From: Candidatus Peregrinibacteria bacterium
Lineage (GTDB): Bacteria > Patescibacteriota > Gracilibacteria > UBA1369 > LOWO2-01-FULL-3
NCBI GenBank assembly: GCA_030592015.1
Contig: JAUUZY010000005.1
Span: 400 to 64,399, forward strand
Length of the DNA stretch: 64,000 bases
Reading direction: 5' to 3'
Below are positions 1 through 64,000 of this stretch, piece by piece (within the stretch, counting starts at the first letter, position 1; each line of letters begins with the position of its first letter). The position numbers were made by a program, and so were the translations under genes. The notes under the pieces were generated by a model. That model searched no databases. It saw nothing but the letters and a program-made list of their open reading frames with translations, and was not told the origin of the DNA.

Positions 1-1367
1 GGAGTGTGAGATTTTCCATCCTTGCCTTCATATTCCAGCCCAAACCTCTCCGGCATCTGGAAATCAATCTGCACAGTCGCACATTGCCATTCTCTCTTAA
101 GTGAATCCCTTATTTTGAAATCTATTTTTGGACCATAAAATGCTCCATCACCGGGATTTAGTTCATAGTCAATTTTTCCCTTCTTCAGCGCACTTGCTAA
201 AGCCTTTTCTGCATTGTCCCATTGCTCATCTGTCCCCATAGCCTTCTCGGGTTTGGTAGACAGGACAACATCATATTCAAAATCAAAAACCTCTTTATAA
301 ACAAATTGCACAAAGTCGATACAAGCTAAAATTTCATCCTCAATCTGCTCAGGAGTCACAAAACAATGTGCATCATCCATACAGAACTTCCTAACTCTGG
401 TCATTCCACCAAGCGCACCTCTGAGTTCATTCCTATGAAGCATCGCAAAATCAGCAATTCTCACAGGCAGATCTCTATAACTCTTCAAATGCATCTTGTA
501 CATGAGCATATGTGAAGGACAATTCATTGGCTTGAGTGAGGCTTCCTTTCCGTCCATATCCACTTGGAACATATTATCTTTATAATGCTCCCAGTGACCA
601 CTTGTTTCCCACAAACTTTTATCATAAACAAGAGGAGTAATAACTTCATCATATTCACGTTTCACATATTCCTTTCTCAAAAATTCAATTAACTTATTAA
701 AAACTATTGTTCCTTTAGGCAAAAAGAACACAGATCCGGGAGAAATATCGTGGAATCGTATCAAATCAAGCTGCACACCAAGTTTTCTATGATCTCTTTT
801 CTTTGCCTCAGCTAATTGTTTCAAATATGCATCCAGCTCTTCCCTTGTATGCCAACATGTTCCATAAATCCTCTGTAGCATCGGATTCTTTTCATCACCC
901 TTCCAATACGCACCGGATATTTTCAAGAGCTTAAACGGCCCAATCTGACCTGTGTGTTCCACATGTTTACCCTCACAAAGATCAACAAACGCCGCTTTTC
1001 CATCACCATGCATCACATTCTCATAAAAACTGATTTCCTTACCATCCTTCGCAAATTCCTTCACCAATTCTGCCTTATATTTCTGTCCTGTCATCTCCAA
1101 AAACTCGAGAGCTTTATCCGCAGGTTCTTTCTTTTCAACAAATTTCTGATTTTGCTTAACAATCTGCTTCATTCTCTTTTCAAGTAGCGGCAAATCTTCG
1201 GGAATCAAAGTCCTCGGCAGGTCAAAATCATAATAAAACCCATCATCAATACATGGCCCTATAGCAAGTTTTGCCTCAGGGAACATATCTAAAACAGCCT
1301 GAGCCAATACATGTGAGCATGAATGACGCATCGCCTCCAAATCAACTTTTTCTTTATTTTTAGACAT
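1..1367 (-). CDS. thrS: Threonine--tRNA ligase (5' part; runs off the window start; short form lacking the N-terminal TGS domain)
   Basis: Not in the ORF track because there is no stop in the window. Manual translation from ATG 1367 gives MSKNKEKVDLEAMRHSCSHVLAQAV; later RDHRKLG, KPMNCPSH and GAFYGPKID motifs. Confidence 0.95.
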   Translation of the reverse strand, partial: MSKNKEKVDLEAMRHSCSHVLAQAVLDMFPEAKLAIGPCIDDGFYYDFDLPRTLIPEDLPLLEKRMKQIVKQNQKFVEKKEPADKALEFLEMTGQKYKAELVKEFAKDGKEISFYENVMHGDGKAAFVDLCEGKHVEHTGQIGPFKLLKISGAYWKGDEKNPMLQRIYGTCWHTREELDAYLKQLAEAKKRDHRKLGVQLDLIRFHDISPGSVFFLPKGTIVFNKLIEFLRKEYVKREYDEVITPLVYDKSLWETSGHWEHYKDNMFQVDMDGKEASLKPMNCPSHMLMYKMHLKSYRDLPVRIADFAMLHRNELRGALGGMTRVRKFCMDDAHCFVTPEQIEDEILACIDFVQFVYKEVFDFEYDVVLSTKPEKAMGTDEQWDNAEKALASALKKGKIDYELNPGDGAFYGPKIDFKIRDSLKREWQCATVQIDFQMPERFGLEYEGKDGKSHT

Positions 1368-1414
1368 AGATTTTTATAAGTCAATTTACTACAATAAATT
1401 GGGCAAACAATAAC

Positions 1415-2542
1415 ATGAAACTTTCCTCGCTACAACTTGAAAACTTCCGTAATTACCGTAGTTACAGCTACAAATTTAATGACGAAAAAAACGTCACGAT
1501 TTTACTTGGGCCAAACGGAAAAGGAAAAACAAATTTTCTAGAAGCAATATATGTGCTTTCTCTGGGTAAGTCCTTCAGATCCATCATGCACGGGGATATG
1601 ATTGAATGGGAAATGGACTATATGCGATGCAAGGGAACGATTATACAGGATGATGAGGAGGTTGAACTGGAGGTTTTCTATTCAATTACTCCGCGCAAAT
1701 CCAAAAATTTCAAAAAGAATGATGTTAATCTCAAAAATAGTGAGTATATGGGGAATCTTTTAACAGTTTTGTTTCATCCGGAAGACTTAAACATGCTTTA
1801 TCTGAGTCCGTCCCTCAGAAGACGGTATATGAACATTCTTTTATCGCAGACTGACAGGAAATATCTCTACGCCCTTAGCAAATACAACAAAATTCTCAAG
1901 CAACGGAATGTGCTGCTTGGGGTGATTCGGGAGGCACGATTTGGCGGAAGAGATACAACAAAATTGAAGGAAGATCTTGATGCATGGGATACACAAATAG
2001 TGGAATTCGGAAGCCAGATAATAGCCAAGAGGATAGCTCTTGTAAAATTTCTCATCGCCAATCTGGAAAAGATATATCGCTCAATTTCATCCAAGAAAGA
2101 AACAATAGAACTGATATACGATAGTAAAATTGTGAAAAGGCAATTCCCAGCGGAAGAAGAAATAGCACAATTATACAGAGATGAGCTCTTCAATCGTATG
2201 GAAAGAGACACAAGATCAACAAAGACAAGTGCCGGGCCACACAGAGACGACTTAAAGTTCCTCATAGATGGCAAAGATATATCATCAGCCGCATCACGAG
2301 GGGAGTTCCGCACGCTATTATTGGCCATAAAAATAGCCGAAATAGAGTTTATAAAGGAAAAAACAGGCCGAAATCCAATATTGTTATTGGATGATGTATT
2401 CTCTGAATTAGACAGGAAACGGCAGGGGCATCTACTAAAATGTATAAAAAACTGTCAAACAATCATAACAACAACAGACCTAGAAAACCTTAAAGATGTG
2501 CAGGAGAAAGCCGAAACTATAACACTTGTCGAATTGGAATAA
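1415..2542 (+). CDS. recF: DNA replication and repair protein RecF
   Basis: LENFRNY, Walker A GPNGKGKTN, GPHRDDL, ASRGE, PILLLDDVFSELD. Confidence 0.95.
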   Translation: MKLSSLQLENFRNYRSYSYKFNDEKNVTILLGPNGKGKTNFLEAIYVLSLGKSFRSIMHGDMIEWEMDYMRCKGTIIQDDEEVELEVFYSITPRKSKNFKKNDVNLKNSEYMGNLLTVLFHPEDLNMLYLSPSLRRRYMNILLSQTDRKYLYALSKYNKILKQRNVLLGVIREARFGGRDTTKLKEDLDAWDTQIVEFGSQIIAKRIALVKFLIANLEKIYRSISSKKETIELIYDSKIVKRQFPAEEEIAQLYRDELFNRMERDTRSTKTSAGPHRDDLKFLIDGKDISSAASRGEFRTLLLAIKIAEIEFIKEKTGRNPILLLDDVFSELDRKRQGHLLKCIKNCQTIITTTDLENLKDVQEKAETITLVELE

Positions 2543-2584
2543 GTGTGTTATAATAACAAGAAAGGGAAAAACAAAAATAAAAAA

Positions 2585-3475
2585 ATGGAAGGAATATATC
2601 AAATAATTGGGTCTGTCATTTTGGCGCTTGTGCCAGCGGTGATTTGGGGCTACATCTTCTACAAGAAAAACCCAAAAGACAAAGCCTTAACTGCACTAAC
2701 ATTTTTAGTGGGGGCAATGGCTGTATTTCCAATATTGCTATACAAACTCTCATGGACAGTTTTACCGTGGCTAAATGCTTTCAAGTTTGCAGATAACTAC
2801 GCAGAGGACGTAATTGGCTTCACAAGTATGTTGGTGCTTCCTTTGAGTGTACTTATTACATTCATGCTTGTGGGGTTGATAGAAGAGGTCTCAAAGATGC
2901 TTTCAGTAAAGATGGTTGATGATGACAAGTTACAATGCATAGATGATTCTATCGAATTCTTTATAATTGCGGCTCTTGGATTCTCATTCACAGAAAACAT
3001 CCTTTATTTCTACAATATATGGCTCACACATGGTGCGGGAGATCTACTTTTACCATTTATCTTTAGGTCATCATTTTCAAGTTTTGCACATATTTTATTC
3101 TCAGGAGTACTTGGCTACTACTACGGAATCGCACACTTCGCCAAGCCTATACTTCAGGAGGAGATTAAGAAAAACAGAAGACATTGGACAGTAATACTTC
3201 ACAAAATTTTCAACCTGAGAAAAGTTAAACTGTTTCATCAGGAAAAGATATTTGAAGGCTTGCTTGTGGCAATAGGACTACATGCAATTTTCAATATTTT
3301 TCTAGAGATGAATCTAACCTTCCTAATAGCTCCATATCTGATAAGTGGATATATCGCTTTAAACTATTTATTCAAGAAAAAGGAAAACCACAAGAACTAT
3401 AGAAAGCTCGCAAAGGGATACAGAACCCATCCAGAGCGAAAATCCGGCATATATTTTGTACGGAATCCATTATAG
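2585..3475 (+). CDS. PrsW-family intramembrane glutamic protease
   Basis: Multi-TM protein with GLIEEVSK, ALGFSFTENILY, FAHILFSG and GLHAIFN motifs. ATG 2585 preferred over the GTG at 2543. Confidence 0.85.
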   Translation: MEGIYQIIGSVILALVPAVIWGYIFYKKNPKDKALTALTFLVGAMAVFPILLYKLSWTVLPWLNAFKFADNYAEDVIGFTSMLVLPLSVLITFMLVGLIEEVSKMLSVKMVDDDKLQCIDDSIEFFIIAALGFSFTENILYFYNIWLTHGAGDLLLPFIFRSSFSSFAHILFSGVLGYYYGIAHFAKPILQEEIKKNRRHWTVILHKIFNLRKVKLFHQEKIFEGLLVAIGLHAIFNIFLEMNLTFLIAPYLISGYIALNYLFKKKENHKNYRKLAKGYRTHPERKSGIYFVRNPL

Positions 3476-3492
3476 TAATACACCCACCCCCC

Positions 3493-3521
3493 TTGTCAAA
3501 GCAGTGAAACTATGCTAGCGT
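3493..3521 (+). promoter_or_regulatory. Putative sigma70 promoter of uvrA
   Basis: TTGTCA - 17 bp - TAGCGT with a TG extension (TGcTAGCGT), about 45 bp before the uvrA ATG. Confidence 0.4.
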
Positions 3522-3566
3522 TCTTCTACTGTAGCAATTTAAGCTGTTTTAAGGCAAAAAACGCAA

Positions 3567-6455
3567 ATGTCAAAGGATAAAATAATCGTAAAAGGGGCGA
3601 AAATCCACAACCTCCAAAACATAGATGTGGAGATTCCCCGGGATAAATTTACTGTAATTACAGGGTTGTCAGGCTCAGGAAAATCATCTTTAGCATTCGA
3701 TACAATATACGCAGAGGGACAGAGAAGGTATGTGGAGAGTTTGTCCACCTATGCCAGAAATTTCCTGCAATTGATGGAAAAGCCGGACGTGGAATCTATT
3801 GAAGGACTTTCTCCTGCAATTTCAATTGATCAGAAATCAGCACCTAGAAACCCAAGGTCAACAGTAGGAACTGTGACTGAGATATATGACTATTTGAGGC
3901 TTCTATACGCGAAAGTGGGGACTCCTCATTGTCCAAAATGTGGAGAAACAATTGATAGACAGTCTGTACAGCAAATACTGGATGGTGTTGCTGCTTATAA
4001 AAAAGGGAAAAAGATATTGATACTGGCACCAATCGTTAGGGGTAGAAAGGGACAGCACTTAAAGGCTTTTGAAAAAGTTAGAAAAGAAGGATTCGTGCGT
4101 GTAAGAGTTGATGGGGAAATATACCCGGTGACAGACATTCCCGAGTTAGATGAGAACAAAAGCCATGACGTAGAGATTGTAGTGGACCGCTTGGTTGTTA
4201 AGGATTTTAATAAAAAGACACAAAAACTATCGTCAGGGCAGGAAATAGATCTTCCAAACCCGGACAGGACTCGTTTAGCGGATTCTATTGAGACTACAAT
4301 AAAGTTTGGAGAAGGACTCATGCTGGTCGTAGACAACGATACCGGAGAAACAGATGTGTTTTCCGAGCACTTTGCATGTACAAGTTGTAATATAAGTGTA
4401 CCGGAAATCTCTCCAAGAAATTTTTCATTCAACAGTCCTCACGGGGCATGTCCTGAATGTCATGGATTGGGAACTAAGTTAGAAATAGACCCGGAATTGG
4501 TTTTGCCAAATAAAAAGCTAACACTGGGGGAAGGTGCGATCATGCCATGGTCCACAACAACTTCTCACCTTACTTGGTACAACAGAATACTTGAGAGTGT
4601 TGCAAAGGCTCACAAATTCTCAATGAGTGTCCCTATAAAAAATCTAGACGAAAAAGCTCTGGAGATAATTCTATATGGTGACAAAACTAGAAAATACAAA
4701 GTTGAAATGGGGCAGGGCGGAAAGGGATCGTTCACGGGGGATTACGAAACTAAGTTTGAGGGGGTGATTCCAAATCTTGAGCGAAGATTTCTTGAAACCG
4801 ACTCTGATTATGTGAGAAAGAAAATAGAGAATTTCATGAGGGTATTGGAGTGTCCAAGTTGTAAAGGGCAGAGACTAAGAGCTGAGATTTTAGCTGTGAA
4901 GGTAGCTGATCATTCAATTATAGACCTTACAGAATTTTCAATAGTAAAGGCGATTGATTTCTTCACAAATCTAAAGCTAAGTGAGATGAAGATGGAAATT
5001 GCCAATCAGATTTTGCATGAGGTTAAAAATAGACTGCAATTTCTTGAAAATGTAGGACTTTCCTACCTAACCCTGAATAGGGCAGCTAATACATTGTCTG
5101 GTGGAGAAGCGCAGAGAATTCGTCTGGCAACACAGATAGGATCTCGTCTCTCAGGCGTTATTTACGTACTGGATGAGCCAAGTATCGGTTTGCATCAAAA
5201 CGACAACGACAAGTTGATTAAAACGCTAATTTCATTAAGAGATATTGGAAATACAGTAATTGTAGTGGAACATGATACGGATACAATGATGGCTGCCGAC
5301 TATATATTGGATATAGGACCCGGAGCTGGAAAGCATGGGGGGAAAATTGTAGCAAAAGGAACCCCTGAAGAAATAATCAAAGATAAGAATTCCGTAACCG
5401 GAAGATACTTGTCAGGAAAACAAAAAATTGAGATACCAACAGAACGAAGAAAGGGAAATGGGAAAAATCTATCAATAGCAGGAGCGGCAGAGCACAACCT
5501 AAAAGAAGTTTCTGTTGATTTTCCATTGGGAACCTTTATAGCGGTTACCGGAGTTTCCGGATCGGGAAAATCGACTCTCGTTAACGATATACTTGTTAGA
5601 AGGATATCAAAGGAACTTTATGGCTCAAAAGCGCTTCCTGGGAAGCATAAAGAGGTAAATGGAATGGAGCACCTTGATAAAATAATAAACATTAACCAGT
5701 CACCGATTGGTAGAACACCAAGATCAAATCCCGCAACATATACGGGAGTATTCACTGATATTAGAGATTTATTTGCACAAACACCTGAGGCAAAACTTAG
5801 GGGATACAAGGCGGGTAGGTTTAGTTTCAATGTGAAAGGTGGTAGGTGTGAGAAATGTTCAGGAGATGGAATAAAGAAAATAGAAATGCACTTCCTTCCG
5901 GACATCTACGTCCCATGTGAAGAGTGTAAAGGTAAAAGATATAATAATGAGGCCTTAGAAGTAAGATATAGAGGTAAAAATATATATGAAGTACTGGAAA
6001 TGACGGTTGAGGAAGCTTTAGAGTTTTTTAAGGCGATTCCAAGCGTTAAAACCAAACTACAAACCTTATTTGAAGTAGGTCTAGGGTATATACACCTTGG
6101 ACAACCTGCCACAACACTTTCAGGTGGTGAGGCGCAAAGAATAAAGTTAGCTACGGAGCTTTCTAAAAGATCTACTGGAAAAACACTATACGTACTTGAT
6201 GAGCCAACAACAGGTTTGCATTTCGAGGATGTGAAGAAGCTTCTGGATGTATTGCAAAGATTAGTCGAGAAAGGAAATACAGTTCTTGTAATAGAACACA
6301 ACCTGGACGTAATAAAGTCTGTGGATCATATAATCGATATGGGACCAGAGGGGGGTGACAAGGGTGGAGAGGCAATTGCAATTGGAACGCCTGAAGAAAT
6401 AATACTGGAAAAGCACTCCTACACAGGTCAGTGGCTCAAGAAGATTTTGAGCTAA
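3567..6455 (+). CDS. uvrA: Excinuclease ABC subunit A
   Basis: Two ABC modules ([29 protein letters not shown]), zinc fingers, [11 protein letters not shown]. Confidence 0.98.
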
Positions 6456-6784
6456 AGTTGGTCTAAGTTTAGTTAGTTATATTAAATCCTAAAGGGTTTT
6501 TTGTTATTTGCTATGACTCGCTAAAGTTTAACTAAGTTTAATAAACTTTAATAAAGTTGAATTAAATTGCTGTATAAAATCAAAATATGTATAGATTAAA
6601 CGCCTAAAGTTTAACTAAGTTTAATTAACTTGTGAAAAAGTGTTGAAAATTAAAAAGTCTTGTGTTAGATTTACTCCTGCAAGACGTTTGAAAACGAGGT
6701 GGAGGGATTGAAAAGATCTATAGAACGTGGTAAAATTGAATGAGACTAGATAAAGTAGTCTAAAGTTTAATTTAATAAAGTAGA
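6452..6784 (+). repeat. Arrays of phased 10-bp direct repeats (consensus ~(A/C)TAAAGTTTA) upstream of the HTH gene
   Basis: Units at 6452 and 6462; five in tandem at 6521-6570; three at 6604-6633; others at 6730, 6750, 6760 and 6775. The 22-mer CTAAAGTTTAACTAAGTTTAAT is identical at 6521 and 6604. Confidence 0.85.
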
Positions 6785-7060
6785 ATGCTTGAAGAGAAGT
6801 TCTATACCACAGATCAGGTAGCAAAAATGCTACAAGTGCATCCCTTTACAATTCTGAAATTCATAAAGCAAGGAAAGCTGAATGGAATAAAGCTTGGAAG
6901 AGTTTATAGAATTAAAGAAGCAGATATCAAAATGTTCATTAATGAACGTTCTACTGCAAAACCTCGAACTTCAAAGAAGGAAGTACAAAAAGAAGAAAAA
7001 GTGCAAGAAGGAAGAAAGCCGTCAAACAAAGAAGGGGACGACCACTACTACATCATCTAA
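6785..7060 (+). CDS. Excisionase/BldC-like (HTH_17, MerR-superfamily) DNA-binding protein with a charged C-terminal tail
   Basis: FYTTDQVAKMLQVHPFTILKFIKQGKLNGIKLGRVYRIKEADI fits the Xis-like winged HTH pattern. Confidence 0.85.
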   Translation: MLEEKFYTTDQVAKMLQVHPFTILKFIKQGKLNGIKLGRVYRIKEADIKMFINERSTAKPRTSKKEVQKEEKVQEGRKPSNKEGDDHYYII

Positions 7061-7073
7061 ACACTGAAGATTA

Positions 7074-7244
7074 ATGATTATACATTGCCTTTCCTGCGGG
7101 AAATCAGTATCAAGCAATTCGCACCGATGCCCATATTGCATCTCAGAAATATCAAGCTTAACGCTTGAAATGAACGGACTGGAAGATAAGGCAAGATTCA
7201 AAGAGAAATTGAGAGAACTCGTGTTTGGACTGGTACATAAATAA
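7074..7244 (+). CDS. Small zinc-ribbon protein (56 aa; missing from the ORF track)
   Basis: Manual translation MIIHCLSCGKSVSSNSHRCPYCISEISSLTLEMNGLEDKARFKEKLRELVFGLVHK*. CxxC-x10-CxxC motif; starts 13 bp after the HTH stop. Confidence 0.8.
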   Translation: MIIHCLSCGKSVSSNSHRCPYCISEISSLTLEMNGLEDKARFKEKLRELVFGLVHK

Positions 7245-7339
7245 AAAACTAAATAAAAATCTCCAATACCCTAAGTTCGTTTGCCCACGAACTACAAAGA
7301 TTCGCCCCTCGGGGAGGATCAAAAACCCTAGAAAAGCCC

Positions 7340-7368
7340 AAAAAGAACCTCAAAGCGAGGTTCTTTTT
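7340..7368. terminator. Bidirectional intrinsic terminator
   Basis: Perfect 12-bp inverted repeat AAAAAGAACCTC-aaagc-GAGGTTCTTTTT between convergent genes. Confidence 0.85.
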
Positions 7369-7377
7369 ATATTTAAA

Positions 7378-8517
7378 CTAGTTTCCTGAGCATTGCCTGT
7401 TATTCATTGTCTCAACGCAGCTATAAACTTTATTTATAGCTGGGAGTCCATCAACTATGGCACTGTTAAGATTGTCCAATTCGCTAACCATAGCTTCAAC
7501 CGTAGCATCACTACCTTCTTTATACAAAGCCTCAAAGCGTGAGTTCATAATTTTCTGCATATTTTCTATTGTATCGTTGAATTCCTCGGATTCAATAGCA
7601 CCCAAAAGCAAGCCATAGGTAGGTCCGGAACTTCCAAACTCAGGGCTATAATATGAAAGATCGTCATATATTTCCTGGTATCCGGTTGCTGCATCCTGAT
7701 TGTTTATATTTAGCTGAACTAGGCCATCAAGGAATCCATCAAAGCTAGAATCGGGGAGTGATTCAACTAATTTTTCCACACGACCACCAACTCCTTTTTC
7801 AAGTTTTTCCCAGGCCGGCGCAACTCCACCGGCAGTCTTAATAAATTCATCCCATTTGTCTGAAACTGTCGACCATGAAGAGTTTTCGCAGAAAATATAG
7901 CTCTTTTTCTTGTCCTCGTATTTCAATTCCAACCTATTAAAGAAAACATCAAATTCTGTCTTTGCAAACTGTCCTGAATCCACATATCTCTCTTTCATGT
8001 CAGCATAAATCTTATTTCGAGAAGTAAATAGAGCCTCACCGTCCTCCCCAAATCTATATGTCAAAACATCGTAAGGAAGGTTAACAACAACAGAGCCATC
8101 AACAATATTTCTCACATAGTACAATTCCGCATTAATCTCGCTGTAAGCCCTTTTCATATTTGGAAGCTTCTGAGTGTTACAAGTCAAAAATGCATCTCTT
8201 ATATACCTCTCTATTTTATCCTGCTGATTTATCAGTGAGATAATGTCATTTGCCTGACATTGGTTTTTGTAGAGTACGTCCTCCCAGATAGCGGTATACC
8301 CTTCAAGGCCATCACTCCAAATTATTGATCGTAGGAACAAAATAAAATCAACATTCCCCTTAGAAATGCAACGCCCAGCACTAAGATCCCCATCAACATT
8401 AGGATCTATATCAGAATTGTCTTGCGCACTTGCCTGCATAGGGGAGACCAGAAGCAGCAATAAAAGCCCTAAGGAAAGGATGATTTTCAAACGAGTTTTT
8501 AGTGATTTATTATGCAT
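7378..8517 (-). CDS. Secreted Cys-containing helical hypothetical protein
   Basis: Signal peptide ending MQASA; Cys at CISK, CQAN, CNTQ, CENS and C-terminal CVETMNNRQC. Overlaps the upstream gene stop by 8 nt. Confidence 0.75.
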   Translation of the reverse strand: MHNKSLKTRLKIILSLGLLLLLLVSPMQASAQDNSDIDPNVDGDLSAGRCISKGNVDFILFLRSIIWSDGLEGYTAIWEDVLYKNQCQANDIISLINQQDKIERYIRDAFLTCNTQKLPNMKRAYSEINAELYYVRNIVDGSVVVNLPYDVLTYRFGEDGEALFTSRNKIYADMKERYVDSGQFAKTEFDVFFNRLELKYEDKKKSYIFCENSSWSTVSDKWDEFIKTAGGVAPAWEKLEKGVGGRVEKLVESLPDSSFDGFLDGLVQLNINNQDAATGYQEIYDDLSYYSPEFGSSGPTYGLLLGAIESEEFNDTIENMQKIMNSRFEALYKEGSDATVEAMVSELDNLNSAIVDGLPAINKVYSCVETMNNRQCSGN

Positions 8518-10339
8518 TTGGTTTGTTCTTTATTGCGTTACATTCATTATCAATTAGCTTGTACTGCCTGTTATAACCTTCAAAGAAAATTCTCATTTGT
8601 TTGATTTCAGGCAATGCAGTTTGATTAAATAGTTTTGTATTAGTTCCTTTATTTGATTCTTGTAGATTGGCAGCCTCAAGCAGCGCCTCGTTTCTAGCTT
8701 TATCCTGAACTCTAGAAACTTCATTAATTATCTCGGCTATGGTTGTTCCCTCAGGAGCTGTAGCCAAGAGGAAGTCAGTTTCGTAGTCCGTAGAGAATGT
8801 AGGTTGTATGCCAATTTGGAGATCAAGAAGCTCTGTATCACCTAAAAATGGTCTATATTTCTCCACAAAACTATTCCATTCCTCAAAAATATTCTTTCCA
8901 AGAATCAAATCATCATTAGGAGGAGTAGGAATAGGAGCAGCTATGGTAATAACCTGTAGATCAGGCATAACAAGGTCAAAGCCCCCCTTACACTTAGCGG
9001 ACTCAAAAATATTCCCGGTAACCTTATTTGGGATAAGAGTATGATTAAGAGTTTTCTTCATAAATTCATTTGTCTTTTCAACTTCGCAAAGTATACAACT
9101 GTCTCCAGGGTTGAAGCTTGAAACAGTCTTCCGAATCAATTCAGTATCCAGACAAATTCCGATCTTCGCTGAGAATCCTGGACCGGCTACACCGGCTGCA
9201 GCACCGGCAGATTGTCCAATCAAAGAGTCGTAGGCATTTCCAAGACTTGAAAATCCGGAACTACCAAAGGTACTATCCGCAGCAGCAGATCCTTCAGCAC
9301 CTCCCAACGCAGGACACCATGTGCTACCCCAGTCACCGACCGGAGCAGGGGAGACAGTTCCATCCGCAGCAACTATAGGCTGGGAAACTGATCGCGTCTC
9401 ATCCGTAGCAGGCACTCCGTCGTTATCATCACCATCTTCTACTACAACAGGATCATCAGATTCATCCGCTTCGGCCTCTTTCAAAGCAATTTTATCGGCC
9501 TCATAACTATTTGCAGCTTCAGCAAAAGGATCATCAACAGCACAAACATCAGACTCTAATTTTTCTATATCTCCAATAGCATCAGCAAATTCACTAATTT
9601 CACTTCCAGCACTATCAATACGAATATCAGTCTCAACATTCCCTTCTTCATCCAGAGGCTGCCTCATGACGGCCACAGGGCCTTCATCAGCGGCATAGTC
9701 GGACCGTTCGACAATTGGATCAGTTGGGATATATGGAGAGCTTAGCTCGCCTCCAAAAGGCTTTCCGACAGTATTGGGAATAACCTCAACAAACAAAATC
9801 TCTTCAATAATTGAAAGATCATGCACAAGATCAAAACCGGAATCAAACAGATCACCGTTAGCAAAAATCTCACTAGGCGCAATAGCGGCATCTATTTCCT
9901 GCTGTAATTCAAAAGTTTCATGAAGGTCTTCAAAATCTTCCTGAAGATTGTTAAACAGAATAAATGCATTCTCCTGAGTCAGGTCTGCAGAGCGAATGTC
10001 AGGATTATTGAAAATCGGAGTAATACTGCCACCTACAACTCTCTCTGCCTCCATATTCGTAAGCCCATACTTCTGCGCAACAAGATCAAGTGCATCATTT
10101 TCCGGAGCCACAAGAAGCTTCCCGTAAACCAACTGGTATAAATCTGTACCTTGCTTTGAAGGAGTGAAAATATCAGTCCATTCAAACAAATTTCCATTGG
10201 CAACGATTTCATCCCAAGTACTTGTCGGATCTTCATCGTTCTCACCATAGGCAACAAGATTTACATCCGCAGCAATCAGCATATAGCTTGCAGCTACTCC
10301 GGCAAATACTCCTATAATGATTGGCAAAAATCTTTTCAT
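8510..10339 (-). CDS. Secreted or membrane-anchored acidic Cys-containing hypothetical protein
   Basis: Likely start MKRFLPII at 10339 (track starts at 10366). N-terminal hydrophobic helix, acidic linker, Cys motifs WCP, GICLD, SCILC, AKCK, NECN. Confidence 0.75.
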   Translation of the reverse strand: MKRFLPIIIGVFAGVAASYMLIAADVNLVAYGENDEDPTSTWDEIVANGNLFEWTDIFTPSKQGTDLYQLVYGKLLVAPENDALDLVAQKYGLTNMEAERVVGGSITPIFNNPDIRSADLTQENAFILFNNLQEDFEDLHETFELQQEIDAAIAPSEIFANGDLFDSGFDLVHDLSIIEEILFVEVIPNTVGKPFGGELSSPYIPTDPIVERSDYAADEGPVAVMRQPLDEEGNVETDIRIDSAGSEISEFADAIGDIEKLESDVCAVDDPFAEAANSYEADKIALKEAEADESDDPVVVEDGDDNDGVPATDETRSVSQPIVAADGTVSPAPVGDWGSTWCPALGGAEGSAAADSTFGSSGFSSLGNAYDSLIGQSAGAAAGVAGPGFSAKIGICLDTELIRKTVSSFNPGDSCILCEVEKTNEFMKKTLNHTLIPNKVTGNIFESAKCKGGFDLVMPDLQVITIAAPIPTPPNDDLILGKNIFEEWNSFVEKYRPFLGDTELLDLQIGIQPTFSTDYETDFLLATAPEGTTIAEIINEVSRVQDKARNEALLEAANLQESNKGTNTKLFNQTALPEIKQMRIFFEGYNRQYKLIDNECNAIKNKPNA

Positions 10340-10340
10340 A

Positions 10341-10979
10341 TTATTCACAATTGACTGTAGTTGCATCGATAAATTTCTCAGGAAGTCTCATGGATTCCCG
10401 ACGAACATCTTTCAAGGCAAGTTTATATTTAACTAAATTATTTATAATTATTTCATATTTCTTATGCATGGGATAAGCCATCCTAAACTCATCATATGCA
10501 GCAATAGTGGCCTCCATCACACGCTTTGCTTCATCTATTTCAGCGACAACTTCTGCATCTATTCTAGTACTTCCCAGCAAAACCTCTGAGATCGTAATTG
10601 CATCCTTTGAAATTACCGTCAAATCATTCCTCGCTATCTCCAGAGTCTTCAAATAATCTATGTAAATTTCCAGAGCATCCATAGACACACAGTAGGTACT
10701 CACGTTTTCCGGCGTACATTGCTCTTTTGTATCAGGGGCAAGAAAGTCAGGGTTACTATAGAAGCTAGGTTCCTCCAGCATATCAACCAATAGTTCCAGC
10801 TTGTCATTAAAGAAGTCATTCATTGTTGAATGATAAGTAGTTTTTATATTGTAAAAACCTGCCGTAGGACCATCGAATTCATAGTCACTCAACGCATAAA
10901 TCGTATAGCTGGAGTAGCAAAGTACCAAAGTGGCAATTGCGATGAGAAAGCTGGTTGTTAGGTTTCTAAAAAATTTCAT
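10341..10979 (-). CDS. Secreted helical hypothetical protein
   Basis: Signal peptide ending IYA; Cys pair CTPENVSTYC; C-terminus RLPEKFIDATTVNCE. Confidence 0.75.
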   Translation of the reverse strand: MKFFRNLTTSFLIAIATLVLCYSSYTIYALSDYEFDGPTAGFYNIKTTYHSTMNDFFNDKLELLVDMLEEPSFYSNPDFLAPDTKEQCTPENVSTYCVSMDALEIYIDYLKTLEIARNDLTVISKDAITISEVLLGSTRIDAEVVAEIDEAKRVMEATIAAYDEFRMAYPMHKKYEIIINNLVKYKLALKDVRRESMRLPEKFIDATTVNCE

Positions 10980-10982
10980 AAA

Positions 10983-11579
10983 CTATTGAACACAGTTTTT
11001 AACAAATTGGGGCAGTCTATTATTGAACGATGCAAAATGCGAAAACATATATGCGATTTGTAGATTCAAATCACTGAGTCGATTATTTATAACTCTACTT
11101 TTTTCCACAAAAATAGTTGCACGTTTCTGAGCACTGGTATTTCGTATATGGTCAATCATCAATTCCTTCTTCACTTCTATATAGGTCTGAGTAAGTTGGG
11201 CACACTCACTAATTGTAGTGAATTGTTGCGCCAACCCTTCACCTCCAATATCGGGAGTAACCAGCAAAAAAGTATCTTCGATAAGTGTTTTGTATTCTCT
11301 GAATTTAGCGATGGCAATATTTGTAAGGGAAGTATTTGAACTCTTATTATTAAAGTTTTCCTCTAAAAATTTGAAAAATAATTTAGTGTAATCATCATAA
11401 ATTCTCGGCAATATGATTTTGCAATTTGTAGGATTAGCCACAAGATCCTCAACATTCTTTTGAATTACAGGCTTCAGAGCTATCTCTAGATCTATATAAG
11501 TCGATGGCTCATTTGCAGCATAGACAAGTCCCACGTTGGACAATATTAGGATCAAAATTGAGGCCAGTATTTTTTTCAT
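10983..11579 (-). CDS. Secreted helical hypothetical protein
   Basis: Classic signal peptide MKKILASILILILSNVGLVYA; C-terminus RLPQFVKNCVQ; starts 2 bp after the giant gene stop. Confidence 0.75.
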   Translation of the reverse strand: MKKILASILILILSNVGLVYAANEPSTYIDLEIALKPVIQKNVEDLVANPTNCKIILPRIYDDYTKLFFKFLEENFNNKSSNTSLTNIAIAKFREYKTLIEDTFLLVTPDIGGEGLAQQFTTISECAQLTQTYIEVKKELMIDHIRNTSAQKRATIFVEKSRVINNRLSDLNLQIAYMFSHFASFNNRLPQFVKNCVQ

Positions 11580-11581
11580 AA

Positions 11582-14500
11582 TTATTTTTTTACAGTTTCA
11601 ATAGTAACTTCATTACTCTTGGAGAACCAATGTTTCTCATCTTCAGTAGAAATTACACTGAAGAATATGTCTCCCGGAATTATATCAGCTCCATGCAAGA
11701 TGCTTGCAGTACATGGGCAGGTATTGCATTCAGGTGGTACGACATAAACACCACTTTCACCTTCCTGATAAACACCACCATCACTGAAATCATCACTTCC
11801 ATCCAAAGGATCGGTCAAATTCTTATGAACTTCATCCCCGTCATTAACCCCACCACCATCGGTATCGGCAACTGCAGGATTAGTTCCGTAGAGATTTATT
11901 TCTTCAGAGTCGGACAATCCATCGAAGTCTCTATCAGGTGGATCATCAGATGCATCCAGAGGATCAGTTCCATTCCTAACTTCATCCCCATCGTTAACCC
12001 CACCACCATCGGTATCGGCAATTTCAGGATCAGTTCCATACAGATTCGTTTCCTCAGAGTCGGTCAATCCATCGTCATCAATATCGGATGGATCATCATA
12101 TGCATCCAACGGGTTAGTCCCCAGATCAAGCTCGTCGCCATCATTTGTTCCTCCCTTATCACTGTCAGCATCAGTTGGATCAAGACCATATGAGCATTCA
12201 TCTGTATTGCTCACACCATCGAAATCCACATCTAAATCAGGATTTTGAATATCATATTTCTCCTCACAGAAATCAGACATGCCATCATTGTCATCATCAA
12301 TCTCAAAACAATTATAAGCTTCAAGAACTCTGGTCACCATTGTTACAAGCTCTGCTCGAGTCATCTCCTGTTCAGGATTGGCAGCTTCCTCAGTTGTGAT
12401 AATAAAATTATTCTGCAAAACAGCATTTCCAGTCATATAAGGAGTCAGGTTCTGTCCTGCAAGCATGAACGGATCATACCAAGGATCTCCAACATTTAGT
12501 CCCTCAAGATTAAGCACACCCTTCAGTTCAAGAGCTTCCAATATGATCTTCACAGACTCGGCCCTTGTAATAGTGTTTTCAGGCTTGAAAGGGGATTTGC
12601 CAGTAGCATTGTCTATCTCACCCTGATAACCATGAATAAGACCAAGTAATGAGGCCTCCTTCACAAATGGGTAGTACCAAACAAGGTCAGACTCACTATA
12701 TTGAATATCATTGAATTCAGTCCCAAGCTCATAAGATTCAGGTCTAGGAATAATACAAAGCATCTTTAGCAGAGTTTTTACAAATTCAGCCCTATTCACC
12801 AACTCCTGCGGATTAAATATAATTCCATCCTCGCTCTCCCGCCCTTCAATAATATCTTTTTTCTGTAACTCTTTGAGAATAGCAGCCAATTCATCATCAA
12901 CATCAATAAATTCTTTCTTGCTCAAACTAGTCTTCACAAAATCGGAAGATGGAGGAATATGCGCCTGAGCAAACGGCACATCATTCGGTCCAACTATCTT
13001 AACTCTTCTTTTTCCACTAATAACAGAGACATAAATCTCCGCCACAACTTTTCCATTATATATAAGTTCATAAATCAACGGATCAGCCGTATGATCATTC
13101 GCCTTTTTTATTAGTTCAACCCCATCAGCAAGGAAAATAACATTTCCAGCACTATCAACAATAGCGATCTGCTTCCCTTCAATCACATCCATCAAAGCGG
13201 CAGCACCCGGATAATCCGGATCATCAGCTGCAAATTTCACAAAGCTATATCTATCTGTAATATTTTCATCACTCACATGCACACCAGTCGCCAATTCAAA
13301 TATATTGTCCTCAAAATCAACTTCTTCCAGCACAACTACATCGGTATTCTGATCTGCAACCACGTGAATAGTCGCATAAACAGTGCCATTCGCATCCACG
13401 ATCTCAATTCTGGTTACAGTCCCGGGAGGATTGGCTTCCTCAACATTTATAAAGTATCCATCCATCAAATTTTCAACATTAGCTGTGTCAGGGTGAATTT
13501 CCGCAATTATTTCTCCGGCAGAATTCTCAACCAAGAGCATATCTCTCACAGAAAGATCATTAACCGTATAAACACCGGTTTCATCACTAAGATATTTTCC
13601 GTTCTCATCACTGGTCATAGTCTCAATCTTTTGGTTTTTCTCTACAGCCTTCAGATCACCGGCCACAACTCTATAAATAAGCCTTTTCCTCATAAGCGTA
13701 ACAGGCATATTAGGCAGAGTTTCACCTGTGGCAATTGAAGTTCTAGCAAGAGTTTCGTCCAATGTGATATTAGGAGCGGAAACATTCACCTTAATCTCCT
13801 GAGCCGAACTATTTCCAGACTGATCCACCACATGTAACAAGAATTTATGCTGACCAATATCTCCCTCATATTCGAATGGTCCAACTCTGAATCTTGGGTT
13901 GCTCCTATCATTTATAGCTATGCCATCACCATCTTCATCATAGGCGTAATTAATATCACTATAGAAAAATTGTCTCAGTTCTGTAGCTCTCTTTCCGTCC
14001 GGATCATAAGGTAAAGTCTCAAGATAGTAGGCAACTATTTCACCTGAACTATCAAAAGAATTACTCGCATCAATTTCCAGCTCCGTGAAAAGCGGAATAT
14101 CATATTCAATCTGACTTACAGCAGGGAATGGGCTGTCATTATCAGAACAGGACTGCGGAGCAATCACATTAGTAAATGAAGGAAGAGATTTCTCTCCATC
14201 AGCATTGATCGCATATATTTTTGGATAATAATTTCCATTTTCCAGCTCGATTGAAATACTTGGATTATTTGGGTCAGCCAGTTCAAGTACAAATGCATTC
14301 GGGAATTCTGCATCAGGATCAGCCACAGCCACATACCTCGCAACTGCAGTATTTTCATTTCCATCAGGAGTGCTGCCAATAAACACTTCATAGGCAACTG
14401 CATCCTTTTTTGCAATCCAGCTAATATCAACTTTTTTGTGATTCTCAGAAGGTGAGATAACACCCTGCACACTCGCACCTCCATCCACAACATAGTCGCT

Positions 14501-17500
14501 CACAGAGTTATTACCAAAGCCACCAGAAATCCCTCCAATCAGATTTCCCTTTGGATAATCCACCTCATTAGTATGATTTTCTTTCAGATAAACATCTCCA
14601 CCCATGGAGAAGATAATATCGAAATCACTATCACCATCAACATCATTGAACAAAGTATGTATTTCATTTTCCAATTCACTCGTATAGTTCAACACATTTT
14701 CACTTCCATTCCCGACTGCAACAAAGAATCCTATCGGAACAGGAACAGTAGCAGCTTCATCTGACTCCAGGTAATCATCAACATCAAAATCTATATTTGC
14801 AGCAAGCAGATTACTCGTATCAAGATCGCTCACGCCACTCACATCTCTGAGTCTCTCTTCTACAGCCTCACCAAAGAAACTGGATTCAACAGTTGTCTCG
14901 GTAGATACAGGTTCATACATCTTACTTGTAGAAAGAGCGACAATCTGTCTCACACTCTGATCATTGTCGACAAGAATCCTGCCAAATTCATTATAATCCT
15001 CGATCTCACCAAGTACTGTATTAGATTCATCCAAGCCCTTTGTATACGCAATTAGGGAGTCGCGAAGCTCGGCCATATGCCTCATCTCAGGAGTATCAGG
15101 AAGATCCTGAAGCAGTATATCCGCCTCAACTTCGGCAAGAGTTCTGTTTAGTATAGGATCTGAAGGATCCAAATATTCTTGAGTCGCAGTCAGATAATAT
15201 GTATCGGGATAATCAATCTGCTCCATATTATCCACATAGTCATTCAAGCTTTGATTAATGTTATTGAAATATCCTTCCACCTTAGCTATCTCAGGAGGAA
15301 GATAAGCACCGGCATCACCACTAATATCAGCACCGACTTCTTCAGCAGCATCCTCAATAGGTGAAGTAATAGGATCAACAACTCCTTCAAGCAAAGGCAC
15401 AGCAACATCAATAGCGGTTTCAGTAGCTTTCTTAAATGCAGTATCTACGGCATCATCCAGAACCTTCTGCCATGATTTCCCGCTAACTGTATTTACATTT
15501 TCAACCAAATCCATAACTTTCTCATTAAACTTATCGGCCCCATTTTTTAGAATCACATATATAAAGTCAGTCTCGATCCCCATATCCAATTTTGTAGTTA
15601 TCTTAATCTGTTCAACATAATCGTATTGAATTTCAGGCATCTGAACTCCAAGGTTTTTGATAAGAGGCAAGACAACCTGCACACTCGGCTGAGTCAAAGT
15701 CTCGATTTCAGTTGCAAGCCCCCATTCAGGAACAGGAATAAGTCCTTTCTTCAGTAGACAGAGGACGGCAAATATAGGCTTTAGATTGACAATAAGATCT
15801 CCAATAACATCAGGTAGTTGTGGGATCTTTGGCGGTCGAGGAAGGTCCGGCAATTGCGGTAATGGCAAAGGCGGAAGATCCGGAAGATCAGGCAGAGTGA
15901 AGGTAGGGAAGTCCAGCCAGTCAGGAAGATCAAATCCCGGAACTACTAATCGTAGCTCAGGAGATATCTCGGGAAGTGTAATAGTTGGTAGATCAGGAAG
16001 CCTTATCGGCTCAGGTTTGAACACAAGATCAGGCCAAACAATTTTTATACCGGCTTTTACCTGGGAAATATCAAAAACGATATCCGGCCACTTTGGCATA
16101 GGGATAATAGGGGGATCCGGAATAGCCGCAAAGAAACTCAAAAGTATTCCAAGCTTGCTAAATCTGTCATTTTTACACTGGTCACAATTCACTTGATAAT
16201 CAACAATCAGATCGAGCAACAATTTCCAGTCTCTGATAGTTCGGATAACATCCTCAATCGCTCTCATCCATGACTCTATAGTTTTCTGCTGTCTGCTAAT
16301 GTATCCACCTGTGTAATTCATTATCGCATCCATATAACAAATCAACTGAGTCGCATACTTTGCCTCAAGGTTCCTCCAAGTCAAAATATCTTTCGGTAGC
16401 CTTGAAATCTGGTCAATTTTGTCCATAGCCGCTCGCACAGACTTGATCAACTCTGTCATATCGAGAGTCACAGCATCACAAAGAGTTCTTCTCTCTTCAC
16501 TTATATTACATGTCCAATAATCTTCTATTTTCTGAATCTGCTCTTGTTCATATTCAATCCAAAGTACCGCTTGTCTCTTCCATTTTTCAACTTCAGCTTG
16601 AGAAATAGCCGGTACTCTTATAAACACCTCTTTTCCTTCAATCTGGAACAAAGGCATACTGTTTACAGCCCTCAAAAAGTCATGAACGGAAAGGAATCCA
16701 CCTCGATTTTTATCGAAGTTCTTGAGCGAAACAGCATGATCAGAAATTAAGCTATTCACATCAGGATAGATGAAATATAAGTCAGGTAAATCCAGTAATT
16801 TATTGAATATTTCATCGGTTTGATTATCCAGCCAGTTAGTAATCACACTTGGGAATCCGGGAATTCTGATATTCACAGCGCTGGAATACGATAGGGGAGA
16901 ATCAGGATCAGAATAATTGCTACTTGTATTGATAGCATCGGATCCGGCTGAATTTTCTCCATCAGATACAATAGTCGACATTCCCACGTCAGGATTTGAG
17001 TTAGAACTCTTCGCTTTTGCCACGGCATCATTGACCGGACCGAGAAGGTCAGGACATACACCTGCAGCCTGTACCGGCACTGCAGCAGCATAACAAGGTG
17101 ACATGTGTCCAATGTTTGGACCGGCACATATGGCAGTCCCAAGCCCACCTGTCAGAGTAGGGGAGATATACCACCTTACACTAGAAGTTAAATTTGAAGG
17201 GTAAAAAGGCATAACATACGGAGGATTCGGAGTTCCAATTGCAATCGCTGCAATCCCGGGAATCGGTCCATCCGGAGCAAGGAAAGCTCTATTGTACGGA
17301 ATCGGCAAACATCCTCCACCGGAACATCTCAGTAAGGTACTTACATTCTTGATCCCGTTGGCAATCGACTCAGAAAGATCTTGGTACTCCCCCAATGCAT
17401 CATCCCAAGAATCAACACTACCGTCATAATCGCTATCAGCGTTTTGTGAAGCCATTAACGCACTCATTCTATCTTGGAATTCTTCTGAGTTAGGATCCAC

Positions 17501-20500
17501 ATCATCAAAATCAGTCGGATTAATCCCTCCTGTTCTTTCAGCCTGCTCATCAAACAATTCCTCCAGAGTAGGCTCAGAGCTAACCCTGTTTTCCAGATAA
17601 TTTACCCTTCCATTGGAAACTCCAATGGAATATTCATAAATCAACTCTGCACTTGGATTTATTTCAGGCCTTATCTGAAGATCCAGATAAGGATCATTGT
17701 TGTATGAATGTCCCAAAGCACTAAGGGGATAGTTTGCAAAATCATTACCAATATCAAAGTTCACCTTTGGCATCCGGTCAACGCTGGCAGAATAAGAAAT
17801 GGTCCTCTTGCCTCCGGCAGGGACAGTAATACCGGTGATTACAAGTGAACGAGCACTCATCCCGGTTTCAGCCCACTCTAGCTCATCTCTGCAGCCACTA
17901 TCCATGCATTGCAAAGTATCTTCCAAAAGAGTCATGGAAGGAGGACTAACATCAGAGAGCATCATATTCACAATATTAGAGCCACCATTGTTATTCAAAG
18001 TAATAATATATTTTACCCTGTCATCCAATGCGATCACTTCTCCATTCACATCAACAGAACTCTTTGTAGATCTTGAAAATCTCACATCCTGCTTAATGTT
18101 TATGAAGTCGTAGTTTTTCGGATAAGTCTGTTCAGGGATATCTCCAGTAGCAATATTTTCATTATTTAAAAGGGAATTCTGCAAATCAGTAACTGCATTT
18201 GCATAGCCTTCTACCTCCGCATTACCAACAGGAGGGTCATCACTAGGGAGTGTGAATTGAATAAACTTTCCTGAGTTGTCTTCCACAGTATCAGTATGCT
18301 CGACATCAGAATATTCAGGGATAGTAGAGGAAAGTTGCTCCATTCCAGGATAATTAACAAAAATTGTACTCGAAATATCTACTTCAGGATCAAGCTGGAA
18401 TCCAAAATTCCAAGAATTCCCATGGTTAGTATCGAGCCCGATACAACTATCTCCATCAACTTTGTTATAGAAAATTCGAACGTTCCCAGCCGAATCACTA
18501 GTCACCAGATCCTCACACCCATCCGCATTCATATCTCCGGACTTCATTTCATAAGCCTTCCCGTTAATAGCCAACTCTAGAGATTCCTTTTCAAAACTTC
18601 CACCTTGATTTATAAACTGACTCATACAAACTTCATCTACATTGCAACTTTCTTTAGTTCCAACTATCAGGTCATCAAATCCATCATTATTCAGATCAAT
18701 TTTAGTGGCGGAGAATATTCCATTAGACATTTTTAGAATATATCCCTTGTCCCTAAATCTCTTATTACTAATCTCATTCTCAAGTAGTCTCACAAGCCCA
18801 TCTTCATATAGAAGCAAGAGGTCGTCGCTACCATCACCGTTATAATCAAACTCAATCAACTGTTGTATGGTCTGTTCACCATTAAAGATTGGCTTGCCGA
18901 TATCTTTTGTATAGCCGGTAAGACCACTCACCAGACCAACCATTCCATCCAATTTTAGACGTATCATAGGATCTCCATAAATGACACCAATCTCTGAAGC
19001 ATATGGAATATGAGATTCTCCAACAGAATTTCCAGCAGAAAAGAAAAGCATATGTTTATTGTCTCCTTCAAATCCCAAACCTGAATTACTACCTACATCC
19101 TCCAGCGAAGTTTGACCAAAGCCGGGAGCACGACCGGCATCAAGACTTGAATTCTTATCAATCAGGTAAACACCATTTGGATTGTCGCTAGAAGTTCTGG
19201 AGAAAGCACTATTAAAGTCAAAATTGTCAGCGGCAGTATTTAATTTTACATAAATACCAGGGAAGAAGCTTGTAGCTTCATCTGCGAAAGGAATTATCTG
19301 AACAGCATTTTCAAAACTCTGTTTAAAAGTTATAAGAGTCAAGATTTCACCACGATCATATATTGCAAAGGCAAGATCATTACTCTCAAGACCATCGATA
19401 TCCTGCTGTGGGACTCTCATTTCAAGGGATTCATTATTTAGAGTGATTCTTCCAAAGCTATCCACTTTCAGCATCACAGTGCCATTATTTTCAACAAAAA
19501 CCGCATCGTTTCTCTCAACAAATTCAATATTACTATCGCTAAAAGATATTCTCTCAACATATATTCCATCCTCATCTTCGATTTTTTCTTCCTCCTCAAG
19601 CAATACAAGGTCTGTGCCATCACTTGGAACCATAAACATGGAGGCAAGTTCATCACCAAAAACACTATCGTCAAAAATCACTTTTTGATACGGGAACGAA
19701 TCGGTGGATTGAATAACCTGCATACCAACCGTTTCAGACAAAAGATCAATCTTTCCAAAACCATCCACTCCAATGAGCAGCTTGTCCCCCTCAGCAGATG
19801 CTGTGATTGATGAGACAGCCTGAGAGTCACCTGCATGAAGGAAGGTTTCAGCCAGATTATTCTCATCAAACATATTTCCAAAGGCACCACCAAGCAAAGA
19901 AACATAAAGAGCCCGTGGAGCAAATCCTTCAACATCATCACTATCAAGACGCTTCCTGACATCCAAACTTATCTTGTCACGCATGATCCAATCAGACTCC
20001 GCAACAAGATTGAGTTTTCCACTTATGCCGGATCCCTTAATTGTAGTGGTGGCAATTCCATTGAGAGGGAGCGCAGTCCTAGCTCCGGTAAATTCAATAA
20101 AGTCCTCAGTGGCAGTTGTCGGGAGAAAGCTAATTAGAGTTTCATTATCAGCAACAACCAGATTTCCATATCTATCCAAGATCCTAGCCTCAAGCTGTAC
20201 ATCTCCACCACTAGAGAAAACAATATCCTCAGAAGCGCTAAGTTCTATCCTATGAGGCTCGCCAGGCTCAATTTTTATAGTAACGCTATCAGTAGTAAAG
20301 CCAGGGACATCCACAACTATCTCAGCATCACCTGCAAGATTGTTAGGAATAAACACGGCATTTATTTCAGGCAAGGTCCCATCAACCATCTTTTTCTCCA
20401 GTTTTTGAATTGTCTGACCTGATTTTCCCAAAAATCCACCAAGGTTTGGATTAATATTTTCAATCACTATATCCCCACTATATTTATCAACTCTCACTCC

Positions 20501-23500
20501 ATGACTCATAAGATCAGCCCTAATCATTATTGACGAATCAGAACCTGGAATAAGATTTATATCTAAATTTACCTCATCAAGAATATCGAATGTTTCCTGT
20601 GCCACTACATAATCCCTAAAGTCTATTTTGCTCGTATCGTTCCCAGCCTCACTCAGCAAAGTCTCCAATTCATAATCCAGAAGCACAGCAAAGAGCTCAA
20701 GATTTTCAATAATATCATCTTCAGAAAACAAAACAGTATCAGCAGTACCGGCAAAAGTACCAAGTTGAGTTCCAATCAGAGCGGCATTTATATCGGAGAT
20801 TTGATCAAGATGCGCACCTTCTTCCACAAACAAAGCAATTTGTGCAAAAGTATTATCCGCAACATTTCCAAATTCATCCTTCACAATAAGCTTCAAGTCT
20901 GTCTTCGATTGCTCATTGGCAACAAGCACAAGGGAGTCTGCCTTTATCTCTATTTGGCTAGGCTCACCTGCGACAAGGCTCAGTTCACGATCTAATACCG
21001 GATAAGGCTCACCCACAACCACAGCCCTTAGAGCAAAATCTCCACTTACAGTTCCGGCCCTCAAATAAACAGTAGCCACACCATTCTCACTCTGAACAAC
21101 CTGACCATTCTCAAAAACAACAATATCTTCCACATCCGAAATTACAGAGAATTCAACCTGATGAGTTCTACTGTTATCAAATTCTCCCAGATCGTCAAAG
21201 AGATGAACATTAATCATCATAAGAGATTGACCATCAGCAACCATTTCAATATTCGCCTCAAGTTCATATATGCTATCCGGATTTTTCTCAGCATCTATAA
21301 AAGGATTTTCACTATCAGGAATAAGAGCCAACATACTGTCAGAGAAAAGTTCAGCAACCGGCCTAGTTCGACCTATTGATTGTACAGTTGAGTCCAAAAA
21401 GTTTTTCTGGTAATCCTTCCATTGATAATACCTTAGCCAGTTATCCGGAGCTACAGTCTCAACATGCGCATCTTCTTCCTCAGTTACTTCTTCCACGATA
21501 TCCTCAACAATTATTTCTTCTTCAACCGGCTCTTCAAGCACATCCTCAGTTGTTTCATCCAATTCAACAAGCTCTGAGAGAAGTATTATTATATTTCCAT
21601 CTTCATCATATTCGACAGCATCACTGCCATCAGTAGCCCCACCACCATCAGTAGCCCTACTACCGTCAGCAATCTCACCACCACCATCGACAACATCGCC
21701 ACCATCAACAACCCCGCTACCATCAGCAACATCGCCACTACCATCGGCAACCTCACCACCACCATCAACAACCTCACCACCATCATCAACATCGCCACCA
21801 CCATCAACAACACCGCTACCATCAACAACTCCATCACCATCAACAACCCCACCACCATCAACAACATCGCCACCACCATCAACAACACCGCTACCATCAA
21901 CAACACCGCTACCATCAACAACTCCATCACCATCAACAACCCCACCACCATCAACAACCCCACCACCATCGACAACTCCACTACCATCGACAACACCGTC
22001 ACCAGCATCAGCAACCCCCAGAACATCTTCAGGCGATACATCACTATCTTTAGTAGCAAGATACTCAGCATAAGGATCAAACCCTAATTCATCGTCAGCA
22101 ACTAATTTATTTATTTTCTCCAAATCATCCTCGTCCAGACCGGCTTCATAAACAGTGAAACTCAAAATCTCCATTTTTCTATTGCTGCTAAGAACCTTCA
22201 CGTTGTTCGATTCAAGCCCGGACTCACTGCCCAGGTAAAGAGTAACCTCTCCGGATTTGTTCGTAGAATTCAAACTAAAACTAGCCTCACCTCCAACAAA
22301 AGTTTTTTGATTCGTATCAATAAATACCAAAACAGGATCATCTTCATCCTGATCAATGGTCAAAGTTAATGCTTCAGTGTTTCCAGTGTGACCTACCAAA
22401 TTTCCGTTTTCATCAATACCTTTTACACTAACTTTAACGGTATCTACACCGTCAGCGGAAAGAATAGGCTTATCAACAGTCAGCTCAAGTTTAGAAACAG
22501 GCAGAGCAGTAATAACTTCAGTATCTTCGGAAAAATCATCCTCAGCAAAAAGTTGGGACGCACCGCAAGACTCCTCAAACTCAAGCCCATCATCCCAGAC
22601 AGTTATAAACAAAGGCAGTGCAATAAGTGCCTCGATAAATTCCTGGGTTTCCGTCATGAAATCTCGCAACGGAACAAAATCATCATCGTTTTCATCAGGA
22701 CTAAGTCCCTGGTCCCGCGTTTCTACACCGGAACCTTCACCATCCGCAGAAACATAAATACTCAAAGGATCAAAACTGGCATCCGTTTCCTCAGGAATGT
22801 CTTTGTTGAAATTCATATCGAAATAATCCTTTTCACCATCCAGCACCAGGTACGCAGACTCATAACCGTTTTTCACGCTGTAGCCTGGAGGGGCAGGTCG
22901 CATAGTTGAATCAACAACAAAGGAAGTTTCATCCGGAGCAGGATTCAGATATTTCCTTAGAACATAATCATGCTTATCATCGATATTTAAATTCAGCCAT
23001 CCAATAGCATCATGTAATTTTAGTGTAGAAGCAGTCTCAAGATTAAAGCCACTAATAGGAACATCAACTTGAGATCTGGTAATTATAGAAAAATAATTAT
23101 TAATAATTTCATCACGAATATCTCTATAGTCACCTGGACGAACATCAGGATTTGGAATCGTATGACTTCCTGGCATCAAAGCTATACGCCAAGCAAGAGC
23201 ATCCAGATCTGCCTCCAATTGCGACAAATTCTCAACTCTAAATGAATTTGGGAAAATAACTTTTTCAGTATTACCCGGATAATAGTGCGGAGTGGTTCGA
23301 AGACTGCCAACGATAGCTTGAACATCAATAGAGTCATTTATAGGGCGAGGATCGGGATAGTCCATAGGGTGTTCAGGATCAGACGTCGGTGGCAACGGCT
23401 GTGCCTGGAAGGCTAGGTATCTAGGACTATCAATAGGCAAACTAAACGAAGCCATCGATTTTATCTGCTGAGAAATTGTATAGTCGGTCGGTTCATTATG

Positions 23501-26500
23501 ATAAACAAGACTGGAGATATCTTTGTAGAGATCAGGTTCAACCTTCAAAGTGATATCGGAATCAAAAGAAGTTAATTGATGTGGAATAGTATAAGTAGAT
23601 TCATGGGACAAAAGTTTTCTGGCAATCTCATCCATATTTTGACTTGGAATTCCATATTGAATATCGGCCTCATCAAAGTCATACCATTTTGTTTCATAGA
23701 CTCCATCCTCATTTGTGTCACGCCATTCATAGTCCACGATCCCATTAGCATTGTTGTCTATTCCATCAAAAAGTCCATAACGATCAGAAAACTCCTTCAA
23801 GCTAACAAGCTCACCATCACTAGCATTTAGAACAACATCACTAGCATTGTATTCATCCAAACTGAGCCAAACATCCTCAATGTCAGGAGAAACATCAGCA
23901 TCAGCTGCATTCGGAACAGGCTGAGTAATAAACTTTCCAACAGCTTTCAGATATCGCCCATACAAATCAATTGAAATATTGTATCCCTCAAAATCAACAT
24001 CGACAAGGGGACCAAAATCAAACTCGCTAGGCGGATTCAGCGGGTAGTCATAGTAATTCGAATCACTGGCAAGGCTTCCAACAGAAGGAAGACCCGAGTA
24101 GCAAGAATCAAAATAAACATCATCAATATCTTCATAGCTATACTCATCCGGGAATTGGAAAAGATCCATATGGTCATCGTAGTCAGCAGGGTTAGACGAA
24201 TTCTGATTGCCTTCCTTTTTTACATTTTCAGGAAATTTTAATTGGAACTCATCTTCACCGGGAATCTCTACCTTCAAAGGTGCAACACTTCCAGCAGGGT
24301 CGGCTATAGGCATAGAAGCAAGCTTTGGGAAACAGCGATCACTATTTTTCCCAGCAGAATTTTGAGAACAACCGGCATAACTGTCATAGCCCTTATTCCC
24401 ATATCCTCCACGCTCACTACCGGCTTGACGCATATCATTGATAGTGAAAATCGCACCATCACTACCGGACCTAAAGCTAAAGAAACGATCATCCTGAAAG
24501 TCAAATCCTTCAGGATATCCAATATCTGAGAGAAGAATAAATACTCTAGGTGCATTATTCATAAATCCGGAACCAATTGCTCCTTCGGCAGAAGTTAGTC
24601 CACTCTTATTCAAAGTAAAACTAAAGTTATCTTCCATCAGCTCTCCATCCCTATAGAATTCAATTCCAATATTGGCTTTGGTAGAATTTATATCTCCATT
24701 TTCCAAAGCTGCCATTTTTGATTCACCTACAGGAACACCAAACATTGGACCTTCAGCATCCATACTTACTTCATAGGCAAGATCGGGAATACTGCTCAAT
24801 TGATCGTTGTTAACCGCAGATATAAACCTCTGAACATCTCTATATGACCTTTCAATCGCCTGATCAAACGACCATCGATAATCAATCGTTCTATTATTTA
24901 CACGCACAATCAGGTCACCCTCTTGCAATATTCCCTCAAGTGGATTGCTATAATTAGCATAAAGATGATTATGGGTAAAAGCCGGAACTCCACGATTAAG
25001 ATCATTTTCAATATAAGCACCGGGAACAGACAGACCTGTAAGCTCATGAGCCTCACTTGCAGAAATTACTCGGGTATTCACTCCGCTAGTATGCACAGGC
25101 ATAGAAGTGGAAATGTTATCAGTCCTAAGGGCACGAGTAAGAATAGAATACTCACCATCAACCGCAATTGGGTTGAAATCAAGATTTTCATCGAAATATT
25201 CAGACTTGGTCGAACCAAGGAACACACTACATTGCTTTGGATTTTCCAGAAGCTCAGCATCAATTCCGTTTATGTAGAATTTCCCATTAGCCTCATTAAG
25301 ATAATGGAATCTATAGTCAGTCTGGAACACAAGAGGAATAGGGGAGATGTCATCAGACGCAAAATTAATGACAAAATCATCACTATCTCCAAAGTATCCG
25401 GATATCCTGGAAGACTCCAAAATAGGCAAAGGCTCATCAATAAGATCGATAATTTCCATAACTTTTTTCTCCACAGCAGTATTTACTTCCTTCAAGTATT
25501 TCTTGGAGAATTCGTCCTTGATAGTTATAAGAACGGCAATATTGTCCATATCATCAGGAGTATAACGACCGGTATTTTCCGCCCAATCATTCGACTGCGC
25601 CACATACTTACTAAAAATTTCATAATACGTAAGAAGAGACTGTTCTATAATTGTCTTAGTGAATACATCCGGAACACTGGCAAGCGCATCGTCACTTTGA
25701 AACGATCCCAAAAACTCGGCAGCATCCTCACTTGGAGGATCAATTGCCACCTCACTTGCAATATCCCCAATCAACTGCTTCGCCCAAAACTTGTTGTATC
25801 TGTTGTAGGCAAGGTGCTCAATATTATCTAAGTACTCTATATAGTGAGAATAAACATCAGGATTTATTTTTTCCTCCTCATGAAGAAGGTCAGCAAAGAA
25901 CATTTTCTTCTCAAATTCCGCAAAATCAGGATGCCCTTCATAGTAGAGGTGATTCTTATCAAAAAATGTAGCCAATTTCTCTTTTCCTTCCCTATCTTCA
26001 GAAGGAGCCCTGATTATTCCATGCCAAATCTCAGGCTTAGGGAAGTTACTATCAAAATTCCTCTCAAACGATTCCGATTCAGAACTATATAGATAAGCCT
26101 TGTCATCAAAGTCAGTATAAGGAAATAGGCTAATAAACTTATTCCCATCTTTATTTACAACAGGCATAGGAATATCACCCACCAATACAACCCCAGCCAG
26201 TCGATTATTCCCGTTGCCATCACCATTCTGGTAAAGGTTCTCCAATGCATTTGCTAAGTCCACCACAGAGTCTTCTTCCTTGTCATAAAAAATGATCTTC
26301 GCATCGGTGAGGTCATAATTTGAACTTATATCATCAGCATATCTCAAAATCCTTGCACCAAGTGTAGGGGCATCCAAGGAAGAATATTCATTCCCAAGCC
26401 CCACATAAGAACTGTCCCCAAGGCTATTGTCTACCACTATTGCAACCAGGTCATATACTATATCCGGATCATTTGGAGACTGAGCTTGAGCAACAGCAGC

Positions 26501-26620
26501 TTCCACATCTCTATTAAATGAAAAAGCATATGCAACAGGTAAAGGTACTGTTCCTGTAACAAGCATCATTAATACGAGAATTGAAGGGACGATTTTTCGC
26601 TGTATAAAGCTAAATTTCAT
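11582..26620 (-). CDS. Giant (~5,012 aa) secreted surface protein: C25-peptidase-like N-domain, PDZ-like segment, Ig-like (Big/invasin) domains, VVDGxG repeats, FG-GAP/VCBS repeats, DUF11-like domain, Cys-rich and Pro-rich core, PKD/FN3-like domains, SLH repeats, DxDxDG Ca-binding repeats
   Basis: Uninterrupted 15-kb ORF. Likely start MKFSFIQRK...PVAYA at 26620 (track starts at 26686). Motifs: GVVLVGDIPMP...PEIWHGII; LQEGDLIVRVNN; LSADGVDTVKVSV; DYNGDGSDDLL, DLNNDGFDDLIVG, DMNADGCEDLV; FNPQELVNRAEFVK, FKPENTITRAESVK; DTDGGGVNDGDE. Confidence 0.85.
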   Translation of the reverse strand: MKFSFIQRKIVPSILVLMMLVTGTVPLPVAYAFSFNRDVEAAVAQAQSPNDPDIVYDLVAIVVDNSLGDSSYVGLGNEYSSLDAPTLGARILRYADDISSNYDLTDAKIIFYDKEEDSVVDLANALENLYQNGDGNGNNRLAGVVLVGDIPMPVVNKDGNKFISLFPYTDFDDKAYLYSSESESFERNFDSNFPKPEIWHGIIRAPSEDREGKEKLATFFDKNHLYYEGHPDFAEFEKKMFFADLLHEEEKINPDVYSHYIEYLDNIEHLAYNRYNKFWAKQLIGDIASEVAIDPPSEDAAEFLGSFQSDDALASVPDVFTKTIIEQSLLTYYEIFSKYVAQSNDWAENTGRYTPDDMDNIAVLITIKDEFSKKYLKEVNTAVEKKVMEIIDLIDEPLPILESSRISGYFGDSDDFVINFASDDISPIPLVFQTDYRFHYLNEANGKFYINGIDAELLENPKQCSVFLGSTKSEYFDENLDFNPIAVDGEYSILTRALRTDNISTSMPVHTSGVNTRVISASEAHELTGLSVPGAYIENDLNRGVPAFTHNHLYANYSNPLEGILQEGDLIVRVNNRTIDYRWSFDQAIERSYRDVQRFISAVNNDQLSSIPDLAYEVSMDAEGPMFGVPVGESKMAALENGDINSTKANIGIEFYRDGELMEDNFSFTLNKSGLTSAEGAIGSGFMNNAPRVFILLSDIGYPEGFDFQDDRFFSFRSGSDGAIFTINDMRQAGSERGGYGNKGYDSYAGCSQNSAGKNSDRCFPKLASMPIADPAGSVAPLKVEIPGEDEFQLKFPENVKKEGNQNSSNPADYDDHMDLFQFPDEYSYEDIDDVYFDSCYSGLPSVGSLASDSNYYDYPLNPPSEFDFGPLVDVDFEGYNISIDLYGRYLKAVGKFITQPVPNAADADVSPDIEDVWLSLDEYNASDVVLNASDGELVSLKEFSDRYGLFDGIDNNANGIVDYEWRDTNEDGVYETKWYDFDEADIQYGIPSQNMDEIARKLLSHESTYTIPHQLTSFDSDITLKVEPDLYKDISSLVYHNEPTDYTISQQIKSMASFSLPIDSPRYLAFQAQPLPPTSDPEHPMDYPDPRPINDSIDVQAIVGSLRTTPHYYPGNTEKVIFPNSFRVENLSQLEADLDALAWRIALMPGSHTIPNPDVRPGDYRDIRDEIINNYFSIITRSQVDVPISGFNLETASTLKLHDAIGWLNLNIDDKHDYVLRKYLNPAPDETSFVVDSTMRPAPPGYSVKNGYESAYLVLDGEKDYFDMNFNKDIPEETDASFDPLSIYVSADGEGSGVETRDQGLSPDENDDDFVPLRDFMTETQEFIEALIALPLFITVWDDGLEFEESCGASQLFAEDDFSEDTEVITALPVSKLELTVDKPILSADGVDTVKVSVKGIDENGNLVGHTGNTEALTLTIDQDEDDPVLVFIDTNQKTFVGGEASFSLNSTNKSGEVTLYLGSESGLESNNVKVLSSNRKMEILSFTVYEAGLDEDDLEKINKLVADDELGFDPYAEYLATKDSDVSPEDVLGVADAGDGVVDGSGVVDGGGVVDGGGVVDGDGVVDGSGVVDGSGVVDGGGDVVDGGGVVDGDGVVDGSGVVDGGGDVDDGGEVVDGGGEVADGSGDVADGSGVVDGGDVVDGGGEIADGSRATDGGGATDGSDAVEYDEDGNIIILLSELVELDETTEDVLEEPVEEEIIVEDIVEEVTEEEDAHVETVAPDNWLRYYQWKDYQKNFLDSTVQSIGRTRPVAELFSDSMLALIPDSENPFIDAEKNPDSIYELEANIEMVADGQSLMMINVHLFDDLGEFDNSRTHQVEFSVISDVEDIVVFENGQVVQSENGVATVYLRAGTVSGDFALRAVVVGEPYPVLDRELSLVAGEPSQIEIKADSLVLVANEQSKTDLKLIVKDEFGNVADNTFAQIALFVEEGAHLDQISDINAALIGTQLGTFAGTADTVLFSEDDIIENLELFAVLLDYELETLLSEAGNDTSKIDFRDYVVAQETFDILDEVNLDINLIPGSDSSIMIRADLMSHGVRVDKYSGDIVIENINPNLGGFLGKSGQTIQKLEKKMVDGTLPEINAVFIPNNLAGDAEIVVDVPGFTTDSVTIKIEPGEPHRIELSASEDIVFSSGGDVQLEARILDRYGNLVVADNETLISFLPTTATEDFIEFTGARTALPLNGIATTTIKGSGISGKLNLVAESDWIMRDKISLDVRKRLDSDDVEGFAPRALYVSLLGGAFGNMFDENNLAETFLHAGDSQAVSSITASAEGDKLLIGVDGFGKIDLLSETVGMQVIQSTDSFPYQKVIFDDSVFGDELASMFMVPSDGTDLVLLEEEEKIEDEDGIYVERISFSDSNIEFVERNDAVFVENNGTVMLKVDSFGRITLNNESLEMRVPQQDIDGLESNDLAFAIYDRGEILTLITFKQSFENAVQIIPFADEATSFFPGIYVKLNTAADNFDFNSAFSRTSSDNPNGVYLIDKNSSLDAGRAPGFGQTSLEDVGSNSGLGFEGDNKHMLFFSAGNSVGESHIPYASEIGVIYGDPMIRLKLDGMVGLVSGLTGYTKDIGKPIFNGEQTIQQLIEFDYNGDGSDDLLLLYEDGLVRLLENEISNKRFRDKGYILKMSNGIFSATKIDLNNDGFDDLIVGTKESCNVDEVCMSQFINQGGSFEKESLELAINGKAYEMKSGDMNADGCEDLVTSDSAGNVRIFYNKVDGDSCIGLDTNHGNSWNFGFQLDPEVDISSTIFVNYPGMEQLSSTIPEYSDVEHTDTVEDNSGKFIQFTLPSDDPPVGNAEVEGYANAVTDLQNSLLNNENIATGDIPEQTYPKNYDFINIKQDVRFSRSTKSSVDVNGEVIALDDRVKYIITLNNNGGSNIVNMMLSDVSPPSMTLLEDTLQCMDSGCRDELEWAETGMSARSLVITGITVPAGGKRTISYSASVDRMPKVNFDIGNDFANYPLSALGHSYNNDPYLDLQIRPEINPSAELIYEYSIGVSNGRVNYLENRVSSEPTLEELFDEQAERTGGINPTDFDDVDPNSEEFQDRMSALMASQNADSDYDGSVDSWDDALGEYQDLSESIANGIKNVSTLLRCSGGGCLPIPYNRAFLAPDGPIPGIAAIAIGTPNPPYVMPFYPSNLTSSVRWYISPTLTGGLGTAICAGPNIGHMSPCYAAAVPVQAAGVCPDLLGPVNDAVAKAKSSNSNPDVGMSTIVSDGENSAGSDAINTSSNYSDPDSPLSYSSAVNIRIPGFPSVITNWLDNQTDEIFNKLLDLPDLYFIYPDVNSLISDHAVSLKNFDKNRGGFLSVHDFLRAVNSMPLFQIEGKEVFIRVPAISQAEVEKWKRQAVLWIEYEQEQIQKIEDYWTCNISEERRTLCDAVTLDMTELIKSVRAAMDKIDQISRLPKDILTWRNLEAKYATQLICYMDAIMNYTGGYISRQQKTIESWMRAIEDVIRTIRDWKLLLDLIVDYQVNCDQCKNDRFSKLGILLSFFAAIPDPPIIPMPKWPDIVFDISQVKAGIKIVWPDLVFKPEPIRLPDLPTITLPEISPELRLVVPGFDLPDWLDFPTFTLPDLPDLPPLPLPQLPDLPRPPKIPQLPDVIGDLIVNLKPIFAVLCLLKKGLIPVPEWGLATEIETLTQPSVQVVLPLIKNLGVQMPEIQYDYVEQIKITTKLDMGIETDFIYVILKNGADKFNEKVMDLVENVNTVSGKSWQKVLDDAVDTAFKKATETAIDVAVPLLEGVVDPITSPIEDAAEEVGADISGDAGAYLPPEIAKVEGYFNNINQSLNDYVDNMEQIDYPDTYYLTATQEYLDPSDPILNRTLAEVEADILLQDLPDTPEMRHMAELRDSLIAYTKGLDESNTVLGEIEDYNEFGRILVDNDQSVRQIVALSTSKMYEPVSTETTVESSFFGEAVEERLRDVSGVSDLDTSNLLAANIDFDVDDYLESDEAATVPVPIGFFVAVGNGSENVLNYTSELENEIHTLFNDVDGDSDFDIIFSMGGDVYLKENHTNEVDYPKGNLIGGISGGFGNNSVSDYVVDGGASVQGVISPSENHKKVDISWIAKKDAVAYEVFIGSTPDGNENTAVARYVAVADPDAEFPNAFVLELADPNNPSISIELENGNYYPKIYAINADGEKSLPSFTNVIAPQSCSDNDSPFPAVSQIEYDIPLFTELEIDASNSFDSSGEIVAYYLETLPYDPDGKRATELRQFFYSDINYAYDEDGDGIAINDRSNPRFRVGPFEYEGDIGQHKFLLHVVDQSGNSSAQEIKVNVSAPNITLDETLARTSIATGETLPNMPVTLMRKRLIYRVVAGDLKAVEKNQKIETMTSDENGKYLSDETGVYTVNDLSVRDMLLVENSAGEIIAEIHPDTANVENLMDGYFINVEEANPPGTVTRIEIVDANGTVYATIHVVADQNTDVVVLEEVDFEDNIFELATGVHVSDENITDRYSFVKFAADDPDYPGAAALMDVIEGKQIAIVDSAGNVIFLADGVELIKKANDHTADPLIYELIYNGKVVAEIYVSVISGKRRVKIVGPNDVPFAQAHIPPSSDFVKTSLSKKEFIDVDDELAAILKELQKKDIIEGRESEDGIIFNPQELVNRAEFVKTLLKMLCIIPRPESYELGTEFNDIQYSESDLVWYYPFVKEASLLGLIHGYQGEIDNATGKSPFKPENTITRAESVKIILEALELKGVLNLEGLNVGDPWYDPFMLAGQNLTPYMTGNAVLQNNFIITTEEAANPEQEMTRAELVTMVTRVLEAYNCFEIDDDNDGMSDFCEEKYDIQNPDLDVDFDGVSNTDECSYGLDPTDADSDKGGTNDGDELDLGTNPLDAYDDPSDIDDDGLTDSEETNLYGTDPEIADTDGGGVNDGDEVRNGTDPLDASDDPPDRDFDGLSDSEEINLYGTNPAVADTDGGGVNDGDEVHKNLTDPLDGSDDFSDGGVYQEGESGVYVVPPECNTCPCTASILHGADIIPGDIFFSVISTEDEKHWFSKSNEVTIETVKK
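11790..12310 (-). repeat. Tandem ~150-bp repeats encoding thrombospondin type 3-like (bacterial DxDxDG) Ca-binding motifs
   Basis: DGLTDSEETNLYGTDPEIADTDGGGVNDGDEV versus DGLSDSEEINLYGTNPAVADTDGGGVNDGDEV. DNA copies start near 11831 and 11981. Confidence 0.85.
21620..22015 (-). repeat. 18/21-bp tandem repeat encoding VVDG(S/G/D)G hexapeptides
   Basis: Plus strand shows recurring CCACCATCAACAAC / CTACCATCAACAAC units; protein reads ...GVVDGSGVVDGGGVVDGGGVVDGDG... Confidence 0.9.
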
Positions 26621-26750
26621 AGGTATGACTTGGAAGGTGAGGACACAATTTTCCAAGTATAAATTATAGCAGCTTTTACAGGGCAAAAACAGTTAGTCCA
26701 AGCGCCAAAATCGCTTTTGAATTGACAGGCTAGAGGGGGTGTGCCGTGAC

Positions 26751-26789
26751 TTATTTTACACGAAGAGCATAGCACCAAGTACCTGAGTT
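26751..26789 (-). pseudogene. Relic 3' end of a fourth pilin gene
   Basis: Reverse complement reads AAC TCA GGT ACT TGG TGC TAT GCT CTT CGT GTA AAA TAA = NSGTWCYALRVK*, matching the pilin end DSATWCYAVFVK*. Out of frame with the adjacent pilin and has no start codon. Confidence 0.75.
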
Positions 26790-26791
26790 AA

Positions 26792-27274
26792 TTATCTAAC
26801 AAGCACACCATAACACCAAGAGTTCTCATTGTTTTCGATAGGAGTGCCCATAGAACCCTCAGCTATATCACCACAATTTCCATTAGCAGACCCAAAAATC
26901 TCAACATTTACTCTAATAGAGAAAGAATAGTTGTTACCAGGGTTAGAAACATATTTGTAATCATGTCCACTAGGATCCATAGGAATTTTCCCACCAAAAT
27001 CAGAAAGGAAAGCCTCTCCCCAAGAGCCAGGTTCAGAGGCCGGCCAACCTGTATTCATATCTGGGCTGATCTTTCCAGATGCATTTGGGAAAGCATCATC
27101 AGTCTCTAGACCATAGTTCAATAAAACCATTTGAATTTTTTGTAGGTCAGAAATTCTCTGAGCATCACGTCCTTTAGCAGGAGCTCTAAGCAAGGTAGGA
27201 AGAAAAGCCACAGCCAAAATACCAATGATGGTAATAACTATAAGTAGTTCGATGAGTGTAAAACCTTTTTTCAT
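26792..27274 (-). CDS. Type IV pilin / pseudopilin (copy 3)
   Basis: Class III signal KKG|FTLIELLIVITIIGILA with E5; KGRDAQRISDLQKIQ; C-terminal Cys pair. Confidence 0.9.
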   Translation of the reverse strand: MKKGFTLIELLIVITIIGILAVAFLPTLLRAPAKGRDAQRISDLQKIQMVLLNYGLETDDAFPNASGKISPDMNTGWPASEPGSWGEAFLSDFGGKIPMDPSGHDYKYVSNPGNNYSFSIRVNVEIFGSANGNCGDIAEGSMGTPIENNENSWCYGVLVR

Positions 27275-27289
27275 TTTAAAGTATTAAAA

Positions 27290-27778
27290 TTATTTAACAA
27301 AAACTGCATAACACCAAGTCGCCGAGTCAGAAGAATTCTGAGTGCCCAAAACACCTCCAGATACAGAGCCACAATTTGCATTTGCATTTTCAAAAATCTC
27401 AACAGCCCCGGTTATGGCAAGGGAATATTTTCCTGAACCAGGCGAATTAACATAGTAATAAGATGATCCATCTGGTTTAGTAGGGATTGCACCTCCAAAA
27501 TCACTAGAAAATGCACCAGCCCAATCATCAGCAGGGGCTCCAAATCCGGTTGCAAGCCCCGGAGTTATCACTCCTGTAGTAGGATATCCAGATCCATTTT
27601 CGAGGTTATAATTAATAAGTACTTTTTGAATCTTTTGAACATCAGCCATTACTTGCGTATCTCGCCCCTTTACAGGTGCCCCAAGCAAAGTAGGAAGGAA
27701 GGCCACAGCCAAAATTCCAATGATAGTAATGACAATAAGCAGTTCGATAAGGGTAAAACCTTTTTTGGATTTAAACAT
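27290..27778 (-). CDS. Type IV pilin / pseudopilin (copy 2)
   Basis: KKG|FTLIELLIVITIIGILAVAFLPTLL; KGRDTQVMADVQKIQ; C-terminal Cys pair. Confidence 0.9.
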   Translation of the reverse strand: MFKSKKGFTLIELLIVITIIGILAVAFLPTLLGAPVKGRDTQVMADVQKIQKVLINYNLENGSGYPTTGVITPGLATGFGAPADDWAGAFSSDFGGAIPTKPDGSSYYYVNSPGSGKYSLAITGAVEIFENANANCGSVSGGVLGTQNSSDSATWCYAVFVK

Positions 27779-27811
27779 TTTTAATAGGAGTTAGTTTGAG
27801 TTTTCTACGAT

Positions 27812-27841
27812 ATTATATCAATGCGCCATAAACAAAAGCAA
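27812..27841 (-). promoter_or_regulatory. Putative promoter of pilin copies 2-3
   Basis: Minus strand TTGCTT - 18 bp - TATAAT with extended -10 (TGaTATAAT). Confidence 0.6.
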
Positions 27842-27847
27842 GAATAT

Positions 27848-27881
27848 AAAAAAGAGGGACGTCCTTTCGGCCGCCCCTCTT
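27848..27881 (-). terminator. Intrinsic terminator after pilin copy 1
   Basis: Minus strand AAGAGGGGCGGCC-GAAA-GGACGTCCCTCTTTTTT: GC-rich stem, GNRA loop, U tract. Confidence 0.8.
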
Positions 27882-27910
27882 CAAGCAGTTCTAAATTAAG
27901 CTAACTACTA

Positions 27911-28411
27911 TTAGTTAGACAAAAGAATATGACACCATAGAGATGCATCTCCACTATCGGTAGGAGCTACTATGTCACCAGCTGCAGCACCTACACAGGT
28001 TGTATTTGCATTAACAAAAAGCTCAACATCTGCCCAGATACCAAAAGTATAAGTTCCACTACCAGGTGCATCTATATAAGTATAAACCTCTGCATCTTGT
28101 GGCCCAGTTGGTAGTGTACCACCAAATTCAGGCGCGAAAAGAGCACCCCAAGTGTCACCAGAAGTCCCTGTAAAGAATAGTCCTGTTGCAATTGCACCAG
28201 CTTCAGTAGGATAACCATTACCACTTTCTAGGTCATAGTTAACCAAAACTTTCTGAATCTTTTGAAGATCAGCGATCCTCTGTGTGTCACGCCCTTTAGC
28301 TGGCGCTCCAAGCAGTGTTGGCAAGAAAGCCACAGCGAGGATACCAATGATCGTAATAACGATCAGTAGCTCAATAAGGGTAAAACCCTTTTTGTTTTTT
28401 AACATTCTCAT
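27911..28411 (-). CDS. Type IV pilin (copy 1; probable major pilin)
   Basis: KKG|FTLIELLIVITIIGILAVAFLPTLL; has its own promoter and terminator. True start may be ATG 28405. Confidence 0.9.
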   Translation of the reverse strand: MRMLKNKKGFTLIELLIVITIIGILAVAFLPTLLGAPAKGRDTQRIADLQKIQKVLVNYDLESGNGYPTEAGAIATGLFFTGTSGDTWGALFAPEFGGTLPTGPQDAEVYTYIDAPGSGTYTFGIWADVELFVNANTTCVGAAAGDIVAPTDSGDASLWCHILLSN

Positions 28412-28437
28412 AGGAGTTAAGAATTAAACTTTCCTTA

Positions 28438-28467
28438 ATTATACCAATTATCCCATACGAAAAGCAA
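28438..28467 (-). promoter_or_regulatory. Putative promoter of pilin copy 1
   Basis: Minus strand TTGCTT - 18 bp - TATAAT with extended -10 (TGgTATAAT). Confidence 0.6.
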
Positions 28468-28474
28468 GTGCACT

Positions 28475-29734
28475 TTAGATTGATCCAGCCAAATTGGACA
28501 ATTCCATGATAGGCAACATGATTGCGGCCACTACCGCACCTACTGTAATACCGATAATTATAAGCATTATCGGCTCAATGATTTTTGACAAACCTGCCAC
28601 GGTTGTATCAACTTCATCCTCATAAAAGTCTGCAACTTTCGCCATAATAGTATCAAGCTGAGCAGTACTTTCCCCAACTTCAATCATGCTCACCAGCATC
28701 GGAGGGAAAAGATCACTAGCAGTAATACTCTCTGCCAAAGGTATACCTTGTTTTATATCCTCAACGGAAAGCATTAATCTTTTTCTATAAACCTCATTAC
28801 CAACAGAGTCAGCAGTAATCTGCATAGTTCTTATAATAGTAACACTACTATCCAGTAGGTTACTAAGGGATCTAGCAAATCGGGACAGGTGAGACTTCTT
28901 TAGTAATGCCCCAAATATAGGAATGTTAATCTTTATCTTATCTATATAGTATCTACCACTCTCAGTTTTTTTAGCGATAATGAAAGTGAGAATTAGGCCA
29001 CCAATTACAGCGGCAATCTGTAACTTTCCATTAATCAATATATCACTCATCCCCACAACGATTCGTGTAATTAGAGGTAGTTCAGTACTGGTAGAAGAAA
29101 AAAGATCTGTTAATTGTGGTATTACAAACATCAACATTACGGCAATTACAGCAACCAGTAATGTAAAAATTACAATCGGATACATAAGTGCACTTTTCAC
29201 TTTTTTTCTGATGGTGCTTGATTTCTCAGTATCATGTGCAAGAACTTCCAATGTCTTACTCAATTGACCGGAAACTTCACCCGCCTGTATCATTCCAACT
29301 TCTTGCTCAAAGAAAACATCAGGAAAGGCAAACAAAGCTTCAGATAAACTTGAACCAGCCACAATTCTTCCCTCCAATTCATCAATTATCATCTTCATTC
29401 TTGGGTCTTTATTCATTTGTCTAGAAAGAGATTGAAGCGCCTTAACCATAGGAATTCCAGAATTGATCATCACGGATAGAAGGTGGAAGAAAGTCGCCTT
29501 AACCTGAATCTTTATCTTGGAATGTTTAACCATGTAAAAGTTAATCCTTTTGAAAATATCCAAGAAAGGATTACCAGTTCCCTCAAATTGAAAATCTCTA
29601 GCCTTTTCAAGCTCAATCCCTGTAGTAGACTCTTCCTTAATGTTCAGAATTACTCGCTTCTTTTTTTCCTGATCAACCTTGAAAGCTTCGCTACCATATG
29701 TTGAGAAATCCTTGTTTTCTTTTTGTTCTGGCAT
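28475..29734 (-). CDS. pilC: Type IV pilus platform protein PilC (T2SS F family)
   Basis: LSVMINSGIPM, AGEVSGQL, ALMYP, FPPMLVSMIEVGESTAQLD, IIEP. Confidence 0.92.
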   Translation of the reverse strand: MPEQKENKDFSTYGSEAFKVDQEKKKRVILNIKEESTTGIELEKARDFQFEGTGNPFLDIFKRINFYMVKHSKIKIQVKATFFHLLSVMINSGIPMVKALQSLSRQMNKDPRMKMIIDELEGRIVAGSSLSEALFAFPDVFFEQEVGMIQAGEVSGQLSKTLEVLAHDTEKSSTIRKKVKSALMYPIVIFTLLVAVIAVMLMFVIPQLTDLFSSTSTELPLITRIVVGMSDILINGKLQIAAVIGGLILTFIIAKKTESGRYYIDKIKINIPIFGALLKKSHLSRFARSLSNLLDSSVTIIRTMQITADSVGNEVYRKRLMLSVEDIKQGIPLAESITASDLFPPMLVSMIEVGESTAQLDTIMAKVADFYEDEVDTTVAGLSKIIEPIMLIIIGITVGAVVAAIMLPIMELSNLAGSI

Positions 29735-29735
29735 A

Positions 29736-31256
29736 TTATTCAGTTTTACGTGCTACACGGTAAACTTCATCCAGTGTTGTAACACCTTCAAGGGCCTTGA
29801 TGATTCCAGATTGTTCCAAAGTCACCATTCCCGCTTTTTGGGCAGATTCCTGTAGTGCCATCATAGTAGCTCCTTCAGAAATTAACTTCCTAAGCTCATT
29901 ATTCATTCTAAATACTTCATAAAGACCAAGTCGCCCACTATATCCAATATCGTTACACTTATCACAACCCTTAGCTTCATAGAACTGTAGCTTTTCAACA
30001 AGCTGAGGATCAACCTCACCTTCTGCATGCAGGTTCTCAAGAGCTTTTTTCACCAAATCAATCATTTCAGGACTGGTTTCTGCAGGGCCTTTACAATGTT
30101 CACATATCTTTCTAACCAAACGTTGGGCAATAATAATTTCAATAGTTGAATTCAATAGATAAGGCTGGATTCCCATATTGATCAAACGTGTAATAGACTC
30201 AACTGCACTATTCGTATGCAGTGTAGAGAATACCAAGTGACCTGTAAGAGAAGCCTCGATAGCAGTATTTCCAGTTTCTTTATCACGAATCTCACCTACC
30301 ATCACAATATCCGGATCCTGACGTAGGGCAGCCCTCATTCCAGTGGCAAAATCATAGTCGATGTCATGATGCACCTGACTCTGATTCAAACCATCAAGCT
30401 GGATTTCCACCGGATCCTCAATAGTAAGGATATTCACCCCTATCTTATTTACACGCATCAAGCATGAGTACAGAGTAGTTGTTTTACCTGAACCTGTAGG
30501 ACCAGTAGTAATAATAATTCCATTTGGAGATTCCAAGGCCTCCTCCATGTGTCTCAAACTAATTCCTGAAATTCCCAACTCCGGCAAATCAGGTATTTTT
30601 CGTGACTTGTCCTGCAAACGCATTACAATCTTTTCTCCATTTACAGTAGGCAAAGTAGAAACACGAAGATCCATCTCTCGTCCGTCCTTAGTTGTAACAT
30701 CGGCTCTTCCATCTTGAGGAATTCGCTGTTCATCAATTTTTAAATTGGACATGATCTTTATACGTGAAACAACCGCAGGATGAAGGTTCGAAGGATACTC
30801 AACGATATGTCTAAGAACTCCATCAATACGATACCTAATTCTTACGTGAGACTTTAGTGGCTCTATATGGATATCAGAAGATTTCAGATCTAAGGCATAA
30901 CCTATGGAGATCATAACCATCTGAGGAATATTTGCTGCCAAAATGCTGTCATGCAATTGAGTCAATTTTTTGTCATTTGCCTTCTTGATTGCTAAATCCT
31001 TCTCTTTATCATCCGTAGTTGGAGTCGCAGGAGCAACTGCTGCGGGCTGAGCCGTAGGAGCGGCAGGGCTAGGACTAGGTTCCGGAAGAGGCTTAGGCAT
31101 TGGAGCCGGTTTAGCCAGAGGGGCTGGTTTAGCTACGGGAACTGGTGCGGCCACAGGAGCCGGTTTAGCCACGGGGGCAACCGGAGGAACAACAGTTTTT
31201 ACTACCGGAGTAGCTTGAGTAACCTGAGCTTGTTGTGCATTGTTTTCATCAGCCAC
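29736..31256 (-). CDS. pilB: Type IV pilus assembly ATPase (PilB/GspE family) with a Pro/Ala-rich N-terminus
   Basis: SDIHIEP, PQDGR, Walker A GPTGSGKTTT, TIEDPVE, LRQDPDIVMVGEIRD, TGHLVFSTLHTN, tetracysteine CEHC/CDKC. Confidence 0.9.
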   Translation of the reverse strand: MADENNAQQAQVTQATPVVKTVVPPVAPVAKPAPVAAPVPVAKPAPLAKPAPMPKPLPEPSPSPAAPTAQPAAVAPATPTTDDKEKDLAIKKANDKKLTQLHDSILAANIPQMVMISIGYALDLKSSDIHIEPLKSHVRIRYRIDGVLRHIVEYPSNLHPAVVSRIKIMSNLKIDEQRIPQDGRADVTTKDGREMDLRVSTLPTVNGEKIVMRLQDKSRKIPDLPELGISGISLRHMEEALESPNGIIITTGPTGSGKTTTLYSCLMRVNKIGVNILTIEDPVEIQLDGLNQSQVHHDIDYDFATGMRAALRQDPDIVMVGEIRDKETGNTAIEASLTGHLVFSTLHTNSAVESITRLINMGIQPYLLNSTIEIIIAQRLVRKICEHCKGPAETSPEMIDLVKKALENLHAEGEVDPQLVEKLQFYEAKGCDKCNDIGYSGRLGLYEVFRMNNELRKLISEGATMMALQESAQKAGMVTLEQSGIIKALEGVTTLDEVYRVARKTE

Positions 31257-31895
31257 TTAAATATTTTTTTGGAAATAAGCATTGATTTGAACAGAGAAAT
31301 TTATAATTTCTTCAGTCGTAGTTTCTCCCGCCTCGTTATCAGTAGATTCCTCTATAAAACTTAATCTAATAGAAGAAATATCCATCAATCTAACTTGGTC
31401 ATTTAATGATCCGGAATTCTCAACTAAATGCAAAAACTTCGTAAAGTTGTCATTTGAACTCTTAATACTCATTCTTAGAGGCAAAATAGCGAAGTTTTCA
31501 CTTTCAATAACATCTCTATAGTTGATATTTGAAACCTCAAATGAATCGGTTTTAGTGTTTAACTGTTGCTCAAAAGAGTCAATTTGTCTAGTCAGGTCAG
31601 TATAGCTATCACCCAAAGGGAAAATGTTAGAAAGCCTTTCCTCAATTTCTTCGTTCACAGCGTTAAATGAGTCTTTACTTGCATCATAAATAGCTTTTTC
31701 ATCTGAAACTGTATCAGTCAATGCATTGATAAAGGTCTTATTAACATCAACAGCAGTTCTAAGAGTAGAATATTCCTGCCACTTATTAAAGCTGTAGAAG
31801 CCCATGGTTAAAAACAAAACAAGGCATAAAAGCGCATATGTTTTTATATAAGTTTTCTGCCTCTTCTCTACTAGTTTATATGATACTTCTGACAT
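31257..31895 (-). CDS. PilO-like pilus alignment protein
   Basis: N-terminal TM helix, coiled coil, then FTKFLHLVENSG...RLMDISSI...VQINAYF ferredoxin-like pattern; gene position next to pilB. Confidence 0.7.
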   Translation of the reverse strand: MSEVSYKLVEKRQKTYIKTYALLCLVLFLTMGFYSFNKWQEYSTLRTAVDVNKTFINALTDTVSDEKAIYDASKDSFNAVNEEIEERLSNIFPLGDSYTDLTRQIDSFEQQLNTKTDSFEVSNINYRDVIESENFAILPLRMSIKSSNDNFTKFLHLVENSGSLNDQVRLMDISSIRLSFIEESTDNEAGETTTEEIINFSVQINAYFQKNI

Positions 31896-31911
31896 AAGGG
31901 GTATTAATCAA

Positions 31912-33216
31912 TTAAAATGGTATTTCATCTTCAGGAAATTCATCTGCCATTGGATCGAAAGTCGTAATTGCTTCAGGCAGTACAAGCTCATCTTCAGTCA
32001 ACAGAAAGTCAATCTTTAAGCTGGCAATGAATCCATCGTCAAAGGATCCTGATTTACTGAAAGACTTCATACCTGCACCTTCAAAGAATTCAGAGGCATT
32101 CAGTTTATCAATCAAATTGGTGATAAGTGTAAAGTTTGTTGTATCAAATCTCTTAGTTTCGCCAACTATAGAAATCTTTCTTGATTCAGTATTGAAGTCA
32201 TAACTTTTATAAGTTATTCCACCAAGGTCGGTATAGAGATCAGCACTATACTGATTATCTACAGCAATAGTTTTTAAATTAATTTCATTTATAACATCAG
32301 ACCATCTTATTCTATTGTTCTTTATGTCCTGAACAATACTCAAGTCATTCACAATCAAACTGTTAACATTCTTGATCAAATCAGCAAGTTCTTCATTACT
32401 GAGAGCATCAAAGTCAGCATCCAAAATCAGTGAACTTAGTGCAGTATTGCCAACAAGATTAATAGTTTGACGATAATTCTTACTTTCCCTTTTTGCATCA
32501 TCATTTTCGTCATTAATGAGTTCATTGGATTTAATATTTAGCTTTGATGATAATTCCTGGTCAAACAAAATATCGAGTTGGCTTTGCTCAGTTATTTCTT
32601 TATCAATCAGAGATGCAGTGAATGGCTGAGTCAATTTATCAGTAGCAAGTAAGAATACTACTCTCAAATCATCTCTAAGCGATTCAAGTTCGGTCTCAGC
32701 CTTATCTTTGTCCGATTTTGTAGAAGTTTGGCTATCAGAGACTTCAAAATTTTGAGTAAAAGCATCTCCAAAGAAGCTAAACTCATCCAAATAAGCTTTA
32801 AGCTGTAAATAGTTATAAAAATTGAAATTGCTTTGTAGATTTATTATCTCAGAATTTGTGGAAGCAAGCTGTTTTGACACATTGGGAATACCAAAGGTGT
32901 CACTCGCAAATTCCAACTTATCAGTCAACTGAGAGGTAAAAAATACAATTGAAGCAAGGCTCACAAAAAGGAAAACCGCAAAAAGAGTTTTTAGGAAAAC
33001 CAGAAGAACACTCTTCTGTGGTGTTAGTCCTCGAAGTAGACTTGAATCAATCTCCGGTGCAGCCTCTAGGACTCCACCCTCTTCTTCTCCAGATTCCGTT
33101 GAGACAATATTTTTTATGAGGTCAGAGCTTTCACTAGCCTTTCCGCCTTTATCAAGTGGATTAGAAAATACTTCATCTCCTTTGGGCTTAGCTCCTTCAT
33201 TTGTTTTGTCAGCCAT
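31912..33216 (-). CDS. Extended PilN-like pilus alignment protein
   Basis: TM helix, long helical region, C-terminal RIRWSDVINEI...ISIVGET...LIDKLNASEFF pattern of PilN; upstream of the PilO-like gene. Confidence 0.6.
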   Translation of the reverse strand: MADKTNEGAKPKGDEVFSNPLDKGGKASESSDLIKNIVSTESGEEEGGVLEAAPEIDSSLLRGLTPQKSVLLVFLKTLFAVFLFVSLASIVFFTSQLTDKLEFASDTFGIPNVSKQLASTNSEIINLQSNFNFYNYLQLKAYLDEFSFFGDAFTQNFEVSDSQTSTKSDKDKAETELESLRDDLRVVFLLATDKLTQPFTASLIDKEITEQSQLDILFDQELSSKLNIKSNELINDENDDAKRESKNYRQTINLVGNTALSSLILDADFDALSNEELADLIKNVNSLIVNDLSIVQDIKNNRIRWSDVINEINLKTIAVDNQYSADLYTDLGGITYKSYDFNTESRKISIVGETKRFDTTNFTLITNLIDKLNASEFFEGAGMKSFSKSGSFDDGFIASLKIDFLLTEDELVLPEAITTFDPMADEFPEDEIPF

Positions 33217-33289
33217 TTTTGTTTTTATTTTTATTCATGCATTCTATATATATTAGCAGATTTTGCCCCGTTCGTAAAGGTCTAAGTAC

Positions 33290-33326
33290 AAAAAAACGCC
33301 TACTCCACAATGGGAATAGACGTTTT
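33290..33326 (-). terminator. Intrinsic terminator after rplL
   Basis: Minus strand AAAACGTCTATTCC-cattgt-GGAGTAGGCGTTTTTTT; 14-bp stem with G-U pairs. Confidence 0.8.
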
Positions 33327-33341
33327 CGAAAGTTTTCCTTA

Positions 33342-33836
33342 CTACACAAGTTCTACGCTTGCACCAGCATCTTCAAGTTTTTTCTTTAGTTCCTCAGCTT
33401 CAGCTGCATCAACACCTTCTTTGATAGCCTTTGGAGCAGCATCAACTAGGTCTTTAGCTTCTTTTAGCCCAAGTCCAAGAATATCTTTTACTGCTTTGAT
33501 AACGGCGATCTTTTGTCCTCCTGCCCCAGCAAGAATAACATCTTTCTTTCCGTCACCATCATCAGCTTCTCCACCACCTGCAGGTGCAGCACCTCCAGCC
33601 ATCATCATTGGTGCAGCAGCAGTAACTCCGAATTTTTCCTCAAGAGCTGTTACAAGCTTCGAAAGTTCCAATACTGGAAGTTTTTCTACCATATCAACGA
33701 TTTTTTGAGCATCTTTACTTAGCTCTACAGATGCAGCAGCCTCTTCTTTTTTAGGCTCTTCTTTTTTAGTTTCTTCTACTTTTGGAGCAGCTTCTTCAGT
33801 TGCTGTCTCCTCAGTTGTTTTTTCTTCGTCTGCCAT
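33342..33836 (-). CDS. rplL: 50S ribosomal protein bL12 (L7/L12) with an acidic N-terminal extension
   Basis: [51 protein letters not shown]. Confidence 0.97.
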
Positions 33837-33884
33837 AGTTTTGTAAGTTAGTAATTAATATTATTAAAAAAATTGACAATAAGT

Positions 33885-34418
33885 TTATCCTGTTGCCTCC
33901 TGTTTCTCTCGAACTGCATCAAGTACACGAACAAATCCTGAAATAGTATTGTTGAGCACTCCATGAAATCCTTGGATAGGAGATTTGAGAATGTAAACGA
34001 ATTTTGCAAGTAGTTCATCTTTTCCAGGTAGCATTGCAAGTTCCTTTGCTTCTGATATAGATAAAATTTTGCCTTCAAAAATAGCACCAAGCAGCTTAAG
34101 ACCTTCCACTTTCTTGCTTGTTTCGTATATCAATTTAGCAGCTGCAAGCTCATCTTCCATACTAAATGCAACAGCAACCGGTCCATCTAGAGATTCGCCG
34201 GGAATCTCATCAAAACCAGCCTCCTTAGCAGCCAGCTTGATTAATGTCTTCTTTGCAACTTTAAAACTCACACCCTTTTCTCTCATGCTGTCGCGAAGAG
34301 AATGCATGTCGTTCACATTAAGTCCGTGAAATTGAGAGAAAACAACAGACTTTGCGTTTTTCATCTTTTCAACCAAATCCTTTAATGTCTCTTCCTTTTG
34401 TGCTTTTGTAACTGCCAT
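33885..34418 (-). CDS. rplJ: 50S ribosomal protein uL10
   Basis: GLNVNDMHSLR, FKVAKKTLIK, LDGPVAVAF, LAMLPGKDELLA; upstream of rplL. Confidence 0.97.
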   Translation of the reverse strand: MAVTKAQKEETLKDLVEKMKNAKSVVFSQFHGLNVNDMHSLRDSMREKGVSFKVAKKTLIKLAAKEAGFDEIPGESLDGPVAVAFSMEDELAAAKLIYETSKKVEGLKLLGAIFEGKILSISEAKELAMLPGKDELLAKFVYILKSPIQGFHGVLNNTISGFVRVLDAVREKQEATG

Positions 34419-34430
34419 AATTGATTAATT

Positions 34431-34555
34431 AAAAAATCTCGATCCATTCGCATAGACATCGAGATAATAACGGTTGCCTCTGTTCAAAGGCTTCTGAAAT
34501 TTCATCGTCTGGGCAGGTTTTATGCCTTTTTCTGGCTACCTACTGTCTATGACTT
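34431..34555 (-). ncRNA. Ribosomal protein L10 leader with attenuator hairpin
   Basis: Minus strand GTCATAGACAGTAGGT-AGCC..GGC-ATAAA-ACCTGCCCAGAC resembles the L10-leader core (AGACAGYAGG...CCUGCC). Followed by the hairpin ATCTCGAT...ATCGAGAT-TTTTT just before rplJ. Confidence 0.85.
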
Positions 34556-34644
34556 ACACACTTTAAGTTATGACTAGTCAAAAGTCAAAGAAAAGTAGCA
34601 AAAAAGTCGAATAATCTATATATTTACAGCCATAATAAACAAGC

Positions 34645-35571
34645 ATGGAAATACTAGAGGACTTAACATCCTTTAAAAAATCGGCAAAAAGACCATTAAT
34701 TGTGGTACTTGGACCTACAGCATCGGGCAAAACTGCTCTTTCTTTAAAAATTGCTCATCATATTGATGCTGAAATAATTTCTACAGATTCCAGACAGGTA
34801 TATAAAGAGATGGAGATTGGAACAGATATAATACAGCCTGAGCAGCAGGAAGGAATTGCTCATCATATGCTTGGGATTCGGACACCGGACCAGACTCTTA
34901 CAACAGGGGAATACAAAGAAATAGCGCTTCAAAAAATAGAGGAGATATATAAAAGAGGGCATATTCCAATTTTAGTGGGAGGCACAGGTCTATATATAAG
35001 CTCTATTATAGAAGGCTACGATATTCCCAGAATTCCACCAAACGAAGAGTTGCGTCGGCAGCTACAAAAGGAGCTAGATGAAAAGGGCAGTGCTCACATT
35101 CATGAGAAATTAAAAAAAATGGATCCAAAGGCAGCTGAAAAGATTCATCCAAACAATATTCCATATATTATTCGTGCAATCGAAATAAATATTGAAAGCG
35201 GAGAAAATAAAGCTGACAAAAAAAATGAATTCAGCTCACCGTTTGATCTATATATGATAGGAATAAACTGGCCGAGAGAAGAGCTCTATGCAAGGGTGAA
35301 TCTGCGAGTGGATCTTCAACTGAAGCGGGGACTCATAGAGGAAGTAAAGACACTAATGGAAAAGAAATATCCGGAAAACTTGCCTGCTATGTCGTCTCTT
35401 GGAGCGAAAGAAATTATTCCATATATAAATGGGGAAATGACTCTTGAAGACTGCATAGAAATTCTCAAAAGAAACACTAGAAGATACGCAAAAAGACAAA
35501 TGACATGGTTTAGAAGGTATGATAATGTGACTTGGCTAAATCCGAGCGAATTGGAAAAAATAATTAATTAA
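34645..35571 (+). CDS. miaA: tRNA dimethylallyltransferase
   Basis: GPTASGKT, DSRQVY, VGGTGLY, TRRYAKRQMTWF. Confidence 0.97.
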   Translation: MEILEDLTSFKKSAKRPLIVVLGPTASGKTALSLKIAHHIDAEIISTDSRQVYKEMEIGTDIIQPEQQEGIAHHMLGIRTPDQTLTTGEYKEIALQKIEEIYKRGHIPILVGGTGLYISSIIEGYDIPRIPPNEELRRQLQKELDEKGSAHIHEKLKKMDPKAAEKIHPNNIPYIIRAIEINIESGENKADKKNEFSSPFDLYMIGINWPREELYARVNLRVDLQLKRGLIEEVKTLMEKKYPENLPAMSSLGAKEIIPYINGEMTLEDCIEILKRNTRRYAKRQMTWFRRYDNVTWLNPSELEKIIN

Positions 35572-35576
35572 AACTC

Positions 35577-35966
35577 ATGGCAAAAACAGAATTCAAAGAT
35601 TTAATATTCCTGGCGGAGAAACTTCGCTCAGAATTGGGATGTCCATGGGATAGAAAACAGACAATAGCGAGCATGCTCAAGTGCGTAGATGATGAGGTAA
35701 GCGAAGTGAGGGAAGCCATAGAAAACGGAGATCACGATAATCTTAGAGAAGAATTGGGCGATGTGCTTTTTCAGATTGTGATGATTTCTCAGATCGCAAA
35801 AGAGAATGGATACTTTGATATGGATGATGTAGTCAAAGATATTGATGAAAAAATCAGATCACGGCATACCTGGGTTTTTGGTGAAGACAGAGATAAAGTG
35901 AAAACTCCGGAGGATGCAATTGCTCTATGGGCAAAAAACAAAGAAAAAGAAAAATCTAATAAATAA
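35577..35966 (+). CDS. MazG-family nucleotide pyrophosphohydrolase (single domain)
   Basis: LRSELGCPWDRKQT, EELGDVLFQ, KIRSRHTWVF. Confidence 0.9.
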   Translation: MAKTEFKDLIFLAEKLRSELGCPWDRKQTIASMLKCVDDEVSEVREAIENGDHDNLREELGDVLFQIVMISQIAKENGYFDMDDVVKDIDEKIRSRHTWVFGEDRDKVKTPEDAIALWAKNKEKEKSNK

Positions 35967-35967
35967 A

Positions 35968-37632
35968 ATGTCTCTACTTGGAAAAAAGTGGGTTATTTCC
36001 AACAATGATCCCAAAAAATCAGCACTCGAAAAAATCCTCGAAAACAAAAAGGATATAAAGGCAAAAGAAATCAGTGAATTTTATGATCCATTCCTATTCT
36101 CCGATATGGAAAAGACGATAGACAGGATAAAAACTGCTATCAAAAACAAGGAAAGGGTAATGGTTTTTGGAGATTATGACGTGGACGGCATCACCGGAAC
36201 GGCAATTTTGTTTCAAATTCTAAAAAAAATTGGAGCAGAGGTTTCATGTAGAATTCCACATAGAGTAAACGATGGGTATGGAATTTCTGACAAATTTATA
36301 GATGAATTTATTGAGAAAGATATAAAATTGATAATTACTGTGGATTGTGGGATTTCCTGCAAGAAGCAAATCGATAAGGCAAACGCCGGGGGGATTGATA
36401 CGATTATTACAGACCACCACAATGTTCCAAAAGAGGCTCCGGAGTCCTTTGCAACTTTGCATCCAAAAGCCAAAGATTCAAAGTATCCTGACACGGAATT
36501 AACCGGGGCAGGTGTGGCTTTAAAACTGGCACATGCGCTGATTTCAAGATTTCTACCGGAGGAGGAGCAGGAAGCTACGCTCAATTCACTCTTTGATCTT
36601 GCAGCCATGGGAACTGTGGCAGATTTGGGGAGATTGGAGGGAGAAAACAGATTGATTGTAAAGCATGGACTAAAAGTATTGGCAAACACTAAATGGGTTG
36701 GGATCAGGAAAATAATGGAAATAGCGGGAGTAAAAGAGGATGAAACTCCTACAACAGCTACAATCGGATTCAAAATCGGACCGAGAATAAATGCTGCAGG
36801 TAGAATTGGTAGCCCGTACACAGCTTTGTCATTGATACTTCAGGAAGAGCAAAATGAAAAAGTGATTTCGCTTGGAAAGAAGCTGGAGGACCTAAACCTA
36901 CGAAGAAGAGAGATAACGGAAACAGCCTTGAAAGAAGCGGAGGCTAGCATATCCGGCAAAGAGGATGCCTATATATTGATAAGCGAAAGTCCGGATTGGC
37001 ATGTTGGGATAGTTGGGCTGGTAGCAGGCAGACTAGTGGAAAAACACAGTAGACCAGCAATTATGATGCAGGATTTTGGAGATACATTGGTAGCATCAGC
37101 AAGAAGTCCAGAATTTTTTAACGTTATTGAGGCGATAAGCAGCTGCAAGGAGCTATTGGAGGGCTATGGAGGGCATAGTGGAGCTGCAGGATTCAGTATA
37201 AAAAAGGAAAACTTAGCTAAATTTAAGGAGAAAATCACTGAATTCGCAAAGGGGAAAATGGAGAATATGGACTTAAAACCAATACTGAAAATAGATTGTG
37301 AGATAGAGAAGGATGAAATAAATTTTGATTTACTCAACGCAATAGACGATCTTGCACCATTTGGCATAGCAAATCAAAAACCGATTTTGATTCTAAGTCA
37401 GATAGAGCCACAGTTTATAGATCAAGTTGGAAAAGAAAAAAACCACTTATGTTTCAGTCTGGGAGCCGAGAAAAATGAGCTAAGAGTAATTGCATTCAAT
37501 ATGGGGCATCTTGCGGAGCAGATCAGGGAGCATAAAAAGATAGATTTAGTATTCCAACTCAATCGTAACCTTTGGAACAATAAAGAATACTTGCAACTTC
37601 AGGCTCTAGACATCGGACTCAATGAGAAGTAA
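35968..37632 (+). CDS. recJ: Single-stranded-DNA-specific exonuclease RecJ
   Basis: GDYDVDG, ITVDCG, TDHH, GTVAD, PRINAAGR, GGHSGAAG, LAPFG. ATG 35968 preferred over 35914. Confidence 0.96.
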   Translation: MSLLGKKWVISNNDPKKSALEKILENKKDIKAKEISEFYDPFLFSDMEKTIDRIKTAIKNKERVMVFGDYDVDGITGTAILFQILKKIGAEVSCRIPHRVNDGYGISDKFIDEFIEKDIKLIITVDCGISCKKQIDKANAGGIDTIITDHHNVPKEAPESFATLHPKAKDSKYPDTELTGAGVALKLAHALISRFLPEEEQEATLNSLFDLAAMGTVADLGRLEGENRLIVKHGLKVLANTKWVGIRKIMEIAGVKEDETPTTATIGFKIGPRINAAGRIGSPYTALSLILQEEQNEKVISLGKKLEDLNLRRREITETALKEAEASISGKEDAYILISESPDWHVGIVGLVAGRLVEKHSRPAIMMQDFGDTLVASARSPEFFNVIEAISSCKELLEGYGGHSGAAGFSIKKENLAKFKEKITEFAKGKMENMDLKPILKIDCEIEKDEINFDLLNAIDDLAPFGIANQKPILILSQIEPQFIDQVGKEKNHLCFSLGAEKNELRVIAFNMGHLAEQIREHKKIDLVFQLNRNLWNNKEYLQLQALDIGLNEK

Positions 37633-37656
37633 AATCTATAGGCAAAAATCATTACT

Positions 37657-39156
37657 ATGAAAAAGATAAAATATATATTGGCTGTAGTTTTAGTTGTTGC
37701 TTTGGGCATTCCCCAGGCTTCAGCACTTTCGACAGACGACTGGTACGCCTATAACGGAAGTTCAACTAAGCATAGTTTTTCTTTAAAATTCCCAACAGAT
37801 TGGAAGGCTCACACTTTAGGGGATGATATACAGGCATTTGCACCAAGTGAACTTCACGATGATCTTTTATTTTATGTGCATGAATTTGAGGGGCAAACTT
37901 ACAGCCAGGCAATAAATTATTTTAAGGATGAGAGTACATCAGTGCTAGAGTCAAAGGATTTTGTTCTATCAAGCTCAGGTGAGGATTTGATAGCAAAAGG
38001 TGTGACCTACATAGATATTGGGACAGGGGAGGCATTCGCGAAGACCTTTGTTAAGAGGGGAAGTTTAATAATTGCAATAACTAAACCAACAAGTGATGAA
38101 TATGGGGATATTATGGAAGGAATTTACAGTTCCTTTTCATTCACTGATAATTGGCATCAATATATAGACTTTAAAGAGAAGTATAGTTTTATTTTTCCGG
38201 AGAATTTAAAGTTAAACAATTTGAGTGATGGTGTAGAAATTTATGATGATGGTCAAATAGGAACTACAATATTTTCGATAATTAAGTATGAAAATTCATC
38301 GGCACAAGAATCAATGGAGCTTGCAGAAGGGTATAGTGAAAGTGCACAGGGGCAAGAGGAGGTGCTATTCCATGGAATAGAGGGGACATTCGATACAACT
38401 TACACCAACGATGAAAAGGGGAAGAGTTCGAGCAAACTGATTATAGAAAAGGGAGAAAGTAGCTATGCATTAACTAATTTAAACATCGAAAGTAATTACC
38501 CTCATCTAAACTACTACGATCAATACATAGTTGAGACACTGGAAGGCTTTGAATTTTTTGATATAGAAGAGGCCTACCATAGTTATGCAAATTTTCCTGA
38601 TGTAAGAGATGATCATGTAAATGCAGTAGGAATTAATAATCTTACAAACGGTGGGGTAATAGCAGGATATCCTGATGGAACATTCAGACCTGACGGTGAC
38701 ATCAATAGAGCTGAGCTTACCAAGATGATTGTTGCAACGGCAATGGTGCCGGAACTAAGTGAGTACAATAATTGTTTCCCTGATGTAAAAGAAGAATGGT
38801 TTGCACCATTTATATGCTATGCAAAGGATCAGGGCTGGGTGGAAGGGTATCCGGATGGGACTTTTAAGCCTGACAACAAAATAAACCGTGTAGAGTCTAT
38901 AAAAATAATTTTGGAGGTATTGTTTAAGGATCAGCTGGATGAGTCGGAAGAATTGAAGGACAAAACGGCAGCGGACATAGATACAGAGGACTGGTACGGG
39001 AAATATTTCGTTTTTGCAGATAACAATCATCTATTGGACAAGCAGCATGTACTTCAAACCGATGATAGTTATTCATATTCTCCAGCTGGCAACATTTCCA
39101 GAAAGGAGGTAGCAGAAAGCATATACAGAAGCCTGCTCTTCTTGAAAATTCAGTAA
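37657..39156 (+). CDS. Secreted protein with two PsbP-like domains and C-terminal SLH repeats
   Basis: Signal peptide ending QASA; FSLKFPTDW and YSFIFPEN (PsbP-like); GYPDGTFRPDGDINRAE and GYPDGTFKPDNKINRVE (SLH). Confidence 0.8.
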   Translation: MKKIKYILAVVLVVALGIPQASALSTDDWYAYNGSSTKHSFSLKFPTDWKAHTLGDDIQAFAPSELHDDLLFYVHEFEGQTYSQAINYFKDESTSVLESKDFVLSSSGEDLIAKGVTYIDIGTGEAFAKTFVKRGSLIIAITKPTSDEYGDIMEGIYSSFSFTDNWHQYIDFKEKYSFIFPENLKLNNLSDGVEIYDDGQIGTTIFSIIKYENSSAQESMELAEGYSESAQGQEEVLFHGIEGTFDTTYTNDEKGKSSSKLIIEKGESSYALTNLNIESNYPHLNYYDQYIVETLEGFEFFDIEEAYHSYANFPDVRDDHVNAVGINNLTNGGVIAGYPDGTFRPDGDINRAELTKMIVATAMVPELSEYNNCFPDVKEEWFAPFICYAKDQGWVEGYPDGTFKPDNKINRVESIKIILEVLFKDQLDESEELKDKTAADIDTEDWYGKYFVFADNNHLLDKQHVLQTDDSYSYSPAGNISRKEVAESIYRSLLFLKIQ

Positions 39157-39290
39157 GAAAAGGAAAAATACGTATACAAAGCCCATAAAATTGATATACT
39201 TAGGTCTTGTTTGATATACAAGAGGCTTGACATATCCATGGAATTGTTTTACAATACATAGATACATTAAAACCCGTATCTGTTAAAACT

Positions 39291-40646
39291 ATGCAGAATA
39301 ATACTGAAAGACAGGTCCTAGATCTAATAAAGCGCAAAGAGCGAATATTAGTTTTGCCATCATCGCCAGTCGATGGAGATTCAATAGGAACGGCATTAGC
39401 GTTGTATCTTGCACTTAAAAAATTGGGAAAAGAGGCTACAGTAGTATGTAGTGAAGCAATTCCTGATTTACTGCAATTTTTGCCAAGTACAAAGGTGGTT
39501 GGCAAAAAAGTATCGTCTTCCAATGATTTTATCGTAACTCTCGATTGCAAGAACGCAAAAGTAGAGAATATAAAGAGTTTTGTTGAGAACAACAAAATAA
39601 ATATTGTAATCAGTCCACTAGAAGGACGGTTTTCAGAGGATGATATAAGCTTTAATAAAGGAGAGGTGAGTTATGATTTGATAATAACAGTAGATACGGC
39701 GGACTTAAGCCAGCTAAAGAGCATTTATGAAAACAACATCGAGATGTTTCATCAAATACCTGTCATAAATATTGATCATCATATTTCCAATGCTCATTTC
39801 GGAAAAGTGAATTATATTGATATTATGGCATCTTCTACGGCAGAATTGCTTCTTCCAATTCTTGAAAAATTGGCCAATGAAGAGGAGATTGATCTAATTG
39901 ACGAGGACATTGCTACACTTTTATTGACCGGAATAATTACTGACACAGGTAGTTTTCAGAACGCAAACACGACTCCAAAGTCTTTTGCAGTATCAGCTCA
40001 GTTAATTTCATATGGAGCGAGACAGCAAGAAATTATTCAGCATGTTTATAAAACCAAGCAGCTGAGTCAGTTAAAGCTGTGGGGAAGGGTATTGTCAAAA
40101 ATACAAACCGACAAAGAATATAGAATTGTATGGTCTTCTGTAAGCCAACAGGATTTCCGAGATACGGAGAGTACAGAGGATGAAACCGGGGACATAATCG
40201 ACGAATTAATGACAAATGCTCCGGGAGCTGAAGTAATTCTTTTACTGAAAGAGAGAAAAAATAATATAGTTTCAGTAAGCATACGAACAACGACATCAGC
40301 TATTGATGGTTCAAAGATTGCTGAACACTTTGGTGGGGGAGGGCACACACAAGCGGCAGGATTCTCATTTTCCGACCTAAGCCTAATGAATGCAGAGCAC
40401 CAGATAATTGAGTACGTTCGAAAAATACAATCACAAAGACTTGGAGTTAATACGGAATCAGAAGAAATCGATCCAATAATTGACGTGGAAGGGCTAATGA
40501 ACAAGGCCGAGGAAACACAAAAGGCAATGGACTCAATTGAAAAGATAAAAACAAAGAAAACAAAAAAGAAAAAGAAGACACTAGATCTAAAAACTTCTTC
40601 AGGACCAAAGGAGTCAGAAGAAACTATCTATAAATTCGAAGACTAA
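39291..40646 (+). CDS. DHH/DHHA1 phosphoesterase (NrnA-like)
   Basis: VDGDSIG, TVDTA, NIDHH, TDTGSF, GGGGHTQAAG. Confidence 0.9.
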   Translation: MQNNTERQVLDLIKRKERILVLPSSPVDGDSIGTALALYLALKKLGKEATVVCSEAIPDLLQFLPSTKVVGKKVSSSNDFIVTLDCKNAKVENIKSFVENNKINIVISPLEGRFSEDDISFNKGEVSYDLIITVDTADLSQLKSIYENNIEMFHQIPVINIDHHISNAHFGKVNYIDIMASSTAELLLPILEKLANEEEIDLIDEDIATLLLTGIITDTGSFQNANTTPKSFAVSAQLISYGARQQEIIQHVYKTKQLSQLKLWGRVLSKIQTDKEYRIVWSSVSQQDFRDTESTEDETGDIIDELMTNAPGAEVILLLKERKNNIVSVSIRTTTSAIDGSKIAEHFGGGGHTQAAGFSFSDLSLMNAEHQIIEYVRKIQSQRLGVNTESEEIDPIIDVEGLMNKAEETQKAMDSIEKIKTKKTKKKKKTLDLKTSSGPKESEETIYKFED

Positions 40647-41395
40647 GTCAGAGACTCCATGACTTCATCTGGAATATCAAAGTTGCTATAAACATTGGCA
40701 ACATCTTCATCATCTTCCAGAGCATCCACAAGCTTCAAGACCTTTTTAGCATCTTCAGCAGTCTCGATTTTCACATCTTCCTTAGGCAAATAGGAGATTT
40801 CAGCCTTCTCAATCACAAAGCCAGATTTTTCCAAATTATCCCTAACCTTCATCAAGTCAGTAGGTCCTGTAATTATTTCAAAATCATTTCCATCTATAGT
40901 TAAATCCTCAGCACCAGCATCTATCACTTCAAGCTCTGCCTCTTCCTTGTCTTTCCCCTCAGCCTTTGCAAGAATCACTCCCTTCCTCTCAAACATCCAT
41001 CCCACAGACCCAGCTGATCCCATATTTCCACCATTCTTTGTAAGAGCCATCTTTACTCCTGTAACTGAACGATTTTTATTATCAGTAATAACTTGAACAT
41101 AAAAAGCAGTCCCACAAGGGCCGAAGCCTTCATACATGATAGTAGACAAGATCAGTGCATCCTTCCCCGCACCGGTTCCCTTTTTTATAGCCTTATCAAT
41201 ATTTGCATTAGGAACATTATCCGCCTTTGCATTTGCAATAGCCGTACGAAGAGTTGCATTCATACTTGGGTCACCACCGCCATCACGAGCGATAATGGTA
41301 ATGATTTTTGCATGCTTAGTAAATATCTTTCCTCGTTTTGCATCTAAAGCCCCTTTCTTATGTTTAATCGAGGCCCATTTTGAATGTCCTGACAT
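40643..41395 (-). CDS. yebC: YebC/PmpR family protein
   Basis: MSGHSKWASIKHKK, YEGFGP, TDNKNR, DDEDVANVYSN. Confidence 0.95.
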   Translation of the reverse strand: MSGHSKWASIKHKKGALDAKRGKIFTKHAKIITIIARDGGGDPSMNATLRTAIANAKADNVPNANIDKAIKKGTGAGKDALILSTIMYEGFGPCGTAFYVQVITDNKNRSVTGVKMALTKNGGNMGSAGSVGWMFERKGVILAKAEGKDKEEAELEVIDAGAEDLTIDGNDFEIITGPTDLMKVRDNLEKSGFVIEKAEISYLPKEDVKIETAEDAKKVLKLVDALEDDEDVANVYSNFDIPDEVMESLT

Positions 41396-41401
41396 ATGAT
41401 T

Positions 41402-42547
41402 TTAGTTAACATTTTTTACAGCTTCAGCAATGGTGTCAGCAACTCCAGGGTCAAACACTCCGGGAATGATTTTTTCCGGAACCGGATTCTCAACCATAGC
41501 CGCCAAAGCCTCTGCAGCAGCAAGCTTCATCTCTGTTGTAATTTCTCTTTTTCTATTCTCTAACACACCTTTAAAAATTCCAGGGAAAACCAGCACATTA
41601 TTAATTTGATTTGGGAAATCTGACCTCCCGGTTGCGATAACCTTAGCACCACCAGCCTTGGCTTCGTCAGGCATAATTTCAGGGTCAGGGTTGGACATAG
41701 CAAAAATAATCGCATCATCAGCCATAGACTTAACCATTTCTCTATTAAGCAGATTTGGCTTTGATACACCGATAAAAGCATCTGCCCCTTTCAAAGCATT
41801 CTCTATTCCTCCTTCTAATTTATGTTTGTTAGTTACTTTAGAAATTTCCTCCTTATATGGATTTAGCCCTTCTCTTCCCTCATAAATTAGCCCCTTACTA
41901 TCCTGCAAAATAATATCCCCAAAACCATATGCAAAAAGAAGTTTTGTAATGGCCATACCGGCAGCTCCGGCACCACTAATCACAACTTTTGCACTAGCTG
42001 CATCCTTCCCCACAACTTTCAAAGCATTGATAAGACCGGCAAGACATACAATTGCAGTCCCGTGCTGATCATCGTGAAAAATAGGAATATCAAGCTCCGC
42101 TATAAGCCTCTCTTCAATTTCAAAACACTTAGGTGCCTTTATGTCTTCCAAATTAATTCCACCAAAAGATGGAGCAATAGCCTTAACAATATTTACAATC
42201 TCATCCGTATCCTCCGTATCCAAGCAAATTGGCACAGCATCTATATTTCCAAAGGCTTTAAAAAGAGCAGCTTTTCCCTCCATAACAGGTAAACCCGCAA
42301 GAGCACCAATATTCCCCAATCCCAAAACAGCAGTTCCATCAGTAACTACAGCTATAGTGTGTCCCTTAGAAGTATAGTCATAAGCAAGTTCCTTATCCTT
42401 TTGGATCTCTCTACATGGTTCAGCAACTCCTGGCGTATAAAACAAGCTTAGGTCCTTCGAATTCTCAAGCGGAACCGTAGACACAACTTCAAGTTTACCT
42501 CTATATTTCTTGTGTGCTTCTAAAGCCTCTTTTTTCAGATCATCCAT
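41402..42547 (-). CDS. NAD(P)-dependent malic enzyme
   Basis: YTPGVAEPC, VTDGTAVLGLG, MEGKA, INLEDI, HDDQHGTA, GAGAAG, TGRSDFPNQINN. Confidence 0.95.
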   Translation of the reverse strand: MDDLKKEALEAHKKYRGKLEVVSTVPLENSKDLSLFYTPGVAEPCREIQKDKELAYDYTSKGHTIAVVTDGTAVLGLGNIGALAGLPVMEGKAALFKAFGNIDAVPICLDTEDTDEIVNIVKAIAPSFGGINLEDIKAPKCFEIEERLIAELDIPIFHDDQHGTAIVCLAGLINALKVVGKDAASAKVVISGAGAAGMAITKLLFAYGFGDIILQDSKGLIYEGREGLNPYKEEISKVTNKHKLEGGIENALKGADAFIGVSKPNLLNREMVKSMADDAIIFAMSNPDPEIMPDEAKAGGAKVIATGRSDFPNQINNVLVFPGIFKGVLENRKREITTEMKLAAAEALAAMVENPVPEKIIPGVFDPGVADTIAEAVKNVN

Positions 42548-42555
42548 TTTAGGGT

Positions 42556-42795
42556 CTATTGGTTAGGTGGGGGATAGCTTGGAAATGGAACAGAGGGAGG
42601 TCCAGTCGGTCCATCCGTTCCTACAGGATCCACCATAACAGTTCCATCAAGATTTTCAACAATTATATAGTCCAAGTTTTCAGGACTAGTCCTGAGTGAG
42701 GAATATACAATTGCCCCGATCACTACAGCCAAAGTAATAAGCGCAGCTATCACTGTAGTAAAATATTTTTTTTCGTCCCCTTTTTTATATGCCAT
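42556..42795 (-). CDS. Small single-pass membrane protein with a Pro-rich tail
   Basis: One TM helix; tail GPTGPPSVPFPSYPPPNQ; fits between neighbouring genes with short gaps. Confidence 0.65.
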   Translation of the reverse strand: MAYKKGDEKKYFTTVIAALITLAVVIGAIVYSSLRTSPENLDYIIVENLDGTVMVDPVGTDGPTGPPSVPFPSYPPPNQ

Positions 42796-42805
42796 AAGTT
42801 TTTGG

Positions 42806-44113
42806 TTAAAATGCAGATGTTCTTCCTTCCCTAGTGTCCAAAATTAAATCAGCTGCACGTTCATATTTAAAAGTGTAATCAACACTGTCACTATAATAGT
42901 AATCTACAGGCCCTGTGCCAACACCAATTGTATCAGTTTCGATAATAACTTTGTCAGGTAGAGAATTCAGGAGCTGCATGCCTTTATTCGCAATCAGAAC
43001 ATTGGCAAAAATATTGCTCAAAACATCTTCATAATCATCAAAACCCGAAACCTCCCTATATTCAAAGGTGCTGAGCATAGCTTTTATAAACCTAGGCAAC
43101 TGATAGCCCAAAACCCCCTCACCATACTCGGTATAAATAGCTACAATCCTTCCATCATCCAAGTAAACATACCAATCCACAATCCTTTGCTCAGGATAAA
43201 GAACCTCTATAGCAGGCAAGCTACCCAAATTGAATTCAGTATACTGCGCACCTGGAAAAGCATTCTTCAAAGTTGAAAAATAACTGTTTTTACTCACACC
43301 CGAATCATTATTATCAAGAGATACAACAACTTTTGCTGAATTTGGGTAAGTCCTCACAGCAGAAAACTGAAGTAAGTCATCATTCGCTTTATAAAAAATA
43401 ATCTCAGAGCCATTGTCCACAATCTGCCAACTACCGTCATATTTAATTTTAAACGGAATTGTATTATTGTGAAAGGATGACCAGTTTGTATGCAATGGGA
43501 ACGCTGTTTCTCCAGTATTTTTCACTATGATCATTCTATAAATAATTTCTGCAAAAGCCGCACGTGTCATATCTTTATTGGCACTGATTTCTCCAGCATC
43601 ATCAGCCAAAATAACATTATGTTCCCGCGCATAATAAGCAAAAGGGGCATACCAAGAATCCATAGGAGCATCCAAGAAAACATCGCTATCTACCGAATCC
43701 GGAATAGAAGCATCAGCCGCAATAGAAATGATTTTCAAAGTCTCAGCCATATTTACAGGATCACCGGGCTTGAAATATCCACTATCGTAGCCTTGAACCA
43801 GACCGGCTTCATATCCACCCATTACAAAAGGAAAAAACCATTGATCAGTTGTGACATCAGGAAAAATCTTATCAAAACTCCCCTCATGATCAACTCCAAA
43901 GGCTCCAACGATAATTTTCACCGCTTCAGCCCTGTTTACCAAATCATTCGGCCTGAAAGTGCCATCATCGTAGCCATTGATAATATTGTTTGCCTCTAGA
44001 TATTGAATAGCTCCAAAATTGGCATGATCCTCAGCTACATCCGGGAAAGAGCCAGCAAAAGCAGATGGAATCAGTAAAATAAATACTGCAACAAATTGAA
44101 GAAACCTTTTCAT
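42806..44113 (-). CDS. Secreted protein with N-terminal SLH repeats and a PsbP-like domain
   Basis: Signal peptide MKRFLQ...SAFA (start 44113; track 44128); FPDV, GYDDGTFRPNDLVNRAEAVK, MTRAAFAEIIYR; FKIKYDGSW. Confidence 0.8.
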   Translation of the reverse strand: MKRFLQFVAVFILLIPSAFAGSFPDVAEDHANFGAIQYLEANNIINGYDDGTFRPNDLVNRAEAVKIIVGAFGVDHEGSFDKIFPDVTTDQWFFPFVMGGYEAGLVQGYDSGYFKPGDPVNMAETLKIISIAADASIPDSVDSDVFLDAPMDSWYAPFAYYAREHNVILADDAGEISANKDMTRAAFAEIIYRMIIVKNTGETAFPLHTNWSSFHNNTIPFKIKYDGSWQIVDNGSEIIFYKANDDLLQFSAVRTYPNSAKVVVSLDNNDSGVSKNSYFSTLKNAFPGAQYTEFNLGSLPAIEVLYPEQRIVDWYVYLDDGRIVAIYTEYGEGVLGYQLPRFIKAMLSTFEYREVSGFDDYEDVLSNIFANVLIANKGMQLLNSLPDKVIIETDTIGVGTGPVDYYYSDSVDYTFKYERAADLILDTREGRTSAF

Positions 44114-44155
44114 AAGAATGATAATCACTTTTTACCAATATAGCACAAAAGGAAT

Positions 44156-45505
44156 TTACGAATAAAGCAGTTCTCCCGGAGAATACTTATCAAGATTTTC
44201 TTCTCCTATAAGTTCTACCAATCTTTCTGGGACATCTTCCATATCAAGAGTTTCCTGGATTCCAATTTCCATATCCCTAATAATGGCAGTTCCCTCTCGA
44301 ACTTCAGTAATACCGATCAGTACAGTGTATGGCACCTTGAATTTATCAGCGAGTCTAAGTTGAACATTGATGGACCCTTTACCAAGAGCTCCCATAGTCT
44401 TTAATCCGCTATCTCTCAGCCTATCAATAAGACCAAGACATTTTTTCTTTGCTTCATTTCCAAGTTGTGCAACAAAAACATGCAGGGTGTCCTTTGAAGG
44501 CACTCGTATTCTTTCTCGTTTCATATTTGCAATAATTCTCTCAATTCCAGCAGCATAACCAACAGCCGGAGTAGGCTGACCTCCCATCAGTTCAAGTAGG
44601 CCATCATATCGACCACCACCACCGATTGCATTCTGAGAACCATTATCCTTATCCCAAAATTCAAATACTGTCTTTGTATAATAATCCAATCCTCTAATAA
44701 GCTTTGGATTTTCTGTATATTCGATTCCAATTTCATCCAGATACCCTACTAATTCCTCATGATATTCAACAGACTCTTTATCAAGATAATCCCTCATGAC
44801 AGGAGCCAATTGAGCAAGAATAACACAATCTTCCTCCTTACAATCCAAAAGACGAAGAGGGTTTTTGTCTAGTCTAACTTTACAGCTATCACATAGAGAT
44901 CTTTCCTTTCCTGCATAGTAGTCCTGAAGTATTCCCATATATTCTTTACGAGCCTCCGGAGTACCAATAGTGTTTAATTGTAGTGATAAAATCCCGCTAA
45001 TACCAAGATCCTCATTGATCTTGCTAGCTAACTGAATTATCTGAGCATCAAGAGCAGGATCGCTCTCTCCAATAACCTCAAATCCAAACTGCCAAAATTG
45101 TCTGTATCGACCTTTTTGCGGTCTGTCATATCGGAAATGTGGCTCAATATAATACAAAAGAACCGGCTGAGGTAATTCCTGCATACCATGTTGAATGAAT
45201 GCACGTACAACACCTGCAGTCCCTTCCGGTTTTAGTGTAAGACTTCGTCCTTTTCTATCCTCAAAAGTATACATCTCCTTTGACACAATATCCGAAGTAT
45301 CACCGATACTTCTCTTGAATACATCTGTAGCCTCAAAAATAGGTGTGCTTATACGTCTAAAACCAGCTTGTCTTGCCCTATGTCTAATAACCTTCTTTAT
45401 AAATGTGTGATACTCGTGATCCATTGGGAGAATATCGTGAACCCCCCTTGGACTTCTAAAAGCCTCTATTTTCTTCTCCTCTGATTTTTCTTCCTTTTCA
45501 GCCAT
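44156..45505 (-). CDS. hisS: Histidine--tRNA ligase
   Basis: PRGVHD, KEMYTF, LKPEGTA, RPQKGRYRQF, RGLDYY, GGGRYD. Confidence 0.97.
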   Translation of the reverse strand: MAEKEEKSEEKKIEAFRSPRGVHDILPMDHEYHTFIKKVIRHRARQAGFRRISTPIFEATDVFKRSIGDTSDIVSKEMYTFEDRKGRSLTLKPEGTAGVVRAFIQHGMQELPQPVLLYYIEPHFRYDRPQKGRYRQFWQFGFEVIGESDPALDAQIIQLASKINEDLGISGILSLQLNTIGTPEARKEYMGILQDYYAGKERSLCDSCKVRLDKNPLRLLDCKEEDCVILAQLAPVMRDYLDKESVEYHEELVGYLDEIGIEYTENPKLIRGLDYYTKTVFEFWDKDNGSQNAIGGGGRYDGLLELMGGQPTPAVGYAAGIERIIANMKRERIRVPSKDTLHVFVAQLGNEAKKKCLGLIDRLRDSGLKTMGALGKGSINVQLRLADKFKVPYTVLIGITEVREGTAIIRDMEIGIQETLDMEDVPERLVELIGEENLDKYSPGELLYS

Positions 45506-45587
45506 ATATAGTGAGCCTTATTAATTAATTGCGAGCAGGTACGAAAGTTATTCTACCAGCTTTTTTAAGTTTTTCAAGTCGAAAACA

Positions 45588-46634
45588 CTATGAAGCAATC
45601 TCAAAGGATGTGGTGGGAACTACATTTGTTTTTTCCTTATATCTCTCAGGATTTTTTTGAAAGAGAAAATAAGCCGCAGCCGCAATCATAGCAGCATTAT
45701 CAGTGCAGAAAGGGATAGTCTTTGGATGTCTAAATTTAATTCCATTTGGAATGTTATCAGCTATATACTCACGCAAACGAGTATTCGCTGAAACACCACC
45801 TGCAAGATGAATTTCCTTGATCTCAGGATATTTGTCAGCAGCCATAAGCAGTTTTTTGCCCAAAACCTCTACAACAGCCTCCTGAAAACTCGCTGCAAGA
45901 TCATCCCGAAACTTATCATCCATCTCAGATTCACTCTTTATATCATTTTTTTGTATATACGATTTTACTTCATTTAGAACTGCGGTCTTGAGCCCGGAAA
46001 AACTAAAGTCCAAACTGCCTTTCTCCAGATAGCTCCGTGGAAGTGCAAAAGCACCTTTGTCTCCATCCAAAGCCACTTTTGAAATTATCGGACCACCTGG
46101 ATATCCCAGCCCCAGAATCCTTGCAACCTTGTCAAAAGCCTCACCAGCTGCATCATCACGAGTTTCTCCAAGTATTTCAAATTCATTATGCCCACGCATC
46201 AGCACCAATTCATTATGTCCCCCGGAAACAGTCAAAATCAAAACGGGAAACTCTATTTTCTCTTCAGCCTCAAGCCAATTTGAGTAGATATGTCCAACTA
46301 TATGCTGAACCGGAACAAGAACCTTATTCTTCACATAAGAAATAGTATTTGCGGTTTCAGTTCCAATAATAAGGGAGCTAACAAGTCCGGGCCCCCTGGT
46401 CACCGCAACGGCATCTATCCCATCCCAATCGCAGCCAGCCAACGTCAAACACTCATCCAGAACCGGAATAACCTTTAACACGTGCTCTCTCGCGGCAACC
46501 TCCGGCACAACTCCACCGGTCTTTGCATGCAGGTCTATCTGCGACGCGATCACATTCGACAAAACTTTCCGACCATCTTCCACAATAGCGGCAGCAGTTT
46601 CGTCACAGGATGTTTCTATTGCTAGTACTTTCAT
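45588..46634 (-). CDS. tsaD: tRNA N6-adenosine threonylcarbamoyltransferase
   Basis: IETSCDET, GGVVPEVAAREH, VSGGH, DDAAGEAFDK, FSFSGLKT, TDNAAMIA. Confidence 0.97.
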   Translation of the reverse strand: MKVLAIETSCDETAAAIVEDGRKVLSNVIASQIDLHAKTGGVVPEVAAREHVLKVIPVLDECLTLAGCDWDGIDAVAVTRGPGLVSSLIIGTETANTISYVKNKVLVPVQHIVGHIYSNWLEAEEKIEFPVLILTVSGGHNELVLMRGHNEFEILGETRDDAAGEAFDKVARILGLGYPGGPIISKVALDGDKGAFALPRSYLEKGSLDFSFSGLKTAVLNEVKSYIQKNDIKSESEMDDKFRDDLAASFQEAVVEVLGKKLLMAADKYPEIKEIHLAGGVSANTRLREYIADNIPNGIKFRHPKTIPFCTDNAAMIAAAAYFLFQKNPERYKEKTNVVPTTSFEIAS

Positions 46635-46707
46635 AGGGCGAATATATCACATAATCTTAAGTTTTTCCCAAAAATACGCTATACTAGATAGAACATTCAT
46701 TTTTCCT

Positions 46708-48048
46708 ATGAAACCAACGTCGATAGAAATTATAGAAATACTAAAGAAAGCTGGCCACGAAGCCTACTGGGCTGGTGGATGTGTGAGGGATATGTTGCTT
46801 GGTATAAAACCAAAAGATTTCGACATAGTAACTTCAGCAAAACCTGACGAGATAGAGGACTTACTCGAGCATACAATCCCGATTGGAAAGAAATTCGGTG
46901 TGATTTTAGCGATAAAGAACGATCATCATTTCGAAATAGCCACATTTAGGTCTGATAGCGGCTATAGCGATGGACGAAGACCTGACGCTGTTGAGTTTAC
47001 AAGCGCAGAGAAAGACGCATCCAGGCGCGATTTTACAATAAACGCACTATTCTATGATCCAATGGAGGACAAGATAATGGATTACGTGAATGGCCAGAAG
47101 GACATGGATGATAAGCTGATCCGATTCATTGGGGATCCGGAGGAGAGAATCTTAGAGGACCACCTTAGGATTTTGCGAGCTGTTAGATTCAAAAACAACT
47201 ATCAGATGCAATATCACCCTGATACGTATAGCGCTATAAAGAAACACGCAGCACTCGTGAAGAACATATCAAGAGAGAGAATCCAGGATGAATTAAACAA
47301 AATGATAATGGGGGAGATACCCGGGCAGAGTTTTGAGGAAATGTTTGAATTGGGGATTTTGGACCACATAATTCCAGAGCTTTCAAAGTTGAAGGGGCTC
47401 GCTCAGCCGCTACAGTATCACCAAGAAGGGGATGTGTGGGATCATTCTATACGCTCATTGAACAGCCTCACAGATGAGGAGTCAGATCCAAATCCGCTTA
47501 GAGCCGAGCCACCAACAGTGGCGCTCAAGTGGGCGACGTTTCTACACGATATAGGGAAATATGACACTTTCAGCATTGATAATGAGAGAATTCGTTACGA
47601 TGGACATGCGGAGAAAGGGGCAGAGATTGCCGGGAACATTTTGAAAAGACTGGCCTTCCCGAGGAAAACAATAGAAAAGGTGCAGTGGTTGATAGCTCAT
47701 CACATGATGGTTGTTCCGTTGTTCGAAATGCCTGATGGAAGGCGAAGACACTGGTTCCTCCAGCCTCACTTTGACGACCTCCTAGAGCTGTACAGAGCCG
47801 ACGCAATGGGAATCATTCCTATGGACTTATCAGCATATGAAAAACTGAAGCAACTCTATGGGCACGAGATAGCAAAGCTAAAGCTAATGCCGAAACAGCT
47901 GATAAGCGGAACCGACATTATGAAGATTCTTGATATTGAAGGCGGAGAGCAAGTAGGTAAAGTCATTCAGGAGATACGCGAAAAGCAGCTATCCGGAGAA
48001 ATCAAAACCAAGAAACAGGCTAAGGAATTCGTTAAAGCAAAGAACTAG
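46708..48048 (+). CDS. cca: CCA-adding tRNA nucleotidyltransferase with HD domain
   Basis: GGCVRD, DFDIVT, RRDFTINA, EDHLRILRAVRF, HQEGDVWDH, LHDIGK. Confidence 0.88.
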   Translation: MKPTSIEIIEILKKAGHEAYWAGGCVRDMLLGIKPKDFDIVTSAKPDEIEDLLEHTIPIGKKFGVILAIKNDHHFEIATFRSDSGYSDGRRPDAVEFTSAEKDASRRDFTINALFYDPMEDKIMDYVNGQKDMDDKLIRFIGDPEERILEDHLRILRAVRFKNNYQMQYHPDTYSAIKKHAALVKNISRERIQDELNKMIMGEIPGQSFEEMFELGILDHIIPELSKLKGLAQPLQYHQEGDVWDHSIRSLNSLTDEESDPNPLRAEPPTVALKWATFLHDIGKYDTFSIDNERIRYDGHAEKGAEIAGNILKRLAFPRKTIEKVQWLIAHHMMVVPLFEMPDGRRRHWFLQPHFDDLLELYRADAMGIIPMDLSAYEKLKQLYGHEIAKLKLMPKQLISGTDIMKILDIEGGEQVGKVIQEIREKQLSGEIKTKKQAKEFVKAKN

Positions 48049-48051
48049 ATA

Positions 48052-49200
48052 CTAGATCATTTTCTTTGCCCTCAAGAATGCAATATAGTCTTTTTTGATC
48101 AGAAGTAGTGAACCCGCTCCAACCAGGAAGAGGACGAGATTGAATATCCATCCGACAAGAGGAATAAGGCTTACTAAATTATATGCCAAGAGTGCCAGCG
48201 CGATTCCAAAAAAGAATCTGGTTCTCAGGTATTTTCTTTTCTTGAAGTTAATAAAATACCCTGCAAGCCAAGCAGATACGTAAATTTGAGACAGATAATA
48301 GATCACCAAAACACCTGAAAATACAATCAATGCTATCGGTATCCCTACAACTGTAACCATCAAAATAAGTCCTCCCACAATAGCTATAATCATAGCCAAA
48401 ACACCAACTGCAAAAGCCTTCAAAGCATTTTCCATGGTTGCTTGAGAAGATTTTATAAGAATCTTAGGCGCAAACAGAACAAGAAGAAACGCTAGAAGAA
48501 GCGCTGACAGATAAGTAAGGAGCTTGAATGCTATATAAGCTATAGCAGTTGTCTTCACAGTTTCCTTCTGTTCAAACTTATTAAAATTTATTTTACCAGC
48601 TACAACACCGGGCGGAACATCTACCTCCAAAAGAGAAGAATAGTTCAAATCACCTCCAACTTTTGCAAAAGGAGAAATAGTAAGGGCATCCTCAATAGTA
48701 ACCTCAACATCCCCATCAACGGTTCCGTTTAGAATCAAAGCCCCCATTACTCCCCAAATCTCTTCTTTCACATGACCATCCATCGCTAGATATCCGGCAG
48801 CAATCAGGATTGTTCCACCTACTGTAGAATTTTTACTGACATCAACAGTACCTCCGGCCACAACGATATCATCACCAACATCAGAAAAAATAGTAACCTG
48901 TCCTCCCATAACTCTTATATCACCTCCAACATCTCCAAGTACGGAAACTTTTCCTCCGACAACAACCAGATCCTCCAACACATTTCCATCTATAGTAATT
49001 GCACCACCGGCAATGTAGAGATCGCCCATTATATCAGCATCAACATTCGTATTGCCTGCCAAGATATACATATCATCAAGAACAGTCCGACTAATCACAA
49101 CATTGTCACCAGTATTAAAGTCCACAATAGCATAAGCCGGAACAATCTGTATGGAAAACAAGAGTAATGAAAGGGTAACAATTGATAACAATTTCTTCAT
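48052..49200 (-). CDS. Membrane protein with an extracellular bactofilin-like (polymer-forming) beta-helix and C-terminal TM bundle
   Basis: Signal peptide; repeats GDLYIAGG, EDLVVVGG, GDIRVMGG, DDIVVAGG; about six C-terminal hydrophobic helices. Confidence 0.75.
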   Translation of the reverse strand: MKKLLSIVTLSLLLFSIQIVPAYAIVDFNTGDNVVISRTVLDDMYILAGNTNVDADIMGDLYIAGGAITIDGNVLEDLVVVGGKVSVLGDVGGDIRVMGGQVTIFSDVGDDIVVAGGTVDVSKNSTVGGTILIAAGYLAMDGHVKEEIWGVMGALILNGTVDGDVEVTIEDALTISPFAKVGGDLNYSSLLEVDVPPGVVAGKINFNKFEQKETVKTTAIAYIAFKLLTYLSALLLAFLLVLFAPKILIKSSQATMENALKAFAVGVLAMIIAIVGGLILMVTVVGIPIALIVFSGVLVIYYLSQIYVSAWLAGYFINFKKRKYLRTRFFFGIALALLAYNLVSLIPLVGWIFNLVLFLVGAGSLLLIKKDYIAFLRAKKMI

Positions 49201-49278
49201 ATTTTCATTGGTAATAAATCTATTTAATAAAAAATAGAACCAAAACGAAAAAGTGGCTAATCAATACTCTTGACATAA

Positions 49279-50679
49279 CTAAGCGCTCCTTTCTAGCAAG
49301 GCAACGTTTTCAATGTGGTAAGTCTGAGGGAACATATCTACAGGCTGAACCTTTTTGAGCTTATATCCATACTCTTTGAGCCAATCACAGTCACGGGCAA
49401 GAGTAGAAGGATTACAAGAAACATAAACAATCTGAGAAGGTGCAAACTCACTGATTTTCTCAATAATTTTTTGAGTAATACCAGCTCTTGGTGGATCTAT
49501 GACAATAAGAGACGGACGCTCGCGTAGATTTTTCAAAAGTTTAGAAACATCACCGGTATAAAAATCTATATTGAATATATTGTTCTTCTTAGCATTCTCC
49601 TGCGCGGATTTCACAGCATCCACATTCATCTCAATTCCCAAAACCTTATCTACATGCTTCGCCAAAAATAAACCAATCGTCCCAGTTCCACAAAACAAAT
49701 CGAAAACAATATCATGCTTTTGCTCCAAAGCCATCTTCAAAATCTGACTATACAAAACCTCTGCCTGTGCAGTATTAACCTGAAAAAAGCTCTGTGGCAA
49801 AATTTCAAAATCCAATTCATCCCCATTATCCAAAACCATTTTTTCACTATAAGTTTTTGATCCAAAGAGAAGTTTGTCCTCAATACGTCGCGGACTACCT
49901 CTCTTACTGATGATAGTAGACCAATAAACGGAAACTATTTTCTGCTCACCCAAATCAAGACCATTCAGTAGTACAACAAATTCCTGCAATTCATCCTCGA
50001 AATTTTTAGGAAGATCCTGAGAACTGGTAAGCGTAACCAATATCTCATTTGTGCTCTTTCCTTCTCGAATATATAGAGACCTAAGGCAGCCTGTTCCATT
50101 TGAATATTTAAATGGTGGCCATTTCTTACCAATAACAAATTCACGAACCGCATTCACAATCTTTACAGAAGCTTCAGATTGCAAATAGCAAATATCCAAA
50201 TTCAAAATATCAAACCTTCTACCTGGCAAATGCATTCCCAAAGTAAAATTCATATCCTTGTCATAGCCAAAAGAAAACTCCATCTTATTGCGATAGTAAA
50301 AAGACTTCTCAGATCCAATAATCTCCTCAACAGGAGGGTCATAAATCTTTCCAATCCTTTCAAACGAGTCGATCACCTGCTGCTGCTTAAATTCCAATTG
50401 CGCCTCATAGGGCATGAACTGAATCTGACAACCACCGCAAATGTCAGAATACTTGCATCTTGGCTCTATTCTTTCCGGAGACTCCTTAACTATTTTCTCC
50501 AACTTAGCTTCAGCAAAATTCTTCTTTATCTTCGTAAATGAAGCCTCAACCTTATCCCCGGGCATAGTACCGGCAACAAAAACAGTCAGGCCATCAAATT
50601 TGCCAATACCTCTCCCGCCAAAAGCGAGCTTCTCAATATCGAGTTCAACTATTTGTCCCTTCTTTAATTGCATGGACAC
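49279..50679 (-). CDS. rlmD: 23S rRNA m5U1939 methyltransferase
   Basis: TRAM domain, CGGC, YRNKMEF, SFFQVN, DLFCGTGTIG, DPPRAG, YVSCNPSTLARD, DMFPQTYHIE. Confidence 0.93.
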   Translation of the reverse strand: MSMQLKKGQIVELDIEKLAFGGRGIGKFDGLTVFVAGTMPGDKVEASFTKIKKNFAEAKLEKIVKESPERIEPRCKYSDICGGCQIQFMPYEAQLEFKQQQVIDSFERIGKIYDPPVEEIIGSEKSFYYRNKMEFSFGYDKDMNFTLGMHLPGRRFDILNLDICYLQSEASVKIVNAVREFVIGKKWPPFKYSNGTGCLRSLYIREGKSTNEILVTLTSSQDLPKNFEDELQEFVVLLNGLDLGEQKIVSVYWSTIISKRGSPRRIEDKLLFGSKTYSEKMVLDNGDELDFEILPQSFFQVNTAQAEVLYSQILKMALEQKHDIVFDLFCGTGTIGLFLAKHVDKVLGIEMNVDAVKSAQENAKKNNIFNIDFYTGDVSKLLKNLRERPSLIVIDPPRAGITQKIIEKISEFAPSQIVYVSCNPSTLARDCDWLKEYGYKLKKVQPVDMFPQTYHIENVALLERSA

Positions 50680-50713
50680 TTCATACCAAAAGCACCCCCT
50701 CTAAGCAAGCCCA

Positions 50714-51274
50714 TTACGCAGCTTTTTCGCCAGAGTCATCAATTTCTTTAACCTGCTCACTCACTCCCTTGCGATAATCATTTATGTCTGTAACGCCTTC
50801 AGGCAGTGGGACCTCTCTATATTTTCCATCATCTCTATAGCCCAATTCCGGGAAAACTTCCTTAAAGATTAAAAATTCTTTATTTTTCTTTGCTTCATCA
50901 AATTTACTCAAATACATTTTCTCATATTCTTTATATATACGTTCGTACTTACTTGCGTAATACCAGTTATAAAGTTGTTCAATCATTTGTTCAGGACTTT
51001 TATCACCACGAATTCTATCCACAAATTCATAAAAATTCTCCACAGCCTTTTTCTCATCATAGTCTTCAACGCCTATTGCGCTCAGATAATTTTTCGCAGA
51101 TTTTTTGCCGGGAGATGGCTCATTAGTGAGCTCAGATATCACATGAAACAGTCTTTCAGATGGGTGCATCAGCTTAGCGTGATCAAACCCTCCTTCTAGA
51201 GCTTTTTCAACACTTCTCTGAGTAGCAGACGCTTCTCTTGGGATATCACCTGATTCTGGGCTCTCGTATGGCAT
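50714..51274 (-). CDS. Hypothetical cytoplasmic protein
   Basis: 186-aa ORF with an upstream TGcTATAAT element; no recognised motif. Confidence 0.65.
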   Translation of the reverse strand: MPYESPESGDIPREASATQRSVEKALEGGFDHAKLMHPSERLFHVISELTNEPSPGKKSAKNYLSAIGVEDYDEKKAVENFYEFVDRIRGDKSPEQMIEQLYNWYYASKYERIYKEYEKMYLSKFDEAKKNKEFLIFKEVFPELGYRDDGKYREVPLPEGVTDINDYRKGVSEQVKEIDDSGEKAA

Positions 51275-51378
51275 AATGAAAATTAACTAATTAAATTATT
51301 ATAGCACAAACACCTCCTTTCAACAACTATTTTCTCCACTCAATACCTGTTAAATTTAAGAAAACATAAATATTTCAT

Positions 51379-52284
51379 GTGAGAACAACTCTACTAGTCT
51401 TGGTGTCTATCCTTCCGGTTCTTGTCTTGCTTCGTTATTTTGACAAGCAGGATAGAGGGAAGAAAGAGCCTCTTCGGCTGAAGTGGAAGGTATTTAAGTG
51501 GGGGATACTTGCTACGATAATTGCAGGAATAATAGAAATAAATCTGGACTCCATAATGCTGAGTATTTCAGAGAATAAGTTGATTTATGGTTTTCTGACA
51601 GCATTTGTGACAGCCGCAATCGTAGAGGAGGGACTAAAAATGTGGGTGGTAAGAAGAGAAGTATACAAAGACAAGGATTTCGACGAGGTAATGGACGGGA
51701 TTTCATACACTGTAATCGCGAGTATGGGATTTGCCCTGCTAGAGAACATTTTATACGTAGTAGAAGGGGGACTCGCTGTAGGAATAATAAGAGCTTTGAT
51801 CTCTGTGCCGGCCCACGCAATGTTTTCGGGAATAATGGGCTTCTATATAGGAAAGGCAAGATTTGCACCGATGTCATGGCAGGGAAGCAAACTTTTATGG
51901 AAAGGTTTCGCAATTGCAGTTTTCTACCACGGACTCTTCAACTTCCTGCTCTTCACTGAAAGTCCATTAATGTTCCTTGTTATACCTCTTCTCATAACAA
52001 TGGCTGTTCATCTTCATCAAAAAATAAAACAAGCACGGTATGAGGACAAAGTTGATAGACGACCTCCTGCAAATGTAAGTATATGGACTATTGTAAAAAT
52101 CTTCTTCGCATCCATGTTGATAGTGCTGGGAACCGGAAGCTTCATCGGTAGTATAGTCCTAGCCGGAGACGCAAGATACGATTACGGAAAAGACGATATA
52201 ATATCTAGCGCAATATTTGCCGTAGTTCTCTATATCATTGGATATTTTATAATCCGTAGAAAGAAAGATAGATCCAGGTCCTAA
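51379..52284 (+). CDS. PrsW-family intramembrane protease (second copy)
   Basis: KKEP, IVEEGLK, FDEVMDG, GFALLENILY, VPAHAMFSG, YHGLFN. Confidence 0.9.
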   Translation: MRTTLLVLVSILPVLVLLRYFDKQDRGKKEPLRLKWKVFKWGILATIIAGIIEINLDSIMLSISENKLIYGFLTAFVTAAIVEEGLKMWVVRREVYKDKDFDEVMDGISYTVIASMGFALLENILYVVEGGLAVGIIRALISVPAHAMFSGIMGFYIGKARFAPMSWQGSKLLWKGFAIAVFYHGLFNFLLFTESPLMFLVIPLLITMAVHLHQKIKQARYEDKVDRRPPANVSIWTIVKIFFASMLIVLGTGSFIGSIVLAGDARYDYGKDDIISSAIFAVVLYIIGYFIIRRKKDRSRS

Positions 52285-54401
52285 ACACTTTCAAATTTCT
52301 CCTTGAAGAACCATTTAATAACATTCCAATTATTATCACGCGGGAGAAGAGTATAAGCGTGGTTCTCACCTTCACAACCGGGCTTAGGCTGCCCCGCCGC
52401 TTCAGCAGAAGCAATTAAAGCACTACATTGTTCAGTAGTAATATAAGGAGGAACATAAAGAACATTCCCGGATGACATAACATCATTCGAAAGTATCTCA
52501 TAGTTTTGATAACGGAAATAATAAGCAACAGCCTCTTCTATATCGACATCAGTCTCAGTTTTTTCCAAAACTGTTTTTGCAATTTCATAGAAAGTATCAG
52601 CATCACCAAAACCAAAATTCTTTGCCTTGTCCTGCAAAGATTTCAAAATAAGTTGTTGTCTCTCCGCCCTGGCAAAATCAGAAGAAGTATGACGACTCCT
52701 AGCCAATCTCAAAGATTCCTTTCCACCAAGATGATAAGTCCCCGGCTCATAATGCAAAGTTCCAACAACTCCATCATCAACAGTTCTATAGGTAGGATCA
52801 ATAACAGCCTTCTCCAAAGTAACATCTATTCCTCCAATCAAATCCACCACGTCTATAAAGGCATACATGTCTATCAGTACATATTTATCCAACTTGTATC
52901 CAGTCATATCGCTCAAAACTTTTTTCAGCTCCGGCATTCCATAAAAATAACCATAAGCATTAATCTTCCTGCCATTATAATGGAGATCCCTTGGAATACT
53001 AATCATCCTTACCTCTTTTTTATCTTCATCCACATGAGCAAAAATCATGGTATCAACCAAATTTCCATGCTTGCCGGCTATCAGAATATTGAAAGAATGG
53101 TCATCACTACTAAGCTCATCACCATATTCCGGAATATCATCAGGTATCTCTAGAGTTTTTTTTTTGAACTCCGGATCAAAGAATAAAAGATTCTGACTGT
53201 TTGTTCCCTCTGTATTCACTATATTGATGACCGCAGTAGATTCCTCTACCACTATGGAAGAGATCAAAATGCCATCTGTATCTGAGATATCATAAAAAAT
53301 CCTGCCATCATAAAATCTTGGCTCCTTAGAAATACTTAGATTATTTCCATTCAAAAGCATCTGAAATCCTGTATCTGAAATAGTATTTTCAATATTTTCT
53401 CGCGCCTCCATAACTTTTTTCTGAATAACTGTATTCGTATCAAGTTTGGCTATAAAAGGGGGGAGCGACATAGCAAGGTCAGTAACGATAAGTTTACTAT
53501 CATTATCCCTTTTATTAACAAGGCTAATCTCCAGAGTCGAAAGATTCAAAACAATCTCAGCAACGATGTCACCAGATCGACTCTTTATAGGGTAAACCGC
53601 CTTAAGGTCCGCCTCAGTATATTCTGACGAAACAATTACTCCTGCATTATCAGCAGCAGATTGTACTTCAGTGGAAATAAGAGCAGTCGCAATAGATGCG
53701 GTAGCCTCATTTAGACTGGAAAGACTCTTTATTACAGAGTCCTTATTCTTATTTATATAATCTATAGCAGATTTTTGAAAAGCATCAGTATTTTCAGCAT
53801 CAACCTCAGATTTATCCAATGGAGTTTTCACGTATAACACTGAATCATCCTTTGAAAGGTAATATTTAAAAAGGCTCTCACCATTTACATCACTCATAGC
53901 CAGAGACACGGAATAATCATCTTCATTTATCTGTCCCAATGTCAGGTCATGAGAGTCAACAAAGCTACGAAAATCAGTAGAGTCTGCCGTATCCTGAAGA
54001 AAGGATTTCTTTAAAGCGAGTTTTTCCAAATTTGTGCTACTCACAGATAGGTAGTCAACATACTGAAAAAGGGCGAGCTGAACATCATTCTTATTCTTAT
54101 CCACATCATTAGTAGAATCAGTACTATCTTCAGCAGTTTCAAGATCATCAAAGCCAAGATAATTCTTTGTAGGCATAAGCAAAAAATTTCTAACTTCATT
54201 CAGATCTTGCCCAAAAGCAAGATAAGTATCCTTCACTTGACCAATCTCAGTAATAAGCGAACTGTCTCGAGTTTCAAGGAAATCAATAGAGCTGCTTATC
54301 TTGGCCAGCTGAAAATACTGCATAACAATAAGCACCACGATAACCGCGACAATAATTGTTTTTCCATTAATGATTTTCCTAATCTTACCTTTCATCTTCA
54401 C
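52281..54401 (-). CDS. LCP (LytR-CpsA-Psr) family protein with a long N-terminal extracellular extension
   Basis: N-terminal TM helix; C-terminal NILIAG, DTMI, ISIPRDL, KINA, VDLIGGIDV, LARSRHTSSDFARAERQQ. Confidence 0.88.
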   Translation of the reverse strand: MKMKGKIRKIINGKTIIVAVIVVLIVMQYFQLAKISSSIDFLETRDSSLITEIGQVKDTYLAFGQDLNEVRNFLLMPTKNYLGFDDLETAEDSTDSTNDVDKNKNDVQLALFQYVDYLSVSSTNLEKLALKKSFLQDTADSTDFRSFVDSHDLTLGQINEDDYSVSLAMSDVNGESLFKYYLSKDDSVLYVKTPLDKSEVDAENTDAFQKSAIDYINKNKDSVIKSLSSLNEATASIATALISTEVQSAADNAGVIVSSEYTEADLKAVYPIKSRSGDIVAEIVLNLSTLEISLVNKRDNDSKLIVTDLAMSLPPFIAKLDTNTVIQKKVMEARENIENTISDTGFQMLLNGNNLSISKEPRFYDGRIFYDISDTDGILISSIVVEESTAVINIVNTEGTNSQNLLFFDPEFKKKTLEIPDDIPEYGDELSSDDHSFNILIAGKHGNLVDTMIFAHVDEDKKEVRMISIPRDLHYNGRKINAYGYFYGMPELKKVLSDMTGYKLDKYVLIDMYAFIDVVDLIGGIDVTLEKAVIDPTYRTVDDGVVGTLHYEPGTYHLGGKESLRLARSRHTSSDFARAERQQLILKSLQDKAKNFGFGDADTFYEIAKTVLEKTETDVDIEEAVAYYFRYQNYEILSNDVMSSGNVLYVPPYITTEQCSALIASAEAAGQPKPGCEGENHAYTLLPRDNNWNVIKWFFKEKFESV

Positions 54402-54512
54402 TTAGCTTAAATGCTAAAAAAGTCTATGAGAAAATTCAGCTCTTTGCAAATTAACTTAAACAATTATGCTAAATGAGCTTTTCAAAAGAGGAAAATGTTT
54501 CAGAGTTAGCTA

Positions 54513-56051
54513 CTAGTCTGCTCCAAACAAGGTGTCTTCATCTATTTCGGGAAAGACCTTTATAGAAATTTCATTCTTTGGATTAGCACACCTGTCCTGA
54601 AATATAGCATAACCGTCCCTAACATCTACAAATTTCCCCCGTCTTTCTAAGTCTCTAACTATTTTCTTCAAATCGCATAATAAGGTACCACCCTTAGTCG
54701 CAACAAGTTGAGCTTCAATTGCCTCCCAGGGATATTTTTGCTTGTCCTCATCTGAAAGAGCTTTTTCCCAATCCCCACAAAAAGAAGTAAGAAAAGATTC
54801 TGCATACACAGATATAATAGTCTTGCAGTCAGAATCCATATTTAGTGTTCTGCCCATCTTTGATCCAAGCTCACCCATAAGAGCAAGGACTACACTTTGA
54901 GGCAAATCAAGAGTTTCAGATTTTCCCTCAATAAAGTTAGCAAACTCTTCTCTATCTTCTTCTGTAATATTTGTCTTACCCTTTTCACCAGGAGCTAAAC
55001 GAGGGAATTGAATTAGTTTAGAATCAGATACTATAACGTACTTGCTATAATCTGGAGAATCGCTCTCACGGCTTCCAGCATTAATAAAAACAAGGCTACC
55101 CTTATTGTTTATCTTGTGGAATTCACCTCCACCTTTAAGACTCGACACAGTGTCTAATGCACGCCGACCACCAGCCACTAGTCGCTTTACAGCACCACCG
55201 AAAATACTTTCTAGATCCGGAAGACCATTCTCATCCAAAGTACAGCCTGGACCTGCAAGCTTTTGTATAGCTGCAAGATGAGCAGGATTCTTAGGGGGGT
55301 CAGCTTTCAGTTTTGTATAAATATTGCTGAATTGCTCCTCATAATTGGCCAAGTATGGTTCAACAGGGAGTACAAAGTACAGAGTTTTAGCACCCTCATC
55401 CAGTTTTAGTTCCCAATTCATAGCCCTAGCAGCTCTACAATTAATGGCATAGAGGTGTTTAAAGTCAATTGTGAGTTCACCTCCATGACGGATGACATCA
55501 GCAGCTTGCTTCTTCGCGTCATCAGGAATATTTTTTATTAAATGATCAATAACAGCCATTTCCTCTTCTGGATTACCGAGGAAACCTCTTCGAGGAGTTT
55601 CAGGTGGAGGAGGTGGCTTTCCTTCAGATGGCTGTGAAGCTTCGGGGGATTGTGAGGGGGCAGTAGCTGGAGTTCCACTTCTGAGTATAATCACACGGCG
55701 AGTTCTTCGTGGTTTTGGCGCATTAAGAGGTTCTGGTTCATCAGGGTCTGTCAATTCACTAGGATCTGGTGCCTTATATCTGAAATCGCTTTTTGGAGAC
55801 ATCTCATTCGAAGTGGCCAAAGGAGCATTATCTAAGGATATACCTGGATTCGCAGGATCCGCAACTTGCTGTATCGCTTTCAGGGTATCAAGGATTTTAT
55901 CATCAATTGTCTGTGTTTTCTCATCGTCATCGTCATCCTCCTCGTCTCCAAGTTCATCAAGTTCTTCAATGTCCACAGCCCCTTCTACTTCATCCACCAC
56001 ATCTTCAACAGGGTCACCGTCCCCAGGTCCCTTAATTTCTTTAGTTGCCAT
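54513..56051 (-). CDS. Hypothetical protein with an acidic and Pro-rich disordered N-terminus
   Basis: 512-aa ORF; EEDDDDDE and KPPPPPETP tracts; no signal peptide or TM helix. Confidence 0.7.
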   Translation of the reverse strand: MATKEIKGPGDGDPVEDVVDEVEGAVDIEELDELGDEEDDDDDEKTQTIDDKILDTLKAIQQVADPANPGISLDNAPLATSNEMSPKSDFRYKAPDPSELTDPDEPEPLNAPKPRRTRRVIILRSGTPATAPSQSPEASQPSEGKPPPPPETPRRGFLGNPEEEMAVIDHLIKNIPDDAKKQAADVIRHGGELTIDFKHLYAINCRAARAMNWELKLDEGAKTLYFVLPVEPYLANYEEQFSNIYTKLKADPPKNPAHLAAIQKLAGPGCTLDENGLPDLESIFGGAVKRLVAGGRRALDTVSSLKGGGEFHKINNKGSLVFINAGSRESDSPDYSKYVIVSDSKLIQFPRLAPGEKGKTNITEEDREEFANFIEGKSETLDLPQSVVLALMGELGSKMGRTLNMDSDCKTIISVYAESFLTSFCGDWEKALSDEDKQKYPWEAIEAQLVATKGGTLLCDLKKIVRDLERRGKFVDVRDGYAIFQDRCANPKNEISIKVFPEIDEDTLFGAD

Positions 56052-56248
56052 ATAATTTTAAATTTTTTAAATAGTGCCTAGCAAAAATCTCGAGCCAGGA
56101 TTGAGAGTTTAAAGAAAAGTTTAAAAAAATACAAACCAATTCAAGTTTTAGTAAAGGGGGGTGGCGCCCCACACAACCCTACTGGCTAAGGGGGAGAGAA
56201 TTTTGTATAATACTTGCAAGTAGTAATTACAAAAATTAACAAAACAAC

Positions 56249-56698
56249 ATGATTAAAAATTGGAGAACCGCAGCAATATGGGGATTAGTATTATGGGTAG
56301 CATTAGTAGTTGGAATCTCATTAATAGAACTAGGCTTAGCCCAGTTAGAAGAGTGTAGCAGGCAGGTATTCTGGCTACTTATTGCAATTCCAATCACAAT
56401 ATTTGCTGCAAGCAGGTATTTCAAAAAGTATCCGGGTGAACTAAAAGAGGGGCTAATGTTAGGAGCATGGTTTGTGGGAATGGCTATAATTTTAGACATG
56501 ATAATTAGAGTGCCACTATTTTATAAATTTAACTACGGTGCATATTGGACTTCAACAGTAGGAGTATTTGGAGGCTTTGCAGTTATAATTATCTGTTCAG
56601 CAATTACTGCTCTGGCCATGCAGCTTATTAGTAAAAAAGAACCGAAGAAAGTGGAGGAAGAGCCTGAAGAAGGTAAAGGAGAGGAAACTAAAAAATAA
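56249..56698 (+). CDS. Four-TM membrane protein
   Basis: Four hydrophobic segments (EGLMLGAWFVGMAIILD); first gene of a plus-strand trio. Confidence 0.75.
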   Translation: MIKNWRTAAIWGLVLWVALVVGISLIELGLAQLEECSRQVFWLLIAIPITIFAASRYFKKYPGELKEGLMLGAWFVGMAIILDMIIRVPLFYKFNYGAYWTSTVGVFGGFAVIIICSAITALAMQLISKKEPKKVEEEPEEGKGEETKK

Positions 56699-56713
56699 AT
56701 AAAAAAACACATA

Positions 56714-58369
56714 ATGCAAACAACAAATCCAACACCACAAGTACCACAGCAACCACAGCCCACACCTCAAGTACACGAGCAAGCAGGAAAAAAATCAGGG
56801 GGGAAAATAATTATCGCGATTGTTATTGTTTTAGTTCTACTCGCGGGGGGATATTTTGCTTATCAAAAATTGTCTAAGACTGACGAAGCAGAAACAGACA
56901 CTGTGGCGATTGAAACTGAGAGCTTGGATCTCCTACCTCCGGAATTTGATAAATATGCAGTAGGTGAGGATGCAAATGGATTTATTATAATAAGAAATGA
57001 TGAAGAGCTTACAAATCTATGGGAAAAGCTTGCTGATCCGGAACCAGGGGTAGAGACACCAGATCTAGGGGCATTTAAAAACGGTTTAATATTGATCAAG
57101 GCAGGGGAGGAAGAAGGGATCAAGGCGATATTGCAATTCGAAACCGAAGAAGATGCAGAAAAGGCAATAAATGGATATAATGAATATTTTGGCAATACAT
57201 CTGGCATTTTTGGATCTAGAGAGGGGGAAAGTGACGTGAGCACTGAAGGGAATTTTCTGATTTTTACTTTTGCGGAAGAAACTATCAGTTTTAACGGCTC
57301 ACTATATGACAACCCACTTTTAGAAGATGTAGATCAAACATTACTGGATGCTCAAATAATAGTTTATTTAGATGAAAAAATGAGCAGCATTTTGATAAAT
57401 GCGATGTTAGGTGCATCACTAGCAGATGCAATGCCATATGCACAGTCAGTGGCAAGTAATAACTATAGGGGATTTTCCATATTTCCTACCGCACACGCAC
57501 AGTTTTTAACCGATAGCGATAGGTCTACTGTACTAGGAACAGCCACAGAAGAGGAGCGCATACCGGTAGAAAGAATAATGATAAGCGCTTTGTCGACAAG
57601 TAAGAGTATCGGCATTTTTATCAAGGTCAGCGAAAACGATTTAAAAATAACCCTAGAGGATAGATTTATGGAAGTAGAGGATGTATTGAAATGGATGGAA
57701 GAAGAGGGGGTTGAAGCAACAGAAGAAGACTTGGAGGACTATAAGGAAGGATCTGCCCAAGGAATGAGAGACCTAGAGAAGGCCCTTCCGGAAATAGAAT
57801 CTACAATTAATACTAATTTCCCAAAAAACACTAATACAGAAGCAACTCTTGAGGACCGTAAATTCACTTTAAACGTTTCGGTGTCTATTGAAGACTTGCT
57901 CGAATTTATAGACAACACAGGAGAAGAAATAGAATTGGCAGACATAAAAGGAAGGGACGCAACTAGAATCACAGATCTACAAAAAATTCAGAAGGGTCTT
58001 GTAGTCTATGATTTAGAAAATACTTCATACTTTCCACGTATTGGAGGACAAATTATCGCTTCGTTGGAAACCGGATTCGAGGCCCCTGACGATACATGGG
58101 GAACGGCATTTGCAGGTGAACTCGGAGGGGAGCTGCCAATAGGAACATATTTTTACACAAGTTTCGCAGATGGTTATGGTTTTGCATTATCTGGTATTGT
58201 AGAGGGAGTAGAGAGTGCAAATGCGGATTGTAAGGATGACAATGCAAATATAAAAGCCGGAATACTTGGGGATCCTACTGAGCCTGGCGCAATTCCTTGC
58301 TATGTGATTTTCCGCGGGGCTACCACTCCGGACAGTTCAGCTAAAGAAAACAACAAGCTTGCAAGGTAA
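56714..58369 (+). CDS. Membrane-anchored protein with a C-terminal type IV pilin globular head domain
   Basis: Pro/Gln-rich N-tail, one TM helix, acidic body. Residues from 57947 (KGRDATRITDLQKIQK...TGFEAPDDTWGTAF...ANADC...CYVIF) align with the pilins at 26792-28411. Confidence 0.8.
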   Translation: MQTTNPTPQVPQQPQPTPQVHEQAGKKSGGKIIIAIVIVLVLLAGGYFAYQKLSKTDEAETDTVAIETESLDLLPPEFDKYAVGEDANGFIIIRNDEELTNLWEKLADPEPGVETPDLGAFKNGLILIKAGEEEGIKAILQFETEEDAEKAINGYNEYFGNTSGIFGSREGESDVSTEGNFLIFTFAEETISFNGSLYDNPLLEDVDQTLLDAQIIVYLDEKMSSILINAMLGASLADAMPYAQSVASNNYRGFSIFPTAHAQFLTDSDRSTVLGTATEEERIPVERIMISALSTSKSIGIFIKVSENDLKITLEDRFMEVEDVLKWMEEEGVEATEEDLEDYKEGSAQGMRDLEKALPEIESTINTNFPKNTNTEATLEDRKFTLNVSVSIEDLLEFIDNTGEEIELADIKGRDATRITDLQKIQKGLVVYDLENTSYFPRIGGQIIASLETGFEAPDDTWGTAFAGELGGELPIGTYFYTSFADGYGFALSGIVEGVESANADCKDDNANIKAGILGDPTEPGAIPCYVIFRGATTPDSSAKENNKLAR

Positions 58370-58379
58370 TAAAACAACA

Positions 58380-59024
58380 ATGATAAATAAATTCATCAAG
58401 GCAGGAATTATAATCTTTGTCTTCTTCGTATTCTGGTCGCTCTATAACCTGATAGCTGTGTTAGATTCAGGGGCTGGGATGGACATGTTATTCAATTACT
58501 TTGGAATAACCATCCTCTTTTCAGTAATAACGGTATCAGTAGTTTTCAGACCAAAGAAAAAACCAATTCTCAAAATTGCAGACAAGGAATTGACAACAAT
58601 GGCAAAGGAAGTCCTCAAAAACTTATTGGCCTCAATAGAAAAAGGATCAATTGTTTCTAGAGAGAACATTTCTCCTAGACTCATTCCGATCATGCAAAAG
58701 GAAATGGATATCTACAAGGAAATTCTTTCCAATGGCATAGAGGTAGAATGCAAAGCAGAAAACATAGACCACACAAGTTGCAGGATCGTAGAGGAAGGTG
58801 AAAAGAATATTAAACTAAAACTCATTGGGGTTTTTAGGCACAACTATTATCACAATAAAAAGATGCTGGACAACCCCGCGGACAAAAATAACTATGCAAA
58901 CAGCAATATAAGACCTTTTCAGGCTGGAGGATATACTCTAAATTTCGAAAAATTCGCCAGCGGTGATTATCGTCTAATTGGCTATACAGACGATATTGTT
59001 GGCAACAAATATGGGGAATTGTAG
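58380..59024 (+). CDS. Hypothetical membrane protein (two N-terminal TM helices)
   Basis: Likely ATG 58380 (track 58359); two TM helices then a soluble domain. Confidence 0.65.
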   Translation: MINKFIKAGIIIFVFFVFWSLYNLIAVLDSGAGMDMLFNYFGITILFSVITVSVVFRPKKKPILKIADKELTTMAKEVLKNLLASIEKGSIVSRENISPRLIPIMQKEMDIYKEILSNGIEVECKAENIDHTSCRIVEEGEKNIKLKLIGVFRHNYYHNKKMLDNPADKNNYANSNIRPFQAGGYTLNFEKFASGDYRLIGYTDDIVGNKYGEL

Positions 59025-59026
59025 CT

Positions 59027-59425
59027 CTACCTCTTCTTCCACCATTCATACACAAAAATCACCAACCATATCCCCATCAAACTGGCGAATAGGTCCAAAA
59101 GACTGAACGTTCGGTTCATTGAGAAATTCTGCATCAATTCTTCAACAATTGTAAGAACAGTAAGGATTGCTGGACCAACTGGCAGCCCATATGCCTTATT
59201 TCTATTGAACGCTCTATGTACCAGATAACCCCAAATGCCATACAGAAAAAAATGCCCTAAAAGATCATAGTGGGGGATAAATGCTATCCAGTTGGGTATG
59301 CCCTTTGTATAGGCTAGATAAAGGATAACTGCTATTCCCGACGTATAGATTAGGGCAAATACAATCCATTTATTATTCCTCAGGTTCATAGGTTTCTTTA
59401 GTTTTTTCAGGTTCTTTGTATTCAA
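59027..59425 (-). CDS. VanZ-family membrane protein
   Basis: DLLGHFFLYG, EELMQ...RTFSLLDLFASLMG. True start may be 59389. Confidence 0.8.
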   Translation of the reverse strand: MNTKNLKKLKKPMNLRNNKWIVFALIYTSGIAVILYLAYTKGIPNWIAFIPHYDLLGHFFLYGIWGYLVHRAFNRNKAYGLPVGPAILTVLTIVEELMQNFSMNRTFSLLDLFASLMGIWLVIFVYEWWKKR

Positions 59426-60956
59426 AGTATGTTTTGAGTGAACTTAGTTTGTCCATGGCCTTTGCCCTATTGAAATTGTAGGCAAATATAGAACTTTCTT
59501 TTCTGAGCTCACGTAGTTTTGCCTCAATAATATTTTCAACCCTTAGTTTTTGCTTATAAGTTAGGTCAACGTCTTTCAGCATATCAAAAGCAAGCGTGGC
59601 ATCTACAGATAAAGTTCCAAGGTAATTCAAGTCAAAAATTGTACTATTAAAATCTATAGCATCACTATATACAACACTTTTTGACTCTATAAATTTTTGA
59701 ATATTTTGCTCTGCAATCACTCGGTCCACATTTATAGAAGAGACAGCAGTTAAGGCAGTAAGCCCTATCACTAAACTTAGATAAAAATATTTTCTAAACT
59801 CTAAGCTAGCAATCAAACTTGCCGCTCCAATCAATGTGAGTACTATGGTTAGATAAATAAACCATTCAACATACAATCTCAAAATGGTATATCCGTATGC
59901 ATCTTGATATAGGTTCATCCTTTTTAGTGCTGAGAAGGCAATCACGGCAACCTGGAATATCAACAAGACTTGTAGAACTGTAACAGCCTTTGACTCCCCA
60001 TGGTGCGAGAAGGATTTGTATATAGCCCCCAATATAAATGAGGCCAATACGATCACCCACGCCAGCTCAAAGAAACCACTCCGAGCATAGTTCGCAAATG
60101 TTATTCCATTTTCACTTATAAATTCTGCATTTCCGAATAAGTACTGAACCTGGATAAATACAAATAATAGAAACAGTCCATTTATCAATGCCAGTACCGT
60201 TATAGTTGTAATTCTATCTAATTTCATCGCATCTGCTATTTTTTCCCCCAATTTATGCTTCTTGCCAATAAGAACATAGAAAAAACCGCTTAGCAGTAGG
60301 GCCACGGTAACTGTTCTAATCACACGCCATCCTTTATCAACATCTATATCAAAATTGAATATTCGTACCATCAAGTCTGAAAATACAGCATCAGCATTCG
60401 CAAATAGAAGGGCAAACAAGAATAAAATTGGTAGTGATATGGCAATCCCCTTTATGATTTTTTTTGTAACATCTGTATTACTGACTTTTTTAAAGTTCAA
60501 AACATCATTCTTTAGATGTTTAAGTTTATTTAGGACTATGAATACATTGCGTACTACAGGGATCTTTGCAAAAGAAAACAAATGACTATGAGGATTTTTC
60601 AAAGTAGAAAATACAGAAAAGAGAAACAAAAGGATTAAAACGAAAAGAGGTACTCCAGTCTGTACGAGACTATTGTTTAGAAGCAAAATATCTATACTCA
60701 TTATTGAAATTGGTATGAGTAACAATAAAGACAATTTGTTTTTTAACTGCTTTATGGATACGCTTATTGCCAAAAAGCCGAGCACATAAATAAGCACAAA
60801 AAGTGCAAATCCAAGTCCGGGTTGGATGTCCCATAGGAAGATTTCAGAGAGGACCGCCAGTACTAATGCAAATCCTGCAAAGATAAGGCGAGAAGATTTT
60901 TTTGTTTCTATAATATGAGAAAATGTTTCATTTTCCATAGTTTTGTAAATTAGCAT
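59373..60956 (-). CDS. DUF4153/DUF4173-family integral membrane protein
   Basis: LPILFLFALLFANADAVF, QVQYLFG, YARSGFFEL, SALKRMNLYQDAYGYTILR, YLGTLSVDA. Confidence 0.85.
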   Translation of the reverse strand: MLIYKTMENETFSHIIETKKSSRLIFAGFALVLAVLSEIFLWDIQPGLGFALFVLIYVLGFLAISVSIKQLKNKLSLLLLIPISIMSIDILLLNNSLVQTGVPLFVLILLFLFSVFSTLKNPHSHLFSFAKIPVVRNVFIVLNKLKHLKNDVLNFKKVSNTDVTKKIIKGIAISLPILFLFALLFANADAVFSDLMVRIFNFDIDVDKGWRVIRTVTVALLLSGFFYVLIGKKHKLGEKIADAMKLDRITTITVLALINGLFLLFVFIQVQYLFGNAEFISENGITFANYARSGFFELAWVIVLASFILGAIYKSFSHHGESKAVTVLQVLLIFQVAVIAFSALKRMNLYQDAYGYTILRLYVEWFIYLTIVLTLIGAASLIASLEFRKYFYLSLVIGLTALTAVSSINVDRVIAEQNIQKFIESKSVVYSDAIDFNSTIFDLNYLGTLSVDATLAFDMLKDVDLTYKQKLRVENIIEAKLRELRKESSIFAYNFNRAKAMDKLSSLKTYFEYKEPEKTKETYEPEE

Positions 60957-61036
60957 ATTGAGAACAAATTATATGCCTTTTTGCAAGTTTTGGTAGTACT
61001 TTGGCTTTACAGAAAAAGAGGGTTTATCTCAGAGGG

Positions 61037-61064
61037 TTGACAAAATCGAGACTTCTGGTACACT
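61037..61064 (+). promoter_or_regulatory. Putative sigma70 promoter
   Basis: TTGACA - 16 bp - TACACT with a TG extension; the downstream gene also has an AGGAG Shine-Dalgarno. Confidence 0.5.
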
Positions 61065-61136
61065 GTTTGCTAGCTTGTTTCGCTAGAAGTTACTTGAAAT
61101 CTCTCTCTACATACATAAACCAAAAAGGAGACCAGC

Positions 61137-62015
61137 ATGTTGTGGATCATTATAGCGGTAGTTGCGTACTTGTCATTCAATGTTGCGGTCTGGCTTGCTG
61201 TAGGGCAGGGCGGGATCGTGGCTCTTGGGGTGGCAAATATTTTGGGCGGACTATTAACGGCGATTAAGTTCCGCAAGGAGCTAAAAGCCAAACCAAATCT
61301 CAAAGTTGCAGCAATGGGGGCTGCAGGAATACTGGCTATTGTATTTGGGTTGCGGTGGTCGCACTCAGTACTTCCCGTTTCTCTTAGCATGGAGGCAGTA
61401 TATAACCTCTTTGCGCTAGGAACATGGCCACTTTTTTTATTACTACATAAGTGGTGGCCTAAGGGCTATCCCGAAACGCCAAATTGGTTCGACCTAGTAT
61501 GTCATATGGCAATGTTCGTACTGGTAGTCGCCAGGTTTTACACCTATGGCGACTTTCAGATTGAATTTGTGGCAGCTGCTTCAATATTTTTAGCCATCGT
61601 TGGGTACGCATGGTTCAACATCAGTATCAAAACAGCTGCTCAGTTAGAACAAGGGCAGAGGAGGCCCACAAACGTAGCCATGAACCTAATTGCCGGCACA
61701 AGTCTCGTGCTGCTGTCATTCGCCATTGATACCCCATCAATGGTCACCTCAACACAAAACCTGCTGGGATTGTTTCTTGGCGGGATAGCAATTTTGGGGA
61801 TTGTAGCAGCTCTAGGTGGAGCATACATTCACTTTGGGGGGCGCAATCAGGGGTCTCTGGTTGCACCGCTGGTGTATGACGGACTACTAGTGGCAAGTCC
61901 ACTAGTGATGTTCATAACAGGGGAGGGAAAGCACGTGTCATATTGGACCTTTGTTGTCGCCATACTAATGCTAGTAGTGACGATAGTTAGGTACCAATAT
62001 CACCAGCGCAAGTAA
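61137..62015 (+). CDS. Ten-TM membrane protein, probably DMT/EamA superfamily transporter
   Basis: 292 aa with about ten hydrophobic helices, consistent with a 5+5 DMT layout; clear SD. Confidence 0.55.
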   Translation: MLWIIIAVVAYLSFNVAVWLAVGQGGIVALGVANILGGLLTAIKFRKELKAKPNLKVAAMGAAGILAIVFGLRWSHSVLPVSLSMEAVYNLFALGTWPLFLLLHKWWPKGYPETPNWFDLVCHMAMFVLVVARFYTYGDFQIEFVAAASIFLAIVGYAWFNISIKTAAQLEQGQRRPTNVAMNLIAGTSLVLLSFAIDTPSMVTSTQNLLGLFLGGIAILGIVAALGGAYIHFGGRNQGSLVAPLVYDGLLVASPLVMFITGEGKHVSYWTFVVAILMLVVTIVRYQYHQRK

Positions 62016-62025
62016 CTTACACAAT

Positions 62026-62066
62026 CCAGCTTATGTGCGAAGATAGTAAATATCGCACATAGGTTG
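62026..62066. terminator. Stem-loop between convergent genes (probable terminator)
   Basis: CCAGCTTATGTGCGA...TCGCACATAGGTTGG stem (G-U allowed on the plus strand); T run shortly after. Confidence 0.55.
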
Positions 62067-62091
62067 GTAGGAGTTTTTTAGTACAACTTAT

Positions 62092-62799
62092 TTAATTAAT
62101 ATCTCTAATACTTGCCCCAGCACTCAAAGATTTGTGTATTTCCGGACTTCCCATATAGCTCAATTTTGAAGCACCGCTTAGAGTTACATCAAGATCATCA
62201 TTCGCCCAAATCGTAAAATTACTGGCACCTTCTCCATAGGCCACTGTTTCATTACTTTCAAAATTCTTAGCTCTAAAGGCACTCGCTCCACTTAAGCTCA
62301 AATCCTGCACATCAACTCTACCTGCTATATCCACCTTTGAAGCACCTGAAATATCAGCAACAAGTTTATTTCCCTCAAAAATATCAAGATTAAGCTTGCT
62401 CGCCCCACTTAGCTCGACTTCAAATTCCTCCGTACTGAATTTACTGATATTAGCCTTTGAAGCACCTGAAATAGTTAGCTTGTTTAAGTCCTTAACCGTT
62501 AGATTGAAAACAACTGATCTCTCTGCTTTCTTGAAGTCAAAATCAGCTATACGACCCAGTACAAGTGTATTTCCATCCATTTCAACACTGACCCCTTCCA
62601 TTATTATATCATCTGCAATAACTTCTAAACTTTCAGTATCCCCCTGAGTTAAATTTAAAACAGTATCCAGACCTATCTCAACATTCTGAACATCCGAAAG
62701 CTCTATTATTGAACCTGAAGTACCTAGCTCTATAGGTGTAGAATTACAAGCTGCAAATACAAATGTGGCTAGAATTAGAATGAGGAATAGTCTTTTCAT
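62092..62799 (-). CDS. DUF2807 / head GIN-domain lipoprotein (putative adhesin beta-helix)
   Basis: Lipobox FAAC after MKRLFLILIL (start 62799; track 62850); repeated ISGAS/LSGAS motifs. Confidence 0.85.
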   Translation of the reverse strand: MKRLFLILILATFVFAACNSTPIELGTSGSIIELSDVQNVEIGLDTVLNLTQGDTESLEVIADDIIMEGVSVEMDGNTLVLGRIADFDFKKAERSVVFNLTVKDLNKLTISGASKANISKFSTEEFEVELSGASKLNLDIFEGNKLVADISGASKVDIAGRVDVQDLSLSGASAFRAKNFESNETVAYGEGASNFTIWANDDLDVTLSGASKLSYMGSPEIHKSLSAGASIRDIN

Positions 62800-62862
62800 G
62801 TGTTTAGGGTTATTTACAGAATAAGAGTAACAAAAAGCATAATTTATCACAACGTACCCCTA

Positions 62863-64000
62863 TTAGGTCAAGACCTCCAGTTCAAGTTCCAACTCCATCC
62901 ACTCTTTTTCATTTCTATCGATGGTCTCATCAATTTCCGATAGACGCTTAGTCTTTTCCTCAGAAAATTTATCAAAATTTTTCTCAAACCATTCAAGCAA
63001 AACAGTTTTCTCTTCCTTCAGCTTTACAACATTCCTTTCCAAAAAATTCAATCGTTTTTTTGCCTCCCTAATCTTCATCCTCAATGCCTTCTTTTCCTCT
63101 TTTCCAAGATTCAACTTCGGCTCATCAGCTATGCCTAGATCTTCTTCAATATCTCTTTGAAGGTGATATACATATTCTTCATAATTATGAATGTAACGCT
63201 TAACCCTACTATTTTTCACTTCAATAATACCGTTGGCAACGATTTCCACAAATGTACGATTATGACTTACAAAAACAACAGTCACATTCGATTCCCTCAG
63301 TGCCTGAGCCAATGCCTCAACAGTTTCAAAATCCAAGTGATTCGTTGGCTCATCCAATAGAATTACATGATTTTTCTGCAATAATATTTTTGCCAAACAA
63401 AGCCTAGCCTTTTCACCTCCACTCAATACGGGAATCCTCTTTTTCAATGCTTCATCCTTAAACAAAAAATTCCCAGCCATCTTGAAAACATCCTGTTCTG
63501 AACTATCAGCTGGAGATACTCTCATAAGGTAGGACTTCACAGTCTCATCAAAATTTAAGGATGCAGGAATATGCTGAGCATAGTAAGCAACTTTGATATT
63601 GTGCCCCCACTTAAAATTTCCTGAAAGTTTCTCAAGCTCACCGGCAAGAGTTTTCAGCAGCGTCGTTTTTCCCTGACCATTATCACCAAGCACGGCAATC
63701 TTTTGAGCTCTTTCGATATCCAGATTAATTTCCTTAGCAACCGATCTGTCACTATATCCAATCTCTAAATCTTCCAGGTCCAAGGCAATCCCAATTTTAT
63801 CCACTACCCTTGGAATATTAATTGTTGTTGTACTCAAAGGATGCAAAACATCGATAGTCTTCAGCTTTGCGATTTGCTTCAGTTTTGATTGTGCCTGAGA
63901 CGCCTTGCTGGCCTTCGCTCCGAATCTATCAACAAATTTCTGCAAATGTTTCTTTTTCTGTTCAACCTTCACATTATGTCTTTCAACATGCATAAGCTGT
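62863..64000 (-). CDS. ABC-F family ATP-binding protein (3' part; runs off the window end)
   Basis: Linker FVDRFGAKASKASQAQS, GDNGQGKTT, LSGGEKARL, LLDEPTNHLD, C-terminal coiled coil. Confidence 0.92.
   Translation of the reverse strand, partial: QLMHVERHNVKVEQKKKHLQKFVDRFGAKASKASQAQSKLKQIAKLKTIDVLHPLSTTTINIPRVVDKIGIALDLEDLEIGYSDRSVAKEINLDIERAQKIAVLGDNGQGKTTLLKTLAGELEKLSGNFKWGHNIKVAYYAQHIPASLNFDETVKSYLMRVSPADSSEQDVFKMAGNFLFKDEALKKRIPVLSGGEKARLCLAKILLQKNHVILLDEPTNHLDFETVEALAQALRESNVTVVFVSHNRTFVEIVANGIIEVKNSRVKRYIHNYEEYVYHLQRDIEEDLGIADEPKLNLGKEEKKALRMKIREAKKRLNFLERNVVKLKEEKTVLLEWFEKNFDKFSEEKTKRLSEIDETIDRNEKEWMELELELEVLT

What the first reader, a model, noticed from the sequence alone, without database searches (positions are those of the whole stretch)
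7378..33216. Candidate undescribed surface machine: type IV pilus genes, a 5,000-aa SLH-anchored giant protein and four coupled secreted Cys-helical proteins
Seen: twelve consecutive minus-strand genes in the order pilN-like, pilO-like, pilB, pilC, three pilins, the giant protein, then four signal-peptide proteins. The last five genes are separated by only 1-3 bp or overlap by 8 bp and share one terminator (7340-7368), which suggests translational coupling. Known: PilB/PilC/PilN/PilO assemble type IV pili, and CPR episymbionts use pili to contact hosts. No secretin, PilM, PilT or prepilin peptidase lies in this window. Inference: the five-gene block is a dedicated host-attachment or cell-contact apparatus working with the pilus. 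The small subunits match no family I recognise.
Basis: partly seen in the sequence, partly recalled or inferred. Interest (0 to 1): 0.85.

Follow-up and report, generated by a model that had tools for sequence, protein, structure and literature searches.

The report
Pilus genes joined to giant surface-protein block
A Peregrinibacteria genome carries one long operon that joins a second, dedicated type IV pilus machine to a 5,000-residue wall-anchored surface protein and four secreted partner proteins of no known family, and the arrangement is kept across the whole order, so it is a strong but untested candidate for the apparatus these tiny bacteria use to touch other cells.

Summary
Twelve minus-strand genes (33216 to 7378) lie between two terminator-like hairpins. 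They encode a PilN-like and a PilO-like protein, PilB, PilC, three pilins, a 5,012-aa secreted giant with an SLH domain, and four tightly packed secreted proteins (S1-S4) with conserved cysteines. S1-S4 and the giant's two best-conserved modules match no Pfam, NCBIfam or PDB family.

The order giant-S1-S2-S3-S4 is kept in all 73 Peregrinibacteria loci found; the misses lie mostly at contig ends. The giant's N-domain is present in 114 of 121 genomes of the order. PilB and PilC lie upstream in 40 of 45 loci that could be judged.

The giant-plus-S block is older than its link to pili. It extends across the class, including TGA-recoded lineages, yet pil genes adjoin it in only 1 of 11 other-order genomes examined.

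Complete genomes of the order carry this short PilB plus one or two longer PilB genes and a single PilT elsewhere. The linked machine is therefore a second system with no retraction ATPase of its own.

My best reading is a host- or cell-contact surface apparatus, but function is inferred only. Rivals are T2SS-like export of the giant and a structural envelope role. The papers I searched describe no such locus. The nearest analogue is the Omnitrophota giant genes preceded by T2SS-like loci.

The parts
33292..33327 (-). terminator-like hairpin that ends the upstream rplJ-rplL unit and marks the upstream border of the operon
   Evidence: L10 and L7/L12-like ORFs at 33885-34418 and 33342-33836
31912..33216 (-). 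PilN-like bitopic membrane protein (434 aa; one TM at aa 67-99)
   Evidence: Own genome: PF05137 sub-threshold hit, E 0.14. PilN Pfam hit in 16 of 35 orthologues, best 3e-5. TM.
31257..31895 (-). PilO-like bitopic membrane protein (212 aa)
   Evidence: PF04350 E 0.094 in the window copy and in 22 of 36 orthologues, best 6.1e-6. T2SSM_b in 3 of 36.
29736..31256 (-). PilB-type assembly ATPase, short form (506 aa)
   Evidence: T2SSE E 1.1e-126. One of 5 PilB-like genes in the genome.
28475..29734 (-). PilC platform protein (419 aa)
   Evidence: T2SSF E 5.5e-53
27911..28411 (-). pilin 1 (166 aa), class III signal, two C-terminal Cys
   Evidence: N_methyl 9.5e-10; Cys 139 and 160
27290..27778 (-). 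pilin 2 (162 aa)
   Evidence: N_methyl 3.9e-9, T2SSG 4.9e-5; 57% identical to pilin 1
26792..27274 (-). pilin 3 (160 aa)
   Evidence: N_methyl 7.5e-8, T2SSG 4.7e-4
11582..26620 (-). giant secreted surface protein (5,012 aa from the ATG; Sec-type signal peptide)
   Evidence: Orthologues are intact ORFs of 3,783-5,590 aa.
25361..26443 (-). giant: conserved N-terminal domain (aa 60-420), no family
   Evidence: Alignment A6. No Pfam hit. Present in 114 of 121 genomes of the order.
21676..22004 (-). giant: 18-bp tandem repeat, 17.6 copies (Gly-Val-Asp-rich units) in a poorly conserved stretch
21011..22489 (-). giant: Ig-like domains (Big_1/Glyco_hydro2_C5-like, Invasin_D3)
18662..18847 (-). giant: FG-GAP repeat inside a conserved stretch (aa 2500-2700)
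   Evidence: FG-GAP_3 1.6e-7; conservation profile
17738..18049 (-). giant: DUF11-type repeat (below the Pfam cut-off)
   Evidence: 21.3 bits against a cut-off of 24.6; TIGR01451 21.8 against 24
15341..17353 (-). giant: C1 module (aa 3090-3760), the best-conserved part, with invariant Cys and Pro-rich motifs and no family
   Evidence: A5. 597 matches among 1.84 billion representatives; of the 150 listed, most lie in proteins of 3,000-6,100 aa and the rest in shorter proteins of 737-2,988 aa, which I take for fragments. No PDB or Pfam match.
12251..13003 (-). giant: SLH region
   Evidence: SLH 35.4 bits, E 1e-8. More than 20 paralogous regions in the genome.
11800..12250 (-). giant: bacterial TSP3 (calcium-binding type) repeats, approximate span
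   Evidence: TSP3_bac 2.5e-11, 4 stretches; 150-bp repeat at 11828-12108
10983..11579 (-). S1, secreted 198-aa protein, distant paralogue of S2
   Evidence: No family. hhalign S1 against S2: prob 96%, E 3.7e-9. Present in 66 of 73 loci.
10341..10979 (-). S2, 212-aa protein with N-terminal hydrophobic segment
   Evidence: No family. Present in 71 of 73 loci. Invariant C88 and C97, near-invariant C211.
8510..10366 (-). S3, 618-aa protein: N-terminal hydrophobic segment, confident helical domain aa 70-190, acidic disordered middle, Cys-rich C-terminal part
   Evidence: Present in 73 of 73 loci and 38 of 41 relatives.
7378..8517 (-). S4, secreted 379-aa all-helical protein
   Evidence: AF2 pLDDT 75.3. 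No fold match. Present in 68 of 73 loci.
7339..7369 (-). terminator-like hairpin after S4
   Evidence: 14 pairs, T-rich tail

Best explanation
The region is one surface-apparatus operon of a Peregrinibacteria (Peribacteria) bacterium, made of two units.

Unit A is a second type IV filament machine with no retraction ATPase of its own. It comprises a PilN-like protein, a PilO-like protein, a short PilB, PilC and one to four major-type pilins.

Unit B is an older module found across the class. It comprises a Sec-exported giant protein of about 5,000 aa. The giant is tied to the cell wall by SLH domains and built from Ig-like, FG-GAP and TSP3 parts plus two conserved modules of no known family. 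Four translationally coupled secreted partners (S1-S4) follow it. They are helical, with conserved cysteines that probably staple them by disulfide bonds or link them together.

I infer that B forms a fixed multi-protein structure on the cell surface. In this order A builds a non-retractile filament that works with B in contacting other cells: long-range tethering by the pilus, then close adhesion by the giant complex.

Shown: the gene content, the domains, and the conservation and linkage. Inferred: that S1-S4 bind the giant, that the filament and the giant cooperate, and that the target is a host cell.
For: Anatomy and families.

One bounded unit. Terminator-like hairpins lie only at the two ends, and the last five genes are packed at 1-3 bp or overlap.

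Block synteny. The order giant-S1-S2-S3-S4 holds in 73 of 73 loci from named Peregrinibacteria/Peribacteria records. Counts are S3 73, S2 71, S4 68, S1 66 and the giant's C part 60; most misses lie at contig ends.

Core gene. The giant's N-domain is found in 114 of 121 genomes of the order, in one gene per genome in the match rows listed, in frames of roughly 3,500-6,100 aa.

Pil linkage. Seven of 10 relatives show all twelve gene classes. PilB and PilC lie upstream in 9 of 9 that could be judged. Among 40 further genomes a pilin lies directly upstream in 38 and PilB plus PilC within 9 kb in 31; four of the nine misses have under 4 kb of flank.

A dedicated second machine. Five complete genomes each hold the giant-linked PilB, one or two longer PilB genes elsewhere and one PilT-like gene. 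In the window's own genome PilM, PilT, PilB and PilC sit on C23.

Adhesin-type content and no enzyme domain in five giants examined, the window's and four orthologues.

Variable stretches between conserved modules, as expected for a surface exposed to selection.

Phyletic match. The giant and S3 track each other by family across the class.

Precedent (passages read). In Saccharibacteria a second T4P without a retraction ATPase promotes host binding (PMC12206443).
Against: Outside the order the giant-plus-S block persists without adjacent pil genes. Only 1 of 10 other-order genomes has one, a PilB alone, and G236 has none. Five genomes of the order have a full 9 kb upstream without PilB or PilC. 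The block therefore does not need a neighbouring pilus machine.

The SLH anchor, and a second internal SLH in two orthologues, fixes the giant to the producer's own wall. That argues against a pilus-tip adhesin.

No minor pilins were identified in the locus.

No data bear on expression, localisation, binding or a host. No member of this order is cultured, to my knowledge (recalled).
Confidence: 0.45

Rival explanations
1. Type II secretion-like reading. The pil genes build a short pseudopilus that pushes or erects the folded, disulfide-bonded giant and S1-S4 through the peptidoglycan and S-layer. The filament would then be an export or assembly device for unit B, not an adhesive pilus.
For: The locus holds only E-, F-, G- and L/M-like parts and no PilT or PilM. 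Two pilins hit the T2SS major pseudopilin family T2SSG, and T2SSM_b hits 3 of 36 PilO-like orthologues. The presumed cargo carries Sec signals and conserved cysteines, as T2SS substrates do (the property of T2SS substrates is established knowledge). In Omnitrophota, giant genes are generally preceded by a T2SS-like locus (passages of 10.1101/2023.11.21.568195).
Against: No secretin was found in the genome, and none is expected if the cell has a single membrane, which was not tested. A Sec-exported, SLH-anchored protein needs no further secretion step in a cell with one membrane. In other orders the block lacks adjacent pil genes. The pilins carry the C-terminal Cys pair that I recall as typical of true type IVa pilins. 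Pilin copy number varies from 1 to 4 among relatives, which fits an exposed filament better.
Confidence: 0.2
2. Structural envelope reading. The giant and S1-S4 are a core part of the cell envelope, such as an S-layer-associated scaffold or a collar where appendages cross the wall. They would play no direct part in recognising other cells, and the adjacency to pil genes would reflect shared envelope biogenesis or regulation.
For: Near-universal gene in the order, in one gene per genome in the match rows listed, and wide presence in the class. SLH anchoring, twice in some orthologues. The locus sits among housekeeping genes with no mobile-element marks. There are many other SLH proteins in the genome.
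Against: Ig-like, FG-GAP, DUF11-type and TSP3 parts are typical of adhesins. Long, poorly conserved and repeat-bearing stretches suggest diversifying exposure. Whole families of the class lack both the giant and S3: f22 0 of 9 and f153 0 of 6. The block is therefore not indispensable to this type of envelope.
Confidence: 0.2
3. No functional link between the two units. The pil genes and the giant block are neighbours by descent only, within one order.
For: The block stands alone in 10 of 11 other-order genomes examined.
Against: Adjacency on the same strand is kept in 40 of 45 loci across many families of the order, and a pilin gene lies directly upstream in 38 of 40. No terminator-like site lies between the units. 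Small, fast-evolving genomes seldom keep such order without selection (general knowledge).
Confidence: 0.1

Closest known systems
Type IV pilus systems of Patescibacteria, especially the second, non-retractile T4P-2 of Nanosynbacter lyticus (PMC12206443; passages read)
   Same: There is a second set of assembly genes (PilB, PilC, PilN, PilO) beside a canonical set, and no retraction ATPase in that set. In the Saccharibacteria case the role in host binding was shown by mutants.
   Different: Here the set is fused in one operon with a wall-anchored 5,000-aa protein and four orphan secreted proteins. No PilM or minor pilins are seen in the locus. The lineage is different, and nothing has been tested experimentally.
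Omnitrophota giant-gene loci preceded by T2SS-like genes (preprint 10.1101/2023.11.21.568195; passages read)
   Same: A very long surface protein gene lies directly downstream of GspE/GspF-like genes and genes with class III signal peptides. Adhesion-type domains, including thrombospondin-type repeats, are present, and a role in contact with prey is proposed.
   Different: Those loci include a secretin (GspD) and more than 10 subunits and are followed by PilZ genes and sugar importers. Here there is no secretin, the giant carries SLH anchors, and four conserved small partners follow it. Homology between the two sets of giants was not tested. The C1 module matched only 597 proteins in 1.84 billion.
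Giant membrane or surface proteins of Vampirococcus lugosii (PMC8080830; passages read)
   Same: The lineage belongs to the same larger clade. The proteins reach 4,163 aa and carry DUF11 and integrin-type domains, and they are thought to mediate attachment together with type IV pili. TGA-recoded genomes of the class do carry the C1 module.
   Different: The paper describes no conserved block with four partners and no link to pil genes.
PilY1/PilC-type pilus-associated adhesins
   Same: A large Sec-exported protein with a beta-propeller-type part, encoded beside pilin genes.
   Different: No Neisseria_PilC-family hit appeared in the Pfam scans. The giant is five times longer and anchored by SLH to the wall, and no minor pilins are present to dock it on a pilus tip.

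Membership tests
Type IV pilus (T4aP-like) machinery | PilB-type assembly ATPase | tested here: met
   PF00437 E 1.1e-126
Type IV pilus (T4aP-like) machinery | PilC platform protein | tested here: met
   PF00482 E 5.5e-53, two stretches
Type IV pilus (T4aP-like) machinery | pilins with class III signal / N-methylation motif | tested here: met
   PF07963 in all three
Type IV pilus (T4aP-like) machinery | PilN and PilO alignment proteins | tested here: met
   Sub-threshold in the window's own copies. PilN hits 16 of 35 orthologues and PilO 22 of 36, with best E 3e-5 and 6.1e-6.
Type IV pilus (T4aP-like) machinery | PilM, PilT and prepilin peptidase | tested here: inconclusive
   None lies in the locus. 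All three exist elsewhere in the genome: C23, C23/C64 and C67. Whether they serve this machine is unknown.
Type IV pilus (T4aP-like) machinery | minor pilins that prime assembly | not tested
   Only three similar major-type pilins were seen in the locus. No dedicated search for minor pilins was made.
Type II secretion system | secretin GspD | tested here: not met
   PF00263: no match at E<=1 in the 90%-complete genome
Type II secretion system | GspE, GspF and GspG-like parts | tested here: met
   Same Pfam families as above. T2SSG 4.9e-5 and 4.7e-4 for two pilins.
Type II secretion system | minor pseudopilins GspH-K and GspC | not tested
   No specific search was made. No such Pfam hits appeared among the twelve proteins.
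SLH-anchored cell-surface protein | S-layer homology domain above the family cut-off | tested here: met
   35.4 bits against 20.8. Only one repeat scored; the ~220-aa region has more than 20 paralogues in the genome.
PilY1/PilC pilus-tip adhesin | Neisseria_PilC-type C-terminal propeller domain | tested here: not met
   No hit in Pfam scans of the whole giant at E<=0.01 or of its parts at E<=1
Gingipain-like (Peptidase_C25) N-terminal domain | match to PF01364 | tested here: inconclusive
   Only a weak Atlas lead (rank 14, score 0.87). PF01364 found nothing in the genome, but it also rang in no control genome.

The most novel reading that the evidence does not exclude
The giant protein with S1-S4 is a multi-protein cell-surface machine that I found described in none of the papers searched. 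It is specific to the Peregrinibacteria-Gracilibacteria-Absconditabacteria class and serves as the conserved device by which these episymbionts or predators dock onto, and perhaps breach, other cells. In Peregrinibacteria it has captured its own non-retractile type IV filament system to form one integrated apparatus. S1-S4 would be structural subunits joined through their C-terminal cysteines.
Probability: 0.35. Interest if true: 0.8.

Novelty: new variant of a known kind. Interest (0 to 1): 0.62.

Why it matters
How ultrasmall Patescibacteria outside the Saccharibacteria recognise and hold on to other cells is an open question.

This locus offers a concrete target conserved across the lineage. 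The giant gene occurs in one gene per genome in the match rows listed, has four fixed partner genes, and is found in nearly every genome of the order and most of the class. In Peregrinibacteria it is wired to its own pilus machine.

Because TGA-recoded relatives carry the giant module, the idea may be testable in the cultured predators of the Absconditabacteria group. It also adds five protein families or modules with no known fold or function (S1/S2, S3, S4, and the giant's N and C1 modules) to the candidates for structural work.

Tried and rejected
Family and fold searches that found nothing useful.
- Pfam and NCBIfam on S1-S4.
- PDB sequence and profile searches for S3, S4 and the giant's N and C1 modules: best E 0.06 or weaker, all generic helical proteins.
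- Foldseek against the PDB: best E 1.0 for the S4 model and 0.48 for the S3 model.
- VIA-align wide: best Z 6.8 for S4 and 6.2 for S3, all generic bundles or coiled coils and below the level the tool calls meaningful for helical proteins.
- ESM Atlas: no usable hit for S4. For the giant's N-terminus only a weak gingipain-type lead, which a PF01364 search could not confirm.

Ideas considered from memory.
- S1-S4 might be a multi-component alpha-helical pore-forming toxin set of the ClyA/Hbl/Nhe type. No such chain appeared in any fold or sequence search. This leaves the idea untested rather than excluded, and I do not advance it.
- S2 or S3 might be non-canonical pilins. Their N-termini lack the Gly/Phe...Glu class III motif (read), so I dropped this.

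Binding. One complex prediction, S3 residues 45-618 with S4 residues 32-379 using my own alignments, gave no verdict (score 0.02 against a mark of 0.32, controls not run). It counts neither way.

Expression. No listed holder of the stretch is on record as RNA. One metatranscriptome of the same study held next to none of the words. When laid, it gave one partly fitting contig of 90-95% likeness covering 40 bases. This is no evidence on expression.

Homology among the small proteins. hhalign for S2 against S3 and S2 against S4 gave nothing. S1 against S4 gave 77% probability over a stretch that includes the signal peptides, so I do not count it.

Literature. Five full-text searches and passages of six papers, plus the abstract and outline of one, showed no description of this block. 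Subscription journals and closed supplements may hold one. In particular, Supplementary Table 1 of PMC8080830 lists the giant proteins of Vampirococcus.

Full report
WHAT IS THERE

Under the standard bacterial code the window holds twelve consecutive minus-strand genes from 33216 down to 7378. Pfam names four kinds. There is a PilB-type ATPase (T2SSE, E 1.1e-126) and a PilC platform protein (T2SSF, 5.5e-53). There are also three pilins, 50-57% identical to one another, with the N-methylation motif.

The two genes upstream of PilB have no Pfam hit of their own at E<=0.01. Both are bitopic membrane proteins. When their orthologues are scanned one by one, PilN matches 16 of 35 (best 3e-5) and PilO 22 of 36 (best 6.1e-6).

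The eighth gene encodes 5,012 residues from its ATG. It has a Sec-type signal peptide, Ig-like domains, an FG-GAP repeat, a DUF11-type repeat below cut-off, an SLH domain (35.4 bits against a cut-off of 20.8 when scanned alone) and TSP3 repeats.

Four genes follow: S1 198 aa, S2 212, S3 618 and S4 379. All begin with a hydrophobic N-terminal segment and all lack Pfam and NCBIfam matches. They are packed at gaps of 2, 3 and 1 bp, or overlap by 8 bp.

Terminator-like hairpins stand just after S4 (7339-7369) and just before the first gene (33292-33327). No comparable hairpin lies between genes in that span.

Neighbours on both sides are housekeeping genes: ThrRS, UvrA, L10, L7/L12, MiaA and RecJ.

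THE ORGANISM

The window is contig C27 of a 1.2-Mb, 75-contig, 90%-complete genome. Related loci come from records titled Candidatus Peregrinibacteria, Peribacteria or Gracilibacteria. The DNA is held by a cold-seep metagenome run.

The genome has five PilB-like and two PilT-like ATPases. A PilM lies on C23 next to PilT, PilB and PilC. A prepilin peptidase lies on C67, and no secretin was found.

A short contig, C22, carries a second PilN-like/PilO-like/PilB/PilC set; its PilB is 80% identical.

CONSERVATION OF THE FIVE-GENE BLOCK

S3 is found in 38 of 41 relatives. A scan of one genome per species returned 73 distinct loci. In every one the recognisable genes stand in the order giant, S1, S2, S3, S4 on one strand. 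Counts are S3 73, S2 71, S4 68, S1 66 and the giant's C part 60 of 73, with most misses at contig ends.

The giant's N-terminal domain occurs in 114 of 121 genomes of the order (112 of 118 high-quality ones). In the match rows listed it lies in one gene per genome, in open frames of about 3,500 to 6,100 residues, or shorter where contigs are cut. Ten orthologous giants that I fetched whole are all intact, at 3,783-5,590 aa.

LINKAGE TO THE PIL GENES

Among ten relatives examined over about 40 kb, seven show all twelve gene classes in the same order. One (G037) lacks only a detectable S1. One (G028) shows the giant, PilB, PilC and a weak S3. One contig (G022) ends inside the giant. PilB and PilC therefore lie upstream in 9 of 9 that could be judged.

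In 40 further genomes of the order I fetched 9 kb upstream of the giant. A pilin lies directly upstream in 38. PilB and PilC lie on the same strand in 31. Of the nine misses, four have under 4 kb of sequence before the contig ends, and five have the full 9 kb without PilB or PilC.

Five complete genomes each carry the giant-linked PilB (open frames of 420-504 aa in these five genomes), one or two longer PilB genes elsewhere and one PilT-like gene. The linked machine is therefore a second, separate system with no retraction ATPase beside it.

BEYOND THE ORDER

In a phylum-wide sample S3 was found in 6 of 6 genomes of the order, 3 of 11 from other orders of the class and 0 of 284 from other classes.

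With the giant's best-conserved module (C1) as a profile, 148 of 201 genomes of the class match: 28 of 28 in the order and 120 of 173 outside it. These include many whose match is interrupted only by TGA, that is, TGA-recoded lineages. A deeper S3 profile matches 121 of the same 201.

By family the two patterns agree. For example f22 is 0 of 9 for both, f153 is 0 of 6 for both, f155 is 15 of 15 and 14 of 15, and f18 is 4 of 27 and 0 of 27. Kin are not independent, so this is descriptive only.

In ten other-order genomes examined in detail, S2 and/or S3 lie just downstream of the giant in seven, and all four S genes in two. A pil gene adjoins the giant in only one, and that is a PilB alone. An eleventh genome, G236, has giant-S2-S3 and no pil gene.

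An exhaustive profile search of 1.84 billion representative proteins found the C1 module in 597. Of the 150 listed, most are 3,000-6,100 aa long and the rest are 737-2,988 aa, which I take for fragments.

The giant-plus-S block is thus the old unit, shared across the class. Its fusion to a pilus machine marks this order.

WHAT THE PARTS LOOK LIKE

Along the giant, conservation peaks at aa 100-400, 2500-2700 (FG-GAP), 3100-3700 (C1) and 4600-4800 (SLH). It falls to 7-11% identity with many gaps at 600-700 and 1500-1800. The latter stretch holds an 18-bp tandem repeat.

C1 has invariant cysteines, a CxxC motif and proline-rich runs. It has no Pfam or PDB relative. Four orthologous giants add no enzyme domain, and two carry a second, internal SLH-plus-TSP3 segment.

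S4 is predicted all-helical (pLDDT 75.3). S3 has a confident helical domain at 70-190, a disordered acidic middle and a poorly predicted Cys-rich C-terminal part (pLDDT 62.9). Neither matches a solved fold beyond generic bundles.

S1 and S2 are distant paralogues (hhalign probability 96%, E 3.7e-9, 168 columns).

Conserved cysteines occur in all four. In the window's copies each protein has a cysteine within ten residues of its C-terminus, and mature S1, S2 and S3 have odd numbers of cysteines. This makes intermolecular disulfides possible. That is my inference and is not tested.

HOW IT MOST LIKELY WORKS

The giant and S1-S4 are exported by Sec. The giant is tied to the wall by SLH. Its content is that of adhesins, with variable stretches between conserved modules. 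S1-S4 are fixed in order and tightly coupled, which suggests subunits made in set proportions.

I read unit B as a multi-protein surface structure. In this order I read the linked filament as its working partner in cell contact (confidence 0.45). The nearest experimental precedent is the second, non-retractile T4P of Nanosynbacter, which speeds host binding (passages of PMC12206443).

Three rivals remain. First, the pil genes may act as a T2SS-like device that exports or erects the giant (0.2); this is helped by the Omnitrophota precedent and hurt by the lack of a secretin and by pil-less blocks in sister orders. Second, the block may have a purely structural envelope role (0.2). Third, the adjacency may carry no functional link (0.1).

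WHAT IS KNOWN

Papers on Peribacteria genomes mention large exported cysteine-rich proteins, S-layer genes, T2SS and T4P genes in general terms (passages of PMC4736985). The Vampirococcus paper mentions giant surface proteins with DUF11 and integrin domains, and pili (passages of PMC8080830). A survey notes that Peregrinibacteria are rich in proteins over 5,000 aa that carry no COG (passages of PMC11573180).

None of the passages I read describes the five-gene block or its fusion to pil genes. A new CPR pilus system, Pam, is unrelated: it uses donor-strand exchange and occurs in other classes (abstract of PMC13278184). Supplements were closed and might hold gene lists that bear on this.

VERDICT

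I rate it a new variant of a known kind (a pilus- or secretion-linked giant adhesin locus), with interest 0.62.

Noticed in passing
window 56714-58369 (+): A 551-aa membrane-anchored protein with no Pfam family. Its last ~130 residues are about 40% identical to the globular part of the three pilins, but it lacks the class III signal. It is a pilin head fused to an unrelated body.
   Followed up: partly
G000 contig C22 (L126:240-4369): A second PilN-like/PilO-like/PilB/PilC set (PilB 80% identical, PilC 56%) on a 4.4-kb contig that ends inside PilC. Only one giant N-domain was found in this genome. The set may be a true paralogue or a contig from a related organism in the bin.
   Followed up: partly
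window 37657-39156 (+) and 42806-44128 (-): Two further SLH-domain proteins (E 1e-20 and 4e-27). The giant's SLH region has more than 20 look-alikes across the genome, so SLH anchoring is the general way this organism holds surface proteins.
   Followed up: partly
window 21676-22004: An 18-bp tandem repeat, 17.6 copies, inside the giant gene. It encodes Gly-Val-Asp-rich units and lies in the least conserved stretch, where GC skew is extreme (-0.38).
   Followed up: partly
L129 (G025) and L133 (G037), middle of the giant: Orthologous giants in two other families of the order carry a second, internal SLH domain with TSP3 repeats. These proteins would be pinned to the wall at two points.
   Followed up: no
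L049 and L050 (genome contigs): Two records titled Nitrospirota/Nitrospirae carry the S1-S4 block at about 39% identity to the window's S3. These are probably Peregrinibacteria contigs placed in the wrong bin.
   Followed up: no
window 52281-54401 (-): A 706-aa protein with a LytR-CpsA-Psr domain, the family that attaches wall polymers. It may be relevant to the secondary wall polymer that SLH domains bind.
   Followed up: no
L175, L178, L192, L194, L201: Five genomes of the order keep a pilin next to the giant but have no PilB or PilC within 9 kb upstream. I did not examine what lies there instead.
   Followed up: no

Follow-up and report, generated by a model that had tools for sequence, protein, structure and literature searches.

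Orphan 3' ends of genes are known from Rhs and CDI loci and from T6SS effector-immunity loci of Vibrio, where C-terminal or sequential displacement is attributed to homology-facilitated illegitimate recombination, as described by Kirchberger et al. (2017, PMC5361080). For antigenic variation, Neisseria is reported to possess 19 silent pilS copies that cover the variable regions, together with a Sma/Cla repeat downstream and a G4 located upstream of the expressed gene pilE (PMC6796969). The lpl genes of Staphylococcus aureus illustrate the birth and death of tandem paralogs, with in-register rearrangement via a conserved central region (Tsuru and Kobayashi 2008, PMC2568036). In the Saccharibacteria, type IV pili of TM7x mediate host binding (PMC11623550), and natural competence has been described (PMC10187176). 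Here we discuss a 39-nt pilin 3' end that lies directly behind the last of three pilin genes in a Candidatus Peregrinibacteria genome and that, whatever the route, is very probably the dead scar of a lost pilin gene.

The closest known kind of structure is the orphan 3' ends left by Rhs and T6SS displacement. As in Rhs, CDI and Vibrio T6SS loci, a constant 5' end is combined with a variable 3' part, a start-less 3' end of another allele is found behind an intact gene, the far end would have been joined illegitimately, and competence of the cell is indicated, here by ComEC, DprA and RecA genes. The differences are that one 39-nt tail is present instead of a string of tails, that no retained immunity gene selects for the displaced piece, and that displacement and deletion are indistinguishable at this site. 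With pilS the tail has in common that it is a pilin piece without promoter and 5' constant region, containing the second Cys and the tail, close to expressed pilins, but there is only one piece of 12 codons, with no common downstream repeat and no G4. The lpl genes are likewise tandem surface-protein paralogs whose number varies and which are occasionally joined illegitimately close to gene borders, whereas the pilins discussed here have no exact word longer than 14 nt in common and the join is out of register. TM7x resembles the source organism in having several pilins beside PilB and PilC in an ultra-small bacterium, but it belongs to another lineage, and the part of the TM7x report that was available (PMC11623550) describes no orphan tail. 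Titles and abstract openings yielded no literature on orphan pilin tails in CPR bacteria. The scar is a new instance of a familiar recombination footprint, and no new mechanism is involved.

The source genome (1.2 Mb, 75 contigs, approximately 90% complete) is the sole member of its genus among the genomes compared, and the window, i.e. the whole stretch of 64,000 nucleotides that was analysed, is located on its contig C27. On the minus strand, a PilB-type ATPase (T2SSE, 29736..31256) is followed by a PilC-type platform protein (T2SSF, 28475..29734), which is the conserved upstream border of the pilin array, by three pilins, and by a giant ORF of about 5000 aa (11582..26686), which is the conserved downstream border. 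Pilin 1 (27911..28411, 166 aa), pilin 2 (27290..27778, 162 aa) and pilin 3 (26792..27274, 160 aa) each carry the N-methylation motif. A terminator-like hairpin followed by a T run is present on the same strand 3' of pilin 1 (27851..27882, z -3.98), the spacer between pilins 2 and 3 measures 15 nt, and there is no terminator 3' of pilin 3. The N-terminal part of the giant protein has matches in 46 of 55 family genomes; the ORF itself displays low-complexity Gly-Val-Asp repeats as well as C-terminal repeats, and open frames of up to about 5100 aa occur in the family. Upstream of the giant gene lies a conserved TGTCAA box (26722..26727, minus strand; TTGACA on the other strand), which precedes the promoter-like region of the giant gene in most relatives (L021-L064) and could represent either a regulator site or a -35 element, in the latter case of an antisense promoter directed towards the pilins.

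Among named organisms, the closest PilC relatives come from Ca. Peribacteria (67%) and Ca. Peregrinibacteria (58%), with the other 78 of 80 loci at 34-39%, from which a CPR bacterium of the Peregrinibacteria type is inferred. A PilC scan of genome contigs gave two close loci among these 80, with no pilin downstream in either. In the Ca. Peribacteria record (L067, 3500-3946), a duplicated block of about 120 nt follows pilC, and there is no pilin within the contig. Pilin-like sequences were also seen outside the array. On the plus strand of the window, a protein of 551 aa (56714-58369) that has a hydrophobic stretch at its N-terminus ends in a pilin head (approximately 57938-58312) that is about 40% identical to the array pilins and has no N-methylation helix. 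A distant pilin-head match on another contig (G000:C34:21159-21554, minus strand; 33% to pilin 2, E 4e-7) has no N-terminal motif in the aligned part.

The stop codon TAA of pilin 3 (26794-26792, minus strand) is followed by a TT linker (26791-26790) and then by 13 codons (26789-26751) that read NSGTWCYALRVK and a stop, including the last conserved Cys. The end of pilin 2 is DSATWCYAVFVK, that of pilin 3 is NENSWCYGVLVR and that of pilin 1 is DASLWCHILLSN, each followed by a stop; the 39-nt tail occurs only once in the source genome. In the frame of the tail, a TAG is found three codons upstream (26798-26796), with only ATA and ATT in between, and the tail frame contains no ATG, GTG or TTG start codon. 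The orphan tail is untranslated from any standard start. Recoding of TAG can be rejected, since this codon terminates 192 of the 620 long ORFs of the source genome and thus is an ordinary stop. The preliminary description of this DNA had reported a start-less pilin end 2 bp behind the stop of pilin 3, with a TAG upstream, as well as the endings of pilins 2 and 3, and this observation is confirmed. The in-frame TAG, the pilin 3 stop and the 2-nt linker together form a junction zone on the minus strand (26790..26798), in which the join must be 3' of the T of the TAG.

Two comparisons show that the orphan tail is a real pilin end. When aligned to the pilin ends, the tail obtained a BLOSUM62 score of 49, a value reached by none of 2000 dinucleotide shuffles of the 105-nt spacer (mean 8.6, sd 4.5, maximum 36), so that the match is significant against shuffled intergenic sequence. 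With a tail profile built from other genomes only, the source genome being left out, the orphan scored 22.8 bits and took rank 2 among the 52,850 stop-terminated 12-mers of the genome, between the ends of pilin 3 (23.0 bits) and pilin 2 (22.2 bits); the end of pilin 1 scored 6.6 bits, and the best non-pilin 12-mer among the same positions 11.0 bits. Similar ends are present in intact pilins of relatives, as illustrated by NSGSWCYAILNQ followed by a stop in G024 and by an Arg at the equivalent place in G002 and G054.

The tail is that of a distinct pilin allele and bears the marks of evolution as a coding end. Across the final 39 nt, the orphan is identical to pilin 2 at 29 positions, to pilin 3 at 24 and to pilin 1 at 20, while pilins 2 and 3 are identical to each other at 26. 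Five of the 10 differences from pilin 2 are at third codon positions, and the W, C, Y and stop codons are retained. When decay was simulated by random substitutions equal in number to the observed differences (200,000 draws each), a score at the level of the orphan was retained with P 0.0005-0.0013 starting from the tail of pilin 2 and with P 0.000005-0.000025 from that of pilin 3. A looser test, which required only that WCY and the stop were kept and the frame stayed open, was passed in 0.02-0.04 of cases from pilin 2. Since the simulated P is at most 0.0013, the tail is too well kept for a decayed copy, which bears out the earlier proposal that it is no copy of a current pilin. The lack of decay over 39 bases implies only that the event is not ancient.

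The orphan tail is likely the former end of the pilin array, as its spacing to the TGTCAA box resembles that in relatives without a hairpin. The distance from stop codon to box is 23 nt for the orphan and 64 nt for pilin 3. In relatives whose last pilin has no hairpin it is 2-36 nt in seven of eight cases and 69 nt in one, and in 14 relatives in which a hairpin is present it is 57-116 nt, with the hairpins judged by eye.

Regarding the origin of the array, a branch with support 98/91 separates pilins 1-3 from the others in a tree of 58 family pilins, and the upstream regions of pilins 1 and 2 are alike (31 nt, 71%). The single clade and the common upstream sequence suggest that the array grew within the lineage by local duplication, and the clade also means that pilin 3 does not originate from any sampled distant genus. 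The GC3 values of the three genes are alike (0.26-0.28). Their N-termini are highly conserved, with 38-42 of 45 residues identical, and nucleotide identity drops to 0.42-0.68 in the head. Even in the conserved 5' part, the codons for identical residues differ in 17 of 38 to 24 of 41 cases (45-59%), and the three pilins have no exact word longer than 14 nt in common, which indicates that they have not recently exchanged sequence by way of the 5' end. A collapse in register is not favoured either. The parent allele of the tail was searched for in metagenome contigs with a degenerate pattern for TWCYALRVK plus stop, which gave no match, and in 204 other genomes of the order, where one match with two mismatches was obtained, a number equal to that of the reversed control and therefore taken as chance. 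When metagenomes were scanned with the giant protein's N-terminus, 118 candidates emerged, none of which was confirmed.

For comparison with relatives, upstream DNA was examined for 43 of the 46 giant-gene matches, the matches in G042, G055 and G056 being omitted as partial or at a contig edge, and a pilin end was visible in 40 of these 43 loci. No orphan tail was found in the 43 loci by a tail-profile scan that recovered 44 of 60 annotated pilin ends above 4.5 bits and that divergent, shorter or decayed scars would escape. Among 7,239 other stop-terminated 12-mers in these loci and the own locus, six exceeded 4.5 bits, and these were the orphan tail and five real pilin ends cut by a contig edge or N gap. 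A six-frame search with a full-length pilin HMM gave no further fragments in the loci, but this HMM was too blunt, as it also missed the orphan tail. Counted by motif in the 32 loci in which the end of pilC was found, and with undercounting at N gaps, there is one pilin in 18 loci, two in eight, three in five and four in one. Since family arrays hold 1-4 pilins, gains and losses recur. The sizes of arrays in MAGs are often uncertain, with N gaps inside pilin genes in L041, L053 and L062 (from G013, G024 and G015, respectively).

Many of the relatives' loci have unrelated genes between pilC and the giant gene, and we consider this cargo hotspot of greater interest than the scar. Eight of 11 interval ORFs that were tested passed Pfam cut-offs, with matches to YhcG/DUF1016, AbiEii (two), KilA-N, HicA, HicB, NYN and PemK. 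The interval is a site of cargo throughout the family (L032, L033, L046, L049, L054, L064 and others). AbiEii genes occur there in pairs and HicA together with HicB, and further cargo consists of an S-layer-like protein in G024 and, in G051, a protein with Cys-rich repeats. Related, unnamed ORFs run antisense to the pilins in L024 (1347-2292, G012) and L029 (752-1571, G008; positions in array orientation). They have a Cys/His-rich C-terminus with an HNH-like end, and the one that was tested matched no Pfam family over the cut-off.

The preliminary description had interpreted the tail as a scar of pilin deletion or replacement, and this interpretation is sustained by an untranslated tail of a distinct allele that also scores with an independent profile. 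Because the join is out of register, an illegitimate event is needed, but the histories of deletion and displacement yield an identical sequence. There is about an even chance that the tail is the remnant left by one short-homology deletion of nearly all of a fourth pilin. After expansion of the array to four genes by local duplication, a single illegitimate join would have connected the DNA just behind the stop of pilin 3 to the last pilin, 13 codons ahead of its stop, with loss of the start of that gene but not of the promoter region upstream of the giant gene; the remnant would be functionless and would erode. This route requires no donor and is favoured by parsimony and by one hint from the junction. 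The linker and the first six bases of the tail spell a word that resembles a family leader motif (TAAC(C)TCA-like, perhaps a translation signal), which precedes 24 of 48 first or long-spacer pilins by about 8-15 nt and is present before pilins 1 and 2 of the source array (at about 28412-28422 and 27785-27795). Speculatively, the join could have used a word of 5-8 nt that occurs both in a pilin leader and in the Asn-Ser codons of the tail. The junction word follows three of 1086 long-ORF stops in the source genome, the orphan site included, and the leader motif was found four times in 29,532 nt inside pilin genes and in none of 11 short pilin-pilin spacers; the hint was noticed after the fact, and given the codons of the tail only one more T is needed. 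Against deletion, the offset of 41 nt, which is near register, is at least as compatible with a strand invading along a similar gene as with a free deletion, the parent allele was not found in metagenomes or in the 204 genomes, and four-pilin arrays are rare (one of 32). It is also possible, if somewhat doubtful, that DNA from a close strain, anchored by homology at or upstream of the resident third pilin, brought in the present pilin 3 by C-terminal displacement, its far end being joined illegitimately so that the last 13 codons of the old gene stayed behind. In its geometry the site agrees with the displaced 3' ends known from T6SS and Rhs loci (PMC5361080), with a join near register (41 nt) and 2 nt past the new stop, profile matches over the cut-off for ComEC, DprA and RecA, foreign cargo acquired at the locus in relatives, and three genes sufficing before and after. 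However, the process is reported to be 100-1000 times rarer than homologous transformation (PMC6382021), the donor would have to be an unsampled close relative since pilin 3 clusters with the other two pilins and does not differ from them in GC3, there is no mosaic break beyond the usual drop from the conserved 5' end to the variable head, and neither a string of tails nor a tail in any of the 43 relatives' loci was seen. Replacement anchored through the 5' end, as proposed earlier, thus has a known mechanism in homology-facilitated illegitimate recombination and the competence genes on its side, but nothing favours it over plain deletion. The suggestion of active cassette turnover can be followed only as far as the variation of the locus at the family scale (1-4 pilins, toxin-antitoxin cargo), as there is a single scar, none in 43 relatives, no intact allele was found, and the 5' ends are not homogenised.

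Explanations in which no gene was lost in this manner, or in which the tail still serves a purpose, fare less well. An assembly artefact, in which the MAG contig was joined chimerically or collapsed and so lost most of an intact fourth pilin, is quite unlikely, even though pilin arrays are hard to assemble (N gaps in three of 32 loci) and no near-identical contig from three runs of one study, which were used as contigs of low depth, spans positions 26503-27004. An intact gene cannot contain the in-frame TAG, which leaves at most 8 nt to the left of the tail that could be common to both sides. Assemblers usually work with word sizes of 21 or more, far above these 8 nt, and no word common to the present pilins exceeds 14 nt. 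If a repeat lay on the right side instead, the tail would genuinely follow pilin 3. The contig has no N, and run X1, which contains 0.67 of the words, represents the same strain and may be the source sample, provided eight listed contigs over the flanking parts without any difference. A repeat collapse is unlikely. A 41-nt tandem duplication of a pilin tail with subsequent neutral decay would fit the head-to-tail arrangement with the end of pilin 3 at a spacing of 41 nt (repeat family D4), but the tail resembles pilin 2 more than its neighbour pilin 3 (29 versus 24 of 39), its score is retained with P <= 0.0013 when decay starts from pilin 2 and with P <= 0.000025 when it starts from pilin 3, and Tandem Repeats Finder did not report the repeat, which makes this origin very unlikely. 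We regard it as highly improbable that the tail is a working element, either a silent donor for tail switching of the pilS or shufflon type or a C-terminus reached by a -1 frameshift at the stop of pilin 3. Such a role would be in line with the absence of decay, with a 7-8 nt word around the Trp-Cys codons common to the tail and pilins 2 and 3, and with the frame that a -1 shift at the stop would enter, but a single 39-nt copy without a variable head, not conserved in relatives (0 of 43 loci), argues against it. More generally, the interval from pilC through the pilins to the giant gene could be envisaged as a cassette exchanger that captures pilin alleles and defence cargo of the population by transformation via conserved anchors, with the tail as a fresh footprint of capture that could be reused as an alternative pilin end via the short word that it has in common with pilins 2 and 3. 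This is unlikely, but if true, cassette exchange would reset host or phage specificity.

Several specific systems were considered and rejected. As for frameshifting, there is no slippery heptamer and no stable RNA structure (z 0.37). Diversity-generating retroelements employ a reverse transcriptase and a template that differs from its target only at adenines; in the source genome (90% complete) no PF00078 reverse transcriptase match was found, and the differences are not adenine-specific. In shufflons of the R64 pilV type, the crossover sites are inverted and a tyrosine recombinase is encoded next to them. Here the 25 longest inverted repeats all lie clear of the site, and the six PF00589 matches are all on other contigs. 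A pilS-type cassette is contradicted by the single 39-nt copy and by the absence of a G4 motif (four runs of G3) from the window, and no shared downstream repeat was present among the 20 largest direct families.

The scar alone matters little, being the trace of a single pilin gene that was lost or replaced in a single MAG. The 39-nt tail can nevertheless serve as a tag for finding the parent allele in strain data, and that allele would tell anchored illegitimate swapping of pilins from simple loss in these host-dependent bacteria. Throughout the family, 1-4 fast-diverging pilins lie between pilC and the giant gene, often together with toxin-antitoxin or nuclease-like cargo. Since pili bind hosts in cultured Patescibacteria, as described for TM7x (PMC11623550), this variable slot for pilins is a candidate source of variation in host range or phage escape.

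Follow-up and report, generated by a model that had tools for sequence, protein, structure and literature searches.

Among described systems, the closest counterparts of the protein analyzed here are the modular type IV pilins PilB and PilC of Streptococcus sanguinis. In the accessible text of Raynaud et al. (2021, PMC8179133), a single polypeptide chain unites a pilin module with a large non-pilin module, the bacteria concerned having no outer membrane. Both features, and the idea that the grafting of modules serves to widen the abilities of the pilus system, are shared with our protein. As described in the same text, modular pilins possess a canonical class III signal peptide (IPR012902 motif) and a full N-terminal pilin module, which is followed by the extra module at the C-terminal side, and they are polymerized via alpha1-N. 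Further points of comparison are the GspG/PulG-type major pseudopilins (T2SSG, PF08334, TIGR01710), every one of which has an N-terminal methylation motif and helix, and, for the non-pilin part, TP0453 and the DUF3352 proteins. A preprint entitled 'A Novel Pilus System in CPR Bacteria' concerns, in its accessible part, Ig-like donor-strand pili, which are unrelated to the family treated below. In the searchable literature, no account was found of a pilin head that lacks the helix and is anchored on a TP0453/DUF3352-like protein.

Such a protein is encoded in the 64,000-nt stretch of DNA that was analyzed here (the window). The gene (56714..58369, plus strand, as are all of its parts; stop codon 58367-58369) specifies a 551-aa membrane-anchored protein with a pilin head at its C-terminal end, as indicated by the list of open reading frames, the orthologs, and a family profile search. 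Residues 1-29 (56714..56800) form a Pro/Gln-rich segment with a Lys-rich patch at its end, which was of low confidence and unstructured in the model; by the positive-inside rule, this segment is probably cytoplasmic. A similar N-terminal extension was observed in the f1-type relatives P0001, P0002, P0003, P0011, P0012, and P0018. The single transmembrane anchor, IIIAIVIVLVLLAGGYFAY (residues 30-51; 56801..56866), is the hydrophobic stretch after the Lys-rich patch and corresponds to a helix at residues 30-50 in the model; its GGYFAY motif is kept across the family. The anchor is followed by an extracytoplasmic alpha/beta body with a predicted TP0453-like fold (residues 72-405; 56927..57928), for which the body model, Foldseek, VIA-align, and hhalign were used. 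The pilin head (residues 409-533; 57938..58312), defined by BLASTP, trees, profile log-odds, and the Cys pattern, comprises the alpha1-C helix and a beta part with Cys506-Cys529. Whereas pilins end 2-3 residues past their last Cys, the fused protein continues into a short linker and a basic, family-type C-terminal tail ending in NKLAR (residues 534-551; 58313..58366), which aligns with the ortholog tails KKVER, KKVKR, and EKVLR. Thus, the window protein ends in KLAR and its relatives in KVER, KVKR, KVLR, KISR, and KVSR. In comparison with the modular pilins, the order of the parts is reversed (anchor, body, head), the prepilin motif is absent, and alpha1-N is missing, so that polymerization by the known route is impossible. 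Moreover, alpha1-C begins at residue 409, about 350 residues past the sole hydrophobic helix (30-51), and therefore no continuous alpha1 helix, which in type IV pilins has about 50 residues (alpha1-N plus alpha1-C), can be formed.

A contig of run X1, which was assembled separately, spans 57142-58382 with zero differences and bridges both ends of the head, indicating that the fusion is not a misassembly; an assembly chimera was thereby ruled out. An alternative genetic code was ruled out as well, as TGA is a stop codon (361 TAA, 192 TAG, and 67 TGA among long-ORF stops). The gene is preceded by that of a 149-aa membrane protein (56249..56698, plus strand), which ends 15 bases ahead of it, and is followed by that of a 221-aa membrane-anchored protein without a Pfam match (58359..59024, plus strand), whose listed start overlaps the end of the fused gene. 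Both relations are of adjacency only, and from this arrangement the two genes are possibly co-transcribed with the fused gene. No terminator-like site was detected in 55900-59500, where the promoter and terminator scan did not rise above shuffles, and tblastn found no homologs of the two flanking genes beside the orthologs.

The window also encodes three GspG-like pilins at 26.8-28.4 kb, which are adjoined by the pilus gene set, and the genome contains a prepilin peptidase match. Platform proteins are encoded at 31257-33216. Pilin 1 (166 aa; 27911..28411, minus strand) carries the prepilin motif KKGFTLIE and matches N_methyl (E 9.5e-10) and, partially, TIGR01710. Pilin 2 (162 aa; 27290..27778, minus strand) matches N_methyl (E 3.9e-9) and T2SSG (23.8 bits; cut-off 21), and pilin 3 (160 aa; 26792..27274, minus strand) matches N_methyl (E 7.5e-8), its T2SSG score of 20.6 bits falling just below the cut-off. 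Their identities to the fused head are 41.0, 43.1, and 39.3%, respectively, and pilin 2 is its nearest relative (sister) in the trees. BLASTP of the fused head against the three pilins gave identities of 39% (135 aa, E 3e-18), 40% (132 aa, E 2e-24), and 40% (121 aa, E 2e-20), and a whole-genome search returned four copies of the head, namely the fused one and the three pilins. In type IV pilins, the N-terminal leader has Gly as its last residue and precedes about 21 hydrophobic residues with Glu at +5. A motif scan found the G-F-T-L-I-E type motif within the window in the three pilins only, and no N_methyl or TIGR02532 match to the 551-aa protein was obtained with Pfam and NCBIfam. The window pilins match the GspG models and are homologs of the fused head, which lacks the methylation motif and helix of GspG. 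Against PF08334 itself, the window head showed no match at E<=0.1 (hmmscan), whereas 11 of the 30 scanned family members matched in their head at E<=0.05, three of them with at least 21 bits.

These results bear out an earlier, sequence-only reading of this DNA in its central observation, namely that a membrane-anchored protein carries a pilin head devoid of the assembly helix. The strings that it quoted (KGRDATRITDLQKIQKGLVVYDLEN, TGFEAPDDTWGTAF, ANADC, and CYVIF) are present in the sequence, and C506 and C529 of the fused head share alignment columns with the two Cys of the pilins. As a small correction, the homologous stretch is 57938-58312 rather than 57947-58318. When the KGRD helix was removed, residues 437-540 still matched residues 62-162 of pilin 2 (35% over 96 aa, E 7e-15, BLASTP), indicating that the similarity extends beyond this helix. 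In contrast, the fusion did not turn out to be a local event, because anchor, body, head, and tail together characterize a conserved family. The roles put forward in that reading (primer, cap, receptor, or decoy) are putative.

We consider it very probable that the gene product is a bitopic surface protein of this small family with its anchor/body/head/linker/tail layout, that the head is ancestral to the family, and that in the window protein a head of the major-pilin type of this genome has internally taken its place. From N- to C-terminus, family members carry a membrane anchor, then a body of ~340 aa, a pilin head devoid of its helix, a linker, and the basic tail K-[VIL]-x-R. The head is of the GspG/T2SSG kind and starts at alpha1-C, so that the polymerizing alpha1-N helix and the prepilin cleavage site are both missing. 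A profile search at E<=1e-30 yielded 38 cluster representatives among 1.84 billion. Strong matches of the body profile (E 3.4e-35 or better) were obtained in 9 of 205 genomes of the order, and in a sample of the class the profile was found in 4 of 401 genomes, all four of which belong to the same order; as far as sampled, the family is restricted to one order of Patescibacteria (source labels Peregrinibacteria and Gracilibacteria). Orthologs of 516-546 aa occur in the genomes G088, G101, G155, G177, and G189, and the window body shows 22-34% identity to those of seven orthologs. The pilin head is present in 31 of the 37 other rows of the body tree, and the K-[VIL]-x-R motif occurs in most members, head-less ones included. 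An N-terminal signal anchor is typical, and three members have, by eye, a lipoprotein-type signal. In the 28-30 members scanned with Pfam and NCBIfam, no N_methyl or TIGR02532 match was found, and the body had no match in these members or in the window protein. One source labels the family member P0004 'pseudopilin PulG', which fits only the last quarter of that protein; for annotators, 'PulG' labels on such 500-aa proteins are misleading.

The body was modeled with a pLDDT of 83.9 and a pTM of 0.81. TP0453 was its top and only clear structural match, with Foldseek (E 5.7e-6, probability 1.00, TM 0.48 on target) and with VIA-align (Z 9.1, 194 of 251 residues, rmsd 5.7 A; next Z 5.7), and the full-length model gave the same top match. 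According to these models, the body shares the TP0453 fold; at 10-12% identity, the relation is one of fold only and says little about function. TP0453 and the family body are alike in being membrane-tethered extracytoplasmic alpha/beta proteins, but TP0453 has no pilin domain, and the organisms and envelope types differ. No sequence-level match to solved structures was obtained with the body profile, the genome's own DUF3352 protein, or the DUF3352 profile. The sequence-only reading had suspected a DUF3352-like body, and this found weak support: hhalign aligned the family with DUF3352 proteins of the same order over 174 columns (probability 69%, E 4.3e-5), which cover the anchor, paired with the DUF3352 anchor, and the first half of the body. 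When a single DUF3352 protein was used, however, the probability was 0.8%, and the Pfam model PF11832 did not match the window protein at E<=0.1 (hmmscan). In a six-frame search of the genome at E<=10, PF11832 matched C26:78-1214 only; DUF3352 proteins are common in the order (26 of 31 relatives), with one in the genome analyzed here. The ESM Atlas returned leads below 0.9 only (DUF4836 and DUF3352; DUF3352 cluster score 0.86). DUF3352 proteins resemble the family in general build, with a single anchor between a cytoplasmic tail and a large ectodomain, but their consensus has neither a pilin head nor a basic tail, and the second half of the body was not aligned. Hence, the body is possibly a distant relative of DUF3352, judging from these profile alignments.

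The origin of the head was analyzed by trees. In a careful 69-row tree, whose head alignment is short (138-141 columns) and whose bootstrap is not fully settled, the 34 other fused heads form one clade (support 96/91), indicating that those heads follow orthology. The window head does not join them and is grouped with its own pilins 2 and 3 (99/84); the next grouping outward adds pilin 1 together with a pilin of genome G106 (97/88), and all of these lie within a 31-row clade of f1 pilins (98/97). Two other head trees showed the same placement. In the body tree, on the other hand, the window protein is sister to P0011 (96) within a 10-row clade of f1-type family members (99). When the window head was forced into the f1-type family clade, the cost was 28.3 log-likelihood units (AU test, p 0.041), which is marginal and concerns a group that was named after the head tree had been seen. 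AU tests in which all fused heads were held together did not reject that arrangement (p 0.08 with 5/39 rows; p 0.139 with 35/69 rows), and holding the three f1 fused heads together gave p 0.19; the window head and its own pilins as one clade were likewise compatible with the data (p 0.45).

Profile scores and the Cys pattern agree with the head trees. The window head scored 62.0 bits with a profile of f1 pilins from which its own pilins had been excluded, a value that may be inflated as these pilins were gathered by similarity to the window's own sequences, versus 22.2 bits with the profile of family heads. In a leave-one-out analysis, all 34 other fused heads favored the family-head profile by +31 to +110 bits, with a lowest family-head score of 75.0 bits, whereas all 27 f1 pilins gave -30 to -111. 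The window head shares 39-45% identity with pilins and no more than 27.7% with each of the other fused heads. The Cys columns read 'CC..' in 34 of 34 other fused heads and '..CC' in the window head and in all three of its own pilins; the latter pattern is also found in 5 of 27 other f1 pilins. Furthermore, the family-head signature (first Cys pair, C-x-GYYYQ ... LWAK-E..NGN) is absent from the window protein. A pilin-type head is therefore combined with a family-type body and tail, indicating that the head was replaced internally. By plain identity, some foreign pilins are as close to the window head (44.9% for G104 and 43.2% for G054) as its own are, so that the assignment to the pilins of its own genome rests on the tree and the Cys pattern.

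These data also bear on two claims of the sequence-only reading that concern history. The head is of the genome's own pilin type, as it had stated, but it was not copied recently: identity to the own pilins (39-43%) resembles that among the pilins themselves (38-46%), which indicates that the replacement is old, and the DNA identity of 50-52%, with no long identical patch between the head and the pilin genes in the DNA alignment, leaves no trace of recent conversion. Nor is general co-evolution of fused heads with the cognate pilins supported, because the clade of 34 heads stands apart from the pilins of their own genomes (G101, G088, G155, and G177) and only the 24-residue alpha1-C tracks the pilins. 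Clustering of fused heads by orthology, which that reading had set against its own proposal, thus holds for the family but not for the window member. The family head evolves normally as a lineage of its own, from which the window lineage departs: the segment between body and tail was very probably exchanged for a head of the own major-pilin type as an internal cassette, presumably by recombination with a pilin gene.

Some features tie the family to the pilus. In G189, a pilC-like end, a pilin, and the family gene follow one another, and in G173, two pilins and the family gene, in each case on one strand; the family gene does not adjoin pilus genes in seven of the nine genomes, that of the window among them. 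Over the 24 alpha1-C columns, 8 of 8 f1-type fused heads are nearer f1 pilins than f17 pilins and 27 of 27 others are nearer f17 pilins, a pattern read from 24 columns of related, non-independent sequences with four f17 pilins in the comparison. Outside these columns, the 34 fused heads other than that of the window are all nearer each other than any pilins. The alpha1-C pattern could also be an ancestral state combined with parallel change.

It may be argued that no swap occurred and that the window protein retains the original family head, which diverged quickly and converged on pilin-like features or was misplaced by long-branch effects. The AU tests that hold all fused heads together, the long end branch of the window head (1.0-1.2), and an alignment of about 140 columns are in line with this view. 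Nevertheless, convergence would have to remove the family Cys pair, create the C-terminal Cys pair of the pilins in the same columns, and also yield both the TGF-AP-D-W--AF insert and profile scores that favor pilins by 40 bits; the 22.2 bits with the family-head profile lie far from the 75.0 bits of the lowest member, and the body is placed firmly among f1-type members, where the forced head gave the AU value of 0.041. We therefore regard this account as highly improbable. Similarly slight is the chance that the protein is incorporated into the pilus as a tip or priming subunit, in which case prepilin peptidase would cut the N-terminal anchor as a degenerate form of the class III signal, and body and head would form a tip module. 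Tip pseudopilins such as GspK lack Glu5. Many members start with K-G-F-S-(V/I)-(V/I)-K, which is like KKGFTLIE except for Lys at +5, and by reading, G-[FLMI]-[SA] stands directly before the hydrophobic stretch in 23 of 42 listed proteins (P0001-P0042), often with Lys at +5; weak pilin-type matches occur at the N-termini of P0016 (E 0.093) and P0035 (E 0.012). The gene adjoins pilin genes in G173 and G189, and modular pilins are, in the accessible text of PMC8179133, likely tip-exposed. However, the window protein and its f1-type relatives have a 30-residue Pro/Gln-rich extension in place of the motif, none of the 28-30 scanned members matched N_methyl or TIGR02532, and three carry lipoprotein-type signals. 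The pairing of the anchor with that of DUF3352 proteins rather than with pilins and the ~350 residues that preclude a continuous alpha1 helix also disagree with a filament subunit.

A surface role of the head may be considered in two forms. The pilin head is the part of a pilin that is exposed on the filament. The tethered head, being of the cell's own pilin type and displayed on the surface, could accordingly be a decoy for pilus-binding phages or antagonists, or a self-recognition receptor for the pili of sister cells. In 34 of 35 family members, though, the head is not of the own-pilin type, so that mimicry of the current pilin is not the general function of the family; a decoy fixed to the surface would pull phage towards the cell, and no defence genes were seen beside the gene. 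This role thus appears very unlikely. Less remote, but still unlikely, is a short-range adhesin, whose tethered head would bind the same host ligand as the pilus shaft, taking over the contact for the cell body after retraction while the body engages host membrane or lipids; the swap would then retune specificity to the current pilins. The position of the head outside the cell, together with the remainder of the protein, fits this proposal, as does the replacement of the whole head by the own-pilin type, variable beta part and disulfide loop included. In the accessible part of PMC7521688, TP0453, the closest fold, is a membrane-associated lipoprotein, and titles cited there concern membrane sensing by amphipathic helices and enhanced membrane permeability; the accessible part of PMC6744442 assigns type IV pili a central place in how these bacteria associate with hosts. 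Across the family, however, only alpha1-C follows the pilins and the beta part of the head does not, which is the reverse of what a shared ligand predicts. Furthermore, binding of a ligand, host, or lipid is putative only, and a fold match does not transfer function.

The best overall explanation, on which our confidence is evenly balanced, is that the window protein is a family protein with a swapped head, a tethered, non-polymerizing pilin mimic that works with the type IV pilus. As to how it works, we tentatively propose, with somewhat more doubt than belief, that this membrane-tethered protein offers a pilin-like surface to the pilus. Anchored in the cytoplasmic membrane, with its body and head on the outer side, the protein would be barred from the filament core. 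Its pilin-like surface would engage pilins, the shaft or base of the pilus, or the assembly platform, as the pilin head and alpha1-C do, and the TP0453/DUF3352-like body would attach to the membrane or envelope. A role in pilus contact would allow a genuine pilin head to substitute for this one and would explain why alpha1-C follows the pilins of each lineage. More speculatively, and with a rather low probability in our view, the family could be a tethered 'stand-in pilin' that is obliged to fit its own pilus: alpha1-C would be kept in step by repeated gene conversion or co-evolution, the whole head would be exchanged once the pilins have drifted far, and the protein would represent a missing envelope-side component of the type IV pilus in bacteria without a secretin. 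Such a stand-in might grip the filament via pilin-like contacts, as a docking collar or base anchor, or alternatively, it might transfer contacts with the host to the cell body as the pilus retracts.

Type IV pili are regarded as the chief means by which these ultra-small bacteria, which depend on hosts, locate them and hold on to them. To our knowledge, almost nothing has been described of pilus-associated proteins beyond the core machine in these bacteria. Here, a conserved protein that lacks the means to polymerize displays a pilin head from a stalk fixed in the membrane. One lineage has exchanged this head for that of its own pilin type, a natural experiment indicating that the job of the head can be done by a real pilin head, and the replacement by the own pilin type points to a job tied to the pilus. 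The family thus provides testable candidates for pilin-pilin or pilin-machine contacts outside the filament and a candidate route to the function of TP0453/DUF3352-type ectodomains. Recombination between pilin and non-pilin genes may be a way in which these bacteria retune their surface proteins.

The 551-aa open reading frame (ORF) at 56714-58369 on the plus strand was compared with the three tandem pilins of the same genome, whose genes lie on the minus strand at a distance of about 30 kb. Residues 409-533 of its product matched pilin 1 (27911-28411; E 3e-18, 39% over 135 aa), pilin 2 (27290-27778; E 2e-24, 40% over 132 aa), and pilin 3 (26792-27274; E 2e-20, 40% over 121 aa). The similarity extended beyond the KGRD helix, as the beta part of the head without it still matched pilin 2 at E 7e-15. 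All three pilins start with KKGFTLIE and matched N_methyl (E 1e-8 to 1e-10) and partly T2SSG/GspG; they adjoin a 419-aa and a 506-aa gene, judged by eye to be the type IV pilus platform protein and ATPase. In contrast, a motif scan and the pilin-signal models detected no prepilin motif in the 551-aa protein, and N_methyl did not match. Its single hydrophobic helix (residues 30-51) follows a Pro/Gln-rich, Lys-ended N-terminus. These results confirmed the sequence-only reading that the protein ends in a copy of the genome's own pilin head and lacks the cleavage site. The junctions of the fused head are real, since a separately assembled contig from run X1 covers 57142-58382 with zero differences.

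A whole-genome search of the 1.2-Mb assembly (75 contigs, completeness about 90%) returned four copies of the head and no more. The genetic code is standard, long ORFs using TGA as one of their stops, and the genome has a prepilin peptidase match. Four more genes of this genome, at C57:3051-5495 and C64:138897-140873, have prepilin-type N-termini (KKGFTLVE, KKGMTLVE, and QKGFTLIE twice); none carries a major-pilin-type head, and they are probably minor pilins. A second copy of a pilus ATPase-like gene was seen by eye at C22:2277-3746.

The fusion of a pilin head to a membrane protein was upheld, but it proved not to be a local one-off, as the layout is conserved. A word-based search gave a first relative, P0001 (529 aa, 30% identity, 93% coverage), labelled hypothetical in Candidatus Gracilibacteria. 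Six-frame searches of the order revealed full-length relatives in genomes G088, G101, G155, and G177, a head-less form in G089, a form ending just past the head start in G120, and a copy interrupted by a contig end in G173. A body-only profile strongly matched 9 of 205 genomes of the order (E 3.4e-35 or better; next best 3.3e-7). In a class sample, 4 of 401 genomes matched at E<=1e-10, all of this order, and none did among roughly 336 genomes of other orders. The full-length profile found 38 of 1.84 billion cluster representatives at E<=1e-30; ten clusters looked up were singletons or pairs, named hypothetical (Peregrinibacteria, Patescibacteria group) and once 'pseudopilin PulG'.

From N- to C-terminus, the family consists of an anchor, a ~340-aa body, alpha1-C (the start of the head; AP-x-(K/R)-A-R-D-A-A-R-K-A-D-L-N), the head (C ... 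C-x-G-Y-Y-Y-Q ... L-W-A-K-x-E ... N-G-N), a Ser/Thr/Pro-rich linker, and a (K/R)-[VIL]-x-R end. The head is present in 31 of the 37 non-window rows of the body tree. The basic tail may be a sorting or anchoring signal, because head-less members (P0003, P0029, P0033, and P0035) retain it. By eye, a lipoprotein-type signal replaces the usual anchor in P0032, P0040, and P0041. Variant layouts comprise two tandem heads (P0006 and P0036) and an anchor with head(s) but no body (P0036 and P0042), and after the head of P0008 and P0042 lies a weak stretch resembling a WxL-interacting peptidoglycan-binding domain (23.2 and 26.5 bits, below the cut-off of 27.3). Elsewhere in the window's genome, a 287-aa protein (C64:131196-132056, plus strand) combines a similar anchor (IGGFFLY) with Ala-Pro repeats and an outer part that is acidic, and its last residues are PRVSR.

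The origin of the heads was analyzed using 34 other fused heads (4 from genomes whose pilins were also fetched and 30 from the representative search), 27 pilin heads from the family-level group to which the window belongs (f1), the window genome's own three pilins, and, from another group (f17), four pilins. In a careful maximum-likelihood tree of 69 rows and 138 columns, with bootstrap not fully settled and the same topology in two other trees, the 34 heads formed one clade (96/91) adjoining the f17 pilins, and those of G101, G088, G155, and G177 stood apart from the pilins of their own genomes. The window head instead fell inside the f1 pilin clade (98/97), joining own pilins 2 and 3 (99/84) and then own pilin 1 and a G106 pilin (97/88). 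Thus, fused heads in the family follow orthology, and the idea that they track their own genome's pilins held only for the window head. In the body tree, however, P0011 was the sister of the window protein (96) within a 10-row f1-type family clade (99), whose heads, in the members that have one, branch together as a corresponding subclade among the family heads (91/90). Forcing the window head into that subclade cost 28.3 log-likelihood units (AU p 0.041). Broader constraints on the fused heads were not rejected (p 0.08, 0.19, and 0.139), so the tree tests by themselves are only suggestive.

Three tree-free measures, namely profiles, Cys columns, and identity, agree with a head swap. The window head scored 22.2 bits against the family-head profile and 62.0 bits against an f1 pilin profile from which the own pilins were left out; fetching f1 pilins by similarity to the window's own sequences may inflate the latter score, whereas the low family-head score is independent of it. 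In leave-one-out tests, each of the 34 fused heads scored 31-110 bits better on its own profile, never below 75.0 there, and each of the 27 pilins scored 30-111 bits better on the pilin profile. Only the first Cys pair occurs in the 34 other fused heads and the four f17 pilins, and only the second in the window head and the three own pilins; the other f1 pilins have both (18), the second only (5), the first only (3), or a mixed pattern (1). The window head shares 39-45% identity with pilins and no more than 27.7% with any of the other fused heads, although by identity alone some foreign f1 pilins were at least as close to it as its own pilins (44.9% to G104). Pilins stop 2-3 residues beyond the last Cys, whereas the window protein continues into the family linker and a K-L-A-R end. 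Internal replacement of the head by a pilin-type head is the simplest account. The replacement is not recent, contrary to the sequence-only reading, because the fused head is as diverged from the own pilins (39-43% identical) as these are from each other (38-46%), with DNA identity of 50-52%.

When alpha1-C (24 columns) was separated from the rest of the head, 8 of 8 f1-type fused heads were nearer f1 than f17 pilins there, and 27 of 27 others were nearer f17. Outside alpha1-C, all 34 non-window heads were nearer one another (0.26-0.39) than any pilins (0.18-0.29). P0011 has a strikingly pilin-like alpha1-C and the smallest profile-test margin (+31 bits). This pattern fits either co-evolution or repeated partial conversion with the lineage's pilins, a lead only, because the columns are few and the sequences related.

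A full-length model of the window protein was poor (pLDDT 51), and a body model from 38 sequences was good (pLDDT 83.9, pTM 0.81). The sole clear structural relative of the body in both was TP0453 of Treponema pallidum (Foldseek E 5.7e-6, probability 1.00, TM 0.48 on target; VIA-align Z 9.1, 194 of 251 residues, rmsd 5.7 A), ahead of the PknH ectodomain (Z 5.7) and TiME (Z 5.2). TP0453 has been described as a lipoprotein associated with membranes, and titles cited in PMC7521688 refer to membrane sensing by two amphipathic helices and to enhanced membrane permeability. The body had no sequence match in Pfam, NCBIfam, or PDB. DUF3352, suggested earlier for the body, did not match as a Pfam model; that model matched another protein of this genome (C26:78-1214, minus strand; E 2.2e-21) with one anchor and a long Lys-rich cytoplasmic tail, and 26 of 31 relatives searched also encode DUF3352. 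When the family was compared profile to profile with 18 DUF3352 proteins, the probability was 69% (E 4.3e-5) over 174 columns, a lead that the body may be distantly akin to DUF3352. The aligned region spans the anchor as well as the first half of the body, and the comparison also indicates that the anchor goes with the body, not with a pilin.

The family gene is sometimes located in the pilin operon. On one strand, G189 has the end of a homolog of the 419-aa pilus gene, a pilin, and the family gene, and G173 has two pilins and the family gene. In the other seven genomes, including the window's, it lies elsewhere, with no conserved flanking genes. The slot after the window's pilins is occupied instead by a 5034-aa ORF (11582-26686, minus strand) with, by eye, acidic Gly/Val/Asp repeats and, near its end, thrombospondin-like Asp-rich repeats. 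The three-gene group holding the fused gene is transcribed divergently from a gene for a 512-aa protein (54513-56051, minus strand) with a strongly acidic N-terminus, a Pro-rich stretch, and no Pfam match.

The window protein is thus a tethered extracytoplasmic protein ending in a pilin head that is unable to polymerise by the known route, because the polymerising helix alpha1-N, the cleavage site, and Glu5 are all absent. The family head is exchangeable for a real pilin head, and alpha1-C, as a lead, tracks pilins. We tentatively propose, at somewhat less than an even chance, that the protein would act together with the type IV pilus, where the head would offer a pilin-like contact surface to pilins, filament, or assembly platform, and the TP0453/DUF3352-like body would sit at the membrane or envelope. 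A short-range adhesin binding the same ligand as the pilus is unlikely, though the best placed of the alternatives. A decoy or recognition surface is improbable, and to the same degree so is the view that no head swap occurred at all.

A cleaved tip subunit is slightly more improbable still. It is suggested by N-termini read by eye: 23 of 42 listed proteins (N-termini of P0004-P0039, L009, L012, L016, and L020) start x-K-G-[FLM]-S-(V/I/A)-(V/I)-K, as in K-G-F-S-V-V-K, right before the hydrophobic stretch, resembling the prepilin site KKGFTLIE except that Lys replaces Glu5. However, the window protein lacks this motif, pilin-signal models, including N_methyl, did not match such N-termini, and the anchor aligns as DUF3352-type.

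In G204, of group f19, a 446-aa open frame (locus L025, 970-2307, minus strand) has a lipoprotein-type signal (LFSGC), no Pfam match, and a helix-less pilin head (residues 142-272) flanked by two unrelated parts. As this head groups with G080 and G081 pilins (100/97), it marks a separate, independent instance in which a non-pilin protein captured a pilin head. PMC8179133 describes modular pilins as modules joined to the C-terminus of a complete, polymerisable pilin; in contrast, the present family joins a helix-less pilin head to the C-terminus of a membrane-anchored ectodomain. No account of a family like this emerged from the literature searched, which did not extend to supplements in bioRxiv or to subscription journals. 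With G204 as a further case, pilin heads may have been reused repeatedly, and what is new here is a conserved family with a TP0453-like partner domain and tail, together with a documented head exchange.
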